Program-made: the position numbers and the translations under genes
Part shown: one piece after another, positions 1-48,367 of the stretch
Layout: each line of letters begins with the position of its first letter
How positions within the stretch are numbered: position 1 is the first letter of the stretch
The notes under the pieces: generated by a model
Databases searched by the model: none
What the model was told of the DNA's origin: nothing
Seen by the model: the letters and a program-made list of their open reading frames with translations, nothing else
NCBI GenBank assembly: GCA_029858565.1
Contig: JAOUEV010000023.1
Span: forward strand, 1 to 48,367
Reading direction: 5' to 3'
Source of the DNA: Nitrospirota bacterium
GTDB lineage: Bacteria > Nitrospirota > UBA9217
DNA: 48,367 nucleotides

Positions 1-172
1 CGATCCCCCCGCCGGGACAGAGCTGGCTGCCTGCCGGCAGGAGCGTTGTGGTGGCTGCTGATGACGGGCCCAGTGTTGAGAGATCAGGCCCTTCAGCCCC
101 TTTCTTGCACCCCGCGCTCGGAACGAACGTGACCAACAGAACCGCGATCAAAAGCCCGGACCCTTTTCTCAT
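1..172 (-). CDS. Putative lipoprotein, N-terminal part (runs off window; not in ORF track)
   Basis: My translation from ATG 172 (alt. 178): MRKGSGLLIAVLLVTFVPSAGCKKGAEGPDLSTLGPSSAATTTLLPAGSQLCPGGGI...; basic N-terminus, hydrophobic core, SAG-C lipobox; G-rich SD upstream. Confidence 0.6.
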   Translation of the reverse strand, partial: MRKGSGLLIAVLLVTFVPSAGCKKGAEGPDLSTLGPSSAATTTLLPAGSQLCPGGGI

Positions 173-325
173 TGCCATCCCCCCTTGAGATCAAGAAGTC
201 AGAATCAGGCAGTTTGCGATCAGCTGCCGAGGATCTTTGTTCACCACTGTATCCTGGTACGCCGGTGTCCTTGTCGCGGCCTTGTCGTCAAACCCACGAT
301 CAGAGGCAGTCCAGAATGCTTTCCC

Positions 326-652
326 CTATGCCGCCGCCTTATGCGCTTCCACCCGGAGCTTCACCCGCTCGTTCGCCTGCAGGATCTTGATGATCTCCAG
401 GATGTTGTCTGCCCGCGGATTTCCGCGCGGTCCGAGCATCCGGTGAACGCTCTTATCGGTCTTCTTGAGCTTCTTCGCCAGCTGCTGGAACGTGATGGTC
501 GCGTTGATATAGTCGCGGAGCATGGCCTTGCCCGCTTCAAGATCACCGGCAAGGAGTTCGTTGACCGCTTCGGTCAGCATCTCCCTCCTGAATGCCGGAT
601 CGCTCACCGCGCGGTCCATGATGGTCCTTCTGAATTTACGCGTGATCGCCAT
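326..652 (-). CDS. Type II TA antitoxin, HTH addiction-module antidote (HigA/HI1420-like)
   Basis: 108 aa; LRDYINATITFQQLAKKLKKTDKSVHRMLGPRGNP HTH-like segment; directly downstream of a RelE-like toxin; GAGGA SD. Confidence 0.85.
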   Translation of the reverse strand: MAITRKFRRTIMDRAVSDPAFRREMLTEAVNELLAGDLEAGKAMLRDYINATITFQQLAKKLKKTDKSVHRMLGPRGNPRADNILEIIKILQANERVKLRVEAHKAAA

Positions 653-661
653 AGTGCTTCC

Positions 662-994
662 TCATTTCTTTCCCGCTTTCGCCTGCTTATACTCTGCCCA
701 GAGCATCTGAGCTGTACGAATATCCCTTTGCTGGGTCTTCTTGGCCCCGCCTCCCAGCAGGATGACCAGCTCGTCACCCTCTTGTCCGAAGTAGATCCGG
801 TAGCCTGGTCCGAAATCGATCCTGTATTCCGACACCCCTTTGCCGACGGACTTGACGTTCGAGAAATTCCCCTGCTCCAGCCGGTACAGCGCTGCAGCCG
901 CCTTTGCAGCTGCCTGTGCGTCGAGCGCCGAGAACCACCCGGCAAAGGGCGAAGCACCCGCCTTTATGTATTCGATGACTCTTCGATCGGCCAT
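662..994 (-). CDS. Type II TA toxin, RelE/ParE superfamily (HigB/HI1419 addiction-module killer)
   Basis: GNFSNVKSVGKGVSEYRIDFGPGYRIYFGQEGDELVILLGGGAKKTQQRDI is the typical family signature; toxin-first gene order. Confidence 0.9.
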   Translation of the reverse strand: MADRRVIEYIKAGASPFAGWFSALDAQAAAKAAAALYRLEQGNFSNVKSVGKGVSEYRIDFGPGYRIYFGQEGDELVILLGGGAKKTQQRDIRTAQMLWAEYKQAKAGKK

Positions 995-1005
995 CCATGG
1001 TCCTT

Positions 1006-1034
1006 ATGGTAACAGATATGTTACCAATAGTCAA
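1006..1034 (-). promoter_or_regulatory. sigma70 promoter of the TA operon with an overlapping palindromic operator
   Basis: Minus strand TTGACT-17nt-TACCAT; perfect inverted repeat TGGTAACA-gata-TGTTACCA at 1007-1026. Confidence 0.75.
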
Positions 1035-1310
1035 GAGGGGAATTCTCGCGGTTCCGATGATTCACGTTCCTGATCATTTCCAGCCATCCTTCTTGCGTGC
1101 CCAAAGAAGGGTGGCGCCCATCCCTGGCAACAGGTGATCCCGGCAGACCGGGAGTGGGTCAGTCGCCGGGAGGTCGCTTTATCAGGAGCCTTCGGCTCAG
1201 GCTGTCGGTCCTCCTCAGAAGGGCACCCGGCGACCATTCTGGTCCGTCCTGCTCTGTCGTCCTCGGTACATTTCAGAAACTCGGGCTTCGCCCTCAGACA
1301 TCTGAAATGT

Positions 1311-1541
1311 TTAACCCTCGGACTCGGTCCCAGGCCGGGAATGTTCGCATGGGAAGACGGGAAGTTCACTCCCCGATACCGCCGGCTTTCGGGAGTCCTC
1401 ACCGACCATGGCTGCCAGTTCCTGGTACTTTCCGGCAAGCGAATACTCCCGCTCGATCACGCGCTGTATCTCGTCGCGCAGACGGCGGACCCGTGCCGAC
1501 CCTTCGTCGCTTCCCTGCGCGTTCCCGGCATCAAGCGTCAT
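1311..1541 (-). CDS. Small hypothetical protein (possibly degraded/frameshifted)
   Basis: 76-aa ORF co-oriented with neighbours, helical N-terminal half; no recognisable family. Confidence 0.3.
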   Translation of the reverse strand: MTLDAGNAQGSDEGSARVRRLRDEIQRVIEREYSLAGKYQELAAMVGEDSRKPAVSGSELPVFPCEHSRPGTESEG

Positions 1542-1605
1542 AGTTCGATGGTCCCTGCAATCTATTGCTGTTGATGTTCTGCCGCAGCCGCGCCGGCAGC
1601 AGGGC

Positions 1606-3063
1606 CTAGTAGTGGGTCTTCAGGTCATGCCAGGTAATGGGGAAGGGGATCTGCAGGCTCACCTCGGTGCCCTTTTCCAGGAGCGAGACCGCGACCACCC
1701 CTCCCACCTCCCGCGCCCGCTTCCGCATGATCGACTGGCCCCGTCCCTGGTTCTCGATGCCGTCGTACCCCACGCCGTTGTCCCGGACCGTCATGGTGAA
1801 TCCCTGTTCGCTCACCTGGAGCGCCACTGAAACAGATTCGGCCCTGGCGTGCTTGATCACGTTCGTCAGCGCCTCCTTGTAGATCTTGAAGACATTGACC
1901 CAGACCGTGCTGCTGGGCAGCTCCGAGACCTCCTGGAGCCGCGCGTCCACAACGAACCCGATGCGATGGGGATCGAGCAGGGTGCTTCCCATGTTCCGCA
2001 CATAGGCCGCCATCACCTGCCAGGTCATTTCCCTGGTGTCGATGCTCTGCATGAGGCTGCGGATCTCCAGGGCGCCCTCCTGGGAGAGTTGCGAGATCGT
2101 GCCGAGCTTCCTCCGGATATCCTCCAGGTCATCGGTGCGCTGCGCCATTTCAGCGAGGATGCGGATATTCGAGGTGATCCCTCCGACGCCGTCGTGGAGG
2201 TCCATGACGATCTTTTCCTTTTCCACCACATGCTGGCGCTCCCGCGCGATGCGGGTCTCGACCTCGGCATGGTAGGTGCGCAGACGGCTTCGCATGCGGT
2301 CAAAGGATTCGGCAAGATCGCAGATCTCGTCGGTGGTCCTGATGCTGATCGGCGTGTCGAACCGGCCCTCCGAGATATCCTGCGTCGCCCGCGTGAGCCG
2401 CTTGAGCGGCGCGGTGATCCTGCGGGTCATGAGCAGGGTCAGCGCCGTGCCGACCAGCACGATCAGGGACGCGAAGAACACCGTGGAGACCACCAGCTGG
2501 TTGACACGGCTGTTCAGCGAATCCAGCGTGAGGCCGAGCCGGATGTAGCCGATGACCGCCGGCGCAGCGTCCCTGCCGCCGTTCCTGAGGACCGCATCGG
2601 TCAGGGGACCGGAACTTTCGCTCATGATCGGATGGAGGATCTCGATATACCGCCGCTTGTTCAGCGGGTCCGCGAGGTCGCGCACCGGATCGCCGCGCAG
2701 GCTTCCCGCAGTCGGGACCAGGTGCCCCGCTCTCCCCGGCGCGATCCGAAAGTCCCGCGCCGCAAGCGGCTTGCGCTCCCTGTTCGACACGGACACGTAG
2801 GCGATGTCATCGTCCGCGGACAGGCTGTTCAGGACCGGCAGCAGCATCTTGCGGTCCTCGGTATAGACGCCGAGCTCGCAGTTCTTCCCGAGCGTCTCGG
2901 CAATGGTCCTGCCGTGGTTCAGGAGATCGTTGCGGTAGTGCTGGATCTCGAGGCCGACCAGGTAGAGGCAGATCCCGGCCGAGGTGACCAGGATCAGGCC
3001 CACGGTGAGGAGGTTGAATTTCGTTGACAGGAGATAGCGTTTTGGGAGCGAGCTTCCGGTCAT
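1606..3063 (-). CDS. Membrane sensor histidine kinase, HAMP + HisKA_3 + HATPase (NarX/UhpB class)
   Basis: Two TM segments, HAMP (RRITAPLKRLT...DEICDLAESFDRM), H-box MDLHDGVGG, N-box EALTNVIKHA, DNGVG, GRGQSIMRKRA; start set at MTGSS. Confidence 0.9.
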   Translation of the reverse strand: MTGSSLPKRYLLSTKFNLLTVGLILVTSAGICLYLVGLEIQHYRNDLLNHGRTIAETLGKNCELGVYTEDRKMLLPVLNSLSADDDIAYVSVSNRERKPLAARDFRIAPGRAGHLVPTAGSLRGDPVRDLADPLNKRRYIEILHPIMSESSGPLTDAVLRNGGRDAAPAVIGYIRLGLTLDSLNSRVNQLVVSTVFFASLIVLVGTALTLLMTRRITAPLKRLTRATQDISEGRFDTPISIRTTDEICDLAESFDRMRSRLRTYHAEVETRIARERQHVVEKEKIVMDLHDGVGGITSNIRILAEMAQRTDDLEDIRRKLGTISQLSQEGALEIRSLMQSIDTREMTWQVMAAYVRNMGSTLLDPHRIGFVVDARLQEVSELPSSTVWVNVFKIYKEALTNVIKHARAESVSVALQVSEQGFTMTVRDNGVGYDGIENQGRGQSIMRKRAREVGGVVAVSLLEKGTEVSLQIPFPITWHDLKTHY

Positions 3064-3159
3064 GGATGTCTCGAGCGCAGGGAAGACGTACGAGCCGTGC
3101 ACTGCAGAACCATGCTTCGCCGGCCTCGCGAAATTCCGCCTGCGGTCCTCGTACTGTCC

Positions 3160-3477
3160 TCAGGGAACGCGGATCATCTTACGGGCGTTCCGCATCATGG
3201 CAATGAACTTTTTCATGGGGAACTTGATGGGCGCGACGCCCGGGGGCACGTCAAATCCCTCGAAAAAGGTGCCGTTCGCGAGGGTGTAGAACTCAAGGAT
3301 CTCCAGGGCCTCCTGGCCCTGGGCCGACCCGTAGGTCACTGCGCGGATCTCTCCGTCGCGGGTGTAGATCTTGAACAGGTCCTCGCTGGACTCCTTCGTG
3401 GTAATGAAATAGGCCCCGGTCTTCCGGGCGTCGAGCACTTCCTGGAGCACATCGGCTACAGCACGGTCTCGTGGCAT
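3160..3477 (-). CDS. DUF4388/PatA-N-like small protein
   Basis: VLQEVLDARKTG...IYTRDGEIRAVTYGSAQGQEAL...GTF pattern; GGAGG SD. Confidence 0.6.
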   Translation of the reverse strand: MPRDRAVADVLQEVLDARKTGAYFITTKESSEDLFKIYTRDGEIRAVTYGSAQGQEALEILEFYTLANGTFFEGFDVPPGVAPIKFPMKKFIAMMRNARKMIRVP

Positions 3478-3509
3478 ATCACCTCCGCGGTCTGCCCGGG
3501 GACCCGCTC

Positions 3510-3585
3510 ATGGTATCCCCGTTCTTCATAGGGCTTCAGCTTTTCCAGCCACAGGGCCTCAAGTTCCTTCAGGTCCCCGCGGTCA
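3510..3585 (-). pseudogene. C-terminal remnant of a GIY-YIG (LuxR-associated type) nuclease-family gene
   Basis: RGDLKELEALWLEKLKPYEERGYH resembles the conserved C-terminus of that family as I recall it; upstream sequence of ORF 3456..3704 does not look coding. Confidence 0.5.
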
Positions 3586-3827
3586 AATCCCACAGCCTGT
3601 TGTCGATGTCTATGATGATGCGGTTCATCTGTAAGGTAAGGGTCCGTTCCGGGAAGGTTTGTTCTTGTGAAACCTAGGATAGTACAGACCGGGAAAAAAT
3701 ACAAGGGTGAATTGGCGGCGCCGGCCCATTCGCAGGATGCCGGCTAAGGACCCGCGCAAACAAGGAAAAGCGCGGTGAAGGCGACGCGGCAGGCGCTCCG
3801 GCCTGCCGCGCATTCGAGGAACAGCGC

Positions 3828-4997
3828 TTACGATCCCTGGGTGAACTTCCCCTGCGGCGGCAGATCGCGCTTGCCTTTGCTGAAGGAGACCGACCCTGTG
3901 GGGCAGACCTCCACGCAGGTGGCGCAGGAGAAGCAGTCCGGCGCTGTGCGGTCCTGCTTCAGGATCGCCTCCATGGCAGTGGACGGGCAGGCTTTGCTGC
4001 ACTTCTCGCAGGCGATGCAGGTAGTGTAATTCACGCGGACCTTGAAAACGCTCGCCTTTTCCGCGAGCCAGCCGATGAACCCGAAGGGACAGGCAGCATG
4101 ACACCAGGGCCGGTACACGAACAGGCTCGCGAAGACGATGACCGCGAGCACCGCGGCTCCCAGGGACGTGACCATCAGGGGATTGTAGATCTTGAAAGGA
4201 TTGACCGGGCTGATGATGTCCATGCTCCAGCCGAGCGCGAGCGCGGTGAACAGGGCGAACACCGCGGCCCGCAGGGTGTTGGTCACCGCAAAGGGGACCT
4301 TGCGCTGGGATATGACGCTCTTCCCGTCGCTGTCGCGGTTCAGGCGGAACAGCAGGTCCTGGAGCGTGCCGAACTGGCAGCCCCAGCCGCAGATGAGCTT
4401 GTTGGCCAGTACCGTGATCGCCAGGAACACCAGGAGCATGACCATGCGCGGCGGAAAGATGATCCCCTTGGCGCCCAACAGCGCGATAGTGTCGGTCAGG
4501 GTGTTCATGGGGCTCGGCTCGTTGCCCAGGACCACGCCAAAGACCGAGATGCTGGCAAGGTAGAGCCACTTCCGCCTGCTTGACGTGACCGCCCCTTTCC
4601 GCAGGAGCCGGAACGCGGCCGCCATCATCACGAGCCAGAGCCCGATCTTGACCGGGATCTTGACCCAGTTCTTGGTGCCGAACTCCTCTGACATGGCAAG
4701 GGTCTTTTTTGTCCGGGTGACGATCTCCTGCTCCGACAGGGGGAGATCGCTGATCTTCTTTCCGTAGTCCTTCAGCTCCTTGAAGCCCAGAGCTTTTTCG
4801 AGCATCTCCATGTTCAGCCCGTTCTCCCTGCCGAACTCGTTCACGGTCATGTCGTACCTGATGACGATCTCTTTCGGGGCCCGCGGCTTCTCCATCTTTC
4901 CACCCCAGTGCCTGGTAAAGAACATCGAGAGACCGATAACCGCGGCCACGAGCGCAACTGCCTTGAGAACAACTGCTGCTTTACTGCGATCCATCAT
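3828..4997 (-). CDS. Membrane 4Fe-4S binding protein (NapH/MauN/RdxA-like polyferredoxin)
   Basis: Multiple TMs, CGWGCQFG and RPWCHAACPFG motifs, two ferredoxin motifs CIACEKCSKACP and CFSCATCVEVCP. Confidence 0.85.
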   Translation of the reverse strand: MMDRSKAAVVLKAVALVAAVIGLSMFFTRHWGGKMEKPRAPKEIVIRYDMTVNEFGRENGLNMEMLEKALGFKELKDYGKKISDLPLSEQEIVTRTKKTLAMSEEFGTKNWVKIPVKIGLWLVMMAAAFRLLRKGAVTSSRRKWLYLASISVFGVVLGNEPSPMNTLTDTIALLGAKGIIFPPRMVMLLVFLAITVLANKLICGWGCQFGTLQDLLFRLNRDSDGKSVISQRKVPFAVTNTLRAAVFALFTALALGWSMDIISPVNPFKIYNPLMVTSLGAAVLAVIVFASLFVYRPWCHAACPFGFIGWLAEKASVFKVRVNYTTCIACEKCSKACPSTAMEAILKQDRTAPDCFSCATCVEVCPTGSVSFSKGKRDLPPQGKFTQGS

Positions 4998-5051
4998 CAC
5001 TTCCCCCCCCCGGCTTAAATCCAAAACAACCGTTTCAACTCATTTCATGAA

Positions 5052-5090
5052 CAAAAAAAGAGCCTGAGAAGCTTCAAGACTTCCAGGCTC
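5052..5090 (-). terminator. Rho-independent terminator downstream of the FmdB-like gene
   Basis: Minus strand GAGCCTGGAAG...CTTCTCAGGCTC hairpin followed by a T7 run. Confidence 0.7.
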
Positions 5091-5133
5091 ATGTGTATCG
5101 TTGACCGCAGACCGCGGTCGGAATTCAGGACCC

Positions 5134-5322
5134 TCAGCCGCCGCCGGAGCCGATGCCGCAGACATTATGCTCCCCGCCCATGGACGAGAACTTGGACATC
5201 AGCTTCTTGGACCTTTTTTCACTGCAGTAGGGACAGACCGTGTCCTCTTCCTTGGTGTTCATGGACTGCAGCAGCACGAAATCCTTGCCGCAGGCCTCGC
5301 ACATATATTCGTAGAACGGCAT
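5134..5322 (-). CDS. FmdB-family zinc-ribbon protein (CxxC_CxxC_SSSS)
   Basis: MPFYEYMCEACG...CPYCSEKRSKKLMSKFSS, Gly-rich tail; GGAGG SD. Confidence 0.9.
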   Translation of the reverse strand: MPFYEYMCEACGKDFVLLQSMNTKEEDTVCPYCSEKRSKKLMSKFSSMGGEHNVCGIGSGGG

Positions 5323-5401
5323 TTTACTACCTCCTTCCAGAATGCAAATCCCCCCGCGAGGCCCGGGCGTTCCGGGAATGACGGAGGGATCCTGTGGTCG
5401 A

Positions 5402-5626
5402 TCAGCAATTGCAGCGCTCGCGCGCGCCCAACCGATGAAGAATAATACTCATGGGGCAAAAACCTGTCAAGGCAAAAATCGTGAGCATCGCGCCCACCAG
5501 CCCGGTGAAGTAGAAGAATTTCACGCTTACCGCGAACCCCAGGACCACGCTTCCGAGCACGAAGATCCCGGCCAGCAGCCTGATGAACCGTTCCAGATAC
5601 CATGTTTTAGTGCTTGCGATGTACAT
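5402..5626 (-). CDS. DUF2892/YgaP-family small membrane protein
   Basis: ERFIRLLAG...two TMs...ALTGFCPMSIIL; GGAGG SD. Confidence 0.85.
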   Translation of the reverse strand: MYIASTKTWYLERFIRLLAGIFVLGSVVLGFAVSVKFFYFTGLVGAMLTIFALTGFCPMSIILHRLGARERCNC

Positions 5627-5647
5627 GTGAATAACCTCCGGTTAATT

Positions 5648-5734
5648 AATTCGGAATTCGGATCGCGGATCGCGGATTTGCAAAGGTTCATCCTTTCGCG
5701 TTCATTCCGCAATCCGCAATCTGCAATCCGCAAT
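5648..5734. repeat. Inverted pair of heptamer arrays (ATT/CGCGG x4 ... AATCCGC x4)
   Basis: aattcgg aattcgg atcgcgg atcgcgg ... attccgc aatccgc aatctgc aatccgc, about 25-nt spacer. Confidence 0.85.
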
Positions 5735-5736
5735 TG

Positions 5737-6165
5737 TTACAAACAGACGAACGGCGCTTTCCGTTCCTTGGACGCGAAGCGGGAATAATGAGGCGACGTG
5801 AAGATGTCCATGAGCATATGCCTGGTCACCACGCCCGCGTATTTTCCGTCCCTCGTGACCGTGACCATGGAACAGCAGCTCTGCATCAGGAGCCGCACCA
5901 GCTCGTCGGTCGACGCGGTGACGTCCGCTGTGACCGGCGCAGGCACCAGGACCTTTGACGCCGGAAGAACCGACAGGTCCAGGCCGTCGCGGATCGCTCC
6001 GAGGATCCCGTTCTCCGTCACCACGCCCAGCAGGTCGTTGCTGTCGTTCACCACCGGCATCGCGGCCAGGCCGCTGGAGATGATCCGCATCGCCGTCTCC
6101 TGCGCGGTCGTATCCGGTCCCACGCTGATCTTTTCCTTCATAATGTGCCACGCACTGATAGACAT
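5737..6165 (-). CDS. Tandem CBS-domain protein
   Basis: AMPVVNDSNDLLGVVTE and VTVTRDGKYAGVVTR CBS motifs; GGAGG SD. Confidence 0.85.
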   Translation of the reverse strand: MSISAWHIMKEKISVGPDTTAQETAMRIISSGLAAMPVVNDSNDLLGVVTENGILGAIRDGLDLSVLPASKVLVPAPVTADVTASTDELVRLLMQSCCSMVTVTRDGKYAGVVTRHMLMDIFTSPHYSRFASKERKAPFVCL

Positions 6166-6253
6166 TGAAACCTCCGGTAAAATTCATCTAGCATACGGCC
6201 GGTAGCAAGTTGCCGGGGAAATCAACCCCGCACTCCTGTCCCGGTCATGAACA

Positions 6254-6277
6254 ACTCCGCACTTCGCACTCCGCACT
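6254..6277. repeat. Heptamer array ACTCCGC x3
   Basis: actccgc acttcgc actccgc act just after the crotonase stop. Confidence 0.7.
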
Positions 6278-6281
6278 CTTC

Positions 6282-7022
6282 TTACATCCGTTCCCACTGC
6301 TTTGTATCGGGATTGAACGCTTCGCTGAAAGCGGTCACTTCTTCCTTCAGCCCGACCTCGTATCCCTCGGTCAGTCCATAGTTCACCAGCATCTTGATGG
6401 ACCGGAGGGAGCTCAGGCTGTTGTTCGCGATGCGGCTTGCCAGGCGCTCCGCTTCCTGGTCCAGGGCGTCCGCGGGCACCACCTTGTTCACCAGCCCGAT
6501 CCGCAGGGCCTCCTCGGCATCCACGGTCCTGGCGGTGAAGAGCAGCTCCTTTGCGCGCCCCACGCCCACGGTCTTGTACAGGCGCTGGGACGAGCCGAAG
6601 ATCGGCGGCAGGCCGAGCCGCGCCTCGGGGAACGAGAAGACCGCGTCGGACGACGCGATCCTGATGTCCGCTGCCAGCGCCAGGCCCAGTCCCGCGCCGG
6701 TCGTCTCGCCCTTGACCGCGGCGATCACCGGGACCGGCAGGTTCTCGATGTGCTTCAGCAGGCTGTAGCCCATGTCAGCGAAATGGCCCGCCTCGGCCTT
6801 GGTCATTTTGATGAAGCTCGCGTAGTCGATCCCTGCCGAGAAGTTCCGTCCCTTTGCCGTGAACAGCACCACCCGGAGCTCGGGATTTTCCCCGTGCACC
6901 TCGCTCACGGTCTTGTTCAGCCCGGCAAGGACCTCGCGGTCAAGATAGTTCATGGGCTGATTGTCGATCACCACCGTGCTGATCATATCCTTGCACGACG
7001 TACTGATCACTGTGTTTTTCAT
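6282..7022 (-). CDS. Enoyl-CoA hydratase/isomerase (crotonase) family protein
   Basis: FSAGID oxyanion motif, PVIAAVKG, GAGLGLALAADIRIAS, FPEARLG, GLVNKVV; AAAGGAG SD before MKNTV. Confidence 0.9.
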   Translation of the reverse strand: MKNTVISTSCKDMISTVVIDNQPMNYLDREVLAGLNKTVSEVHGENPELRVVLFTAKGRNFSAGIDYASFIKMTKAEAGHFADMGYSLLKHIENLPVPVIAAVKGETTGAGLGLALAADIRIASSDAVFSFPEARLGLPPIFGSSQRLYKTVGVGRAKELLFTARTVDAEEALRIGLVNKVVPADALDQEAERLASRIANNSLSSLRSIKMLVNYGLTEGYEVGLKEEVTAFSEAFNPDTKQWERM

Positions 7023-7051
7023 GATTGACTCCTTTACCATTCCACATCCCT

Positions 7052-7130
7052 CCTCACCTGCCCTCTGCCCAACAGGGAGAGGGCAGGGGTGAGGGGTGTT
7101 CGTTCCGCATTCCGAATTCCCCATTCCGCA
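7052..7130. repeat. REP-like hairpin plus TTCCGCA heptamer array
   Basis: cctcacctgccctctgccc-aaca-gggagagggcaggggtgagg hairpin (7052-7094); ttccgca ttccgaa ttcccca ttccgca (7103-7130). Confidence 0.8.
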
Positions 7131-10100
7131 TTAGGCGGTTTCCCAGTTCTTCTTCTCCACCATATAGTAGAACAACGGGATCACCACCAGGGTGAGGGCT
7201 GTTGATGCCAGCATCCCGAAGATGAGCGCCAGGGCAAGGCCCGACCAGACCGGGTCGGTCACGATCACGGCGGAGCCCAGGATGGCGGCGGCCGCGGTCA
7301 GCACGATCGGCCGGGTCCTGATGGCGCCTGCCTCGATCAGCGCCTGGACGAGCGGCAGGCCCTCGTGCTTCTTGTCCAGGATGAACTCGAGCAGCACGAT
7401 CGAGTTCCTGACCACGATGCCCGCCAGGGCGATCACGCCGATCATCGAGGTCGCGCTGAAGTACACGCCGGTCATGGCGAATCCCGGCATGATGCCGATC
7501 ATCGAGAGCGGGATGGCGGCCATGATCACCACCGGGATGGTGAAGGACCGGAAGCGTCCCACCAGCAGCAGGTAGATGGTGATGAGCGCGACGCCCATGG
7601 CCGCCCCGAGATCGCGGAACACGTCGAGCGTCAGCTTCATCTCGCCGTCCCACTTGATCCGGTAGCCCTCGGGCAGGGGGTGCTTCCAGAGATATTTCAT
7701 CATGTCCATGACCGCGTAGACCTGGCTCCGGTCGCCCATTTCGGCGAACACATAGGTCACGGGTTCGAGGTTCTTGTGGTGGATCGCCTTGTCCGTTTCC
7801 GACGCAGCGGCCCTGACGAGCGACGACAGCGGCACCTGGTTCCCCTGGGGACCGGCAACGTACACCTTGTCCAGGTCCGCGAGGCCTGCCCGCTCTGACT
7901 TGGGCAGGCGCAGGAATATGGATACCGGGTTCTTGGCCGCCGGCGTGTGCAGGGTCGAAACGGCCATGCCGCTGATCGACATGCGCAGGGTCTGGACGAT
8001 CTGCTCGGTCGAGATGCCCGCGAGCGCGGCCTTTTCCTTGTCAACGGTGAGCTGGTACTTGTCCTGGTCCTGCTTCACCGAGTCGTCAATGTCCACGACC
8101 TGGTCGGTCCGCTCAAAGAGCTTCCTGATGTCGGCCGCGATCTCCCGCTGCTTCCCGTAGTCCGGTCCGTAGATCTCCGCCACCACCGTGGCGCGGACCG
8201 GCGGCCCCGGCGGGTCCTCGACCAGCTTGATGTTCGCGTTGTACGCGGCCGCGAGCTTGGCGATGTCCGGCCGCATCTTGAGCACCAGCTTCTCGCTCGA
8301 GAGCTTCCGTTCTTCTTTGTCGATCAGGTTCACCCGCACATCGGCGAAGTGGCTTGCCTCGCGGAACGCTCCGCCCCGCAGCAGGCCGTTGAAATCGATC
8401 ACCGAGCCGGTGCCCACATAGGTCTCATAGTCCTTCACTTCCGGGATGGCGGCGAGGTACGCGCCCACGGCCCGGGCCACCCGGTCGGTGCTCTCGAGCG
8501 CCGTGCCCACGGGCATGTCGATCGAGACCAGGAAGGTGTTCTTGTTCGCCTTGGGCAGCATGCGGAACTTCACCCACTGCACCAGCGGGAAGACCATGGT
8601 GACCAGGAACACGCCGACCACGATGGCCATGAAGATCTTCCTTTTCGGCGCGCTTTCGAGCAGCGGACCGAGGATCTTCTTGTATGCCTTGTAGAGCTTT
8701 GTCTCCTCCAGCGGGACCTGCTGGGCCCCGTGGTCCTCGGTCCTCATCAGGCGATAGCTCGCCCAGGGAGTCACGATGAAGGCCACGAAGAGCGACGTGA
8801 CCATCGCGACCGGCACGTTGAAGGGAATCGGCATCATGTAGGGCCCCATCATCCCGGTGACGAAGGCCATGGGAATGAAGGCCAGCACCACGGTCAGGGT
8901 CGCCAGGATCGTGGGCATGCCGATCTCGTTCACCGCCAGGATCGCGCCCTGGAGCCGCGAATGCTGCTGCAGCTTGTAATGGCGGTGGATGTTCTCGACC
9001 ACCACGATGGCGTCGTCCACCAGGAGCCCCAGCGAAAGGATCAGCGCGAACAGCGTGATCCGGTTGATCGTCTGGCCGGCGACCATGCCGACCGCAAGGG
9101 TGATGAAGAGCGTCAGCGGGATGGCGAGCGCCACGATGGCCGCCTCGCGCCAGCCCAGGGTGAAGTAGAGCAGCACGATCACCACGATGATCGAGACCAC
9201 CAGGTGGAACACCAGTTCGTTCACCGCGTCGTTCGCGGTCTTGCCGTCGTTCCGCGTCACGGTCAGATCGATCCCCGGCGGGACCTGGGTCTTCTTGAGG
9301 TCATCGAGCTTCGCCAGGATCGCTTCCGAGATCTTGACCGCGTTCAGCTTCTGGCGCTTTGCCAGGGCAATGGTCACCGCCGGCACCTCGGTTCCCCGAT
9401 TTATTGCCGTTGTCGCTTTTCCGTCGCTTCCTGTCGCTTTACTGTCCGCTTTATGCTGTTCCGCCTTTCCAAAGGCAATGCGCGTCAAGCGCGAGGTCTC
9501 CTCGAACCCGTCGATCACCTCGGCAACGTCGCCCAGGTAGACCGGCTTCCCGTTCGCCACGCCGACAACAGCGTTCTTCACGTCAGCCGCGGTCGCGAAG
9601 AACCCGCCGGTCTCGACGGACAGTTTCTTGTTCCCCTGCTCCAACTCGCCTGATGCCAGGTTCGCGTTCGATGCCGTGATCGCGCCCGCGATCTGGAGCG
9701 GCGACAGGCCGTAGCCCGCGATCCGCAGAGGATCGAGCACCACCCGCACCTGGCGGCTCCTGCCGCCGATGACCACGGTGTTGCCCACGCCCGGCACCTT
9801 CCGGAGCTCGTCAAGCACATGGTCCGCCACGATCCGGAGCTGGCCGTCGTCGTAGGCGCCGCCCGGAGCGGGCGAAAGCGTCACCGCCACGATCGGCACG
9901 TCATCGACGTCAATGGGCTTTACCAGGGGCTGGGACGCTCCCGCGGGAGCGAAGTCCATGTTCGACATGAGCTTGTCGTAAAGCTTCACCAGCGACCGCT
10001 CCTTGTCCTGGCCCACCAGGAACTTCACGGTCACCACGGACATCGAGTTCATCGAGACCGAGTACACGTCCTCCACGCCCGGGATCTCCCAGAGCTTGGA

Positions 10101-10319
10101 CTCCAGGCGCTTGGAAACCAGCTCCTCGACCTCCTGGGCGGAGGCGCCCGGCAGCATGACCATCACGTTCGCCGCGGGCACGACGATCTGGGGGTTCTCC
10201 TCGCGCGGGGTGAAGAGCAGCGCGAACAGCCCGAGCACCGCGGTCGCCGCCATGAGCAGCACCGTGAGCTGGGAGTTGATGAAGTATTGTGTTATCCTGC
10301 CGCTGATATTGAGTTTCAT
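7131..10319 (-). CDS. RND efflux permease (AcrB/AcrD/AcrF superfamily)
   Basis: 1062 aa; GLLVDDAIVVVENI (TM4), GIVVRNSIVL (TM10), RTRPIVLT; two large periplasmic loops. Confidence 0.95.
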   Translation of the reverse strand: MKLNISGRITQYFINSQLTVLLMAATAVLGLFALLFTPREENPQIVVPAANVMVMLPGASAQEVEELVSKRLESKLWEIPGVEDVYSVSMNSMSVVTVKFLVGQDKERSLVKLYDKLMSNMDFAPAGASQPLVKPIDVDDVPIVAVTLSPAPGGAYDDGQLRIVADHVLDELRKVPGVGNTVVIGGRSRQVRVVLDPLRIAGYGLSPLQIAGAITASNANLASGELEQGNKKLSVETGGFFATAADVKNAVVGVANGKPVYLGDVAEVIDGFEETSRLTRIAFGKAEQHKADSKATGSDGKATTAINRGTEVPAVTIALAKRQKLNAVKISEAILAKLDDLKKTQVPPGIDLTVTRNDGKTANDAVNELVFHLVVSIIVVIVLLYFTLGWREAAIVALAIPLTLFITLAVGMVAGQTINRITLFALILSLGLLVDDAIVVVENIHRHYKLQQHSRLQGAILAVNEIGMPTILATLTVVLAFIPMAFVTGMMGPYMMPIPFNVPVAMVTSLFVAFIVTPWASYRLMRTEDHGAQQVPLEETKLYKAYKKILGPLLESAPKRKIFMAIVVGVFLVTMVFPLVQWVKFRMLPKANKNTFLVSIDMPVGTALESTDRVARAVGAYLAAIPEVKDYETYVGTGSVIDFNGLLRGGAFREASHFADVRVNLIDKEERKLSSEKLVLKMRPDIAKLAAAYNANIKLVEDPPGPPVRATVVAEIYGPDYGKQREIAADIRKLFERTDQVVDIDDSVKQDQDKYQLTVDKEKAALAGISTEQIVQTLRMSISGMAVSTLHTPAAKNPVSIFLRLPKSERAGLADLDKVYVAGPQGNQVPLSSLVRAAASETDKAIHHKNLEPVTYVFAEMGDRSQVYAVMDMMKYLWKHPLPEGYRIKWDGEMKLTLDVFRDLGAAMGVALITIYLLLVGRFRSFTIPVVIMAAIPLSMIGIMPGFAMTGVYFSATSMIGVIALAGIVVRNSIVLLEFILDKKHEGLPLVQALIEAGAIRTRPIVLTAAAAILGSAVIVTDPVWSGLALALIFGMLASTALTLVVIPLFYYMVEKKNWETA

Positions 10320-10333
10320 GATTTCAACCTTTT

Positions 10334-10422
10334 TCTCGCGCCAAGCCGCAAAGACGCTAAGAAAGTCTTCACGTCGAGATCGTTTTTATCTTTACTTTGC
10401 GACTTTGCGTCTTTGCGAGAGA
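10334..10422. repeat. Inverted pair of octamer arrays (CGCAAAG ... CTTTGCG)
   Basis: tctcgcgccaagccgcaaagacgctaag ... ctttgcga ctttgcgt ctttgcga gaga. Confidence 0.85.
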
Positions 10423-10499
10423 CAGTTCTTTTTTGTGTAAGTATTTCGATTTCGCCGGCCGCTTCACGGTCGGTCCTTGTCGGTTCCTGCCGGTCTTTC

Positions 10500-10532
10500 C
10501 CCGCGTCACCGTGTCACCGTGTCACCGTGTCC
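10500..10532. repeat. Octamer array CACCGTGT x3-4 overlapping the MFP 3' end
   Basis: ccccgcgt caccgtgt caccgtgt caccgtgt cc; encodes the MFP tail GHGDTVTR*. Confidence 0.8.
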
Positions 10533-11585
10533 GCTGTTGTCCGCAAGGACCACTTTCTTCCCTTCGATCCGTCCCAAATGCTTGTCGCTGATCACCCGGT
10601 CGCCCTTTTTCAGGCCCGTGGTCACTTCGATGTCATTGCCGTGCACCTCGCCGGTCTGGACCATCTGGAAAACCGCGCCGCCGTCTGGCCCGATCATATA
10701 TACGCCGGTGATTCCCGAGAGATTCACGATGGCGCTCTTCGGCACCACGATGGCTTCATGCTTGCCCGTGCGAAAAAAGGCCTTGCCGTACATGCCGGTG
10801 ATGAGGCCCGCCGTGGCCGGAACATCCACTTTTACAACAAAGGAGTGCGTCCGCACGTCCGAAGCCGGAACAACCTGCGAAACCGTTCCCTTCAGGTCCT
10901 TGCCCGGCATGGCGTCGATCTGAACCGTCACGGCCTGGCCCTGCCGGATATGCAGCACTTCCTGCTCCTTCACCGTCACTTCGAGCCGCAGGTTACGGTT
11001 GTCCTCAATTTTGATCAAGGGCTGGCCGGGCATCGCCATCTCGCCCAGATTGATCCGTTTCTCCACAATCTGGCCGGAGATAGGCGCTGTAATGTTGGTA
11101 TAGCTCTCCATTGCCTTTGCCGCCTTCAGTCCGGCTTCCGCGGTCTCCAGGCCGAGCGTGGCCTGGTCCATCTCCATCTGCGTGGAAGCCTTGGCATCAA
11201 AGAGGCTCTTGATCCGGTCATACTGGAGCTTGGCATTGTTGTAGGCCGCCCGGGCCTGAATCGTCTGGGCAGTGATCTCGCCGCTGTCGATCTTCATCAG
11301 GAGCTTTCCTTCGCTCACCTGATCCCCCTCGTGCACCGTCAGGCTGATCACTTTGCCCATGACCTTGCTCGAAAGCATGGAGCTGTTCCGGGAGCCGAGC
11401 GCACCCGAAGCAACTATCACGGAATCGATGACCTTCGGTTCCACGGTATACGCGGACACCTCAACCGGCGCCTCGGCTTTCTTGCCCTGCTCGGCGTGGC
11501 TTTCGGACCTGCTGAACAGAATCGTCCCGGCGCTGATGAATGCCACTGCTGCTATCGAAATGCCGTAGATAATTTTCTTATTCAT
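10506..11585 (-). CDS. RND periplasmic adaptor (membrane fusion protein)
   Basis: N-terminal TM anchor, lipoyl halves (GKVISLTVHEGDQVSEG; ITAPISGQI), coiled coil, GLKKGDRVI; AAGGAG SD. Confidence 0.95.
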   Translation of the reverse strand: MNKKIIYGISIAAVAFISAGTILFSRSESHAEQGKKAEAPVEVSAYTVEPKVIDSVIVASGALGSRNSSMLSSKVMGKVISLTVHEGDQVSEGKLLMKIDSGEITAQTIQARAAYNNAKLQYDRIKSLFDAKASTQMEMDQATLGLETAEAGLKAAKAMESYTNITAPISGQIVEKRINLGEMAMPGQPLIKIEDNRNLRLEVTVKEQEVLHIRQGQAVTVQIDAMPGKDLKGTVSQVVPASDVRTHSFVVKVDVPATAGLITGMYGKAFFRTGKHEAIVVPKSAIVNLSGITGVYMIGPDGGAVFQMVQTGEVHGNDIEVTTGLKKGDRVISDKHLGRIEGKKVVLADNSGHGDTVTR

Positions 11586-11614
11586 GGGTTGATCTCCTTG
11601 TTCTTTCCTTGACT

Positions 11615-11685
11615 CTTGCCGCTTGTCGGCCCTTGCCGGTTCTTTTCGATTTTTGTCGGTTCTCGTCGCTTCTTGTCCGCTTTAT
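11615..11685. repeat. Degenerate ~10-mer array (TT[C/T]TGTCG[G/C]T-like)
   Basis: cttgccgct tgtcggcc cttgccggt tcttttcgat ttttgtcggt tctcgtcgct tcttgtccgc; related arrays at ~10451-10500 and 9410-9465. Confidence 0.6.
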
Positions 11686-13052
11686 CACAGGCTTCCCGTC
11701 GCCAGCTTCAGTTCCGCGTCAGCGACATTATTGTCGTACAATGCCTGGAGCGCTCCGGTCCGCGCCCGGATCAGGGCGCTTTCAGCGCCGAGCACATCCA
11801 CCAGGTTGGTCATGCCGACCTCGTACCGTTTCTGGACTATCCTGAGGCCTTCTGCTGCCTCCTGCACAGACGTTGTTGTTGCGCTGATCCGATCCAGCGA
11901 CGCCTCGTAGTTATAGTAGGCCTGCTTCACCTGGAGTTCGACGCCTGCCTTCATCTGTTCCTCCAGCGACCGCATCCGGCTTGCCGTGGCCGAGGCCTGG
12001 CGAACATTGGCCGTGGTCACCATGCCGTCGAAGAGGTTCCAGGAGAGCACCGCCATCACGGCCCAGCTCTTTGCATCGTCGCCCGCCAGCCGTTCGCTGT
12101 TCCAGTCCACCTGGCCCATGAGATTCAGGCTCGGTACGAAATCAGTCCACGCCTGGCTCACGCTCGCCTCGGCGTTTTTCCGGTTCAACTGGAGCGCCGC
12201 AAGATCAGGCCTGCTGCCTGCCGCGGATCCGACCGCCGCCGCCAGTTCCGGCCGCGCCTCCCGGGCCGAGAGCGTCCCGGTCACCTCGTACTCCCTGCTC
12301 TGCTCCACGCCCATGGCGTAGTTCAGATTGGCCAGGGCAAGCTTCACGCCGCTTTCCGCGCGGGTGACCATTTCCTGCACTTCAGCTTCCTGCACCCGCG
12401 CCCGCAGCAGGTCCGAGTAGAGGACCGCTCCGGCCAGGTACCGGGCCTCGGCGAGATTATGGTTCGCCAGGCTCGTTTCAAAGGACTGGACCGCGACCTT
12501 ATGGTATTCCCTGGCCAGCAGCACGCCGTAGTAAGCCTTGATCACGTTGAACGCTGTTTCCTGCTTCGTCCGGCTCCGGTCCTGCTCCGCCGCCTGCCTG
12601 GCAAGGCGCGCCTGCTTCAGGCCGATATACTCCTTGCCGCCGTTGAACACCGGCTGTACCGCGCTCAGCCGCGTATTGTAGTTCGAGGCCGGATCGGGGT
12701 TGTTCATCACCGCGGGCGCGAAGTCCGCCTGGCCCACGACCTCCTGGTTCAGCTTGGTGCCGAGCACCATGAGCGGGTTGTCCGATCTGCTCCAGGTCTC
12801 GGAGACCGTTACCTTGGGCAGGAACCCGGACCGGGACCTGAGCACGCCTGCTTCCGAAGCCTCCACCTGGGCATTCGCCGCCTTCAGGCCCGGGCTGTTC
12901 TTGAGCGCCCTTTCCACGGCCTGTTCCAGGGACAGCGGCTCGGCGGCGTAGACCGCGACGGTCACCGCAAGCAGCAAGAGCGCCATGAGGCCGGCCGCGG
13001 CTACCCATATCTTCATCTTCATGATGTTCATTGTTCTCAGTTGAGCTGCCAT
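11685..13052 (-). CDS. TolC-family outer membrane efflux protein
   Basis: Signal peptide, LSLEQAVERALKNSP, QPVFNGG, SWNLFDG, RYEVGMTNLVDVLGAE; exact start uncertain (13052/13031/13016). Confidence 0.93.
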   Translation of the reverse strand: MAAQLRTMNIMKMKIWVAAAGLMALLLLAVTVAVYAAEPLSLEQAVERALKNSPGLKAANAQVEASEAGVLRSRSGFLPKVTVSETWSRSDNPLMVLGTKLNQEVVGQADFAPAVMNNPDPASNYNTRLSAVQPVFNGGKEYIGLKQARLARQAAEQDRSRTKQETAFNVIKAYYGVLLAREYHKVAVQSFETSLANHNLAEARYLAGAVLYSDLLRARVQEAEVQEMVTRAESGVKLALANLNYAMGVEQSREYEVTGTLSAREARPELAAAVGSAAGSRPDLAALQLNRKNAEASVSQAWTDFVPSLNLMGQVDWNSERLAGDDAKSWAVMAVLSWNLFDGMVTTANVRQASATASRMRSLEEQMKAGVELQVKQAYYNYEASLDRISATTTSVQEAAEGLRIVQKRYEVGMTNLVDVLGAESALIRARTGALQALYDNNVADAELKLATGSL

Positions 13053-13056
13053 GATC

Positions 13057-13392
13057 CTACGCCCTCGCATAGGCGCCGTTCCCGGCGCTGTTCCAGGCAA
13101 TGATGCCGCCTTCCAGGTTCTTCACCTGGTATCCCATTCTCGCAAGATAGGCTGCCGCGAAAGCGCTGCGGTTCCCGACGCGGCAGTAGACCACGATCTC
13201 CTTGTTCTGCGGAAGCTCGTCGGTCCGGAAGCTCAGCTCCTGCACGGGCAGGAGATAGGAATTCTCGATCGCCTCTGCATGGTGTTCCTGCGGCGTTCGC
13301 ACATCGAGAAGCAGAAAATCTTCGTTGTTCCTGATCTTTCCCTGCAGGTCCTGCGCGGTGATGTTCTTAATCCCATAAGTATTGAATAGCAT
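13057..13392 (-). CDS. Single-domain rhodanese (sulfurtransferase)
   Basis: LLDVRTPQEH, active-site loop YCRVGNRS, NLEGGIIAW; AAGGAGG SD before MLFNT. Confidence 0.92.
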   Translation of the reverse strand: MLFNTYGIKNITAQDLQGKIRNNEDFLLLDVRTPQEHHAEAIENSYLLPVQELSFRTDELPQNKEIVVYCRVGNRSAFAAAYLARMGYQVKNLEGGIIAWNSAGNGAYARA

Positions 13393-13496
13393 GTTCGCCT
13401 CCTTGTTCCGTTCATACAGGCCCGAACAATGGACACCGCCGGGGTTAGGGTTGGGGGAGTGGCGGCGCCCACTGTTCGGTGCGCTGTCCTTTCTAT

Positions 13497-13512
13497 TACA
13501 ATCCCCGTGCCA
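13497..13512 (-). promoter_or_regulatory. Putative sigma54 (-24/-12) promoter for the rhodanese-RND cluster
   Basis: Minus strand TGGCAC-GGGGA-TTGTA vs consensus TGGCAC-N5-TTGCW; palindrome CGACA-gtat-TGTCG about 150 bp upstream (13657-13670). Confidence 0.6.
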
Positions 13513-13711
13513 TTCCTGTCTTGCTCGTCTTATCAATGGGTTAGCTCGATCTTGAGGATTGCCTGACAAATAGCATGCGGAAAAAAATGTCGAGCCCCAA
13601 AAGGCTCTTTTTGCGGGAACAGCACTATTTCAGTGAAATTCGGTGGTTTTCCGGTTCGACAGTATTGTCGGTCCGCAATTCCTTATGCGGGCCTTTCGAC
13701 ATTCACGACCA

Positions 13712-13739
13712 TTGACAGGGCAGGCTCATGCATGATAAT
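13712..13739 (+). promoter_or_regulatory. Putative sigma70 promoter for the TPR gene
   Basis: TTGACA-16nt-GATAAT. Confidence 0.5.
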
Positions 13740-13772
13740 GTTAGTCATTCCAGAACCTTGCGAAGGGAGTTT

Positions 13773-14243
13773 ATGTCCATGAGAACAGCCTTGATCCTGA
13801 TGTCCCTGGTGATATTCAGTGCCATGCTGTCGCCTGCCCGTGCCGAAGAAGAGCTTTTCGACACCAAAGCCGCAGCAGCCTACCGGGAACAAGGGGTGAA
13901 CCTGCTCAAGCAGAAGAACTATGATGCGGCCATCGACGCTCTGGAGGACGCGGTCGCGTCAGCTCCTGACGCGGAATCCTATTATCTTCTTGGTTACGCC
14001 TACTATATAAAAGGGAAGAAGACAGGAGACGCCGAGAGCCGGATGAAGGCAGTTGAGAACTTCAACCAGGCCTATCAGATCAATCCGAACTTCTCTCCCA
14101 ACAAGTTCAAACCCGAGGACATCACCATGCCCGCGGCCGGCCAGACCGAGGAGCAGCCGCTTGGCGCGGCAGCGCCGGAGAAACAGGCGCCCCAGCCGGC
14201 ATCAGCAGCCACGACGACCGCGGAACAGCAGAAGCAGCAGTGA
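13773..14243 (+). CDS. Exported TPR-repeat protein
   Basis: Signal peptide (ARA-EE), TPR helices (YREQGVNLLKQKNYDAAI, YYLLGYAY, AYQINP), low-complexity P/A/Q tail; GGGAG SD. Confidence 0.8.
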   Translation: MSMRTALILMSLVIFSAMLSPARAEEELFDTKAAAAYREQGVNLLKQKNYDAAIDALEDAVASAPDAESYYLLGYAYYIKGKKTGDAESRMKAVENFNQAYQINPNFSPNKFKPEDITMPAAGQTEEQPLGAAAPEKQAPQPASAATTTAEQQKQQ

Positions 14244-14295
14244 AGCAGGTCCCCTGCACCCTGCCGTCCATGGCAACGGCAATGGCTGTCAGCGT

Positions 14296-14793
14296 CTAGG
14301 GCAGTTTTTCAGTGATCCCTTTTGTCATACGCTCATAGCGCAGGAACTCCAGGGGGAAGGCGTCCTGGACCGATCGTTGCTCCACCAGCCTGAACTCCCC
14401 GGGAATCTCGGGAAAGAGCGCATCGCCCGCCAACTTCGCGTGAACCACGGTGAGATAGATGCGGTCGGCGATGGCGATGGTGTCGCGGAACAGCCTTGCC
14501 CCGCCCAGCACGAACACCTCTTCAGGACCTTCGCACAGGCCAAATGCCGTTGCCAGGTCCGGCGCCGCACGGCACCCTTCAGCGCAGCAGCCCCGCCGCG
14601 ATGTCACAACGATGTTCCTCCGCTCCGGCAGCGGCCTGCCGATGCTCTCATAGGTCCTCCTGCCCATGATCACCGTCCGGCCGAGCGTGAGCTCGCGAAA
14701 GCGTTTCATGTCCTGCGGCAGGTGCCAGGGAAGTCGGTTGCCCAGACCGATGATCCGGTTCTCGGTCATGGCCGCGATAAGAGATATGATCAT
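14296..14793 (-). CDS. folA: Dihydrofolate reductase
   Basis: IAAMTENRIIGLGNRLPWHLPQDMKRFRELT, IMGRRTYESIGRPLPERRNIVVT, LGGA, GDALFP. Confidence 0.95.
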   Translation of the reverse strand: MIISLIAAMTENRIIGLGNRLPWHLPQDMKRFRELTLGRTVIMGRRTYESIGRPLPERRNIVVTSRRGCCAEGCRAAPDLATAFGLCEGPEEVFVLGGARLFRDTIAIADRIYLTVVHAKLAGDALFPEIPGEFRLVEQRSVQDAFPLEFLRYERMTKGITEKLP

Positions 14794-14805
14794 GGCTGGA
14801 ATAGT

Positions 14806-14941
14806 GACGAGCGACAAGAGACCAGCGACGAGAAAGATCTGAGCGTCTTTCGGTTTCTACCTGTCGCCATGATAGTAGAACCTGCACGTTATCTTTTGCT
14901 CAAACCTGGTCTCTAGTCTCTCGTCGCTCGTCTCTTGTCTC
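14806..14941. repeat. Inverted pair of heptamer arrays (GACGAGC/A ... T/GCTCGTC)
   Basis: gacgagc gacaaga gaccagc gacgaga ... tctcgtc gctcgtc tcttgtc; right arm forms the AlkD-like C-terminus RDKRRATRD. Confidence 0.8.
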
Positions 14942-15635
14942 TGTTCAAATACTTTTTCCGCTTCCTTTCCGGGAACCGCTCGATGGCGTAGCGCAGCGCG
15001 GTGCGCGGCATGGCGCGGTGATGCTTTCGCAGGAAACCTTCCAGCACAGCGACGTCCCGCTTACCCACCTCACGCAGCATCCAGCCCACTGCCTTGTGCA
15101 TCAGATCATGCTCGTCGGCAAGCAGCTTTTCCGAAAGCGCCAGCGTGTCAGCGAAATCGTTTTGCCTGATGAAATGGAAGGTCGCGATGATCGCGATCCG
15201 CCGCTCCCAGAGGCTCGTCGAACGCGCGAACCGGTACAGCAGCGCACGGGACCCGCCGTCCAGATGGGCCCCGACGATCTTGGACGCGCTCAGGTCCACC
15301 AGGTCCCAGTTGTTGATGTACCGCGTGTTCCGGAGATAGAGCGCGCAGACCTTGTTCCTCAGAGCGTCGCTGCCGCGCTCGTACTGGTCCACCAGGATCA
15401 GGAGCGCCAGCAGCCGGTCCTCGTGCCACGCCGACCGCAGGAGCTTCGCGACCTCGGCAAGGGGCGTGTCGCGGAATTCCTTCATCACCTTCCGGATGTC
15501 CGGCACCACCACGCCGAGAAAGCGGTCACCTTCTCCGTACTGGCCCGGTCCGGTCTTGAAGAACCGCTGCAGGATGACAGCCTTTTCCCCGGCGGCAAAA
15601 GCGCGAAGACGTTTCTGGATAACAGAAGAGGTCAT
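14913..15635 (-). CDS. alkD: DNA alkylation repair protein (AlkD-like)
   Basis: FFKTGPGQYGEGDRFLGV, INNWDLVD, LWERR, KAVGWMLRE, MPRTALRYAIE. Confidence 0.88.
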   Translation of the reverse strand: MTSSVIQKRLRAFAAGEKAVILQRFFKTGPGQYGEGDRFLGVVVPDIRKVMKEFRDTPLAEVAKLLRSAWHEDRLLALLILVDQYERGSDALRNKVCALYLRNTRYINNWDLVDLSASKIVGAHLDGGSRALLYRFARSTSLWERRIAIIATFHFIRQNDFADTLALSEKLLADEHDLMHKAVGWMLREVGKRDVAVLEGFLRKHHRAMPRTALRYAIERFPERKRKKYLNRDKRRATRD

Positions 15636-15730
15636 GGGCACAGTGTACCATGAAGAGGGCGGGAAAACCACGAGATGCGCGGAGGTTGCGCGGAGGTCGC
15701 AGCAGCAGCTGCCCGATCATCGCTGCGGTA

Positions 15731-18208
15731 TCAGCGGGGCAGCGAAGGCGCGGGAATATCCCGCACGATCCCCGCGGGATCATAGGGCAGCACAGTGATC
15801 TCCCGGTCCTTCACCACCAGCAGCAGGTTGTTCCTGGCAGCCAGATCGATGAGCACTTTGTTCCAGGCGCCGGTGGCCCTGAGCGTCAGTGCCCGGTCCA
15901 TGCCCGCGACCGCGTTGATCCTGTAGCCGTCCTGGAACGCCGGCGACGCCAGCCGCTTGATCACCTCTCCCAGTCTGCTTTTCGCGGCCTTGATAGCGAT
16001 GGTCTTCCCGTTCATGAGGGTCAGCGCCGGCGGCGGGAAGATACTTTCAGGATCCGCTCCGCGCTGGAGCAGCAGATTTGCCGCTTCCACGCTGCCCGCG
16101 GCACACGCTCTGCCCAGGGCGGTGCTCCCGTTCGCCGCCACGGCATTGACCGGCACGCCAAGGTCCAGGAGCGTCCGGGCCGCGGCCAGATGTCCATGCT
16201 GCACAGCCTCCATGAGCGGGGTCACGCCGTCAGGCAGCGCTGTCCGGAGACCGGCGCCTTTTTGCGCGAGCAGGGCGATGAGCTTCGCCTGGCCGCCCGC
16301 GGCCGCGGACCGCAGGGCGAAATCGCCGCTCCAGTCCAGGGCATTCGGATCAGCCCCACGGTCGATGAGCATCTCCGCGATCTCGGTCCTTCCCCGGGCG
16401 GCCGCCAGAAGCAGCGGCGTCCTCCCGGCCGCGTTCCTGCTGTTCACGTCCGCGCCCTTCTCCAGCAGGATGCGGATAATTGCCACATGCTCTTCCTTCA
16501 GGTTCGGCACGTCCACCGCCGCCTGGAGCGCGGTCGCGCCGGTCTCGGACGCCAGGGACAGGTGGTTCACCGCGGCGCCGCGCTCCACCAGCGACCGCAC
16601 GATCCTCTCCCGCCCCTGCCGTGCCGCGAGCATCAGCGCCGTGTTCCCCTTGGCGTCAGTCTGATCCAGCGCCTCTTTGCTCAGGTCCAGCAGCTTGGTA
16701 TACAGCCGGTCGTGGCCCAGCTCGCTGGCGATCATGAGAGCGGTCCGTCCCTGCCCGTTCACCGCCTCGGGATTCACGCCGGCCCTCAGGAACAGGTCCA
16801 CGGCATCCTCATTGTTCTTAGCCACTTCATCCAGGAACGCGGCATCGGTGAACTGCATGCCCTGCTGCACCACCTTTTTTGCGTAGTACCAGTGAAGAAG
16901 CTGCTCCTTGTAGACCAGCAGCGCTCCGGCCAGCAGCACCAGAAGGAGCGCCGCGGCGATCGCGCTGATGACCCAGGGATTCACCTCGGTAACGGCTGCG
17001 GTCTGCGGCTGTGACTGCGGCCTCTTCTCAGGCTTCTCTTTGGCCTTCTCAACAGCATCTGCCGCTTCCGGAGCAGCGGCAGATGGCTGAAGCTGTGGCT
17101 GTGACTGCGGCTGTATCTGTGGCTGCGGCTGCAATTGCGGCCTCTTCTCAGGCTTCTCTTCGGCCTTCTCAACAGCAGCCGCCGCTTCCGGGGCAGCGGC
17201 AGCCGGCTGCGAAGCAACGCTGACCGTGCTGAGCATGACCGACCCGGCGCTCTGCCCATCTGCCCGTTTTTTTACCCCCAGGTCCTCGTGCGCCTTTCGC
17301 TTCGCGCGGAGCACCTGCATGTCCAGAAAGGGCAGCGGCTCGAACTGCGCCAGATAACTGCCGGCACGGCTCTGCAGCACCAGTGCAGCCACATCGACCA
17401 GCACTCCGCAGACAAGACCGATCACGCCCCCCCACCCGGCGGATCCGAAGATCAGGCCGAAGAGCAGCCCTGCCGGCAGCAGGGCCGCTGGCGGCGCCCA
17501 CCAGAAGCGGAAGGCCCCGTCGATCGTTTCGAGCAGTTTCTTCTGCTTGAACGGCAGCCCCTCCGGCGTGTTCAGGAAGGCGGTCCATTCCGCAGCGTCG
17601 GCCTGCAGTGCCTGCAAGTGCTTCTTGATGTATTTGGCGACCTCGCCATGCCCTGATTCTTCGGCCAGTTGCAGCGCGGTCTTTTTCGAGACCGTGAGCG
17701 CGTTGACATCGACCCCCGAGTGCAGCAGGTACTCGACGATGTCGGTGCCGGCCTGATCAAATGCCGCCTTGTGCAGGGCCGTCCATTCGTCCGGGTCCTT
17801 CGCGTTCACATTCGCGCCGGCCTGGATCAGCGTTTCGGCAAGATCGCGCCGGCCGGCCGATGCGGCGATGAACAGAGGAGTACTTCCGTCTCGGGTCACG
17901 TTCGCGTTGACGCCTTCGGCGATGAGCTTCTTGACCGTTTCCAGGTCGCCAGCCTCGAGCGCTTCGCGGAACTGGGGCCATTTCTGCGCAGTGACCGAGG
18001 TCTGTCCGGGAATGTATTTTGACTTGGCTTTGGGCTGGGGTTGAGGCTTGGTCTTCGGCTTGATCTTGGGCTGTGCGCCGGGAGCGCCAGGAACATGGGC
18101 AGCAGGAGCAGGGGCGGCTACGGGATCTTCGGGAACGTCAAGGGTGATCGGGTCGTCCTGCCCGACCTTCGGCTCGATCTCAGGCTGGTCTTGCGTTTCG
18201 TTTTCCAT
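15731..18208 (-). CDS. Multi-domain ankyrin-repeat membrane protein
   Basis: N-terminal ankyrins (GSTPLFIAA, WTALHKAA), 2 TMs, P/Q/A linker, third TM, about 7-8 further ankyrins (GRTALMIA, GNTALMLAA, GRTPLLLAA...), C-terminal ~75-aa domain; GGGGAG SD before MENET. Confidence 0.85.
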   Translation of the reverse strand: MENETQDQPEIEPKVGQDDPITLDVPEDPVAAPAPAAHVPGAPGAQPKIKPKTKPQPQPKAKSKYIPGQTSVTAQKWPQFREALEAGDLETVKKLIAEGVNANVTRDGSTPLFIAASAGRRDLAETLIQAGANVNAKDPDEWTALHKAAFDQAGTDIVEYLLHSGVDVNALTVSKKTALQLAEESGHGEVAKYIKKHLQALQADAAEWTAFLNTPEGLPFKQKKLLETIDGAFRFWWAPPAALLPAGLLFGLIFGSAGWGGVIGLVCGVLVDVAALVLQSRAGSYLAQFEPLPFLDMQVLRAKRKAHEDLGVKKRADGQSAGSVMLSTVSVASQPAAAAPEAAAAVEKAEEKPEKRPQLQPQPQIQPQSQPQLQPSAAAPEAADAVEKAKEKPEKRPQSQPQTAAVTEVNPWVISAIAAALLLVLLAGALLVYKEQLLHWYYAKKVVQQGMQFTDAAFLDEVAKNNEDAVDLFLRAGVNPEAVNGQGRTALMIASELGHDRLYTKLLDLSKEALDQTDAKGNTALMLAARQGRERIVRSLVERGAAVNHLSLASETGATALQAAVDVPNLKEEHVAIIRILLEKGADVNSRNAAGRTPLLLAAARGRTEIAEMLIDRGADPNALDWSGDFALRSAAAGGQAKLIALLAQKGAGLRTALPDGVTPLMEAVQHGHLAAARTLLDLGVPVNAVAANGSTALGRACAAGSVEAANLLLQRGADPESIFPPPALTLMNGKTIAIKAAKSRLGEVIKRLASPAFQDGYRINAVAGMDRALTLRATGAWNKVLIDLAARNNLLLVVKDREITVLPYDPAGIVRDIPAPSLPR
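17016..17202. repeat. Intragenic ~65-bp direct repeat, 120-bp period
   Basis: tgcggcctcttctcaggcttctct...ccgcttccgg..cagcggcag at ~17016 and ~17136; encodes AAAPEAA..VEKA.EKPEKRPQ twice. Confidence 0.85.
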
Positions 18209-18349
18209 GCAGGGCTCCCCTTGCATAGCCGGTGCGTACGCATAACTATACCATGAACCGGGTACTGCTTCAACCGCCACTATTGGGGCCGGGAACGATC
18301 AGCGGCTGCCCGGGATTATTCCAGTATTATCACCGCGGCATGCCGCCGC

Positions 18350-20029
18350 CTAACGTCTCCTCCGGTTCCTGATCACCAGAGCGACCAACATCACAACAGC
18401 GGAGCCGAGGCTCGCGAGCGGCAGGACCGGCCAGGATGGCAGGGGGGCCACGGTCCGGAGCCACCGCTCCAGGTCGCTGCCATTGCCCACGAAACCCGAA
18501 AAAAGGATCAGCGCCGCGATGATGAAGCCGTAGGCGATGTTCACCCCGGTCTCATCGCCGCCTCCCAGACCGCCGCTTACCGGCGCGGAGATGCGCACCG
18601 TGGGGTCATCGAAGAATTTGAGGGCCCTGGCGCCGTGCTTCAGGACCAATCGCTTCAGTTTCCCCAGCTCGTAGGGCCCGGCCTTGATCTGCTTCACCAG
18701 CTCGTCAAAGGTGAACGCGGCTGCGGTGTACTTGCGGACAAAGGACCGCAGGTGATCGACGATCCTGATCTCCGGGTCCAGGGACAAGCAGGTGCCCTCA
18801 AAGGTCGTGAGCGCCTTGGACACGAGCACGAAATCGTGGGGCACCGGGATGCCATAGGCCAGACTGGTGTTCAGAAAGCGCTCCAGCAGCTGGGTGAAAG
18901 GCACGCCGGCAACCTCGTAGATCGGCAGGTCCGAAAGGATCTCATTCATCTCGCGGCGGTAGCCCGCCAGGTCCGCGACGTCCTCCTCCCGGACGCCGCA
19001 GAGCTCGAAGAAGGACCCGAGGACCCGCGGCACGTTCCGCTCCGACATGCCGTAGACGATATCGAAGATCCACGACCGCATGTCCTCGGCCAGATAACCC
19101 ACGATGCCGAAGTCCAGGTAAGCGATAGTGTCATTGTCCAGGACCATGATGTTCCCGCCGTGGGGATCGCCGTGGAAGAACCCGTCGATGAATATCTGCT
19201 TCAGCATGGAGTCGGCGATAAGCCGCGCCACGGCCCTGCGGTCGATGTTCCGCTCGCCGGCCTGGAATATATTGACGCCCGGGATATGCTCCATCACGAG
19301 AATGCTCCGGGTCGTGTATTCCCGGTAGACCTTGGGGATGCGCACGCCCGGATAGTCACGGAAATTGAAAGCGAAGTGCAGGGAGTTTTTGCCTTCCTGG
19401 CGAAAGTAAAGCTCCCGGTCGGTCCAGCGCGTGAATTCCTGCACGAGCATGACCGGCCGGTTCTTTCTGATCCGCGGCACGAAACGCTCGATCAGGTGGG
19501 CGAAGCGCAGCATGATGAAGAGGTCCGCCGCCATGGCCTGACGAATGCCCGGCCGCTGGACCTTGACCGCGACCTCCTCCCCGGAGCGGAGCCGGGCGCG
19601 GTGCACCTGCGCCACCGACGCCGCCGCCGTGGCGGTCTCATCGAACTCGCTGAAGATCTCGCTCAGGTCCCGCTGCAGCTCCTGCCGCACCTCGCGCCGC
19701 ACCTGGTTGAAGGGAAAGGGCGGGACGCGGTCCTGCAGGGTCTTGAATGCCTCGCAGAACTCCGGCGGCACCAGGTCCGGCCGGATGCTCAGGAACTGGC
19801 CGAACTTCACGTACGTGGGCCCCAGTTTCTGGAGCGTTTCCCGCGCCAGCTCCGCCGGGCTCGCGCTGCGAACGTCAGGCGCCAGGTACTTGCTTACGGC
19901 CCGGCGGGGATGCTCCCGGGATCCGAACAGCAGCCTGGCCGGACCGTACGCGATAACCTGCCTGAGCAGGATGAGGCAGATGGCGATCAGACGCCGAATG
20001 CCCCGCAGATGAGTGAACAGTGAATCCAT
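18350..20029 (-). CDS. ABC1/AarF/UbiB-family atypical kinase
   Basis: LGPTYVKFGQFLS, AAASVAQVH, VAVKVQRPG, FFHGDPHGGN, LDFGIVG, C-terminal TMs. Confidence 0.93.
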   Translation of the reverse strand: MDSLFTHLRGIRRLIAICLILLRQVIAYGPARLLFGSREHPRRAVSKYLAPDVRSASPAELARETLQKLGPTYVKFGQFLSIRPDLVPPEFCEAFKTLQDRVPPFPFNQVRREVRQELQRDLSEIFSEFDETATAAASVAQVHRARLRSGEEVAVKVQRPGIRQAMAADLFIMLRFAHLIERFVPRIRKNRPVMLVQEFTRWTDRELYFRQEGKNSLHFAFNFRDYPGVRIPKVYREYTTRSILVMEHIPGVNIFQAGERNIDRRAVARLIADSMLKQIFIDGFFHGDPHGGNIMVLDNDTIAYLDFGIVGYLAEDMRSWIFDIVYGMSERNVPRVLGSFFELCGVREEDVADLAGYRREMNEILSDLPIYEVAGVPFTQLLERFLNTSLAYGIPVPHDFVLVSKALTTFEGTCLSLDPEIRIVDHLRSFVRKYTAAAFTFDELVKQIKAGPYELGKLKRLVLKHGARALKFFDDPTVRISAPVSGGLGGGDETGVNIAYGFIIAALILFSGFVGNGSDLERWLRTVAPLPSWPVLPLASLGSAVVMLVALVIRNRRRR

Positions 20030-20250
20030 GGCAGGCGGTCTCCCTGTTTCGCCGGTTCCGGGCGCGCGTCGCTGCGAAACCTTTCGCCGGAACAAGCTTT
20101 CGAAGGTAAAGATAGCATATTCCCGCGCCAGGAGGGGACCACCGCCTGCATAAAGAGCATGGGCAGGAGACCCCGGCAGTTGTATAATTAAGCAAGACCG
20201 GGTCAGCTCGCGCTGTCCGTTGACACTACCTCTCCGGGAGGGACGCTGAT

Positions 20251-20391
20251 ATGAAGATATTCCTGATCATAGCTGCCGCAGCCGCAGCCGTCTACATCTA
20301 TGCCGCCATAGCCTTTTACTACGGGTTCAAGAACTGGTACCCCATGTGCGGCGGAAAGTCCGGCACCTGCGCTCCCCGGAAGCCATCATAG
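20251..20391 (+). CDS. Small Cys-tailed membrane protein (46 aa; not in ORF track)
   Basis: GGGAGG SD then MKIFLIIAAAAAAVYIYAAIAFYYGFKNWYPMCGGKSGTCAPRKPS*. Confidence 0.6.
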   Translation: MKIFLIIAAAAAAVYIYAAIAFYYGFKNWYPMCGGKSGTCAPRKPS

Positions 20392-20459
20392 GTTTCCGTG
20401 GACGGTTTATTGCAGATCTCCTGCCCGTCCGGGAAGCCGGGCTTCTGCCCATTCAATAA

Positions 20460-20488
20460 TTGACAATAGGTCATCTGTGACCTATATT
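20460..20488 (+). promoter_or_regulatory. sigma70 promoter with palindromic operator
   Basis: TTGACA-17nt-TATATT containing ATAGGTCA-tctg-TGACCTAT (20466-20485). Confidence 0.75.
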
Positions 20489-20574
20489 GTTCGGCGGGCG
20501 CAGAAGGACAGCATGCCTGCGCCGTCCGGCATCCGCCAGCAGCCGCGTCCATCCACTATCAGGAAACGAGCGCT

Positions 20575-21516
20575 ATGCACGAAACTCCCCGATCCTCCAC
20601 CATCCTGCTGATCATCGGCGCGGTGGTCACCGCTGTAGCGGTGGCGCTGTTCCTGAACGCCCTCATGCTCAGGGATTTCCCGCAGGCCGGCCAGGACCTC
20701 CTGTCGGGCAGGTCGGTCGCGCGGTCAGCCGTTGCTTTCGCGCTGGTAACCGGCCTGGCGCTGATGCTGCTGTTCAAGCTTTTCCGGGCCCAGGGCTCCG
20801 GCACAGCCGCTCGCAAGCGCGACCGGACAGCGGAGAAAAAAGCGACTGTTGGTGAACATGCCGGAGAAGATGCGCCCGGCGAGATCATCTCCGACACGGC
20901 GGGAGAGCTCAGATCTTCCGTTGAAATGATCCAGGAGGAAATCGAGGAAATCCTGGAGGATGACGCGCCGGCCGACAAGGAGCACATGCAGTCGCTCTAC
21001 GAGGAAACCGACCGGCTCAGGAAGATCATCGACAGCATGGAGCAGCTGTCCCAGGCCCAGGCCATGGCCCGGGCGCTGAAAAAAGAGCCCGTGCAGGTCG
21101 AGCCGCTGCTCAGGAGCGTCATCGAGCGGACAAAGCTCGCGGTGACCGACAGGAACGTGACCTATTCCCTTGAGTGCGAGCCGGGGCTGATCCTGCAGGG
21201 CGATGAGGGATGCGTCAGCCGCATCATCGGCAACATCGCGGAGAACGCCGCGCGGTCCATCAAAGGCTCCGGGAACGTGACCCTGGCCGCCGCCCGCAAG
21301 GACGCCGGTGTGGTCTTCTCGGTCCGGGACACGGGGACCGGGATCAGGCGGTCCCATCTCTCGCATATCTATGAACGGTTCTTCCGCGGCACCGGTTCGG
21401 GCATCGGCATGGGGCTTTCGGTCGTGAAGGAGCTGGTGGATGCCTGCGGCGGCAGGATCGATGTAGAGACCGCTGTCAACAAGGGCACGACATTTACCGT
21501 GCAGCTGCCGGAGTGA
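20575..21516 (+). CDS. Membrane histidine-kinase-like protein lacking the phosphoacceptor His
   Basis: 2 TMs; DHp ISDTAGELRSSV (G in place of H); N-box NIAENA, DTGTGI, IYERFFR, GIGMGL, GTTFTV. Confidence 0.85.
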   Translation: MHETPRSSTILLIIGAVVTAVAVALFLNALMLRDFPQAGQDLLSGRSVARSAVAFALVTGLALMLLFKLFRAQGSGTAARKRDRTAEKKATVGEHAGEDAPGEIISDTAGELRSSVEMIQEEIEEILEDDAPADKEHMQSLYEETDRLRKIIDSMEQLSQAQAMARALKKEPVQVEPLLRSVIERTKLAVTDRNVTYSLECEPGLILQGDEGCVSRIIGNIAENAARSIKGSGNVTLAAARKDAGVVFSVRDTGTGIRRSHLSHIYERFFRGTGSGIGMGLSVVKELVDACGGRIDVETAVNKGTTFTVQLPE

Positions 21517-21628
21517 ATAGTCATATCAACGATACGTTGTCAGCAGGAAGCGGTAAGCTGGAAGTTCGGTGACATCAAGCCTGCTTATCGTTTTCCAGCG
21601 TATAGCTGCATTACGCAAAGGGATATTG

Positions 21629-22990
21629 ATGAACACGGAATTGTACGAAAAAGTGCGCAGGAACCTCTTCGGCGGCCACAACCAGAACGCCTTTATGCAG
21701 CTCCTCACGGCCCGGGACGCGGTTCGCGGGCCGCTCCAGGGAACGCCCGAGGAGTTCTCCCAGATACTCTACGAACTTACCCGGGGCGAACTGAGCAGGC
21801 GGAACGAAACCCTGTCCTACGAGACCGTTGCCAAGGGAAAGAAGGACCTCCTGAAGTTCCGGGACGGCTCCCTGTTCCGGGTCGTCCGCGCAAAGGGCCA
21901 GCTCGGCGGGGTCCTGGTCGTTGTAACGCCCTATCTGCAGTCCATGGAAGACCTACTCGACACACGGGAGCAGCCGCTTGCGCGTTTGGTGGCCGACAGC
22001 CTTTCGATACGCGACGCTTTCCGCCGCGTTGCCGATGAATACCGGCGGGAAGAGATGCGCGAGGCGTCAGCCAGGGCAGGCGCCGAGATCAGGATGGCCC
22101 GCGAGAGCAAGCTCGAGAACATCGTTTCGACCATCGAAAACGCGAAAAGCGGGGAAACGGTCCTGGTCCGGGGCCAGCAGAACATTGATGCCCTTGTTGA
22201 TCTCGGTTTCGTTCCCAGCCTGGTGGACAATCCCGACAACTGGATCGATGCCGAGGATTCTCCGGGGCTGCGCTATCGCCATGCCCGGAGCGGCATCGAG
22301 CTCCTCCTGACGGGCCGCGAGCGGTTCCGGCCCATTGAGGAGCCGGCGCGGCTGGAGTTCCTCTTCCTGGTGCACCGGAGCGACAACGACCCCGCGGCCT
22401 TCGGGAATATGGCGCGAAAGTACCGGGCGTGCCGCAGGGACGGGACCGCCTACGGGATGAAGGATTTCCACAACGACCTGATCGCGCTGGTCAAGTATCC
22501 CGAGGAGCTCAAGGGAAGGACCGAGGAGGACCTGGGGCTCATGGCCGACGAGGTCGAGAATGTGATCGACCGGCGGCAGGAGCTGGACAAGGGCATCCTG
22601 CCCTACGAGGCGGTATTCAGCAAGAACACCGCCTTGATCATCGACCATGTGCGGAAGAACCGGATACCCTCCCGGGAGGTCCGGAAGGCGCTCGATTATT
22701 TCGAATATACCGGCATGATCACCCCGGAATACCGGGCCGAGCTGCATCAGCAGATCTCGGCCGCCACCGAGGACCCGATCTCCGCGGGCGAGAGCGCGGC
22801 GGATATGCTCTACGACCGGAGGGTCAAGGAGATCGTTGCCGACGTGCTGAAGAAGATCCCCAAGGAGCGGCTGACCTCTGCGACGATCACCCTGGCGCTG
22901 ACGCCCTATGTGAGCGAATTGGGGTTCGGCAGGCTCATCAAGATACGGGAGCGGATCCTTAAACTGAAGCAGATGGTGCATGAGCAGTAG
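21629..22990 (+). CDS. Hypothetical protein (~453 aa, soluble)
   Basis: Long ORF with host-like codon usage, AAGGG SD before MNTEL; no family recognised. Confidence 0.75.
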   Translation: MNTELYEKVRRNLFGGHNQNAFMQLLTARDAVRGPLQGTPEEFSQILYELTRGELSRRNETLSYETVAKGKKDLLKFRDGSLFRVVRAKGQLGGVLVVVTPYLQSMEDLLDTREQPLARLVADSLSIRDAFRRVADEYRREEMREASARAGAEIRMARESKLENIVSTIENAKSGETVLVRGQQNIDALVDLGFVPSLVDNPDNWIDAEDSPGLRYRHARSGIELLLTGRERFRPIEEPARLEFLFLVHRSDNDPAAFGNMARKYRACRRDGTAYGMKDFHNDLIALVKYPEELKGRTEEDLGLMADEVENVIDRRQELDKGILPYEAVFSKNTALIIDHVRKNRIPSREVRKALDYFEYTGMITPEYRAELHQQISAATEDPISAGESAADMLYDRRVKEIVADVLKKIPKERLTSATITLALTPYVSELGFGRLIKIRERILKLKQMVHEQ

Positions 22991-23001
22991 GAAGGGACCG
23001 C

Positions 23002-23247
23002 ATGGACGAACAGGCCGGGGGCCGACTGGATACGAGCGCGATGGAGTTCAGGCTGGAAGGCAAAGAGTTTGTCGAGCTCAACGACCTGCTCAAGCTCTCC
23101 GGACTGTTCAACAGCGGCGGCATGGCCAAGACAGCGATCACCGAAGGCCTGGTCACGGTTGACGGAAGGGTGGAACTGCGCAGGCGATGCAAGGTCCGCG
23201 CAGGCCAGGTCGTGGGATACGGAGACCGCAGGATCAAGGTGAAGTGA
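23002..23247 (+). CDS. ybcJ: S4-domain RNA-binding protein (YbcJ/YaaA family)
   Basis: EFVELNDLLKLSGLFNSGGMAKTAITEGLVTVDGRVELRRRCKVRAG; start may be 23041. Confidence 0.85.
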   Translation: MDEQAGGRLDTSAMEFRLEGKEFVELNDLLKLSGLFNSGGMAKTAITEGLVTVDGRVELRRRCKVRAGQVVGYGDRRIKVK

Positions 23248-23303
23248 TCGGGACGGCCATTCCGTCCTTGCCTCGGCATCCCCGGCCGTGTATCATTCAT
23301 CCC

Positions 23304-23771
23304 ATGGCAGAGAAGAAGGAAGAGAGCGCCGTCGCGTCGAACCGCAAGGCCTTCCACGACTATTACGTGGAGGAGACCATCGAGGCGGGCATGTCGCTCC
23401 AGGGCACGGAGGTCAAGTCCCTGCGCTCGGGGCTCGCGAACCTCTCGGACAGCTACGTTCTCGTGAAGAACGAGGAAGCCTTCCTGCTTAACGCCACCAT
23501 CAGCCCCTATCCCCACGGCAACATCATGAACCATGAGCCGCTCCGGACGCGCAAGCTCCTGCTGCACAAGGAGGAGATCCGGAAGATCCTGGGCAAGATG
23601 ACCCAGAAGGGCTACACCCTGATCCCCCTCAAGATTTACTTCCTCCGCGGCAAGGCCAAGGTCCTGATCGGCCTCTGCCGGGGCAAGAAGGCCCATGACA
23701 AGCGTGACGTTATCAAGGAAAAGGAATCGAAGCGCGAAGTCGAACGCCTGGTCAAGGAACGGAACCGCTAG
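23304..23771 (+). CDS. smpB: SsrA-binding protein
   Basis: NRKAFHDY, EAGMSLQGTEVKSLR, RKLLLHK, GKKAHDKR. Confidence 0.97.
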   Translation: MAEKKEESAVASNRKAFHDYYVEETIEAGMSLQGTEVKSLRSGLANLSDSYVLVKNEEAFLLNATISPYPHGNIMNHEPLRTRKLLLHKEEIRKILGKMTQKGYTLIPLKIYFLRGKAKVLIGLCRGKKAHDKRDVIKEKESKREVERLVKERNR

Positions 23772-23866
23772 CATCGCCCGGTCGTTACCTGTTGTCAGCG
23801 AAACGGGCATTTGGTATAGTCCCCCAGGTGCCGTGGACGCTGCACCTGGGCAGGAGCTGGGGGAGC

Positions 23867-24316
23867 ATGACGAACAACAAGATCGGAACGGACCATGGCG
23901 CGAACAGGAACTGGACCATCCTGTTCCTCTGCTGGATCGTTGCGAGCGTCGCGACACTGGGGAGCCTGTTCTTCAGCGAGGTCATGGGATTCGCGCCCTG
24001 CGTGCTCTGCTGGTACCAGCGGATATGCATCTATCCTCTCGTGCTCATCTTCGGCGTCGGGCTTTTTTCCTTTGACGCGGGCGTGGTCAAGTATTCCCTG
24101 CCCCTGGCCATCACGGGCTGGTGCATCGCGCTGTACCATACCCTGCTCTACCAGGGCGTGATCCCGAAGAGCATCCAGCCCTGCAGCGAAGGCGTGCCCT
24201 GCACGGAAAAGTACATCGAGCTCCTCGGATTCCTGTCCATTCCCCTGCTGTCGTTCCTGGCGTTCACCGCCATCATCGCGCTGCTCTACTTGCTCCGAAG
24301 GAGGCTTGCCCCGTGA
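23867..24316 (+). CDS. dsbB: Disulfide bond formation protein B (BdbC/DsbB type)
   Basis: GSLFFSEVMGFAPCVLCWYQRI; second Cys pair PCSEGVPC; GGGAG SD. Confidence 0.9.
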   Translation: MTNNKIGTDHGANRNWTILFLCWIVASVATLGSLFFSEVMGFAPCVLCWYQRICIYPLVLIFGVGLFSFDAGVVKYSLPLAITGWCIALYHTLLYQGVIPKSIQPCSEGVPCTEKYIELLGFLSIPLLSFLAFTAIIALLYLLRRRLAP

Positions 24317-24963
24317 AAAAGACCCACATTGTCGTGATCTCCGCCCTGCTGCTCCTCATGCTGTTCGTTCTCGGCAGCTTCCTGGTCAAGGGAAAACAGC
24401 AGGACAGCTTGAGCGCCCTCGCGCGAAAGAACGCCGAGGCGCTTGTGCGGGACCATTCGCAGACAGCCGGGAGCCCCGACGCGAAGGTCGTGATCGTGGA
24501 GTTCATGGACCCGGGCTGCGAGACCTGCCGCGCCTTCGATCCCTTCATCAAGCAGATGATGGCGGCCTATCCGGGCAAGATCAGGCTCGTCATCCGGTAC
24601 GCGCCCCTTCATCACGGAGCGGACTTTATGTGCGCGGTGCTGGAAGCGGCGAGAAAACAGGGAAAGTACTGGGAGACCCTGCAGCTTATGTATGACACCC
24701 AGCCGCAGTGGGCTGACCATCATAACCCCCAGCCCGACCGGATCTGGCAGTATCTGCCCCGCCTTGGACTGGACCTGAAGAAGCTCAAAAAGGACCTGGA
24801 CGATCCCGCGATCAGCCGGCTGATCGCGCAGGACATGGCCGATGCACGGGCACTGGACGTGCGGAAAACGCCGGGATTCTTTGTCAACGGGAAACCGCTG
24901 GTGAGATTCGGGTACGAGCAGCTGCAGGCGCTTATCGAAGGAGAATTGCGGGCGAACTATTAA
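24313..24963 (+). CDS. dsbA: DsbA/BdbD-family thioredoxin-fold oxidoreductase
   Basis: GTG start overlapping the dsbB stop (GTGA); N-terminal anchor; EFMDPGCETC active site; KTPGFFVNG cis-Pro loop. Confidence 0.88.
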   Translation: MKKTHIVVISALLLLMLFVLGSFLVKGKQQDSLSALARKNAEALVRDHSQTAGSPDAKVVIVEFMDPGCETCRAFDPFIKQMMAAYPGKIRLVIRYAPLHHGADFMCAVLEAARKQGKYWETLQLMYDTQPQWADHHNPQPDRIWQYLPRLGLDLKKLKKDLDDPAISRLIAQDMADARALDVRKTPGFFVNGKPLVRFGYEQLQALIEGELRANY

Positions 24964-25097
24964 CGATATTCTGGGGGCCGGTCCGCGGATCCCTGTCACC
25001 TCTCCCGTACCGTCGCCGGCTCGCTGACCTGCTGATATTCCCGTTGTGTCCGCTCCGGTCTTCCACTCCCTCGTATCTTACTCCTGCCCGACCCGGC

Positions 25098-25945
25098 TCA
25101 CCAGTCCCCGCAGTAGTCAAAGGCCTGCAGTTTCGTCAGCCGCTTCTGGAGCTCGCCCCGCTCCGACATCAGATAGAGGTTCGCAAGCGCTTCAGCGCCT
25201 TCCCAGTCGCAGTTGCTCGAGAAGACGATTCCGCTCCGGGACCAGACCGGAGACGAATCCGCACCCTGCGCCGGCGGCTGGAACAGGACCAATTCGCCGG
25301 TGTCCACGTTGATCTTGCGAAGATGGGGCTTTCCCGCGTCGCACCGGTAGATGAGCCAGGACCCGTCCGGCGACCAGGAGGGATTGGCGTGGGACGCGTC
25401 ATGGGTGGTCAGTTTCCGTTTGTTCCCGCCCGCCGGGTCCATGACCCAGATGTGCGATGACTCGGTGTCAGGAGGGAACTCGACAAAGGCGATCAGGTCC
25501 CCGCGGGGCGACCACATGGGGTTCAGGTGCTCCGAAGGGCCCTGTGTCAGCTGCGTGAATCCCGTGCCGTCCAGGGCGACCGCGTGCACCTGGGCCTTCC
25601 CGTTCCCGTCATTGCCGGAGAACACGAGCCTGCTGTCGTCGGACGACCAGTCAACGCTGCGGATGTTCAGATCGCCGGTCGTGATCTGGGCGGTCTTCCT
25701 GGTTGCCAGGTCCATGAAAAAGATGTTGTACAGGCCCTTGGGATGGTTCTTCGTGCTCACGAAAGCGATCATGCTGTGGTCCTTGTTGTACCGGGGCGCG
25801 GCGTTGTCCGTGTACTCCCCCTGTGGGCCGGGATTCATCGTGAGCCGCTCCTCGTTCTTCCCGTCCGGACCGATCATATAGATATCGTTGAACATTTCCT
25901 TGCCGTCACCGTTGAACCGGGTGAATACGATACGATCTTCTCCAT
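25098..25945 (-). pseudogene. TolB-like PD40 beta-propeller gene with an N-terminal 5-bp duplication frameshift
   Basis: Blades WSSDDSRLVF, PMWSPRGDLIAF, PSWSPDGSWLIY; SD-preceded ATG at 25945 is out of frame unless one TACGA copy (25926-25935) is removed; internal ATG at ~25895 might still yield protein. Confidence 0.7.
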
Positions 25946-26081
25946 GGAGAGACCTCTTTCTGACCGGGAATCTGAAAATGGACGACAGATTAACAAGGAA
26001 TGAAGGGAAAGTCAAACGGTAGAAACAGATGTGACATGGACGGCGCGGATCGGCCAACGAGATCATCCCGTTGCCCGTTGC

Positions 26082-26954
26082 TCAGGAACCTTGCGCTGCT
26101 TTCTTCCGCTTTTCATCGTACATCTGCGCGTCGGCGTCGCGGATCAGCTCGTCGACCGACGCGGGGCGGTCGGGATCAAAGACCGACAGGCCCATGCTGA
26201 CCGAAAGACGATAGGTCCCGTCGCGCCGCTGGTTATGCTCATCCAGCCGCTTCCGCAGCCGCTTCTGCACGGCCTCCACGTTCTCCTCTGTCGCGTTCAC
26301 CAGGACCACGGCGAACTCGTCGCCGCCCATGCGCGCGATGATGTCCGAGTCGCGGAAGGTCTCGCGGAATATCTGGGCCGCGTCGGCCAACGCCCGGTCC
26401 CCGGCGAGATGACCCTGGGTGTCGTTGATGGTCTTGAGGTTGTCCAGATCGGCGTAGAGCAGCACCATGCGCTCGCCCGTGCGGCGGACCTGGCGGATCT
26501 GCTGCTGGGCAAAAGCAAAAAAACCCCGGCGGTTCGACAGGCCGGTAAGCTCGTCGGTGATCGACAGCTCCCGCAGATGCTCCTGCAGCTTGGCATGCTT
26601 GATCCTGACCACCAGCTCATGGATCGTGAAGGGTTTCTTGATGAAGTCCACAGCGCCGGCCCGCACTGCCTCATCGTAGGAGAACTCCTCCACAAAACCG
26701 GTCATGACAATGACCGTCAGCTCGGGCTGGATCTTCTTGGCCCTGCTCACCAGCTCCAGGCCCCGCATGCCCGGCATCACGATGTCGGTCAGGAGAATGT
26801 CGACGGACAGGCGCTGCAGGGATTCGATGGCGTCCTCGCCGCGGGTGTAGGCGTCGCAACTGTACCCTTCCATGACCAGCGATTGCCTGAGGATATCCAG
26901 GATCGAGACATCGTCATCAACGACCATGATGTTCGGTTTCGGGTTCATCGTCAT
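26082..26954 (-). CDS. Response-regulator diguanylate cyclase (REC-GGDEF)
   Basis: VVDDD, TDIVMPGMRG, DFIKKP; DELTGLSNRR, RDSD I-site, intact GGDEF. Confidence 0.95.
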   Translation of the reverse strand: MTMNPKPNIMVVDDDVSILDILRQSLVMEGYSCDAYTRGEDAIESLQRLSVDILLTDIVMPGMRGLELVSRAKKIQPELTVIVMTGFVEEFSYDEAVRAGAVDFIKKPFTIHELVVRIKHAKLQEHLRELSITDELTGLSNRRGFFAFAQQQIRQVRRTGERMVLLYADLDNLKTINDTQGHLAGDRALADAAQIFRETFRDSDIIARMGGDEFAVVLVNATEENVEAVQKRLRKRLDEHNQRRDGTYRLSVSMGLSVFDPDRPASVDELIRDADAQMYDEKRKKAAQGS

Positions 26955-27082
26955 GCGCTCCCCTCTCCTAGCCCGAAACCATCATAGCATAAGTTCACGG
27001 TCCGAGGGCAAGAAAAATTTGACGGGAAAAGGAGATGGAACAGACGCCGTTCGTGACGGCAGGGGCTGCCGTACCGGCTGTT

Positions 27083-28033
27083 TCAGCGGTCGCGGAGCGG
27101 GGTGCCGGTGCGGGCGACGATCTCGGCATCGCCGGTCGCCAGGGTCGCGAGCACGGTCTTGCGGAGCTTCCTCACTTCGCCCAGACGTCGCAGCGCCCCG
27201 AAAAAGGACGCGTAATAGGGAAGGTCGAGCCAGAGAAAACTGACCAGAAGGCGGAGCGCGGTGTGGATATAGTTCGCGGCCCGAAAGGACGGATCAGTGA
27301 GATTGATCCAGTGGAACAGAAAGCGGTTCCTGAAGTAGATCGTACGCTTGACGCGTTTTTTTGTCCTGCCGATGGTCGCGCTTGAAAAATGATGGACCGT
27401 TGATGCCGGCTCGTACAGGCTCTTCCACCCGCGCTTCCATCCGCGGTAGGACAGGTCCACATCCTCGAACAGATAGGGGCAGTAGATCTCGGCGTAGCCG
27501 CCCAGGTCGCGGAGCTTTGCCGCGTCATATGCCACGCAGGCGCCGACGGCGTAAAGGTTCTCGCGGACGCCCCCGCGGGCATCAAGGGGCGCGAAACCGC
27601 CGCGGATGAATCCCTTGCCGAAGCCGCCGGACACGATGCCCTGGTTCTTTCCGTCCCGCTCCGCCAGGATGTTGGGCGTCACGGCGAATACGCCGCTGTC
27701 GCTGAAGTGCGTGAGCAGGGGCGCCACGAAATCGGGCTCCGCTTTTACGTCGTTGTTGATGCAGAGGATAATGGGATAACGCGCTTCCGCGAATCCGCGG
27801 TTGCAGGTGCGCGAAAAACCCGCGTTCGCCTGGTTGACGATCAGCTTCACCGCCGGGAACTCCCGCATGATCACCTTGCAGCTTTCGTCCACGCTGCAGT
27901 CGTCGACAATGATGATCTCGTGCGGCCCGCCCCAGCGGTTCAAAGCATTGATGATCGAGGGAATGTTATCTTTAAGCAGCGTTGTCCCGTTGTAGTTCGG
28001 GATCACAACACTGATGCCGGCAGGTTCGGTCAT
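27083..28033 (-). CDS. Glycosyltransferase family 2
   Basis: ISVVIPNYNG, IIVDDCSVD, NAGFSRTCNRG, INND, FEDVDLSYR. Confidence 0.92.
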   Translation of the reverse strand: MTEPAGISVVIPNYNGTTLLKDNIPSIINALNRWGGPHEIIIVDDCSVDESCKVIMREFPAVKLIVNQANAGFSRTCNRGFAEARYPIILCINNDVKAEPDFVAPLLTHFSDSGVFAVTPNILAERDGKNQGIVSGGFGKGFIRGGFAPLDARGGVRENLYAVGACVAYDAAKLRDLGGYAEIYCPYLFEDVDLSYRGWKRGWKSLYEPASTVHHFSSATIGRTKKRVKRTIYFRNRFLFHWINLTDPSFRAANYIHTALRLLVSFLWLDLPYYASFFGALRRLGEVRKLRKTVLATLATGDAEIVARTGTPLRDR

Positions 28034-28124
28034 AGTGGCGCATCATAACATATTTATCATCGGAAGGACCATGGAAAAGGGCGGGAAAGCCTGAACAGGC
28101 GCATGGACCCCGGCACGTATTGGT

Positions 28125-28241
28125 TCACTCGTTGTCGGGCTTTCGGTACTTTTTCGAGAGCCAGTCGGATATCTGCAGAAGCCCGGCGATGATCGTGACG
28201 ACCAGAGCGAGCAGCGCGAGCAGTTCAAGGACGGCAGCCAT
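28125..28241 (-). CDS. Small single-TM protein (38 aa; not in ORF track)
   Basis: MAAVLELLALLALVVTIIAGLLQISDWLSKKYRKPDNE*; TACAAT 9 nt upstream. Confidence 0.5.
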   Translation of the reverse strand: MAAVLELLALLALVVTIIAGLLQISDWLSKKYRKPDNE

Positions 28242-28374
28242 GGTAATCACATTGTACCGGAACCGCGGGAAGAAGAAAAGCGTTTCTGCGGGAAGCCTGT
28301 CCGCTGGTCAGCTGCCGTGACGCAGGGGTGACGGGGGCCGCACAGGAAGTGCCTGCCCCGCCGCCCGGAACATG

Positions 28375-28686
28375 CTATTTCGACCGCACCCGCACGCTGA
28401 CCGCGCTGATGTCATCGATCCGCACCACGGCATCGTAGAATTCCTTGCCGCGAAGCTCTGCAAGTACCATCACGTTCTGGTGCACCGGGCCGACCTTGCC
28501 GGACAGTGTCGTTCCCGAGCGGAGCGTCAGGTCCACGGACGCTCCTGCGAGCGATCCAAGCACCTCTGCCATGGTGCTTCCCGGCCGGATCTCCAGTTTC
28601 TTGTCCTCGGCCCCGGCCGCTGTTGCCAGCGTGAACAGCACTGCAACGCACATCATCAGCACGATCGTTCTCATGGTCGTTCTCAT
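28375..28686 (-). CDS. Exported small hypothetical protein, possible Sm/LSm-like beta fold
   Basis: Signal peptide (AGA-ED); VDLTLRSGTTLSGKV...GKEFYDAVVRIDDISAV; AGGGGAG SD. Confidence 0.7.
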   Translation of the reverse strand: MRTTMRTIVLMMCVAVLFTLATAAGAEDKKLEIRPGSTMAEVLGSLAGASVDLTLRSGTTLSGKVGPVHQNVMVLAELRGKEFYDAVVRIDDISAVSVRVRSK

Positions 28687-28717
28687 TCTCTCCCCTTTCG
28701 CCTGCGTGACATGAATA

Positions 28718-30172
28718 TCAAGCAGGGACCGCTCCTGCGAGCCTCATCTTGTGGTTCTTCTCGACGCCCCGCGACAGGAAAGTGAGCCCCGCGGCAAGAA
28801 CAAGTACCGCGGCCGCTGCCAGATAGGCGTCATCGTAGCTGCCGGTCCCCGATGTCTTCTTCGCGGCCTCGAACAGCTTCCCGGCAAGGAGCGGGAACAC
28901 GAAACCGCCGACGCCCCATGCCGTGAACACCAGTCCGTAATTGATGCCGAAGTTCTTCAGCCCGAAGTTGTCCTTGACCGCCGAGGGGAACACGGAAAGG
29001 CAGGCGCCGTAATTGAAGCCCAGCAGCATGGAAACAATGATAAATGCCGTCATGTCATGCAGGCCCGTTCGCAGCACCATCATCAGGACCGCCTGGAACA
29101 GGAAGATGATGAACATGGTCCAGATGCGGCCGATCCGGTCGGAGAGCATGCCCGCGATGATCCGGCCCGCGGCATTCCCGATGGCCAGCAGCGCCACAAG
29201 GATAAATCCCGCCTCGATCTTCCCGATCTTGGCTATGGTCGTGATGTTCCCGATGATCATGAGCCCGGCGCCCGAAGCGCAGGCGTACATGGTCCAGAGA
29301 AGATAGAAGAGCGGCGTCCTCAGGATCTCCAGGGGCCCCAGGTTCGACGCGGGAGCGTCGGCGGCCCGATGCCCGCCGGGAACAACATCGGGCGGCTGAT
29401 ACCCCGGCGGCGGGGCGACCAGGAACCGGGCCAGCGCCGTGACAATGATCATGAACCCGATGCCGAAATAGAACATGGTCCGGTGAATATTCCGTTCCTT
29501 CAGCGCCAGCAGCTGCGCCGCAGCGCCCTTCCGGGCGATGTCCTTTGCCTCCAGCTCCTGGGCGAAGTGGGTAATATCGGCGCCGCCGAACTCCGCCTGG
29601 GAGGTCGTCATGACCTTCCGGGCCGCGTCATAGTCCCTGTCAGCCAACTCCTTGGCCCGTGCCAGTTCCACGACCGCGGGTATCGGCTGACCGGTAAGCG
29701 TGAATCCCGAGAGATGGTTCGCGATCGGCGATATGTAGACCGAGGCAAGTCCGAACCCCGCCACCACGAGCCCCGCGATGAGGCCGGTCTTTCTGGCGGA
29801 GAACCATTTGACCGCCGGCGGCGTGGCCGACGCGTAGCCCAGACCGATGCCGGCTCCGGCGAACACGCCGAATCCGATCACGAACCAGAGCACGGTGTTC
29901 GCATAGGAGGCGATGATGCAGCCGATGCCCGTAAGGATCCCGCCTGCGGTGGCAACCCACCGCGGCCCGATCTTGTCCTGCAGCCTGCCGGCGGGAACCA
30001 TCACGAGAGCGAAGACGATGCAGGCGATGGAGTAGGGCAGCGCCTTGTCCGCGTCGGTCCACCCCCATTCAGCGGGGATCGCCTTCTTGATCACGCTCCA
30101 GGTGTAGAGCACGCCGAGGGCAAGATTGATCCCCATGCCCGCGAACGTCACGGTCCATCCCTTGTTCTTCAT
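28718..30172 (-). CDS. MFS transporter, oxalate/formate antiporter (OFA) family
   Basis: GINLALGVLYTWSV, GRLQDKIGPR, AVKWF..KTGLIAG, FGLKNFGINYG; 12 TMs with an extra helical loop. Confidence 0.9.
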   Translation of the reverse strand: MKNKGWTVTFAGMGINLALGVLYTWSVIKKAIPAEWGWTDADKALPYSIACIVFALVMVPAGRLQDKIGPRWVATAGGILTGIGCIIASYANTVLWFVIGFGVFAGAGIGLGYASATPPAVKWFSARKTGLIAGLVVAGFGLASVYISPIANHLSGFTLTGQPIPAVVELARAKELADRDYDAARKVMTTSQAEFGGADITHFAQELEAKDIARKGAAAQLLALKERNIHRTMFYFGIGFMIIVTALARFLVAPPPGYQPPDVVPGGHRAADAPASNLGPLEILRTPLFYLLWTMYACASGAGLMIIGNITTIAKIGKIEAGFILVALLAIGNAAGRIIAGMLSDRIGRIWTMFIIFLFQAVLMMVLRTGLHDMTAFIIVSMLLGFNYGACLSVFPSAVKDNFGLKNFGINYGLVFTAWGVGGFVFPLLAGKLFEAAKKTSGTGSYDDAYLAAAAVLVLAAGLTFLSRGVEKNHKMRLAGAVPA

Positions 30173-30274
30173 GGCTGTTCCTCTTAGATCGCTTCAGATG
30201 GGTGCAAACAGTTCATAAAGGGAGGATAGCAAAGGGGGCGGGAAAAGTCCAATGACGGAACAGCTTAAAATAAC

Positions 30275-30368
30275 GATCCGCAGATCGCGCGGATTTTCAC
30301 AGATCATAGATCCAACTCGCCTGTTGGTTTATGAGGCAATCTGCGTCCATCTGCGCAATCTGCGGATC
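30275..30368. repeat. Inverted pair of nonamer arrays with perfect 11-bp ends
   Basis: GATCCGCAGAT...ATCTGCGGATC termini; atctgcg repeated three times in the right arm. Confidence 0.85.
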
Positions 30369-30407
30369 AGAGCTTTCTTTAATTATCCAGCGAATTGATT
30401 TGTTGAA

Positions 30408-31148
30408 TTACTTCTTCCCGTTCCCGCAGGCCGGGCATTCGGGGTCCTTCCGGATCTTGTACTTCTTGAAATCCGTGGTCGCCCCCTCCCAGACCAGGAG
30501 CTGGCCCTTCAGGTTCGAGCCCGTGCCTGCCAGATACTTGATCGCCTCCAGGGCCTGGAGCGAACCGATCACCGCGGGCGTGGCTCCGAGAACAGGAAAG
30601 ACCTCCTTGGGCGGCGCTTCCGGGAAAATGCACTGGAGGCACGGGGTCTCCGGGGACTGGACAAAGGAGAGCCTGCCGTCGGTGCCCCAGATGCTGCCGT
30701 AGACCAGCGGGATCTTCTTGCGGATCGCGCATTCGTTCAGCAGGAACCGCGTGGGGAAATTGTCCATGCAGTCCATGATCAGGTCCGCGTTCCCCACCAG
30801 CTCGTCCACGTTCTCGGCAACGATCTTGTCGGTGATCGCCGTGACGTTGATGTCGCCGTTCAGCCGTTCCAGCGTCATCTTTGCGGACACGGCCTTGTTC
30901 GTGCCGATCCGCGTGTGATCGTGCAGGATCTGGCGGTTCAGGTTCGACCAGTCGGGCGAATCGAAATCGCAGATCCTGATGTTCCCGATCCCCGCCACCG
31001 CGAGATAGATCGAGACCGGCGACCCCAGGCCGCCCGCTCCGGCGATGAAGACCGTCGAGTTCTTGATCTTCTTCTGGGTCGCCTCTCCCCAGCCTTCCAT
31101 CATCATCTGCCTGGTGTAACGCTTCTGTTCCTGTTCTGATAAGCTCAT
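30408..31148 (-). CDS. ThiF/MoeB/HesA-family adenylyltransferase
   Basis: RYTRQ, GAGGLGS, SNLNRQ, DCMDNF, CLQC and CPAC Zn motifs; GGGGAGG SD before MSLSE. Confidence 0.92.
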   Translation of the reverse strand: MSLSEQEQKRYTRQMMMEGWGEATQKKIKNSTVFIAGAGGLGSPVSIYLAVAGIGNIRICDFDSPDWSNLNRQILHDHTRIGTNKAVSAKMTLERLNGDINVTAITDKIVAENVDELVGNADLIMDCMDNFPTRFLLNECAIRKKIPLVYGSIWGTDGRLSFVQSPETPCLQCIFPEAPPKEVFPVLGATPAVIGSLQALEAIKYLAGTGSNLKGQLLVWEGATTDFKKYKIRKDPECPACGNGKK

Positions 31149-31198
31149 GCCATCCTCCCCTGGATGCATCAAAGTCAAACTGATTACAAACACTTCAT

Positions 31199-31293
31199 TC
31201 TCGCACAAAGCCACGAAGAGCACGAAGAACTGCGCAGGATTCTTGAATCGAGAAGCACGCCTAACCTTCGTGATTTTGTGCCTTCGTGAGAGA
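31199..31293. repeat. Inverted pair of 8/9-mer arrays (CACGAAG ... CTTCGTG)
   Basis: tctcgcacaaagccacgaagagcacgaag ... cttcgtgattttgtgccttcgtgagaga. Confidence 0.85.
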
Positions 31294-31310
31294 CATGCCT
31301 TTGACGTTCG

Positions 31311-32165
31311 TCACTTCCTCAGGCTCACCCGCGCCTTTTTCACCATCCCGTCGGGCACGTACGATGACTTGAAGACCCGCAGGTTCTCCTTGTCCAGGTC
31401 CTGCTCCAGGTTCAGGTACTTGTACTTCGGCGGCAGGATCTTGGCGAAGTTGTTGAACAGGTACTGATATACACCCTTGAACCTGGTGCGCGCCTTGGCG
31501 AAATGGAGCACAAAAGTCTCGTCATTGATCTCCTCGCCGAGCACGAACCCGGCAGGCTCGCCCTCGGCGTAGTAGATCCCGCCGCACAGGATCAGCTCGT
31601 CATACAACTGCAGGGCTTCTTTGCAGGGACCGTAGTCGGTCGACGCGGGATCGACGCCCAGTTCGTCCCTCCACGCGTCCAGCACATACCGGGCGTCAGC
31701 CAGGCGGTCGCTGGTGAGCGGACGGGCCTCATGGGAGTAGGACTCAACGAACTGCTTCAGCAGGTTACGCTTCTTGTGCAGTTTCCGTCCGGCGTAGGAG
31801 CTCATCTTCTCCACCGTATAAAGGTAGTCGGCATCGCCGTCGAGGAACGTCGCTTCGAACCGGTCCTGCGGAAAGCTGGAAAGCCACGGTTCGGGGATCG
31901 GAAAGAGGAAATCCGCATCCTCAAGCTGGTCCTCGATGCAGGCCGTGCCCATGCGATCAACATGCTCCGTAAGCATCACATAGGTGCGGCCGTCATAGGT
32001 TTTGCCGCGCACGAATACATGGTCCCCGAGCACCACATCGTACTCGTGATTGTCACGAAAGAGGTAGAGGTTTGCAAAGCTGTATTCCGACAAAGGCTCG
32101 GAGATGTCCCGGAGCCGCTTGAACAGAAGATCCTTGTGCTGAAGTCCCAGGCGCTCGCGCTGCAT
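31311..32165 (-). CDS. DUF2156 / phosphatidylglycerol lysyltransferase C-terminal-like (GNAT) protein
   Basis: SEYSFANLYLF, DYLY, GRKLHKKRN, HFAKA, KGVYQY, LNLEQDL..ENLR..KSSY. Confidence 0.85.
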   Translation of the reverse strand: MQRERLGLQHKDLLFKRLRDISEPLSEYSFANLYLFRDNHEYDVVLGDHVFVRGKTYDGRTYVMLTEHVDRMGTACIEDQLEDADFLFPIPEPWLSSFPQDRFEATFLDGDADYLYTVEKMSSYAGRKLHKKRNLLKQFVESYSHEARPLTSDRLADARYVLDAWRDELGVDPASTDYGPCKEALQLYDELILCGGIYYAEGEPAGFVLGEEINDETFVLHFAKARTRFKGVYQYLFNNFAKILPPKYKYLNLEQDLDKENLRVFKSSYVPDGMVKKARVSLRK

Positions 32166-32292
32166 AGAGTGAATAATAGTGTGTTTTTCTGCTCTTGGCA
32201 AAGCTTTTTCTCACATCCCGGCCGGGCGGACCTTGAAACTTATGCTGAAATATGCTACAAGAACCCTAACAGATCCGCACAGGGGGGGGACC

Positions 32293-32655
32293 ATGAGCCG
32301 CGTACAGTTCATCGAACATAAAGGCAAGAAGATCCTGCATATGAACTTTTCCCATTGCAAGCCCGACGAGGTCCTGTCCATCATCGACCAGGCAAAGCCG
32401 GTCATCGCGGCCCAGCCTCCCAAGTCCCTCTGCACCCTCACGGACGTCACCGAAACAGGCTTCAACACCAAAGTGTCCGACTCGATGAAAGAGTTCGTGA
32501 CCCACAACAAGCCCTTTATCGTTGCTTCGGCCGTGGTCGGCGTCACCGGGCTGAAGCAGATCATCTTCAACGCGGTCATGAAGTTCAGCGGCCGCGAACT
32601 CCATGCCTTCGATACCCTGGACAAGGCAAAAGACTGGCTCTCGGAACATTCGTAA
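32293..32655 (+). CDS. Conserved hypothetical STAS/SEC14-like (SpoIIAA-like) protein
   Basis: FIEHKGKKIL, LTDVT, SAVVGVTGLK, FDTLDKAKDWL; G-rich SD. Confidence 0.7.
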   Translation: MSRVQFIEHKGKKILHMNFSHCKPDEVLSIIDQAKPVIAAQPPKSLCTLTDVTETGFNTKVSDSMKEFVTHNKPFIVASAVVGVTGLKQIIFNAVMKFSGRELHAFDTLDKAKDWLSEHS

Positions 32656-32831
32656 AACGTTGTACTCTGCCGCTTTACAGCTTAGCGCTTATCACTGGTC
32701 TCATAGCCCTTGTTTATCTGGCACTGCCTTTTCTGATCCTTCTTTGCCTTTTAGCCCTTCTGTAGCTTTTATATTCCGCCTTTTCTTCACCATCCCTTTC
32801 CTTGCCTTTCCGCTTCTGCTATCCTTGAATC

Positions 32832-33668
32832 ATGTACCGGAAGATCCTGACCGCGGTGAACGAACATGTCAATTCCGAGGTCGCGGCGCGCTATGCCAAG
32901 CACCTCGCCCGGATCACCGGCGCGCGTCTGCTGATCTGCTCGGTGCGGGAACCGGGCCAGCCGGAGCGTTCTTTCGACCTTGCCCGCGAAGCTGCGAAGC
33001 GGATCCAGCACCGGGCGCGGGAACTGGACATCGAGGCCGAAACCATCTTCACCGGCGGACGACCCCTGCCGGCGATCAGCGCCGTGGTCCGGTCCGAAGG
33101 CGTGGACCTCGCGGTCGTCGCAACCCGCCGCAAGGACGTGCGCCGGCAGTTCAACGCGCGATCCCTCCGGTCCCGCAGCGTGCTTCTCCGGCTTCCCTGC
33201 GCGGTCGCGCTCGTCCATGTGGTGCACCTGGGCAGGACCCACCCCAGCGAGATCCTCGTCCCCCTCAAGGAACACATCAAGGACATCCCCTCCCGCGCTT
33301 TCTTCACCGCCATGACCGCGAAGGCCTTCGGCGCCAAGGTCCACCTGTTCCACGTAATGCGGCCGCTGCGGACGTTCTTCCAGGGTGAAGTGCACCTGCG
33401 GCCGCTGGAAGAGGAGGGGAAGCTCGCACCCGATCTCTCCCGCTTCATCAACCACCTTGACGGCTATCACGTGGAACATGAGCGGCACCTCGCGCCGGGC
33501 GTGGCAGGAAAGAGCATAACCATCGAAGCGGCATCCCGCCGCAGGGACCTGATCATCATGGGAGCCAGCGAACGCGGGATCATTGACTTCCTGCTGCGCG
33601 GAAATCCCATGGAGTACGTGCTCCGGGAGACCCCGTGCAACCTCATCATTCTGAAAACCAGGGATTAA
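32832..33668 (+). CDS. Tandem universal stress protein
   Basis: MYRKILTAV; second domain ILVPL...DLIIMGAS...GNPMEYVLRETPCNLII. Confidence 0.9.
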   Translation: MYRKILTAVNEHVNSEVAARYAKHLARITGARLLICSVREPGQPERSFDLAREAAKRIQHRARELDIEAETIFTGGRPLPAISAVVRSEGVDLAVVATRRKDVRRQFNARSLRSRSVLLRLPCAVALVHVVHLGRTHPSEILVPLKEHIKDIPSRAFFTAMTAKAFGAKVHLFHVMRPLRTFFQGEVHLRPLEEEGKLAPDLSRFINHLDGYHVEHERHLAPGVAGKSITIEAASRRRDLIIMGASERGIIDFLLRGNPMEYVLRETPCNLIILKTRD

Positions 33669-33674
33669 GAAGCT

Positions 33675-33822
33675 AAAGACGGGCTATGAGAACAACAAGG
33701 GCTAGATGAATCAGGGCTAGAGGGATAAGCCGGGAATCAGAGATGCGTTGCAACAGGATTTCTGATCGCGCCTCTCCTTGCTCCTTGCATCTTACCCCTT
33801 ACCTCTTACCCCTTACACCTTC
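33675..33822. repeat. AGGGCTA-type array plus CTTACCC heptamer array
   Basis: gggctatgag, aacaagggcta, cagggctag; cttaccc cttacct cttaccc cttacac; complementary TAGCCCT motifs at ~32700-32760. Confidence 0.65.
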
Positions 33823-33833
33823 TCTTTCTTTCT

Positions 33834-36494
33834 ATGAAGATCAACGAATTCACCCGCGAAGAGGTCTTCAACAACCTCGTTACTTCCCCCGCCGGTCTTG
33901 ACAGCGACGAGGCAAAACGGCGTCTGGCCGAGTTCGGGCCGAACGCCATCCGCCGAACGCACCGGCGGCCGCTCGCGCTGCGGTTCCTTGAACAGTTCAC
34001 CCACTTTCTCGCGCTGCTCCTCTGGCTTGCCGCGGGCCTTGCTTTCCTTTCCGAGTACCTGAACCCGGCCGAGGGCATGCTGACCCTCGGTCTCGCCATC
34101 ATCGGGGTCATCGTCATCAACGCGGTCTTCACCTTTGTACAGGAATACCGGGCCGAGAAGGCGCTCGAGGCCCTGAAACGCATGCTCCCCTTCCGCGTCA
34201 CGGCCCTGCGGAACAACAGCGAACTGCAGATACCGGCCGAGGAGGTGGTGCCGGGCGATGTGATCCGGCTGAGCGAAGGAGACAAGGTGCCGGCCGATAT
34301 CCGCCTGATCGAGGCAAGCGGCCTCCGGGTGAACAACTCCGCGCTTACCGGCGAGTCCGAGCCCGTGGGCCGCCGCACGGACCCCGTTCCCGGCGACCCG
34401 ATCAACAGCACCAACATCGCCTTTGCCGGCACCGCTGTCGTGAGCGGCAGCGGCACGGGCGTGGCCTACGCCACGGGAATGCGCTCCGAGTTCGGCAGGA
34501 TCGCCCAGCTCACCGGCTCGGTCTCTCCCGGGCTGTCACCGCTCCAGAAGGAGATCGCCCGGGTCACCCGCGTGGTTGCCGCCATCGCCGTGGTCATGGG
34601 TGTGGTGTTCTTTGCGGGCGGCCACTTCACCGGCAGGCCCTTCTGGCAGAACTTCCTTTTCGCCGTGGGGATCATCGTGGCCAATGTTCCCGAGGGACTG
34701 CTGCCCACGGTCACGCTCGCCCTGGCCATGGGCAGCCAGCGCATGGCGAAGCGGAACGCCCTGATCCGCACGCTCACCGCGGTCGAGACCCTCGGGTCGG
34801 TCACGGTCATCTGCACGGACAAGACCGGCACGCTCACCCAGAACCGCATGGCGGTCGCCAAGCTCTGGGTCGACGAAGAGCTGGTCGAGCCTTCGGCACC
34901 CGTGGGCTCCGAAACGCACCGCCTGCTCTTCACGGCCGCGGGGCTCTGCAACAACGCCCGGTTCGTCGATGGCGAGTACCGGGGCGATCCCACCGAGACC
35001 GCCCTGCTGCGCGCCAGCCGCGAAGCGCTTGGCGGGCTCGATGCGAAGCGTTTTTACGAGGTCCCCTTTGACGCGGAACGAAAGATGATGTCCACGATGA
35101 ACGCGCTGCAGCACGGCACGGTTGTCCTGGCCAAGGGCGCGCTCGAGCGCGTGCTGCCGCTCTGCACTTCCATCATGGACAACGGGCGCAGCGAACCGCT
35201 CTCCGCGGAGCGTCGGGATGACATCACCCACGCCTATCATGTGCTGATGGACATGGGACTGCGAGTGCTGGCCTTTGCATGCCGGCCGGTGACCGGCGAC
35301 GCGGCGGCTGACGCGGCTGCAGAGGATATCGAACACAACCTTGTCTTTCTCGGCCTCATGGGGCTCCAGGACCCGCCGCGGCCCGAGGTGCCTGCGGCAA
35401 TTGCCAAATGCCGGCAGGCCGGGGTCCGCATTGTCATGATCACCGGCGACGCGACCAGGACCGCCGTCGCCATTGCCAGGCAGATCGGCCTGGCAACTGA
35501 GCGTCCCGTGGCTATCGACGGCCAGACCTTCAGCCTGCTGAACGACCGGGAGCTGAAGCAGAAGCTCGGCGAGCGGGAACTGCTCTTCACGCGCATGACG
35601 CCCAAGCACAAGCTGCGCGTGGTCTCCATGCTGAAACAGCAGGGCGAGGTGGTTGCCGTGACCGGGGACGGGGTGAACGACGCGCCGGCGCTGAAACGCG
35701 CCGACATCGGCATCGCCATGGGACTGTCCGGCACGGACGTTGCCAAGGAGGCCGCGGACATGGTCCTGCTGGACGATAACTTCGCCACGATCGTGAACGC
35801 CATGGAAGAGGGGCGCACGGTCTACGAGAACATCAAGAAGTTCATCACCTATATTTTCGCGTCCAACATCCCGGAGATCGTGCCCTATCTCGCCTATATC
35901 ATCTTCCGCATTCCCCTGCCGCTCACGATCATGCAGATCCTGGCGGTGGACCTCGGCACGGACATGCTTCCCGCGCTCGCGCTCGGCTCCGAGCGCCCCA
36001 CGCCCGGCGTGATGCAGCAGCCGCCGAGGAAGCCGACGGACCGCCTGATCACCCTCGGCCTCATGGCGCGGGCCTATCTCTTCCTCGGACCCATCGAGGC
36101 GCTGGCATGCATGTTCGGCTTCTTCTGGGTGCTCCGGGGCGGCGGATGGGACTGGGGAAGGGACATCAGTTCGCTGGACCCGCTCTATCTTCAGGCCACG
36201 ACAGCCTGCCTCACCGCCATCATCGTGACGCAGATCGCGAACGTCTTCGCCTGCCGGTCCCTGCGCGAGTCGATATTCACCATCGGCATCACGAACAACA
36301 GGCTGGTCTTCCTGGGCATCAGCGTCGAGATCCTGCTCCAGCTCTTTATCGTGTACCACCCGGTGGGCAACGCGATCTTCTCCACCGCCCCACTTCCCGC
36401 CGGGACCTGGCTGGTGCTCGCGCCCTTTGCCGTGCTGCTGCTCGCGGCCGAGGAAACGCGGAAGTATCTGCTGCGAAGAACGAGCCCTGCTTGA
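33834..36494 (+). CDS. Cation-transporting P-type ATPase, type II (IIC-like motifs)
   Basis: TGES, VANVPEGL, DKTGTLT, KGA, DPPR, MITGD, TGDGVNDAPAL, SNIPE, VDLGTD. Confidence 0.95.
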   Translation: MKINEFTREEVFNNLVTSPAGLDSDEAKRRLAEFGPNAIRRTHRRPLALRFLEQFTHFLALLLWLAAGLAFLSEYLNPAEGMLTLGLAIIGVIVINAVFTFVQEYRAEKALEALKRMLPFRVTALRNNSELQIPAEEVVPGDVIRLSEGDKVPADIRLIEASGLRVNNSALTGESEPVGRRTDPVPGDPINSTNIAFAGTAVVSGSGTGVAYATGMRSEFGRIAQLTGSVSPGLSPLQKEIARVTRVVAAIAVVMGVVFFAGGHFTGRPFWQNFLFAVGIIVANVPEGLLPTVTLALAMGSQRMAKRNALIRTLTAVETLGSVTVICTDKTGTLTQNRMAVAKLWVDEELVEPSAPVGSETHRLLFTAAGLCNNARFVDGEYRGDPTETALLRASREALGGLDAKRFYEVPFDAERKMMSTMNALQHGTVVLAKGALERVLPLCTSIMDNGRSEPLSAERRDDITHAYHVLMDMGLRVLAFACRPVTGDAAADAAAEDIEHNLVFLGLMGLQDPPRPEVPAAIAKCRQAGVRIVMITGDATRTAVAIARQIGLATERPVAIDGQTFSLLNDRELKQKLGERELLFTRMTPKHKLRVVSMLKQQGEVVAVTGDGVNDAPALKRADIGIAMGLSGTDVAKEAADMVLLDDNFATIVNAMEEGRTVYENIKKFITYIFASNIPEIVPYLAYIIFRIPLPLTIMQILAVDLGTDMLPALALGSERPTPGVMQQPPRKPTDRLITLGLMARAYLFLGPIEALACMFGFFWVLRGGGWDWGRDISSLDPLYLQATTACLTAIIVTQIANVFACRSLRESIFTIGITNNRLVFLGISVEILLQLFIVYHPVGNAIFSTAPLPAGTWLVLAPFAVLLLAAEETRKYLLRRTSPA

Positions 36495-36536
36495 TTCGAT
36501 GCTGAGGTGTGTTATAATCCGGGGAAGGGGGGTACC

Positions 36537-37319
36537 ATGCTGGTCATTGCCGACAACCTGAACGTGCGGAACGCGGTCTGGCGGGAAGCGCTCAAGAAGC
36601 AGGACCGTAAGGCGATCGAGACCCTGGCGCAAGAACTGACGGCTCTGGGCGCGGACATGATCAGCGTCCAGACGTCCTCCGACGGAAGCGGTGACGAGGA
36701 CGCACTCCCCTTTGCCGTGGAAGCGCTCCAGCACGACACCGCGCTGCCTCTCTGCCTGGACTCACGGAACCTCAAGGCGCTCAGGCGCGCGGTCTCCGTG
36801 ACCAAAGAGCCTCCGCTCATCAATTATCTTTCAGCTGACGAGAAGAAAAGCGATGACATCCTGAGGCTCGTGCGGGAATCGAAATCTTCCCTCGTGCTTC
36901 GCGCGTTAAAGGGAACGGTCCCGGTGACGCTCGAGGCACGGCTCCTGATCCTTGAGAACCTGCTGGAACAGGCGAATGCCGCGGACATTCCCAATGAACG
37001 GCTCTATGCCGACCCGTCGGTCGTCCACATCGGCGGCGGTTCGGGCCAGGAGCACCTTCAGCACGCCCACGAGTCCCTGAACGCGCTCCATTCCCTGATC
37101 GATCCGCCGATCAACACAACGGTCTGGGTCTCGAACGTCACCGCGGGCCTTCCTCAGAAGACCAGAAGTCTCGTGGCCTCGTCCTTCCTTACCTACCTTG
37201 CCGGCGCCGGACTTACGGCGGCTTTTCTCGATGTCCGCGACCGGGAGCTGATGAAAGCTGTCTATCTCATCCGGACCTTCCGAGACGAGACCGTGTTCAC
37301 GCCCGCTGATCTGGCGTGA
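36537..37319 (+). CDS. Pterin-binding TIM-barrel protein (AcsE / MetH folate-domain-like)
   Basis: MLVIADNLN, GADMI, LCLDS, LINY, LYADP, VSNV; GGGGG SD. Confidence 0.75.
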   Translation: MLVIADNLNVRNAVWREALKKQDRKAIETLAQELTALGADMISVQTSSDGSGDEDALPFAVEALQHDTALPLCLDSRNLKALRRAVSVTKEPPLINYLSADEKKSDDILRLVRESKSSLVLRALKGTVPVTLEARLLILENLLEQANAADIPNERLYADPSVVHIGGGSGQEHLQHAHESLNALHSLIDPPINTTVWVSNVTAGLPQKTRSLVASSFLTYLAGAGLTAAFLDVRDRELMKAVYLIRTFRDETVFTPADLA

Positions 37320-37355
37320 GGGAATCTGTGGTGTCTTGATACAAATCCAACAGTA

Positions 37356-37384
37356 TTGACAAAAAGATCAAGCTAAGCAATAAT
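37356..37384 (+). promoter_or_regulatory. Putative sigma70 promoter of the R-M operon
   Basis: TTGACA-17nt-AATAAT upstream of vsr. Confidence 0.5.
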
Positions 37385-37459
37385 GCGGTATGCACCAACG
37401 CACTTCTCGATGGACGAATCTCAGGGCAGAGCACCGCTAGTCCGCATCCGGAATTAGCT

Positions 37460-37882
37460 GTGGATACACTATCAAAATCGGAAAGAAGTAAAAGAATGTC
37501 CCTCATCAAAGGTAGGGACACAAAACCTGAGCTTATAGTTCGACGTTTAATATTTAGCTTAGGCTATCGTTACCGATTGCATCGGAGAGATTTACCTGGT
37601 AAACCAGATATAGCATTCCCATCCAAATCCAAAGCAATCTTCATACACGGATGCTTCTGGCATCGTCATCGCCGAGCAAGCTGCAAGTTAGCAAGACTGC
37701 CGAAATCAAAATTGGATTTTTGGCTCCCCAAATTGTCGAGCAACGAACTTCGAGACAAGACCAAACAAACGGCTTTACGCCGTCTCGGCTGGAAAGTACT
37801 GGTCATTTGGGAATGTGAATTGGCCAACGTGAATAAATTAATAAATAAAATAGTCGACTTTCTTAATCAGGAGAAAAAATGA
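37460..37882 (+). CDS. vsr: Very short patch repair endonuclease
   Basis: MSLIKGRDTKPE, LPGKPD, FIHGCFWH, FW..K...N..RD, GWKVLVIWEC; GTG start; ATGA overlap with the MTase. Confidence 0.95.
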   Translation: MDTLSKSERSKRMSLIKGRDTKPELIVRRLIFSLGYRYRLHRRDLPGKPDIAFPSKSKAIFIHGCFWHRHRRASCKLARLPKSKLDFWLPKLSSNELRDKTKQTALRRLGWKVLVIWECELANVNKLINKIVDFLNQEKK

Positions 37883-39093
37883 GATCAGTGGAACTCTTCG
37901 CCGGTGCCGGCGGACTTGGCATGGGTATAAGTCTCGCTGGTTTTGAGCATGCTGCGGTCGTGGAATGGGACAAGTGGTCCTGCGACACGATTCGCGAAAA
38001 TCAAGCAAGAGGCTATCCCCTTGTGTCGGATTGGGCGCTTACGGAAACAGACGTAAGATCTTTTGACTTTTCACGAATTCCAGAGGGAATAGATTTGGTT
38101 GCTGGCGGTCCGCCATGTCAGCCCTTTTCGATGGGAGGAAAACACAAAGCATACTTTGACGATCGAGACATGTTTCCTACAACTATTGATGTTATTCGCA
38201 GATTAAGACCACGCGCATTCATTATTGAAAACGTAAAGGGCCTGACGCGGCCATCATTCGCCAATTATTATCAATATATCCTACTGCAATTGGAATTCCC
38301 CGAAGTCTCGAAACGCAAGAATGAAGATTGGCAGGATCATTATCGACGTTTGCAGTCCGAAAAAACTAGCGGTCGTCTTCATAACGGCGGTCATCTGGCC
38401 TACAACGTCGTCCCCACACTCGTTAACGCCGCAGACTATGGTATTCCCCAAAAACGAGAGCGTGTTTTCATTGTTGGCTTCCGCGATAATCAAGGCATAC
38501 AATGGAGCTTCCCAAGAGAAACGCACGGATTGGACGCGTTACTATTCGATCAGTGGGTAACGGGACACTACTGGGATAGACATGAAATATCAAAACGAAG
38601 GCGCGCTTCCCTCCCATTGGTTTACGAAAAACGTATCAAGCGACTGCGTGAAGTTGACGCTCCCAAGCTACAGCCTTGGCGAACCGTGCGCGATGCCTTA
38701 ATAGGGTTACCCAACCCCGAGAAAATATCTGAAACGGTCTATTTTAATCACCGTTTTCAATCAGGGGCTAAGTCATATCCTGGCCACACAGGCAGCCACC
38801 TGGACCTACCCGCGAAGACACTAAAAGCTGGCGATCATGGCGTGCCCGGCGGCGAAAATATGATGATTAAGGACAATGGCGAGTTCAGATACTTTACCGT
38901 TCGGGAGTCTGCACGCATTCAAACCTTCCCGGATGGATATGTATTCCATGGCACATGGACCGAATCGATGCGCCAACTCGGCAATGCTGTACCCGTTGCC
39001 TTAGCGCAAATCGTTGCGACCAGCGTGGTTGCGAAACTTGTCGAAAGTCAGACAGATATATTCCTCCAGCAATTTACAGGAGCATCCAATTGA
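37879..39093 (+). CDS. DNA (cytosine-5)-methyltransferase of a type II R-M system
   Basis: Motif I FAGAGG, IV GGPPCQPFS, VI ENVKG, VIII QKRERVF, X QLGNAVP; TRD YPGHTGS...PAKTLKAGDHGVPGGEN. Confidence 0.96.
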   Translation: MRSVELFAGAGGLGMGISLAGFEHAAVVEWDKWSCDTIRENQARGYPLVSDWALTETDVRSFDFSRIPEGIDLVAGGPPCQPFSMGGKHKAYFDDRDMFPTTIDVIRRLRPRAFIIENVKGLTRPSFANYYQYILLQLEFPEVSKRKNEDWQDHYRRLQSEKTSGRLHNGGHLAYNVVPTLVNAADYGIPQKRERVFIVGFRDNQGIQWSFPRETHGLDALLFDQWVTGHYWDRHEISKRRRASLPLVYEKRIKRLREVDAPKLQPWRTVRDALIGLPNPEKISETVYFNHRFQSGAKSYPGHTGSHLDLPAKTLKAGDHGVPGGENMMIKDNGEFRYFTVRESARIQTFPDGYVFHGTWTESMRQLGNAVPVALAQIVATSVVAKLVESQTDIFLQQFTGASN

Positions 39094-39743
39094 GCTTGCA
39101 GAAACCATATAATCCCTTAGACAAGAAGAACCTTGGAGTATCTGTCGCGGAAGCGTTGCTGTCAAGGGATATCCTACCACTTAGCTCGCTTAAACCGTTT
39201 AATGGGGCGGGTGTTTATGTTATTTATTATACGGGTAATTTCGAGAGCTATCGCCTGATTTCGAAATTAAACAAACAGGGCAAGTTTCAAGCACCCATTT
39301 ATGTTGGCAAAGCCGTTCCGCCCGGCGCGCGGAAAGGTGGTTTCAACACCAGTGAGATGAAAACCAAGGCGCTGCATAATCGACTTATTGAGCACGCGGA
39401 AAGCATAAAGGTTGCCGATAATTTGAAAATTGAAGATTTTCATTGCCGTTTTTTGGTCGTTGATGATATTTGGATTCCACTAGGTGAATCACTGCTAATT
39501 GCAAAGTTTTCGCCGTTATGGAACAAGCTTATAGACGGCTTTGGAAACCACGATCCCGGCAAAGGAAGATATGAAGGGCTTTGTTCGCGTTGGGATGTCT
39601 TACATCCTGGCAGGAGTTGGGCCACCAAATGTCGCCAGCGTTCCGAGACAATCGTGCAAATAAAAAATGATATAGAAGAGTATTATCGAGCCCACCCGCT
39701 ACTTGCCAAAGGCATATTTCATCTACCTGTCGATGAAGAATAG
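39090..39743 (+). CDS. Eco29kI-family GIY-YIG type II restriction endonuclease
   Basis: YNPLD, GAGVYVIYY, PIYVGKA, RL.EH, WIPLGESLLI, PLWN, DGFGNHDPG, WDVLHPGR; TTG start with AGGAG SD, TTGA overlap with the MTase stop. Confidence 0.92.
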   Translation: MSLQKPYNPLDKKNLGVSVAEALLSRDILPLSSLKPFNGAGVYVIYYTGNFESYRLISKLNKQGKFQAPIYVGKAVPPGARKGGFNTSEMKTKALHNRLIEHAESIKVADNLKIEDFHCRFLVVDDIWIPLGESLLIAKFSPLWNKLIDGFGNHDPGKGRYEGLCSRWDVLHPGRSWATKCRQRSETIVQIKNDIEEYYRAHPLLAKGIFHLPVDEE

Positions 39744-39782
39744 CTGAACTCTTCTCTCCTCAACACGCACATCTTTCCTATC

Positions 39783-40298
39783 TTACCACCTCTCCTTATG
39801 CACCCGGCCGGGATCGAAGCGGTCCGCGTGGTCCGGTAATTTCAGCTCACCAGGATAGCCGATCGGAACGAGCGAAAGGGGAATGATGTGCTCCGGAAGG
39901 TTCAGCAGCTTCCGCATGCCTGCGACCCGGTCTTCCGTGGGATAGATCCCTGTCCAGACAGCTCCGAGGCCTTTGGCCGTTGCCGCGAGCAGCAGGTTCT
40001 CGGTTGCGGCAGAGCAGTCCTGCACCCAGTAACCCTTATGCTTTTCCTTGGTAGGATCTCCGCACACCAGGATCGCCACGGATGCGTGCTTCAGCATGGC
40101 CGAATAGGGATGGAACTTCGGGATCGCGTCGAGCAACTCCCGTTCGGTGATCACGATGAAATGCCAGGGCTGCTCATTGCCCGCCGACGGAGCCGCCATT
40201 GCAGCGCGCAGCAGTTCCGTGACCAGGGATCCGGGGACCGGTTTCGGCGTGTATACTCTGATGCTCCTGCGTGAAAAGATCGCTTCCATGGTATCCAT
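39783..40298 (-). CDS. Nitroreductase family protein
   Basis: RRSIRVY, APSAGNEQPWHF, DCSAATENLLLAA..KGLGAVW, VPIGYP. Confidence 0.93.
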   Translation of the reverse strand: MDTMEAIFSRRSIRVYTPKPVPGSLVTELLRAAMAAPSAGNEQPWHFIVITERELLDAIPKFHPYSAMLKHASVAILVCGDPTKEKHKGYWVQDCSAATENLLLAATAKGLGAVWTGIYPTEDRVAGMRKLLNLPEHIIPLSLVPIGYPGELKLPDHADRFDPGRVHKERW

Positions 40299-40345
40299 GT
40301 CCTCTGCCTCCCTTGCGCTGACCAACAGATCAGGACCAGGATCAT

Positions 40346-40396
40346 TTCGACAGGATTACAGGATAAGGGCTCTGCTGAATCCTGTTGTTCCTGTTC
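40346..40396. repeat. Inverted octamer arrays (ACAGGAT ... ATCCTGT)
   Basis: gacaggattacaggat ... aatcctgttgttcctgtt. Confidence 0.7.
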
Positions 40397-40401
40397 TCCC
40401 G

Positions 40402-41385
40402 TCAAATATCCGTCTTTTTGTTGCCTGCATACCACTCCGTCATCTTGCGAACCGCGGCATCGAGGTCCGTCATCTGCGGCTCCCAGTCCAGCAGGGTCCG
40501 CGCCTTGTTGTTCCCGAAGTATATGTTCCGGCTGAGATAGTCGATGTAATGGCCCATGTCCGGCGCGAATCCGAGGAATCCGGCAAAGAGATCAACGAAC
40601 ACCGCGGGAACCCGGAACAGCAATGCCGGGAGCGGCAGGATCCGTACTGACCTGCCATAGGCACGGCCGATCGCGAACAGGAAGTCCTGCCAGGTGCGGT
40701 CCATGCCGTCGGTGATGTTGAAGGTCTCGTTCTTCACCTCCGCTTTCACCCCGGCGAGATACAATGCCCGGGCAAGATCGGTCACGTGGATGAACGGCGC
40801 GATGCTTCTGCCGCTGTTGAAAAAGGGAATGCCGATGGGACCGGCCTGTTTCACCAGCCTGAGCATCGAACCCAGGTACCGCGACCCCGGACCATAGACG
40901 ATCCCCGGCCGCAGGATCATGTGCTCGACCGGCGACGGTGCGGACCGGATGATCTCCTCCGCTGCCGCCTTGTACGCCGTGTACTGGTCATTGAGCTTGA
41001 ACGCCGGCCCGGTACGTTCGTCTGCCGGCGACGCGGAAGGGATGCCGGCGACGGTCAGGGAGCTCACGAACACGAACCGTCTGACGCCTGCGTTGCCCAG
41101 TCCAGCGACCATTTTCCGCACAAGCTCCGCATTCTGTTTCGCCCGCGCGTTGGTCGTGTTCTTGATCTCACCGATATGGAACACCACGTCCGCTCCGGTC
41201 ATGGCGTCCACCACGGTCTCGGGATGCCGCAGATCTCCCGGGAGCACCTTGACGCATTTGCCCTTCCAACGTCCCGGCATCTCTGCCTTGCGCGACAACA
41301 GCCTGACCTCGTGGCCGTTTTCGACCAGGAGGTCAACAAGATGACTGCCGATGAAACCCGTACCGCCGGTGACCAGGACCTTCAT
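40402..41385 (-). CDS. NAD-dependent epimerase/dehydratase (extended SDR)
   Basis: VLVTGGTGFIG, FVFVSS, YTAYK, RPGIVYGPG, FIHVTDLA. Confidence 0.92.
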   Translation of the reverse strand: MKVLVTGGTGFIGSHLVDLLVENGHEVRLLSRKAEMPGRWKGKCVKVLPGDLRHPETVVDAMTGADVVFHIGEIKNTTNARAKQNAELVRKMVAGLGNAGVRRFVFVSSLTVAGIPSASPADERTGPAFKLNDQYTAYKAAAEEIIRSAPSPVEHMILRPGIVYGPGSRYLGSMLRLVKQAGPIGIPFFNSGRSIAPFIHVTDLARALYLAGVKAEVKNETFNITDGMDRTWQDFLFAIGRAYGRSVRILPLPALLFRVPAVFVDLFAGFLGFAPDMGHYIDYLSRNIYFGNNKARTLLDWEPQMTDLDAAVRKMTEWYAGNKKTDI

Positions 41386-41606
41386 TTTTTCACTCCGCAG
41401 ATGTATGACATGGAAATCCCGGCAAAGATCCTCTTTCAGGATCAATGCGATGTTGGTAAATCAATTATAGCAGGAATGGGGGCAGGAAGGATTCGTCTGA
41501 ACTGTTGAATGCGAATTGAGGCAGCACCGCTTGCCTGTGCGCTTATGTTCTTCCCTGGTCTTGCTTACCGCTGTTTCATCTAGACCTTACCGCTTTACAC
41601 CTTTAT

Positions 41607-42251
41607 TTAGAGCTTTCCCGAAATGCCCGTGCGCTTGATCATGTGAAAATGCATCCACAGGAAAAGGCCGGCGCCGAGCGGCAGCCACAGGACATGGATG
41701 CTGTAGAACCGGAGCAGGGTGCGGCCGGTCACATCAGGCCCGCCCCGCAGAAGGTCCGCCAGGAACTGGCCGATGAGCGGTGCGGACCCGAGCATGTTCG
41801 TGCCGATGACCGTTGCCCAGTAGGCCTTCTGGTCCCAGGGCAGAAGATAACCGGTGAACCCGAAGGAAAGGGTCACCAGGAACAGGAACGATCCCGCGAC
41901 CCAGTGCAGTTCCCGCGGGTTCTTGTAGGACCCGGTGACAAAGACCCGCAGCATGTGCAGCAGGATCGTCACGACCATGAGATTGCCTGCCCAGTGATGC
42001 GCTCCCCGGAGCAGCGCGCCCAGGGGCACCTCGCGGTGCAGCTTCTGGATGCTCTTGTAGGCCTCGGCCTCGGTGGGTGAATAGTGCATGGACAGCAGCA
42101 GGCCGGTCAGGAGCAGGATGACGAAGAGCGTGAAGGTGATCCCGCCGAAGCAGTAGAAATAGTTGATCCACTCAGGCACCGGCTTGTCCAGCACGCGGCG
42201 GTGCCTGTTCGTGAAACCCAGGCGATCGTTGAGATAATCGAGAATTTGCAT
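41607..42251 (-). CDS. petB: Cytochrome b6-type (split cytochrome b, N-terminal) subunit
   Basis: YCFGG, HHWAG...LHMLRVF, GFTGYLLPWDQKAYWA, FYSIH-14aa-HF; 214 aa. Confidence 0.92.
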   Translation of the reverse strand: MQILDYLNDRLGFTNRHRRVLDKPVPEWINYFYCFGGITFTLFVILLLTGLLLSMHYSPTEAEAYKSIQKLHREVPLGALLRGAHHWAGNLMVVTILLHMLRVFVTGSYKNPRELHWVAGSFLFLVTLSFGFTGYLLPWDQKAYWATVIGTNMLGSAPLIGQFLADLLRGGPDVTGRTLLRFYSIHVLWLPLGAGLFLWMHFHMIKRTGISGKL

Positions 42252-42288
42252 GTCAGCCTAAATAAAAATGAACTACGATACGTGCTTT

Positions 42289-42527
42289 CTGACAGGATAT
42301 CAGGATCAACAGGATTATAACAGCTTTTATCCGAGAAACGGCGGTTGGCCACTTGTGAACACAGGTAAATTCAGATAAAGCCGGACGAAACCCCAAGTAT
42401 AGAAATTTACCCTAAGGGTGATTCTCGAACTCAGCGTACGTTATTCAAGATCCGTGTCAATCCGTGAACATCCGTGGCAAATTGCGCGTTCTCGGCTTAT
42501 CCGTCGTTATCCTGCAATCCTGTCAAA
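42289..42527. repeat. Nested repeat element between Rieske and cyt b6
   Basis: Outer arms gacaggat atcaggat caacaggat ... atcctg caatcctgtc; inner atccgtg x3 at ~42450-42477. Confidence 0.75.
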
Positions 42528-42581
42528 ACTCTTTGCTTCTGCTGTGTCCGAACTGAGTAGCTTATTCTGCGATCAGCAATT

Positions 42582-43034
42582 TCAAACCTTCATTCCCACG
42601 AGCACAACCCCGTTCTCCACCTTCACCGGCAATTTCGTGAGCGGCGCCGGCGGCGGGCCCGCGATATTCCTTCCGTTCAGATCGTATTTCCCGCCATGGC
42701 AGGGACAGATGAACTCGCGTTTGTCCTTGTGATAGTTCACCAGGCAGCCCAGATGGCTGCAGACCGCGGAAAAGACCGTCAGCCCTTCCGGTGACGCGAC
42801 GATGAACACCCGCATCTTGCGCTCTTTGCCCCCGATGCGGTAATCCAGCTCGGTCTTCTTAACGCCACGGCGAGGAACCGCCTCCTCGGGAAGCAGGGGG
42901 AAGAACGAGAGCTCTTTCTCCTCCTTCCGGGATGGCGCAAGCGTCCTGAATATCGAGAGAAGAAAGAGGATGCCGAATCCCGCAAGGACGGCATACAAGG
43001 CCTTTTTGATGAACTCTCTGCGGCTGTTCTCCAT
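42582..43034 (-). CDS. petC: Rieske 2Fe-2S subunit of a bc/b6f-type complex
   Basis: Tat signal SRREFIK + TM; CSHLGC and CPCHG; GPPPAPL. Confidence 0.93.
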   Translation of the reverse strand: MENSRREFIKKALYAVLAGFGILFLLSIFRTLAPSRKEEKELSFFPLLPEEAVPRRGVKKTELDYRIGGKERKMRVFIVASPEGLTVFSAVCSHLGCLVNYHKDKREFICPCHGGKYDLNGRNIAGPPPAPLTKLPVKVENGVVLVGMKV

Positions 43035-43077
43035 TGTTCACAATAGTACGCCCGGCGCCATGGCATGTCAATCCAAG

Positions 43078-43112
43078 GAAAAGAAAAGCCGCCGGATATT
43101 TATCCAGCGGCT
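43078..43112 (-). terminator. Rho-independent terminator after ppnP
   Basis: Minus strand AGCCGCTGGATA-AA-TATCCGGCGGCT followed by TTTCTTTT. Confidence 0.75.
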
Positions 43113-43139
43113 CTTGTTAAATGTTCTGCTTCGCCCTTC

Positions 43140-43454
43140 TTATTTCACAAAGGAACAGCAGTAATCAGACAGGGTCTTGACCTTCATGGTGAACTTGGAG
43201 TTGGCCGGCACGTCAAAGGACTGGCCGCCGGTGACCTTCTGCCACGACGTTGCGCCCGGCAGCATCACGTCCATGTCCCCGGACAGGATCTCCATGATCT
43301 CCTTGTCCCCGGTCGAGAACTCGTATTCGCCCGGCTGCATGATCCCCAGGGTTTTCTTGGTCCCGTCGGGGAACAGCACGGTCCTGCTCACCACCCCGCC
43401 GTTGAAATAGACATTCGCCTTTTTCACCACCGTCACGTTCTTGAATTCCGACAT
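43140..43454 (-). CDS. ppnP: Pyrimidine/purine nucleoside phosphorylase (DUF1255/YaiE)
   Basis: [47 protein letters not shown]. Confidence 0.93.
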
Positions 43455-43510
43455 GGGTAACTCCTCGAAAAAAGGATTAATTAAAGGATCAGAGGATTAC
43501 CGACTCGCGC

Positions 43511-43615
43511 CTAATCCTGCGTCACCTGATCCCGCCGTATCTAATCCTGCAGTATCTAATCCTGCCGTATCTAATCCTGCCGTATCTAATCCTGCCGTAT
43601 CTAATCCTGCCTTAT
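43511..43615. repeat. 15-bp tandem repeat CTAATCCTGCCGTAT x7
   Basis: Units start at 43511, 43526, 43541, 43556, 43571, 43586, 43601; the last overlaps the ettA stop. Confidence 0.95.
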
Positions 43616-45294
43616 CTTGTAAGGTGCCTATACTTGATCCGGTGCGGCTGGTCTGCCTCGGCGCCGAGCCGTTTCTTCCGGTCTTCCTCGTACTCCGTGA
43701 AGTTGCCGTCAAAGAACGCCACCTTGCTTTCGCCTTCAAAGGCGAGAATGTGCGTGGCAATACGGTCAAGGAACCACCGGTCGTGGGAGATCACCACGGC
43801 GCAGCCGGCGAAGTTCTCAAGACCTTCTTCCAGAGCGCGCATGGTGTTCACGTCGATGTCGTTCGTGGGCTCGTCCAGGAGCAGCACGTTCGCCTCTTCC
43901 TTCAGGATCCGCGCGAGGTGCACCCGGTTCCGTTCGCCGCCCGAGAGCACGCCCACCTTCTTCTGCTGGTCCGTGCCGCCGAAGTTGAACCGCGACACAT
44001 AGGCCCGGGAGTTCATCAGGAGCTTGCCGAGCTGGACCTGCTCCTGGCCGCCGGTGATCACTTCCCAGATGGTCTTGTTCGGATCGAGCACGTCGCGGCT
44101 CTGGTCCACGTAGGCGAGCTTCACCGTGTCGCCGATCCGGATCGTTCCCTTGTCCGGCTTGTCCTGTCCCGTGATCATGCGGAAGAGCGTGGTCTTGCCC
44201 GCGCCGTTCGGACCGATGACGCCCACGATGCCGCCGGGAGGCAGCATGAAGCTCATGCCCTCGACCAGGATGTTGTCGCCGAAGGCCTTGGTCACGTTGT
44301 CCGCCTCGATCACGATCTTGCCGAGCCGGGGACCCGGCGGAATGTAGATCTCCAGCTCCTTGCCGCGCGCCTCGGTCTGCTGCCGGAGCAGTTCTTCGTA
44401 GGAGCTGATGCGCGCCTTGGACTTGGCGTGCCGTCCTTTGGGGGACATCCTGATCCATTCGAGCTCGCGGGCCAGCGTCTTCTGGCGTTCGCTCTCGGCC
44501 TTTTCCTCCTGCTTCAGGCGGTTGCCCTTTTGCTCGAGCCAGGAGGAATAGTTCCCCTTCCAGGGGATGCCCTGGCCGCGATCAAGCTCCAGGATCCAGC
44601 CAGCCACGTTGTCCAGGAAGTAGCGGTCGTGGGTCACGGCGATCACCGTGCCCTCGTAGCGCTGGAGATGGTGCTCAAGCCAGGCAACGGACTCGGCGTC
44701 CAGGTGGTTCGTGGGTTCATCGAGCAGCAGGATATCGGGCGTCTGGAGCAGCAGGCGGCAGAGCGCCACGCGCCGCTTCTCGCCTCCCGAAAGGTTCTTG
44801 ACCGGCGTGTCGCCCGGCGGACAGCGCAGAGCGTCCATGGCCATCTCGAGCCTGCTGTCCAGTTCCCAGGCGTTCAGGTGGTCCAGCTTTTCCTGCACCT
44901 TGCCCTGGCGCTCGATGAGCTTGTTCATCTCGTCGTCGGACATGGGATTGGCAAAACTTTCATTGATCTTGTTGTACTCGGCCAGAAGGTCCACCGTCTC
45001 CTGCACGCCTTCTTCCACGCACTGACGCACGGTCTTCTCCGGATCAAGCTTCGGCTCCTGCTCCAGGAACCCCACAGTGTAGCCCGGGGACAGGACCGCC
45101 TCGCCCTGGAACTCCTTGTCAACACCCGCCATGATCCTGAGCAGGGAGCTCTTGCCCGAACCGTTCAGGCCCAGCACGCCGATCTTGGCGCCGTAGAAAT
45201 AGGACAGGTAGATGTCCTTCAGCACGGGCTTCTTGTCGTGGAGCTTGCCCACGCCGACCATGGAATAGATGATCTTGTTCGCTTCCGCTGCCAT
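43612..45294 (-). CDS. ettA: Energy-dependent translational throttle ABC-F protein
   Basis: [59 protein letters not shown]. Confidence 0.96.
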
Positions 45295-45483
45295 AAAGGG
45301 GAAACCTCCGATACAAAGTTAGGCACCTTTGTACACTTCTCAAGAGCCGGGTGTCAAGACCAAACTCGTGCGCTGCTGACAGGACCGGAGCGAGAAAACT
45401 GTTGTTCAGCCTGATCGGACTGTGCTATAGTGGGCGGCAACGGACGGCCGCTGCATGCTGAATTCATGATGAGCGAGGACGGA

Positions 45484-46341
45484 TTGAAAAGACATTTTCT
45501 CTTTATTGGCGCAGCTTCCATTCTCACACTTGCCAGCCTGTCGGTTGCCGAAGCAGTTCCCCATAACCGGGTCCCCGCCAAGGCAGCCGTGGTCATGGAC
45601 GCCGGGGGAACGGTGCTCTTTTCCAAGTTCCCCAACGCCAAGCTCGCGCCGGCAAGCACGGTAAAGCTCGTGACCGCCATGGTGGTCCTCGACCGCCTGG
45701 CCCCGGAAACGAAGGTGACGATCAGCCAGAAGGCGAGCAGGGTGCGCACCATCCCCCCGCGGCTCTGCCCCGAGGAAGAGCTCACGGTCTCGGACCTGCT
45801 CCATCTGGCGCTCATGAAATCCATCAACTCCGCTGCCGTGGCCCTGGCCGAGGCAGCGGCAGGCACGGAAGACGAGTTCGCCGCGCTCATGAACATCAAG
45901 GCAAAGGAGATCGGCGCGAACACCACGCTCTTTGCCAACGCCTCGGGCCTGCCCAAAGGGAAGCAGTACACCACGGCGAACGACCTGGCGCTCATCATGA
46001 AGGCCGCCCTTGCCTATCCCCTCATCCGCGAGATCCTTGGCAGGAAGGAAGCGCTGATCAGAACGGCCGCGGGCCGTGACATCCTGGTGGACAGCTCGAA
46101 CGATCTCCTGTGGTACGATCAGAACATGATCGGCGGCAAGACCGGGTATACGGGAAATGCGCGGCACTGCTTTGTCTGCGCGATCAATACGGACCGAGGG
46201 CCGCTCATCACCGCGGTGCTCGGCGCACGTTCGCGGCGCGGTCTCTGGAAGAGCACGCTCATGCTGAACGAGATGGTCCTGAGGCCGGAGCTCGCTTTTC
46301 TGAAGGTCAGGTCCGGCCTTGCTCCTGCCGTTTCCCACTAG
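45484..46341 (+). CDS. D-alanyl-D-alanine carboxypeptidase/endopeptidase (peptidase S11)
   Basis: PASTVK (SxxK), SIN (SxN), GKTG; signal peptide; start TTG 45484 (GAGGA SD) or ATG 45466. Confidence 0.92.
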   Translation: MKRHFLFIGAASILTLASLSVAEAVPHNRVPAKAAVVMDAGGTVLFSKFPNAKLAPASTVKLVTAMVVLDRLAPETKVTISQKASRVRTIPPRLCPEEELTVSDLLHLALMKSINSAAVALAEAAAGTEDEFAALMNIKAKEIGANTTLFANASGLPKGKQYTTANDLALIMKAALAYPLIREILGRKEALIRTAAGRDILVDSSNDLLWYDQNMIGGKTGYTGNARHCFVCAINTDRGPLITAVLGARSRRGLWKSTLMLNEMVLRPELAFLKVRSGLAPAVSH

Positions 46342-46384
46342 GCCGGCATCTTCACTTCACGCGGCCGCAGCAGGCAGACCACTC

Positions 46385-47323
46385 ATGACCTCGCCATCAT
46401 TACCCGGATCAGCAGCACCCTCCTTGAACAACGGCTATACCTACCGGGAACAGCTCGGACCGGCCGCGGACTCCCTCACGCTGCTGGACTATCTCGTCAG
46501 AAACTACCGCCACTCCACGGAGACCACATGGCTGGAACACATTGCCTCGGGCCGCGTGCTCATTGACGGCATGCCTGTTCCCGCGGACACGCTCCTGCGC
46601 CGGGGATCGGAACTGGTATGGAAACGGCCGCCCTGGATCGAACCTGCTGCGCCCAGGTCCTTTGCCGTGCTCTTTGAGGACGAGGACCTGCTTGCCGTGG
46701 CAAAACCCGCCGGCCTGCCCACGCTTCCCGGCGGCAATTTCCTGCAGGGAACGCTGCTCCATCTGGTGCGCGAGCGAGCGCCTGAAGCGTCTCCGCTCCA
46801 CCGGCTGGGGCGCTGGACATCGGGCCTCCTGTTGTTCGCAAAGAACCCTCGTGCCGGCGCCGGGCTGACCCGGCAATGGTCGGAAAAGAAGGTCGGCAAG
46901 CGCTATCGCGCCCTTGCCAGCGGACTGCCCGGACTGGATGCCTTTGCGATCGAGACGCCCATCGGCCCGGTCCCTCATCAGCTGCTCGGTTCGGTCCACG
47001 CGGCATCGGCAACCGGCAGGCCCTCGCTCTCCCGGGTGATCGTTCTTGAACAACGGGGCGATTGTTTTCTCTGCGACGTGCATATTGCCACGGGCCGGCC
47101 CCACCAGATCCGCATCCATCTTGCCTCCGCAGGCCACCCCCTGGTGGGCGATCCGCTCTATGGGCCGGGCGGCATTCCCCTGCAGGGCTCGGCCGCGCTG
47201 CCCGGGGACCCGGGGTATCTGCTCCATGCCGCCGAACTCCGCTTTCGCCATCCCACAACCGGCCGCGAAATGACCCTCCAGTCCGAACCGCCGATGGCTC
47301 TGCGTCCTTCAACGGGTAAATAA
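46385..47323 (+). CDS. RluA-family pseudouridine synthase-like protein with an HRLG motif
   Basis: S4-like N-terminus, AKPAGLPT, HRLGRWTSG, KRYRAL, TGRPHQIRIHLA, PLVGDPLY, LHA. Confidence 0.88.
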   Translation: MTSPSLPGSAAPSLNNGYTYREQLGPAADSLTLLDYLVRNYRHSTETTWLEHIASGRVLIDGMPVPADTLLRRGSELVWKRPPWIEPAAPRSFAVLFEDEDLLAVAKPAGLPTLPGGNFLQGTLLHLVRERAPEASPLHRLGRWTSGLLLFAKNPRAGAGLTRQWSEKKVGKRYRALASGLPGLDAFAIETPIGPVPHQLLGSVHAASATGRPSLSRVIVLEQRGDCFLCDVHIATGRPHQIRIHLASAGHPLVGDPLYGPGGIPLQGSAALPGDPGYLLHAAELRFRHPTTGREMTLQSEPPMALRPSTGK

Positions 47324-47338
47324 AAGCGAAACAGTTAT

Positions 47339-47443
47339 AACCACGGGCGGCTTCGCCGCACACTGATGACGTCAACACCGCATTCCTGTTTTCTTCGTTC
47401 CTGCCTTCATCCGTGTGTCCCGGCGCAGTCGGGACCCGTGGTT
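47339..47443. repeat. MITE-like inverted-repeat element
   Basis: AACCACGGG...CCCGTGGTT termini, inner cacactgatga/tcatccgtgtg arms, small hairpins in both arms. Confidence 0.7.
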
Positions 47444-47594
47444 CCATGCCTCGACGTTACCACGGCTTCTCGATCAAATCTGCCGCCAACCATGGACAAA
47501 TCGCTCAAAATCGGGTATCTTGCATGTCCGTGATTTATTATCAGCCAGCGCAGGCGACCTGCGAATGGACTACATTGGTCAAGTGAGGATTACG

Positions 47595-48367
47595 ATGTCC
47601 GAAGAGCAGAAAGCAGTTGAGCCGGAGGAAGAGAATTTCGCCGAAATGCTCGAGAAGAGCATGCCCAAGCGCAGCAGGCTGGAACCCGGCCAGATGGTCG
47701 AGGCCAGGATCGTGAAGATATCCGGCGAGTGGGTCTTCCTCGACCTGGGCGGCAAGGGCGAAGGCTACCTGGACAAGAAGGAGGTCCTGGACGAGTCCGG
47801 CCAGCCGACGGTGAAGGAAGGCGAGATCCTCCGCGCCTATTTCCTTTCCTCCAAGAACAACGACATGGTGTTCACCACGCGCATCGGTTCCGGCCCCGCG
47901 GTCAAGAACCAGCTCGAAGACGCGTGGAAGAGCGGCGTGCCCGTGGAAGGCACCGTTGCCAAGGAGGTCAAGGGCGGGTTCGAGGTCAAGATCGGCGCGC
48001 TCCGGGCCTTTTGCCCCTTCTCGCTCATGGGGCTGCGCAGGACCGACGACAAGACCGCCTGCCTGAACCAGACCTACCGCTTCGTGATCGCCGAATACAA
48101 TGAGAACGGCAGGAACGTGGTGCTGTCCCGCCGTCCGATCCTGGAAGAGGAAGAACGGACCCGCAAGGCGGCCCTGCAGGAATCGCTCAAGGAAGGCATG
48201 CGGCTCAAGGGCAAGGTCACGTCGATCCAGAGCTTCGGCGCTTTTGTGCAGGCCGGAGGCATCGAGGGCCTGCTGCCCATATCAGAACTGTCCTACACCC
48301 GGATCGCGAAGGTCTCCGATGTTCTCTCGGTGGGGCAGGAGATCGAAGTGGTCCTCAAGCGGATGGA
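47595..48367 (+). CDS. rpsA: 30S ribosomal protein S1 family protein (partial; possibly a short paralog)
   Basis: My translation: MSEEQK...NFAEMLE, VFLDLGGKGEG, RAFCPFS, NVVLSRR, FGAFV..GGIEGLLPISELS; GAGGA SD. Confidence 0.88.
   Translation, partial: MSEEQKAVEPEEENFAEMLEKSMPKRSRLEPGQMVEARIVKISGEWVFLDLGGKGEGYLDKKEVLDESGQPTVKEGEILRAYFLSSKNNDMVFTTRIGSGPAVKNQLEDAWKSGVPVEGTVAKEVKGGFEVKIGALRAFCPFSLMGLRRTDDKTACLNQTYRFVIAEYNENGRNVVLSRRPILEEEERTRKAALQESLKEGMRLKGKVTSIQSFGAFVQAGGIEGLLPISELSYTRIAKVSDVLSVGQEIEVVLKRM

Follow-up and report, generated by a model that had tools for sequence, protein, structure and literature searches.

Array-armed elements in the window

The window, by which we mean the whole 48,367-nt stretch that was analysed (contig JAOUEV010000023.1 of a Nitrospirota bacterium), includes RND, membrane-fusion and outer-membrane factor genes as well as Rieske and cytochrome b genes, and many of its gene junctions are occupied by tandem arrays of short words, singly or as inverted pairs (Table 1). 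All sites were inspected directly and scanned with TRF, and RNA folds were scored against 200 shuffles of each folded element.

Table 1. Array-containing and related elements of the window
Position	Strand	Element	Location	Details
5648-5734	-	hairpin	between CBS-domain gene stop (5737) and YgaP-like gene start (5626)	mRNA strand: 5' arm (GCGGATT)x4 at 5706-5734, 3' arm of ATCCGCG/AATTCCG units at 5648-5677; array units read as TCCGCAA and CGGATCG/AATTCGG; -40.5 kcal/mol, z -6.1
6254-6278	-	single G-rich array, GCGGAGT x3.6 on mRNA strand	3 nt past enoyl-CoA hydratase stop (6282)	
7048-7132	-	single array and heptamer hairpin	array begins at RND gene stop codon	TGCGGAA x4.3 at 7103-7132, followed by C-rich/G-rich heptamer hairpin at 7048-7096 whose 3' arm contains the next gene's Shine-Dalgarno sequence; z -3.4
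9411-9453	-	in-frame 10/11-mer array, AAGCGACNGN x3	within AcrB-type RND gene	variable loop, 6-16 residues longer than in 11 orthologues
10334-10422	-	hairpin, CGCAAAGN arms	between membrane-fusion and RND genes	homologues in four other genera; z -3.4
10469-10531	-	two further G-rich arrays (mRNA strand)		TGACACGG x3.9, which supplies the membrane-fusion gene stop codon, and 10-mer x2.7
11615-11682	-	degenerate 10/20-mer array	between outer-membrane factor gene stop (11685) and membrane-fusion gene start (11585)	
14803-14947	-	hairpin, GACGAGA/GACAAGA arms	5' arm covers last codons and stop of DNA-alkylation-repair gene; 3' arm stops before DHFR gene	30-nt arms, 83% complementary; z -6.2
30275-30368	-	hairpin, 9-mer GCAGATNGC units	between ThiF-family and MFS transporter genes	30-nt arms, 80% complementary; z -6.6
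31199-31293	-	hairpin, CACGAAGN arms	between LPG-synthase-C-like and ThiF-family genes	TCTCGC...GAGAGA ends; z -3.5
33774-33821	+	single C-rich arrays, CTCCTTG x2.1 and CTTACCC x4.4	end 12 nt upstream of P-type ATPase start	no clear partner arm found; fold not significant
40346-40396	-	short weak ACAGGAT hairpin	between epimerase and nitroreductase genes	z -1.8; 11 of 200 shuffles fold equally well
42287-42528	-	ACAGGATN arms 202 nt apart	between Rieske and cytochrome b genes	20-nt arms, 85% complementary; inner decamer array ATCCGTGNNN x3 at 42450-42479
43511-43617	-	15-mer x7.1 array, ATACGGCAGGATTAG on mRNA strand	past ABC-F gene stop	15-mer includes the CAGGATTA word of one arm family
47339-47443	+	imperfect inverted repeat		ACCACGG...CCGTGGT ends; z -3.35

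Twelve of the 14 sites named in a preliminary description of this DNA proved to be real. The array-armed inverted pairs at 5648-5734, 10334-10422, 14803-14947, 30275-30368, 31199-31293 and 42287-42528 are clear by reading, the single arms at 6254-6278, 7103-7132, 10469-10531 (two arrays), 11615-11682 and 33774-33821 were borne out, and the pair at 40346-40396 is present but weak. The folding that had been proposed as a check gave z-scores of -3.4 to -6.6 in five of the eight listed pairs. The other two sites could not be kept as arrays: 41560-41606 contains two CTTACCGCT words 23 nt apart, which are not in tandem and were not reported by TRF, and 47339-47443 is an ordinary inverted repeat whose arms are not short-period arrays, only its ends matching one unit family; it may be a degenerate member of the hairpin family. 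The arrays at 9411-9453 and 43511-43617 were absent from that list.

Abundance, polarity and placement of the arrays

Short-period arrays exceed chance both locally and genome-wide. At a threshold of 2.7 copies, the window holds 15 arrays of period 7-10, whereas 30 local shuffles gave 0.57 on average and never more than 2. The genome total is 562 arrays; those with at least three copies number 285 at period 7, compared with 8 after local shuffling and 6 under an order-4 Markov model, and 90 at period 8, compared with 7 and 8, respectively. Array length was about 24-33 nt at every period (medians of 30 nt for 7-mers, IQR 26-32, 24 for 8-mers, 26 for 9-mers and 29 for 10-mers), and copy number is bounded, 90% of 7-mer arrays being no longer than 33 nt and few arrays exceeding 36 nt. 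The arms are non-palindromic direct tandem arrays of 3-5 copies of a 7-10-nt word, which pair with one another across 8-130 nt, and paired arms have a median length of 25.5 nt and are 89% complementary. At least ten word families lie side by side in this one genome and single substitutions chain unit families into one another; the arrays do belong together, as the idea of one recurring architecture with differing units had it.

The inverted pairs are strongly polar: the G-rich or purine-rich arm lies 5' in 46 of 51 adjacent pairs (p 2e-9), so that on either strand a G-rich 5' arm faces a C-rich 3' arm, and the other five comprise three ties and two pairs spanning tRNA genes. In addition, the median gap from the upstream stop to a single G-rich array is 6 nt, and that from a single C-rich array to the next ORF start is 27 nt. 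Single arrays are G-rich on the sense strand about twice as often as not, both in intergenic (135 vs 67) and intragenic (82 vs 46) positions, a bias that a purely strand-symmetric process does not predict.

Arrays of period 7 or 8 are mostly intergenic (278, vs 145 in the coding part, which makes up 83% of the genome), divergent and convergent intergenic regions hold 49 of the approximately 490 placed arrays, and the tRNA spacers at C14:127946-129306 are filled by arrays. Among 102 arrays lying at least 150 nt inside ORFs, 87 have an in-frame coding signal on both sides, and 63 of these have period 7, 8 or 10. Insertion at gene ends, as first supposed, is therefore too narrow a rule, since these 63 lie in frame deep in genes and others lie between tRNA genes. 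The elements sit where insertion is tolerated: in gaps between a stop and the next ribosome-binding site, in tRNA spacers and in in-frame protein loops.

Relation to cassettes carrying PF13366 and PF05635 genes

Similar arrays had been said to flank GxxExxY, four-helix-bundle and DUF559 genes. This holds for the first two families: all seven PF13366 (GxxExxY) genes of the genome and all five PF05635 (four-helix-bundle, 23S-IVS protein) genes over the cut-off lie between such arms. DUF559 (PF04480) has no match in the genome. A cargo arm word is matched by 298 of the 562 arrays, against a mean of 44 (maximum 172) for letter-shuffled seed words. Furthermore, 16 copies of the CGCAAAG family lack a gene and one carries PF13366, with identical TCTCGCG...CGCGAGA ends; the loops of the family do not align. 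The words of the window elements at 10334 (CGCAAAGN) and 31199 (CACGAAGN) recur in the arms of two cassettes, C142:57083 and C100:32813, and the ends of the 10334 element, TCTCGC...GCGCGAGA, are near-identical to cassette ends. Window elements have the arms of 3-5 phased 7-10-nt words and the arm words and ends of the cassette family; no PF13366 or PF05635 gene lies inside them, all genome matches being on other contigs. Decaying cargo was also found: a single PF05635 gene is partial in this genome, and in relatives many matches are partial or interrupted by stops. Across genomes the link between cargo and arrays is loose, because five of them (G014, G008, G015, G026 and G025) have cargo genes and at most one period-7/8 array in the 40-60 kb samples. 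Since PF13366 and PF05635 are two unrelated folds carried in one architecture, recognition of the arms by the cargo protein is argued against.

Persistence, co-change and turnover

The hairpins at the junction of the membrane-fusion and RND genes (10334-10422) align among five genera, three units each showing GC to AU changes and 4 of 22 pairs showing compensatory ones. Judged from this alignment, the elements at the same junction are descendants of one ancestor. The compensatory changes are equally compatible with selection on an RNA stem. In-frame arrays occupy four loops of CbiD, and orthologues from different families of the phylum have them at these same loops, each lineage with words of its own. 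Those at positions 3 and 4 are perfect complements in G003; in G019 and G028, which belong to another family, positions 1, 3 and 4 hold arrays in direct and not inverted orientation. In a syntenic cassette, both arms have CACAGAG in G000 and CACGGAG in G001, and flanks are common to 19 of 29 close cassette pairs, which are thus syntenic. Resident elements therefore stay in place for as long as genera take to diverge, and their words drift, with all units of both arms changing together.

Gain and loss of elements at the DNA level also occur, rarely. The empty alleles that had been expected in relatives do exist: genome G015 has neither junction element, related DNA contigs have 28-30 other letters in place of 5627-5736, and the hairpin and empty states on a tree of 16 CBS orthologues need at least three changes, two sister pairs (L116/L117 and L091/L094) differing in state. 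The empty CBS-junction spacers of close relatives measure 13-49 nt.

Tests of mobility

Target-site duplications, which had been proposed as a check, were not found at 52 elements (a single case at k=2, where 3.8 were expected, none at k=3 and again one at k=4), and no insertion event with exact boundaries was caught. Shared loops were not found either: of 36 loops, 31 match nothing else in the genome, and the matches of the other five are trivial (tRNA genes, duplicates at contig ends or a partial match of 41 nt). As no loops are shared, we infer the spread of the elements and do not see it. The same two results speak against a MITE. Integron attC sites were considered only on account of the position past stop codons, and no GTTRRRY-type R/L core was seen by eye in the arms of the window. 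No recognisable mobilising gene is present in the window, as had been noted. The genome has 12 Y1_Tnp (PF01797) matches. Each of the 10 examined has inverted repeats of its own on its flanks (GGGTCAGGTC-type and others); only two of the 10 have a period 7-10 array within 1.5 kb, and at two a 10-mer x3 array adjoins the element end. The view of these elements as emptied copies of a mobile system is thus supported as regards empty alleles and decaying cargo, but not as regards active mobility, because target duplications are missing and loops are unique to their locus.

Origin and maintenance of the elements

Taken together, these data lead us to favour, with a probability of roughly 55% for the reading as a whole, that the arrays form the arms of palindromic repeats, an old family that extends over the genome and turns over slowly, and that the window hairpins are its gene-less form, the IVS-like cassette being the form that carries PF13366 or PF05635. 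In folds of the elements, G-U pairs number 106 in the sense and 92 in the antisense orientation, without a sense-strand excess, and the lower MFE belongs to the sense strand in 24 elements and to the antisense strand in 16 (p 0.35). Given this absence of a transcribed-strand preference, and given that only the arms, and not the loops, are repeated genome-wide, the matching of arms would be a strand-symmetric process acting on DNA. A candidate is template switching within the quasi-palindrome together with gene conversion between those arrays whose length permits recombination. The RNase III-excised 23S IVS offers an analogy, by which the elements, once transcribed, would be expected to fold into 20-30-bp stems that punctuate the transcripts of operons and tRNA precursors. 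Among the observations that count against this reading are the direct CbiD arrays of G019 and G028 and the 370 of 562 arrays that have no detectable partner within 400 nt, for which reason the hairpin is perhaps not the fundamental unit.

Phage T7 RNase III sites separate cistrons, and it is possible, if rather unlikely, that the elements here are likewise host-selected intercistronic stems, cut by RNase III or stabilising the upstream message, which separate cistrons and tRNA precursors and which cargo genes merely exploit. RNase III needs roughly two helical turns, a requirement that arms of about 24-33 nt fit. The placement of the elements right past stops, ahead of ribosome-binding sites and in tRNA spacers, the stable folds of five of the listed pairs and the compensatory changes at orthologous sites also agree with such stems, and the 23S IVS of Coxiella, which has a PF05635 ORF, is described as excised by RNase III (PMC4990558). 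However, the sense strand shows no preference for G-U over A-C and its folds are not more stable, two thirds of the arrays lack a partner, cleavage at the 63 arrays in coding sequence would destroy the message, 49 arrays lie in divergent or convergent regions, and close relatives manage with their short spacers without any stem.

Replication slippage, yielding ordinary long simple-sequence repeats without a dedicated system and inverted pairs only incidentally, appears improbable. Heptanucleotides are the commonest long simple-sequence repeats in most genomes, and slippage has been put forward as their origin (Mrazek et al. 2007, cited in PMC4679880), most arrays here are single, and their unit families are linked by single substitutions. 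Our arrays do fall in that class, as tandem 5-11-nt units longer than chance allows, but the class is descriptive only and leaves pairing, polarity and cargo unexplained. With free slippage, copy numbers would trail off in a long tail instead of showing the tight bound observed, and slippage leaves aside the polarity of the pairs (46 to 5), the agreement of both arms at the variable position, the conserved ends reaching beyond the repeat, the constant association with two gene families and the recurrence of arrays at the same protein loops across families of the phylum. Least probable of all, in our view, are binding sites for a nucleoid-associated or global regulatory protein of the IHF/HU type, which were proposed for paired 7-9-nt repeats in Geobacter metallireducens (Aklujkar et al. 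2009, PMC2700814), where the class 2 word TCTCCGTS is the reverse complement of CACGGAGA here. At least ten word families in one genome, arrays in coding sequence and between tRNA genes, words that differ among relatives at one site while the architecture is constant, and a 7-8-bp period out of phase with the DNA helix all speak against such sites.

Comparison with known systems

We found no published description of the PF13366/PF05635 hairpin cassette family by literature search. REP/BIME sequences, and REPINs with their RAYT, are short extragenic palindromic repeats that occur in hundreds of copies, as singles and inverted doublets, without target duplication and with family-specific sequences. 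The elements described here resemble them in all these respects except that their arms are non-palindromic tandem arrays rather than short imperfect palindromes, their loops are not conserved between copies and the Y1_Tnp genes are not array-flanked; the first and last of these points speak against a REP/REPIN-RAYT system. Rickettsia palindromic elements, of about 100-150 bp with conserved internal sequence, are likewise found in frame in protein genes, where they are tolerated in surface loops; here only the 24-33-nt arms recur, and their words are lineage-specific.

The Geobacter metallireducens repeats include runs of 3-5 tandem 7-9-nt units, paired across the two strands at distances that vary, as well as four-heptamer elements found both inside genes and in the gaps separating them, classes 1-3 being read as IHF/HU binding sites (PMC2700814). 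They share with our arrays the tandem words, the opposite-strand pairs, tens of copies per genome in and between genes, and insertion sequences at a fixed distance from some sites, as with the 10-mer x3 array at two of 10 Y1-transposase ends; the passages of that paper on these repeats mention no link to PF13366 or PF05635, polarity, compensatory change or orthologous persistence. TAACTGA heptamer repeats of Beggiatoaceae, cyanobacteria and Bacteroidetes are also present in 2-6 copies, mostly intergenic near start codons, with a patchy phylogeny and unexplained function (MacGregor 2015, PMC4679880). They differ in using one word only and in forming 169 direct sets and one inverted, and that account, in its sections on the repeats, reports no cargo genes. 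Similarly, Ssn GIY-YIG nucleases form a small nuclease gene family accompanied by a cognate short repeat (NTS/SRM) in hundreds of copies, the repeat being one defined sequence that is cut as single-stranded DNA (Chenal et al. 2025, PMC11893778); the nuclease fold differs from that of the putatively nuclease-like PF13366.

Lastly, the 23S rRNA IVS of Coxiella burnetii contains an S23p/PF05635 ORF, is excised by RNase III and has been called a selfish element, horizontally acquired and then vertically retained while its ORF decays (PMC4990558). An IVS proper was rejected because the window has no rRNA or any Rfam match and its elements lie at mRNA junctions. The hosts here are mRNA junctions, tRNA spacers and coding loops and not rRNA helices, most copies are gene-less, the arms are tandem arrays and PF13366 is a second, unrelated cargo; the cassettes of this genome and the Coxiella IVS are alike in carrying a small PF05635 gene within a long stem.

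Results

Arrays in the window

Tandem arrays of 7-10-nt words are a real and dense feature of this DNA. Every listed site was read directly, and Tandem Repeats Finder was applied to the window. After merging of overlaps it holds 15 arrays of period 7-10 with 2.7 copies or more, whereas 30 local shuffles average 0.57 and never exceed 2. The recurring inverted short-period arrays of the preliminary description are borne out. Six of the eight inverted pairs that it listed are clear array-armed hairpins, whereas one pair is weak and another is not built of arrays; five of its six single arms are real, the exception, at 41560-41606, not being tandem. RNA-fold z values ranged from -3.4 to -6.6 for five of the clear hairpins (42287-42528 was outside the set folded whole). 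Two further arrays were absent from its list, one within the RND efflux gene and one of 15-mers, the longest in the window, each unit of which carries, on the mRNA strand, the arm-family word CAGGATTA together with a GGA motif. The surrounding genes are ordinary housekeeping ones (RND efflux operon, DHFR, ThiF, P-type ATPase, Rieske/cytochrome b and others), and an Rfam search of the window gave zero matches at the gathering threshold. Records 1 and 2 of the source run share only 5707-5730, and that run's own contigs stop inside this array. Apart from the arrays, the window holds a low-GC island whose gene content resembles a type II restriction-modification unit with a Vsr companion, and a large ankyrin-repeat protein, unusual for a free-living bacterium.

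Coordinates of arrays, cassettes and other features (window positions, unless another contig of the same genome is named)
Position	Feature	Remarks
5648-5734	Clear array-armed hairpin	
10334-10422	Clear array-armed hairpin	
14803-14947	Clear array-armed hairpin	
30275-30368	Clear array-armed hairpin	
31199-31293	Clear array-armed hairpin	
42287-42528	Clear array-armed hairpin	
40346-40396	Weak inverted pair	RNA-fold z -1.8
47339-47443	Ordinary inverted repeat	Arms without arrays
9411-9453	In-frame array	Inside RND gene
43511-43617	15-mer x7.1 array	89% matches; between ABC-F gene and Ppnp gene
15731-18280	849-residue protein	Largely ankyrin repeats
37460-39743	Low-GC island	GC 0.485 in 38001-40000 vs ~0.6 around; Vsr mismatch endonuclease, C-5 cytosine DNA methylase, Eco29kI-family restriction endonuclease
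C14:127946-129306	Seven-gene tRNA cluster	Locus L016
C115:23778-24938	TGCGGAN hairpins	Locus L017, pseudopilin-like operon
C115:27786-28124	PF13366 cassette	3 kb downstream of the L017 operon
C142:57083-57433	PF13366 gene	Arm word CGCAAAGC
C93:8506-8799	PF05635 gene	Arm word TGCGGAG
C72:2608-2638	10-mer x3 array	Adjoins terminal inverted repeat of a PF01797 element
C138:22702-22730	10-mer x3 array	Adjoins terminal inverted repeat of a PF01797 element

Genome census and anatomy of the elements

The genome assembly (G000; 3.92 Mb, 144 contigs, of which the window is C46) contains 562 arrays. Of period 7 there are 285 arrays with three or more copies (8 and 6 in two controls), and of period 8 there are 90 (7 and 8); the comparison with shuffled controls proposed in the preliminary description therefore leaves array frequency far above them in window and genome alike. 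Array length is narrow and does not depend on period (median 30 nt for period 7, 24 nt for period 8, 26 nt for period 9 and 29 nt for period 10), and arrays longer than 36 nt are few. The heptamers are for the most part TGCGGAN and the octamers CGCAAAGN and CACGAAGN, with GACGAGA, ACCCCTT and CAGGATNN as further words. These word families are few and related, single substitutions chaining one into another; single-linkage clustering gave three large clusters (101, 93 and 68 of 349 words), and because of this chaining the idea of one cargo copy per family could not be tested cleanly.

Among adjacent inverted pairs 3-150 nt apart, the G-rich or purine-rich arm comes first in 46 of 51 (p = 2e-9), the five exceptions being three ties and two pairs that span tRNA genes. 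Since an inverted repeat reads alike on both strands, this polarity is a property of the element and not of the direction of transcription. Arms have a median length of 25.5 nt and a median complementarity of 89%, which is perfect in 3 of 52 pairs. The target duplications named in the preliminary description were looked for, and none flanks the paired arms in these 52 pairs. Of the 562 arrays, 370 lack a partner within 400 nt that scores above the 99th percentile of a control. In co-directional gaps such single arrays number 135 G-rich and 67 C-rich on the sense strand; the G-rich ones begin a median of 6 nt past the upstream stop, and the C-rich ones finish a median of 27 nt ahead of the next ORF, an upper bound like all start-codon distances here, as gene calls were crude (3244 longest ORFs scored by codon usage, 83% of the genome).

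By these calls, period-7/8 arrays are found 278 times between genes and 145 times in coding sequence. In-frame coding signal was present on both sides of 87 of the 102 arrays lying at least 150 nt inside strong ORFs, 63 of these 87 having period 7, 8 or 10. Additionally, 202 of 359 intergenic period-7/8 arrays are stop-free in all six frames, compared with 343 of 1792 length-matched random intergenic pieces. Most spacers of a seven-gene tRNA cluster contain heptamer arrays, one or two in each, and the order is often G-rich arm, then C-rich arm. A pseudopilin-like operon has hairpins at several successive gene junctions, and a cassette lies downstream of it.

Array-armed cassettes with cargo genes

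The genome encodes seven PF13366 (PDDEXK_3, 'GxxExxY', nuclease-like) genes and five PF05635 (23S-IVS protein) genes over the cut-off, and all 12 are enclosed by arms like the gene-less ones, in the same polarity, with a different word at each. In three of them the layout is arm-gene-arm-loop-arm or hairpin-gene-hairpin. The view that the window copies belong with a poorly described cassette, as its gene-less form, was right in kind; the DUF559 genes also proposed as cargo do not apply here, as PF04480 has no match in this genome. Furthermore, 298 of the 562 arrays fit a cargo arm word with at most one mismatch (letter-shuffled seeds: mean 44, maximum 172). The CGCAAAG family comprises 16 gene-less copies with near-identical TCTCGCGCAAAG...GCGCGAGA ends, shared by one PF13366 copy, and unrelated loops. 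Indeed, 31 of 36 loops had no second match in the genome, and nothing of substance is common to them.

We also sampled 40-60 kb from each of 14 relatives. At least four period-7/8 arrays were found only in G012, G009 and G030, as in G000, every one with cargo genes, and five cargo-bearing genomes had at most one array each. As the samples are small and the genomes related, this gives only a weak association of array density with cargo genes.

Orthologous sites in relatives

At both junctions of the RND gene, most of twelve family genomes have arrays or hairpins with differing words, and G015 has plain short spacers. Upstream of this gene, G009 (locus L005) carries two GC-rich REP-like hairpins, GGGGCAACCC...GGTTGCCC and GGGCGGCC...GGCCGCCC, in place of the array hairpin, which suggests that different repeat families compete for one junction. 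Five hairpins of these junctions, from five genera, are homologous; their alignment predicts 22 pairs, and a G-C pair has become A-U in each of three units in the same two genomes.

A similar persistence was found within a coding sequence. CbiD has in-frame arrays at the same four loops in six genomes of two families, and none in three more distant orthologues. Their words differ by lineage, namely TGCGGAG (G000), TGCGGAT (G003), TTCGGAA/TTCAGAG (G009) and, for the second family, AAGGGTC; in that family the arrays are in direct, not inverted, orientation. The position 3 and position 4 arrays of G003 complement each other perfectly. Likewise, both arms of a syntenic PF13366 cassette read CACAGAG in G000 and CACGGAG in G001. 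Among 47 PF13366 loci (40 from relatives and seven from G000), 37 had an inverted match scoring at least 11, and 34 of these had a recognisable purine-form word in the upstream arm. These upstream-arm words cluster on the PF13366 protein tree: they need 16 changes, whereas 200 shuffles average 24.1 and none is as low. At 65% identity or above, 19 of 29 pairs have flanking genes in common, so this clustering is mostly common descent and we do not take it as proof of specificity.

A further comparison concerned the junction between the CBS-domain gene and the YgaP-like gene (5626-5737). In contigs of a related population, 5626 is joined to 5737 through 28-30 other letters and the 110-nt element is missing. 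A metagenome scan gave 59 loci with a CBS orthologue, and fifteen of the 48 examined had the same downstream gene by pattern match. Their spacers measure 13-154 nt, the long ones being array hairpins that start straight after the stop codon. On the CBS protein tree (these 15 loci and the window, 16 rows) the hairpin and empty states need four changes, of which well-supported branches force at least three. Two sister pairs with good support have one member in each state, and in these pairs the element fills the exact space between stop codon and Shine-Dalgarno sequence. Empty alleles at orthologous loci, sought in the preliminary description, thus exist (the RND junctions of G015, the related population and the empty loci of this tree). 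No recent insertion with exact boundaries was seen in the scan, whose full-length CBS orthologue matches reach at most 71% identity. The earlier reading as mobile gene-end inserts holds for the relationship to cassettes, but was too confident on mobility. At six metagenome loci (L086, L087, L089, L109, L111 and L114) the hairpin runs directly into the final ~25 codons of the YgaP-like gene, as though the arrival or turnover of the element had removed the gene's 5' two thirds.

Discussion

Arm complementarity could be maintained by selection on a stem. Were this selection on the sense RNA, more G-U pairs would be expected there than in the antisense, which is not the case (106 vs 92; p = 0.36), and MFE was lower for the sense strand in 24 elements and higher in 16 (p = 0.35); neither comparison gave any sign of RNA-specific constraint. 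Three RNA runs yielded only short contigs from relatives, with neither ends nor strand, which do not bear on transcription or processing. Since there is no sense-strand preference, the arms are the sole repeated part of the elements and every unit of both arms changes together, the most economical reading of the sequences is that a strand-symmetric, DNA-level process keeps the arms matched. The length of the arms is close to the minimal homology on which bacterial recombination acts. The process would be template switching within quasi-palindromes, which is established for bacteria, together with gene conversion among arrays. A purely strand-symmetric process does not predict the twofold excess of G-rich over C-rich singles on the sense strand. 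Array length is held near 24-33 nt, and two unrelated small proteins have one wrapping in common.

A more specific proposal, which we consider improbable, is that every word family owes its upkeep and spread to a cargo protein of its own, the two forming a nuclease-repeat (or four-helix-bundle-repeat) pair that works without a transposase. Three phased CRCRRAK words would be the target of the PF13366 protein, and PF05635 proteins would recognise others such as TGCGGAG or GACGAGA. A cut at an arm would set off repair templated by another copy, which would homogenise arms genome-wide and write new arms beside breaks, including within genes. On this view synthesis from both 3' ends of a break would have left the constant polarity as its footprint, the G-rich strand entering the element 5' to 3' from either side.

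These elements account for much of the non-coding DNA in this genome. They are also present in coding sequence, and thereby shape operon junctions as well as tRNA precursors and protein loops. The joint change of all units at sites fixed since the genera diverged is a clean natural case of palindrome concerted evolution, and such co-change can be used to tell DNA-level correction from RNA-level selection. For annotation, ORFs are easily over-extended through stop-free arrays, and short-read assemblies break in them.

We class the elements with interspersed palindromic repeats and IVS-like cassettes. Rickettsia palindromic elements are a partial likeness. MITEs do not fit, as target duplications and shared internal sequence are lacking, nor does a REPIN-RAYT system, as no RAYT is flanked and the arms are not palindromic. 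The 12 Y1 transposase matches in G000 have their own inverted repeats and are not array-flanked, and no RAYT link to arrays was found among the 10 Y1-transposase genes (PF01797) examined. Two of these ten elements adjoin an array (see the table).

Our literature search found no paper linking such arrays to PF13366/PF05635 cassettes and yielded nothing usable on cyanobacterial STRR repeats. In the Geobacter metallireducens paper (Aklujkar et al. 2009, PMC2700814), paired octa-, nona- and heptanucleotide tandem repeats on opposite strands are described, as well as four-heptamer elements within and between genes, and these are interpreted as regulator-binding sites; this is the closest description in print, and one of its words is the complement of a word found here. 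Our analysis contributes a census of the genome, the polarity and fixed length of the elements, their in-frame copies at conserved loops of proteins and arm co-change at orthologous sites, together with negative results for target duplications, shared loops and sense-strand pairing. The closest functional analogue is the 23S rRNA intervening sequence with a PF05635 ORF, excised by RNase III (PMC4990558), and partial likenesses exist to REP/REPIN, heptamer simple-sequence repeats (PMC4679880) and Ssn/NTS (PMC11893778). The elements thereby link the 'global regulator sites' of Geobacter, 23S rRNA intervening sequences and two widespread small protein families, PF13366 and PF05635.
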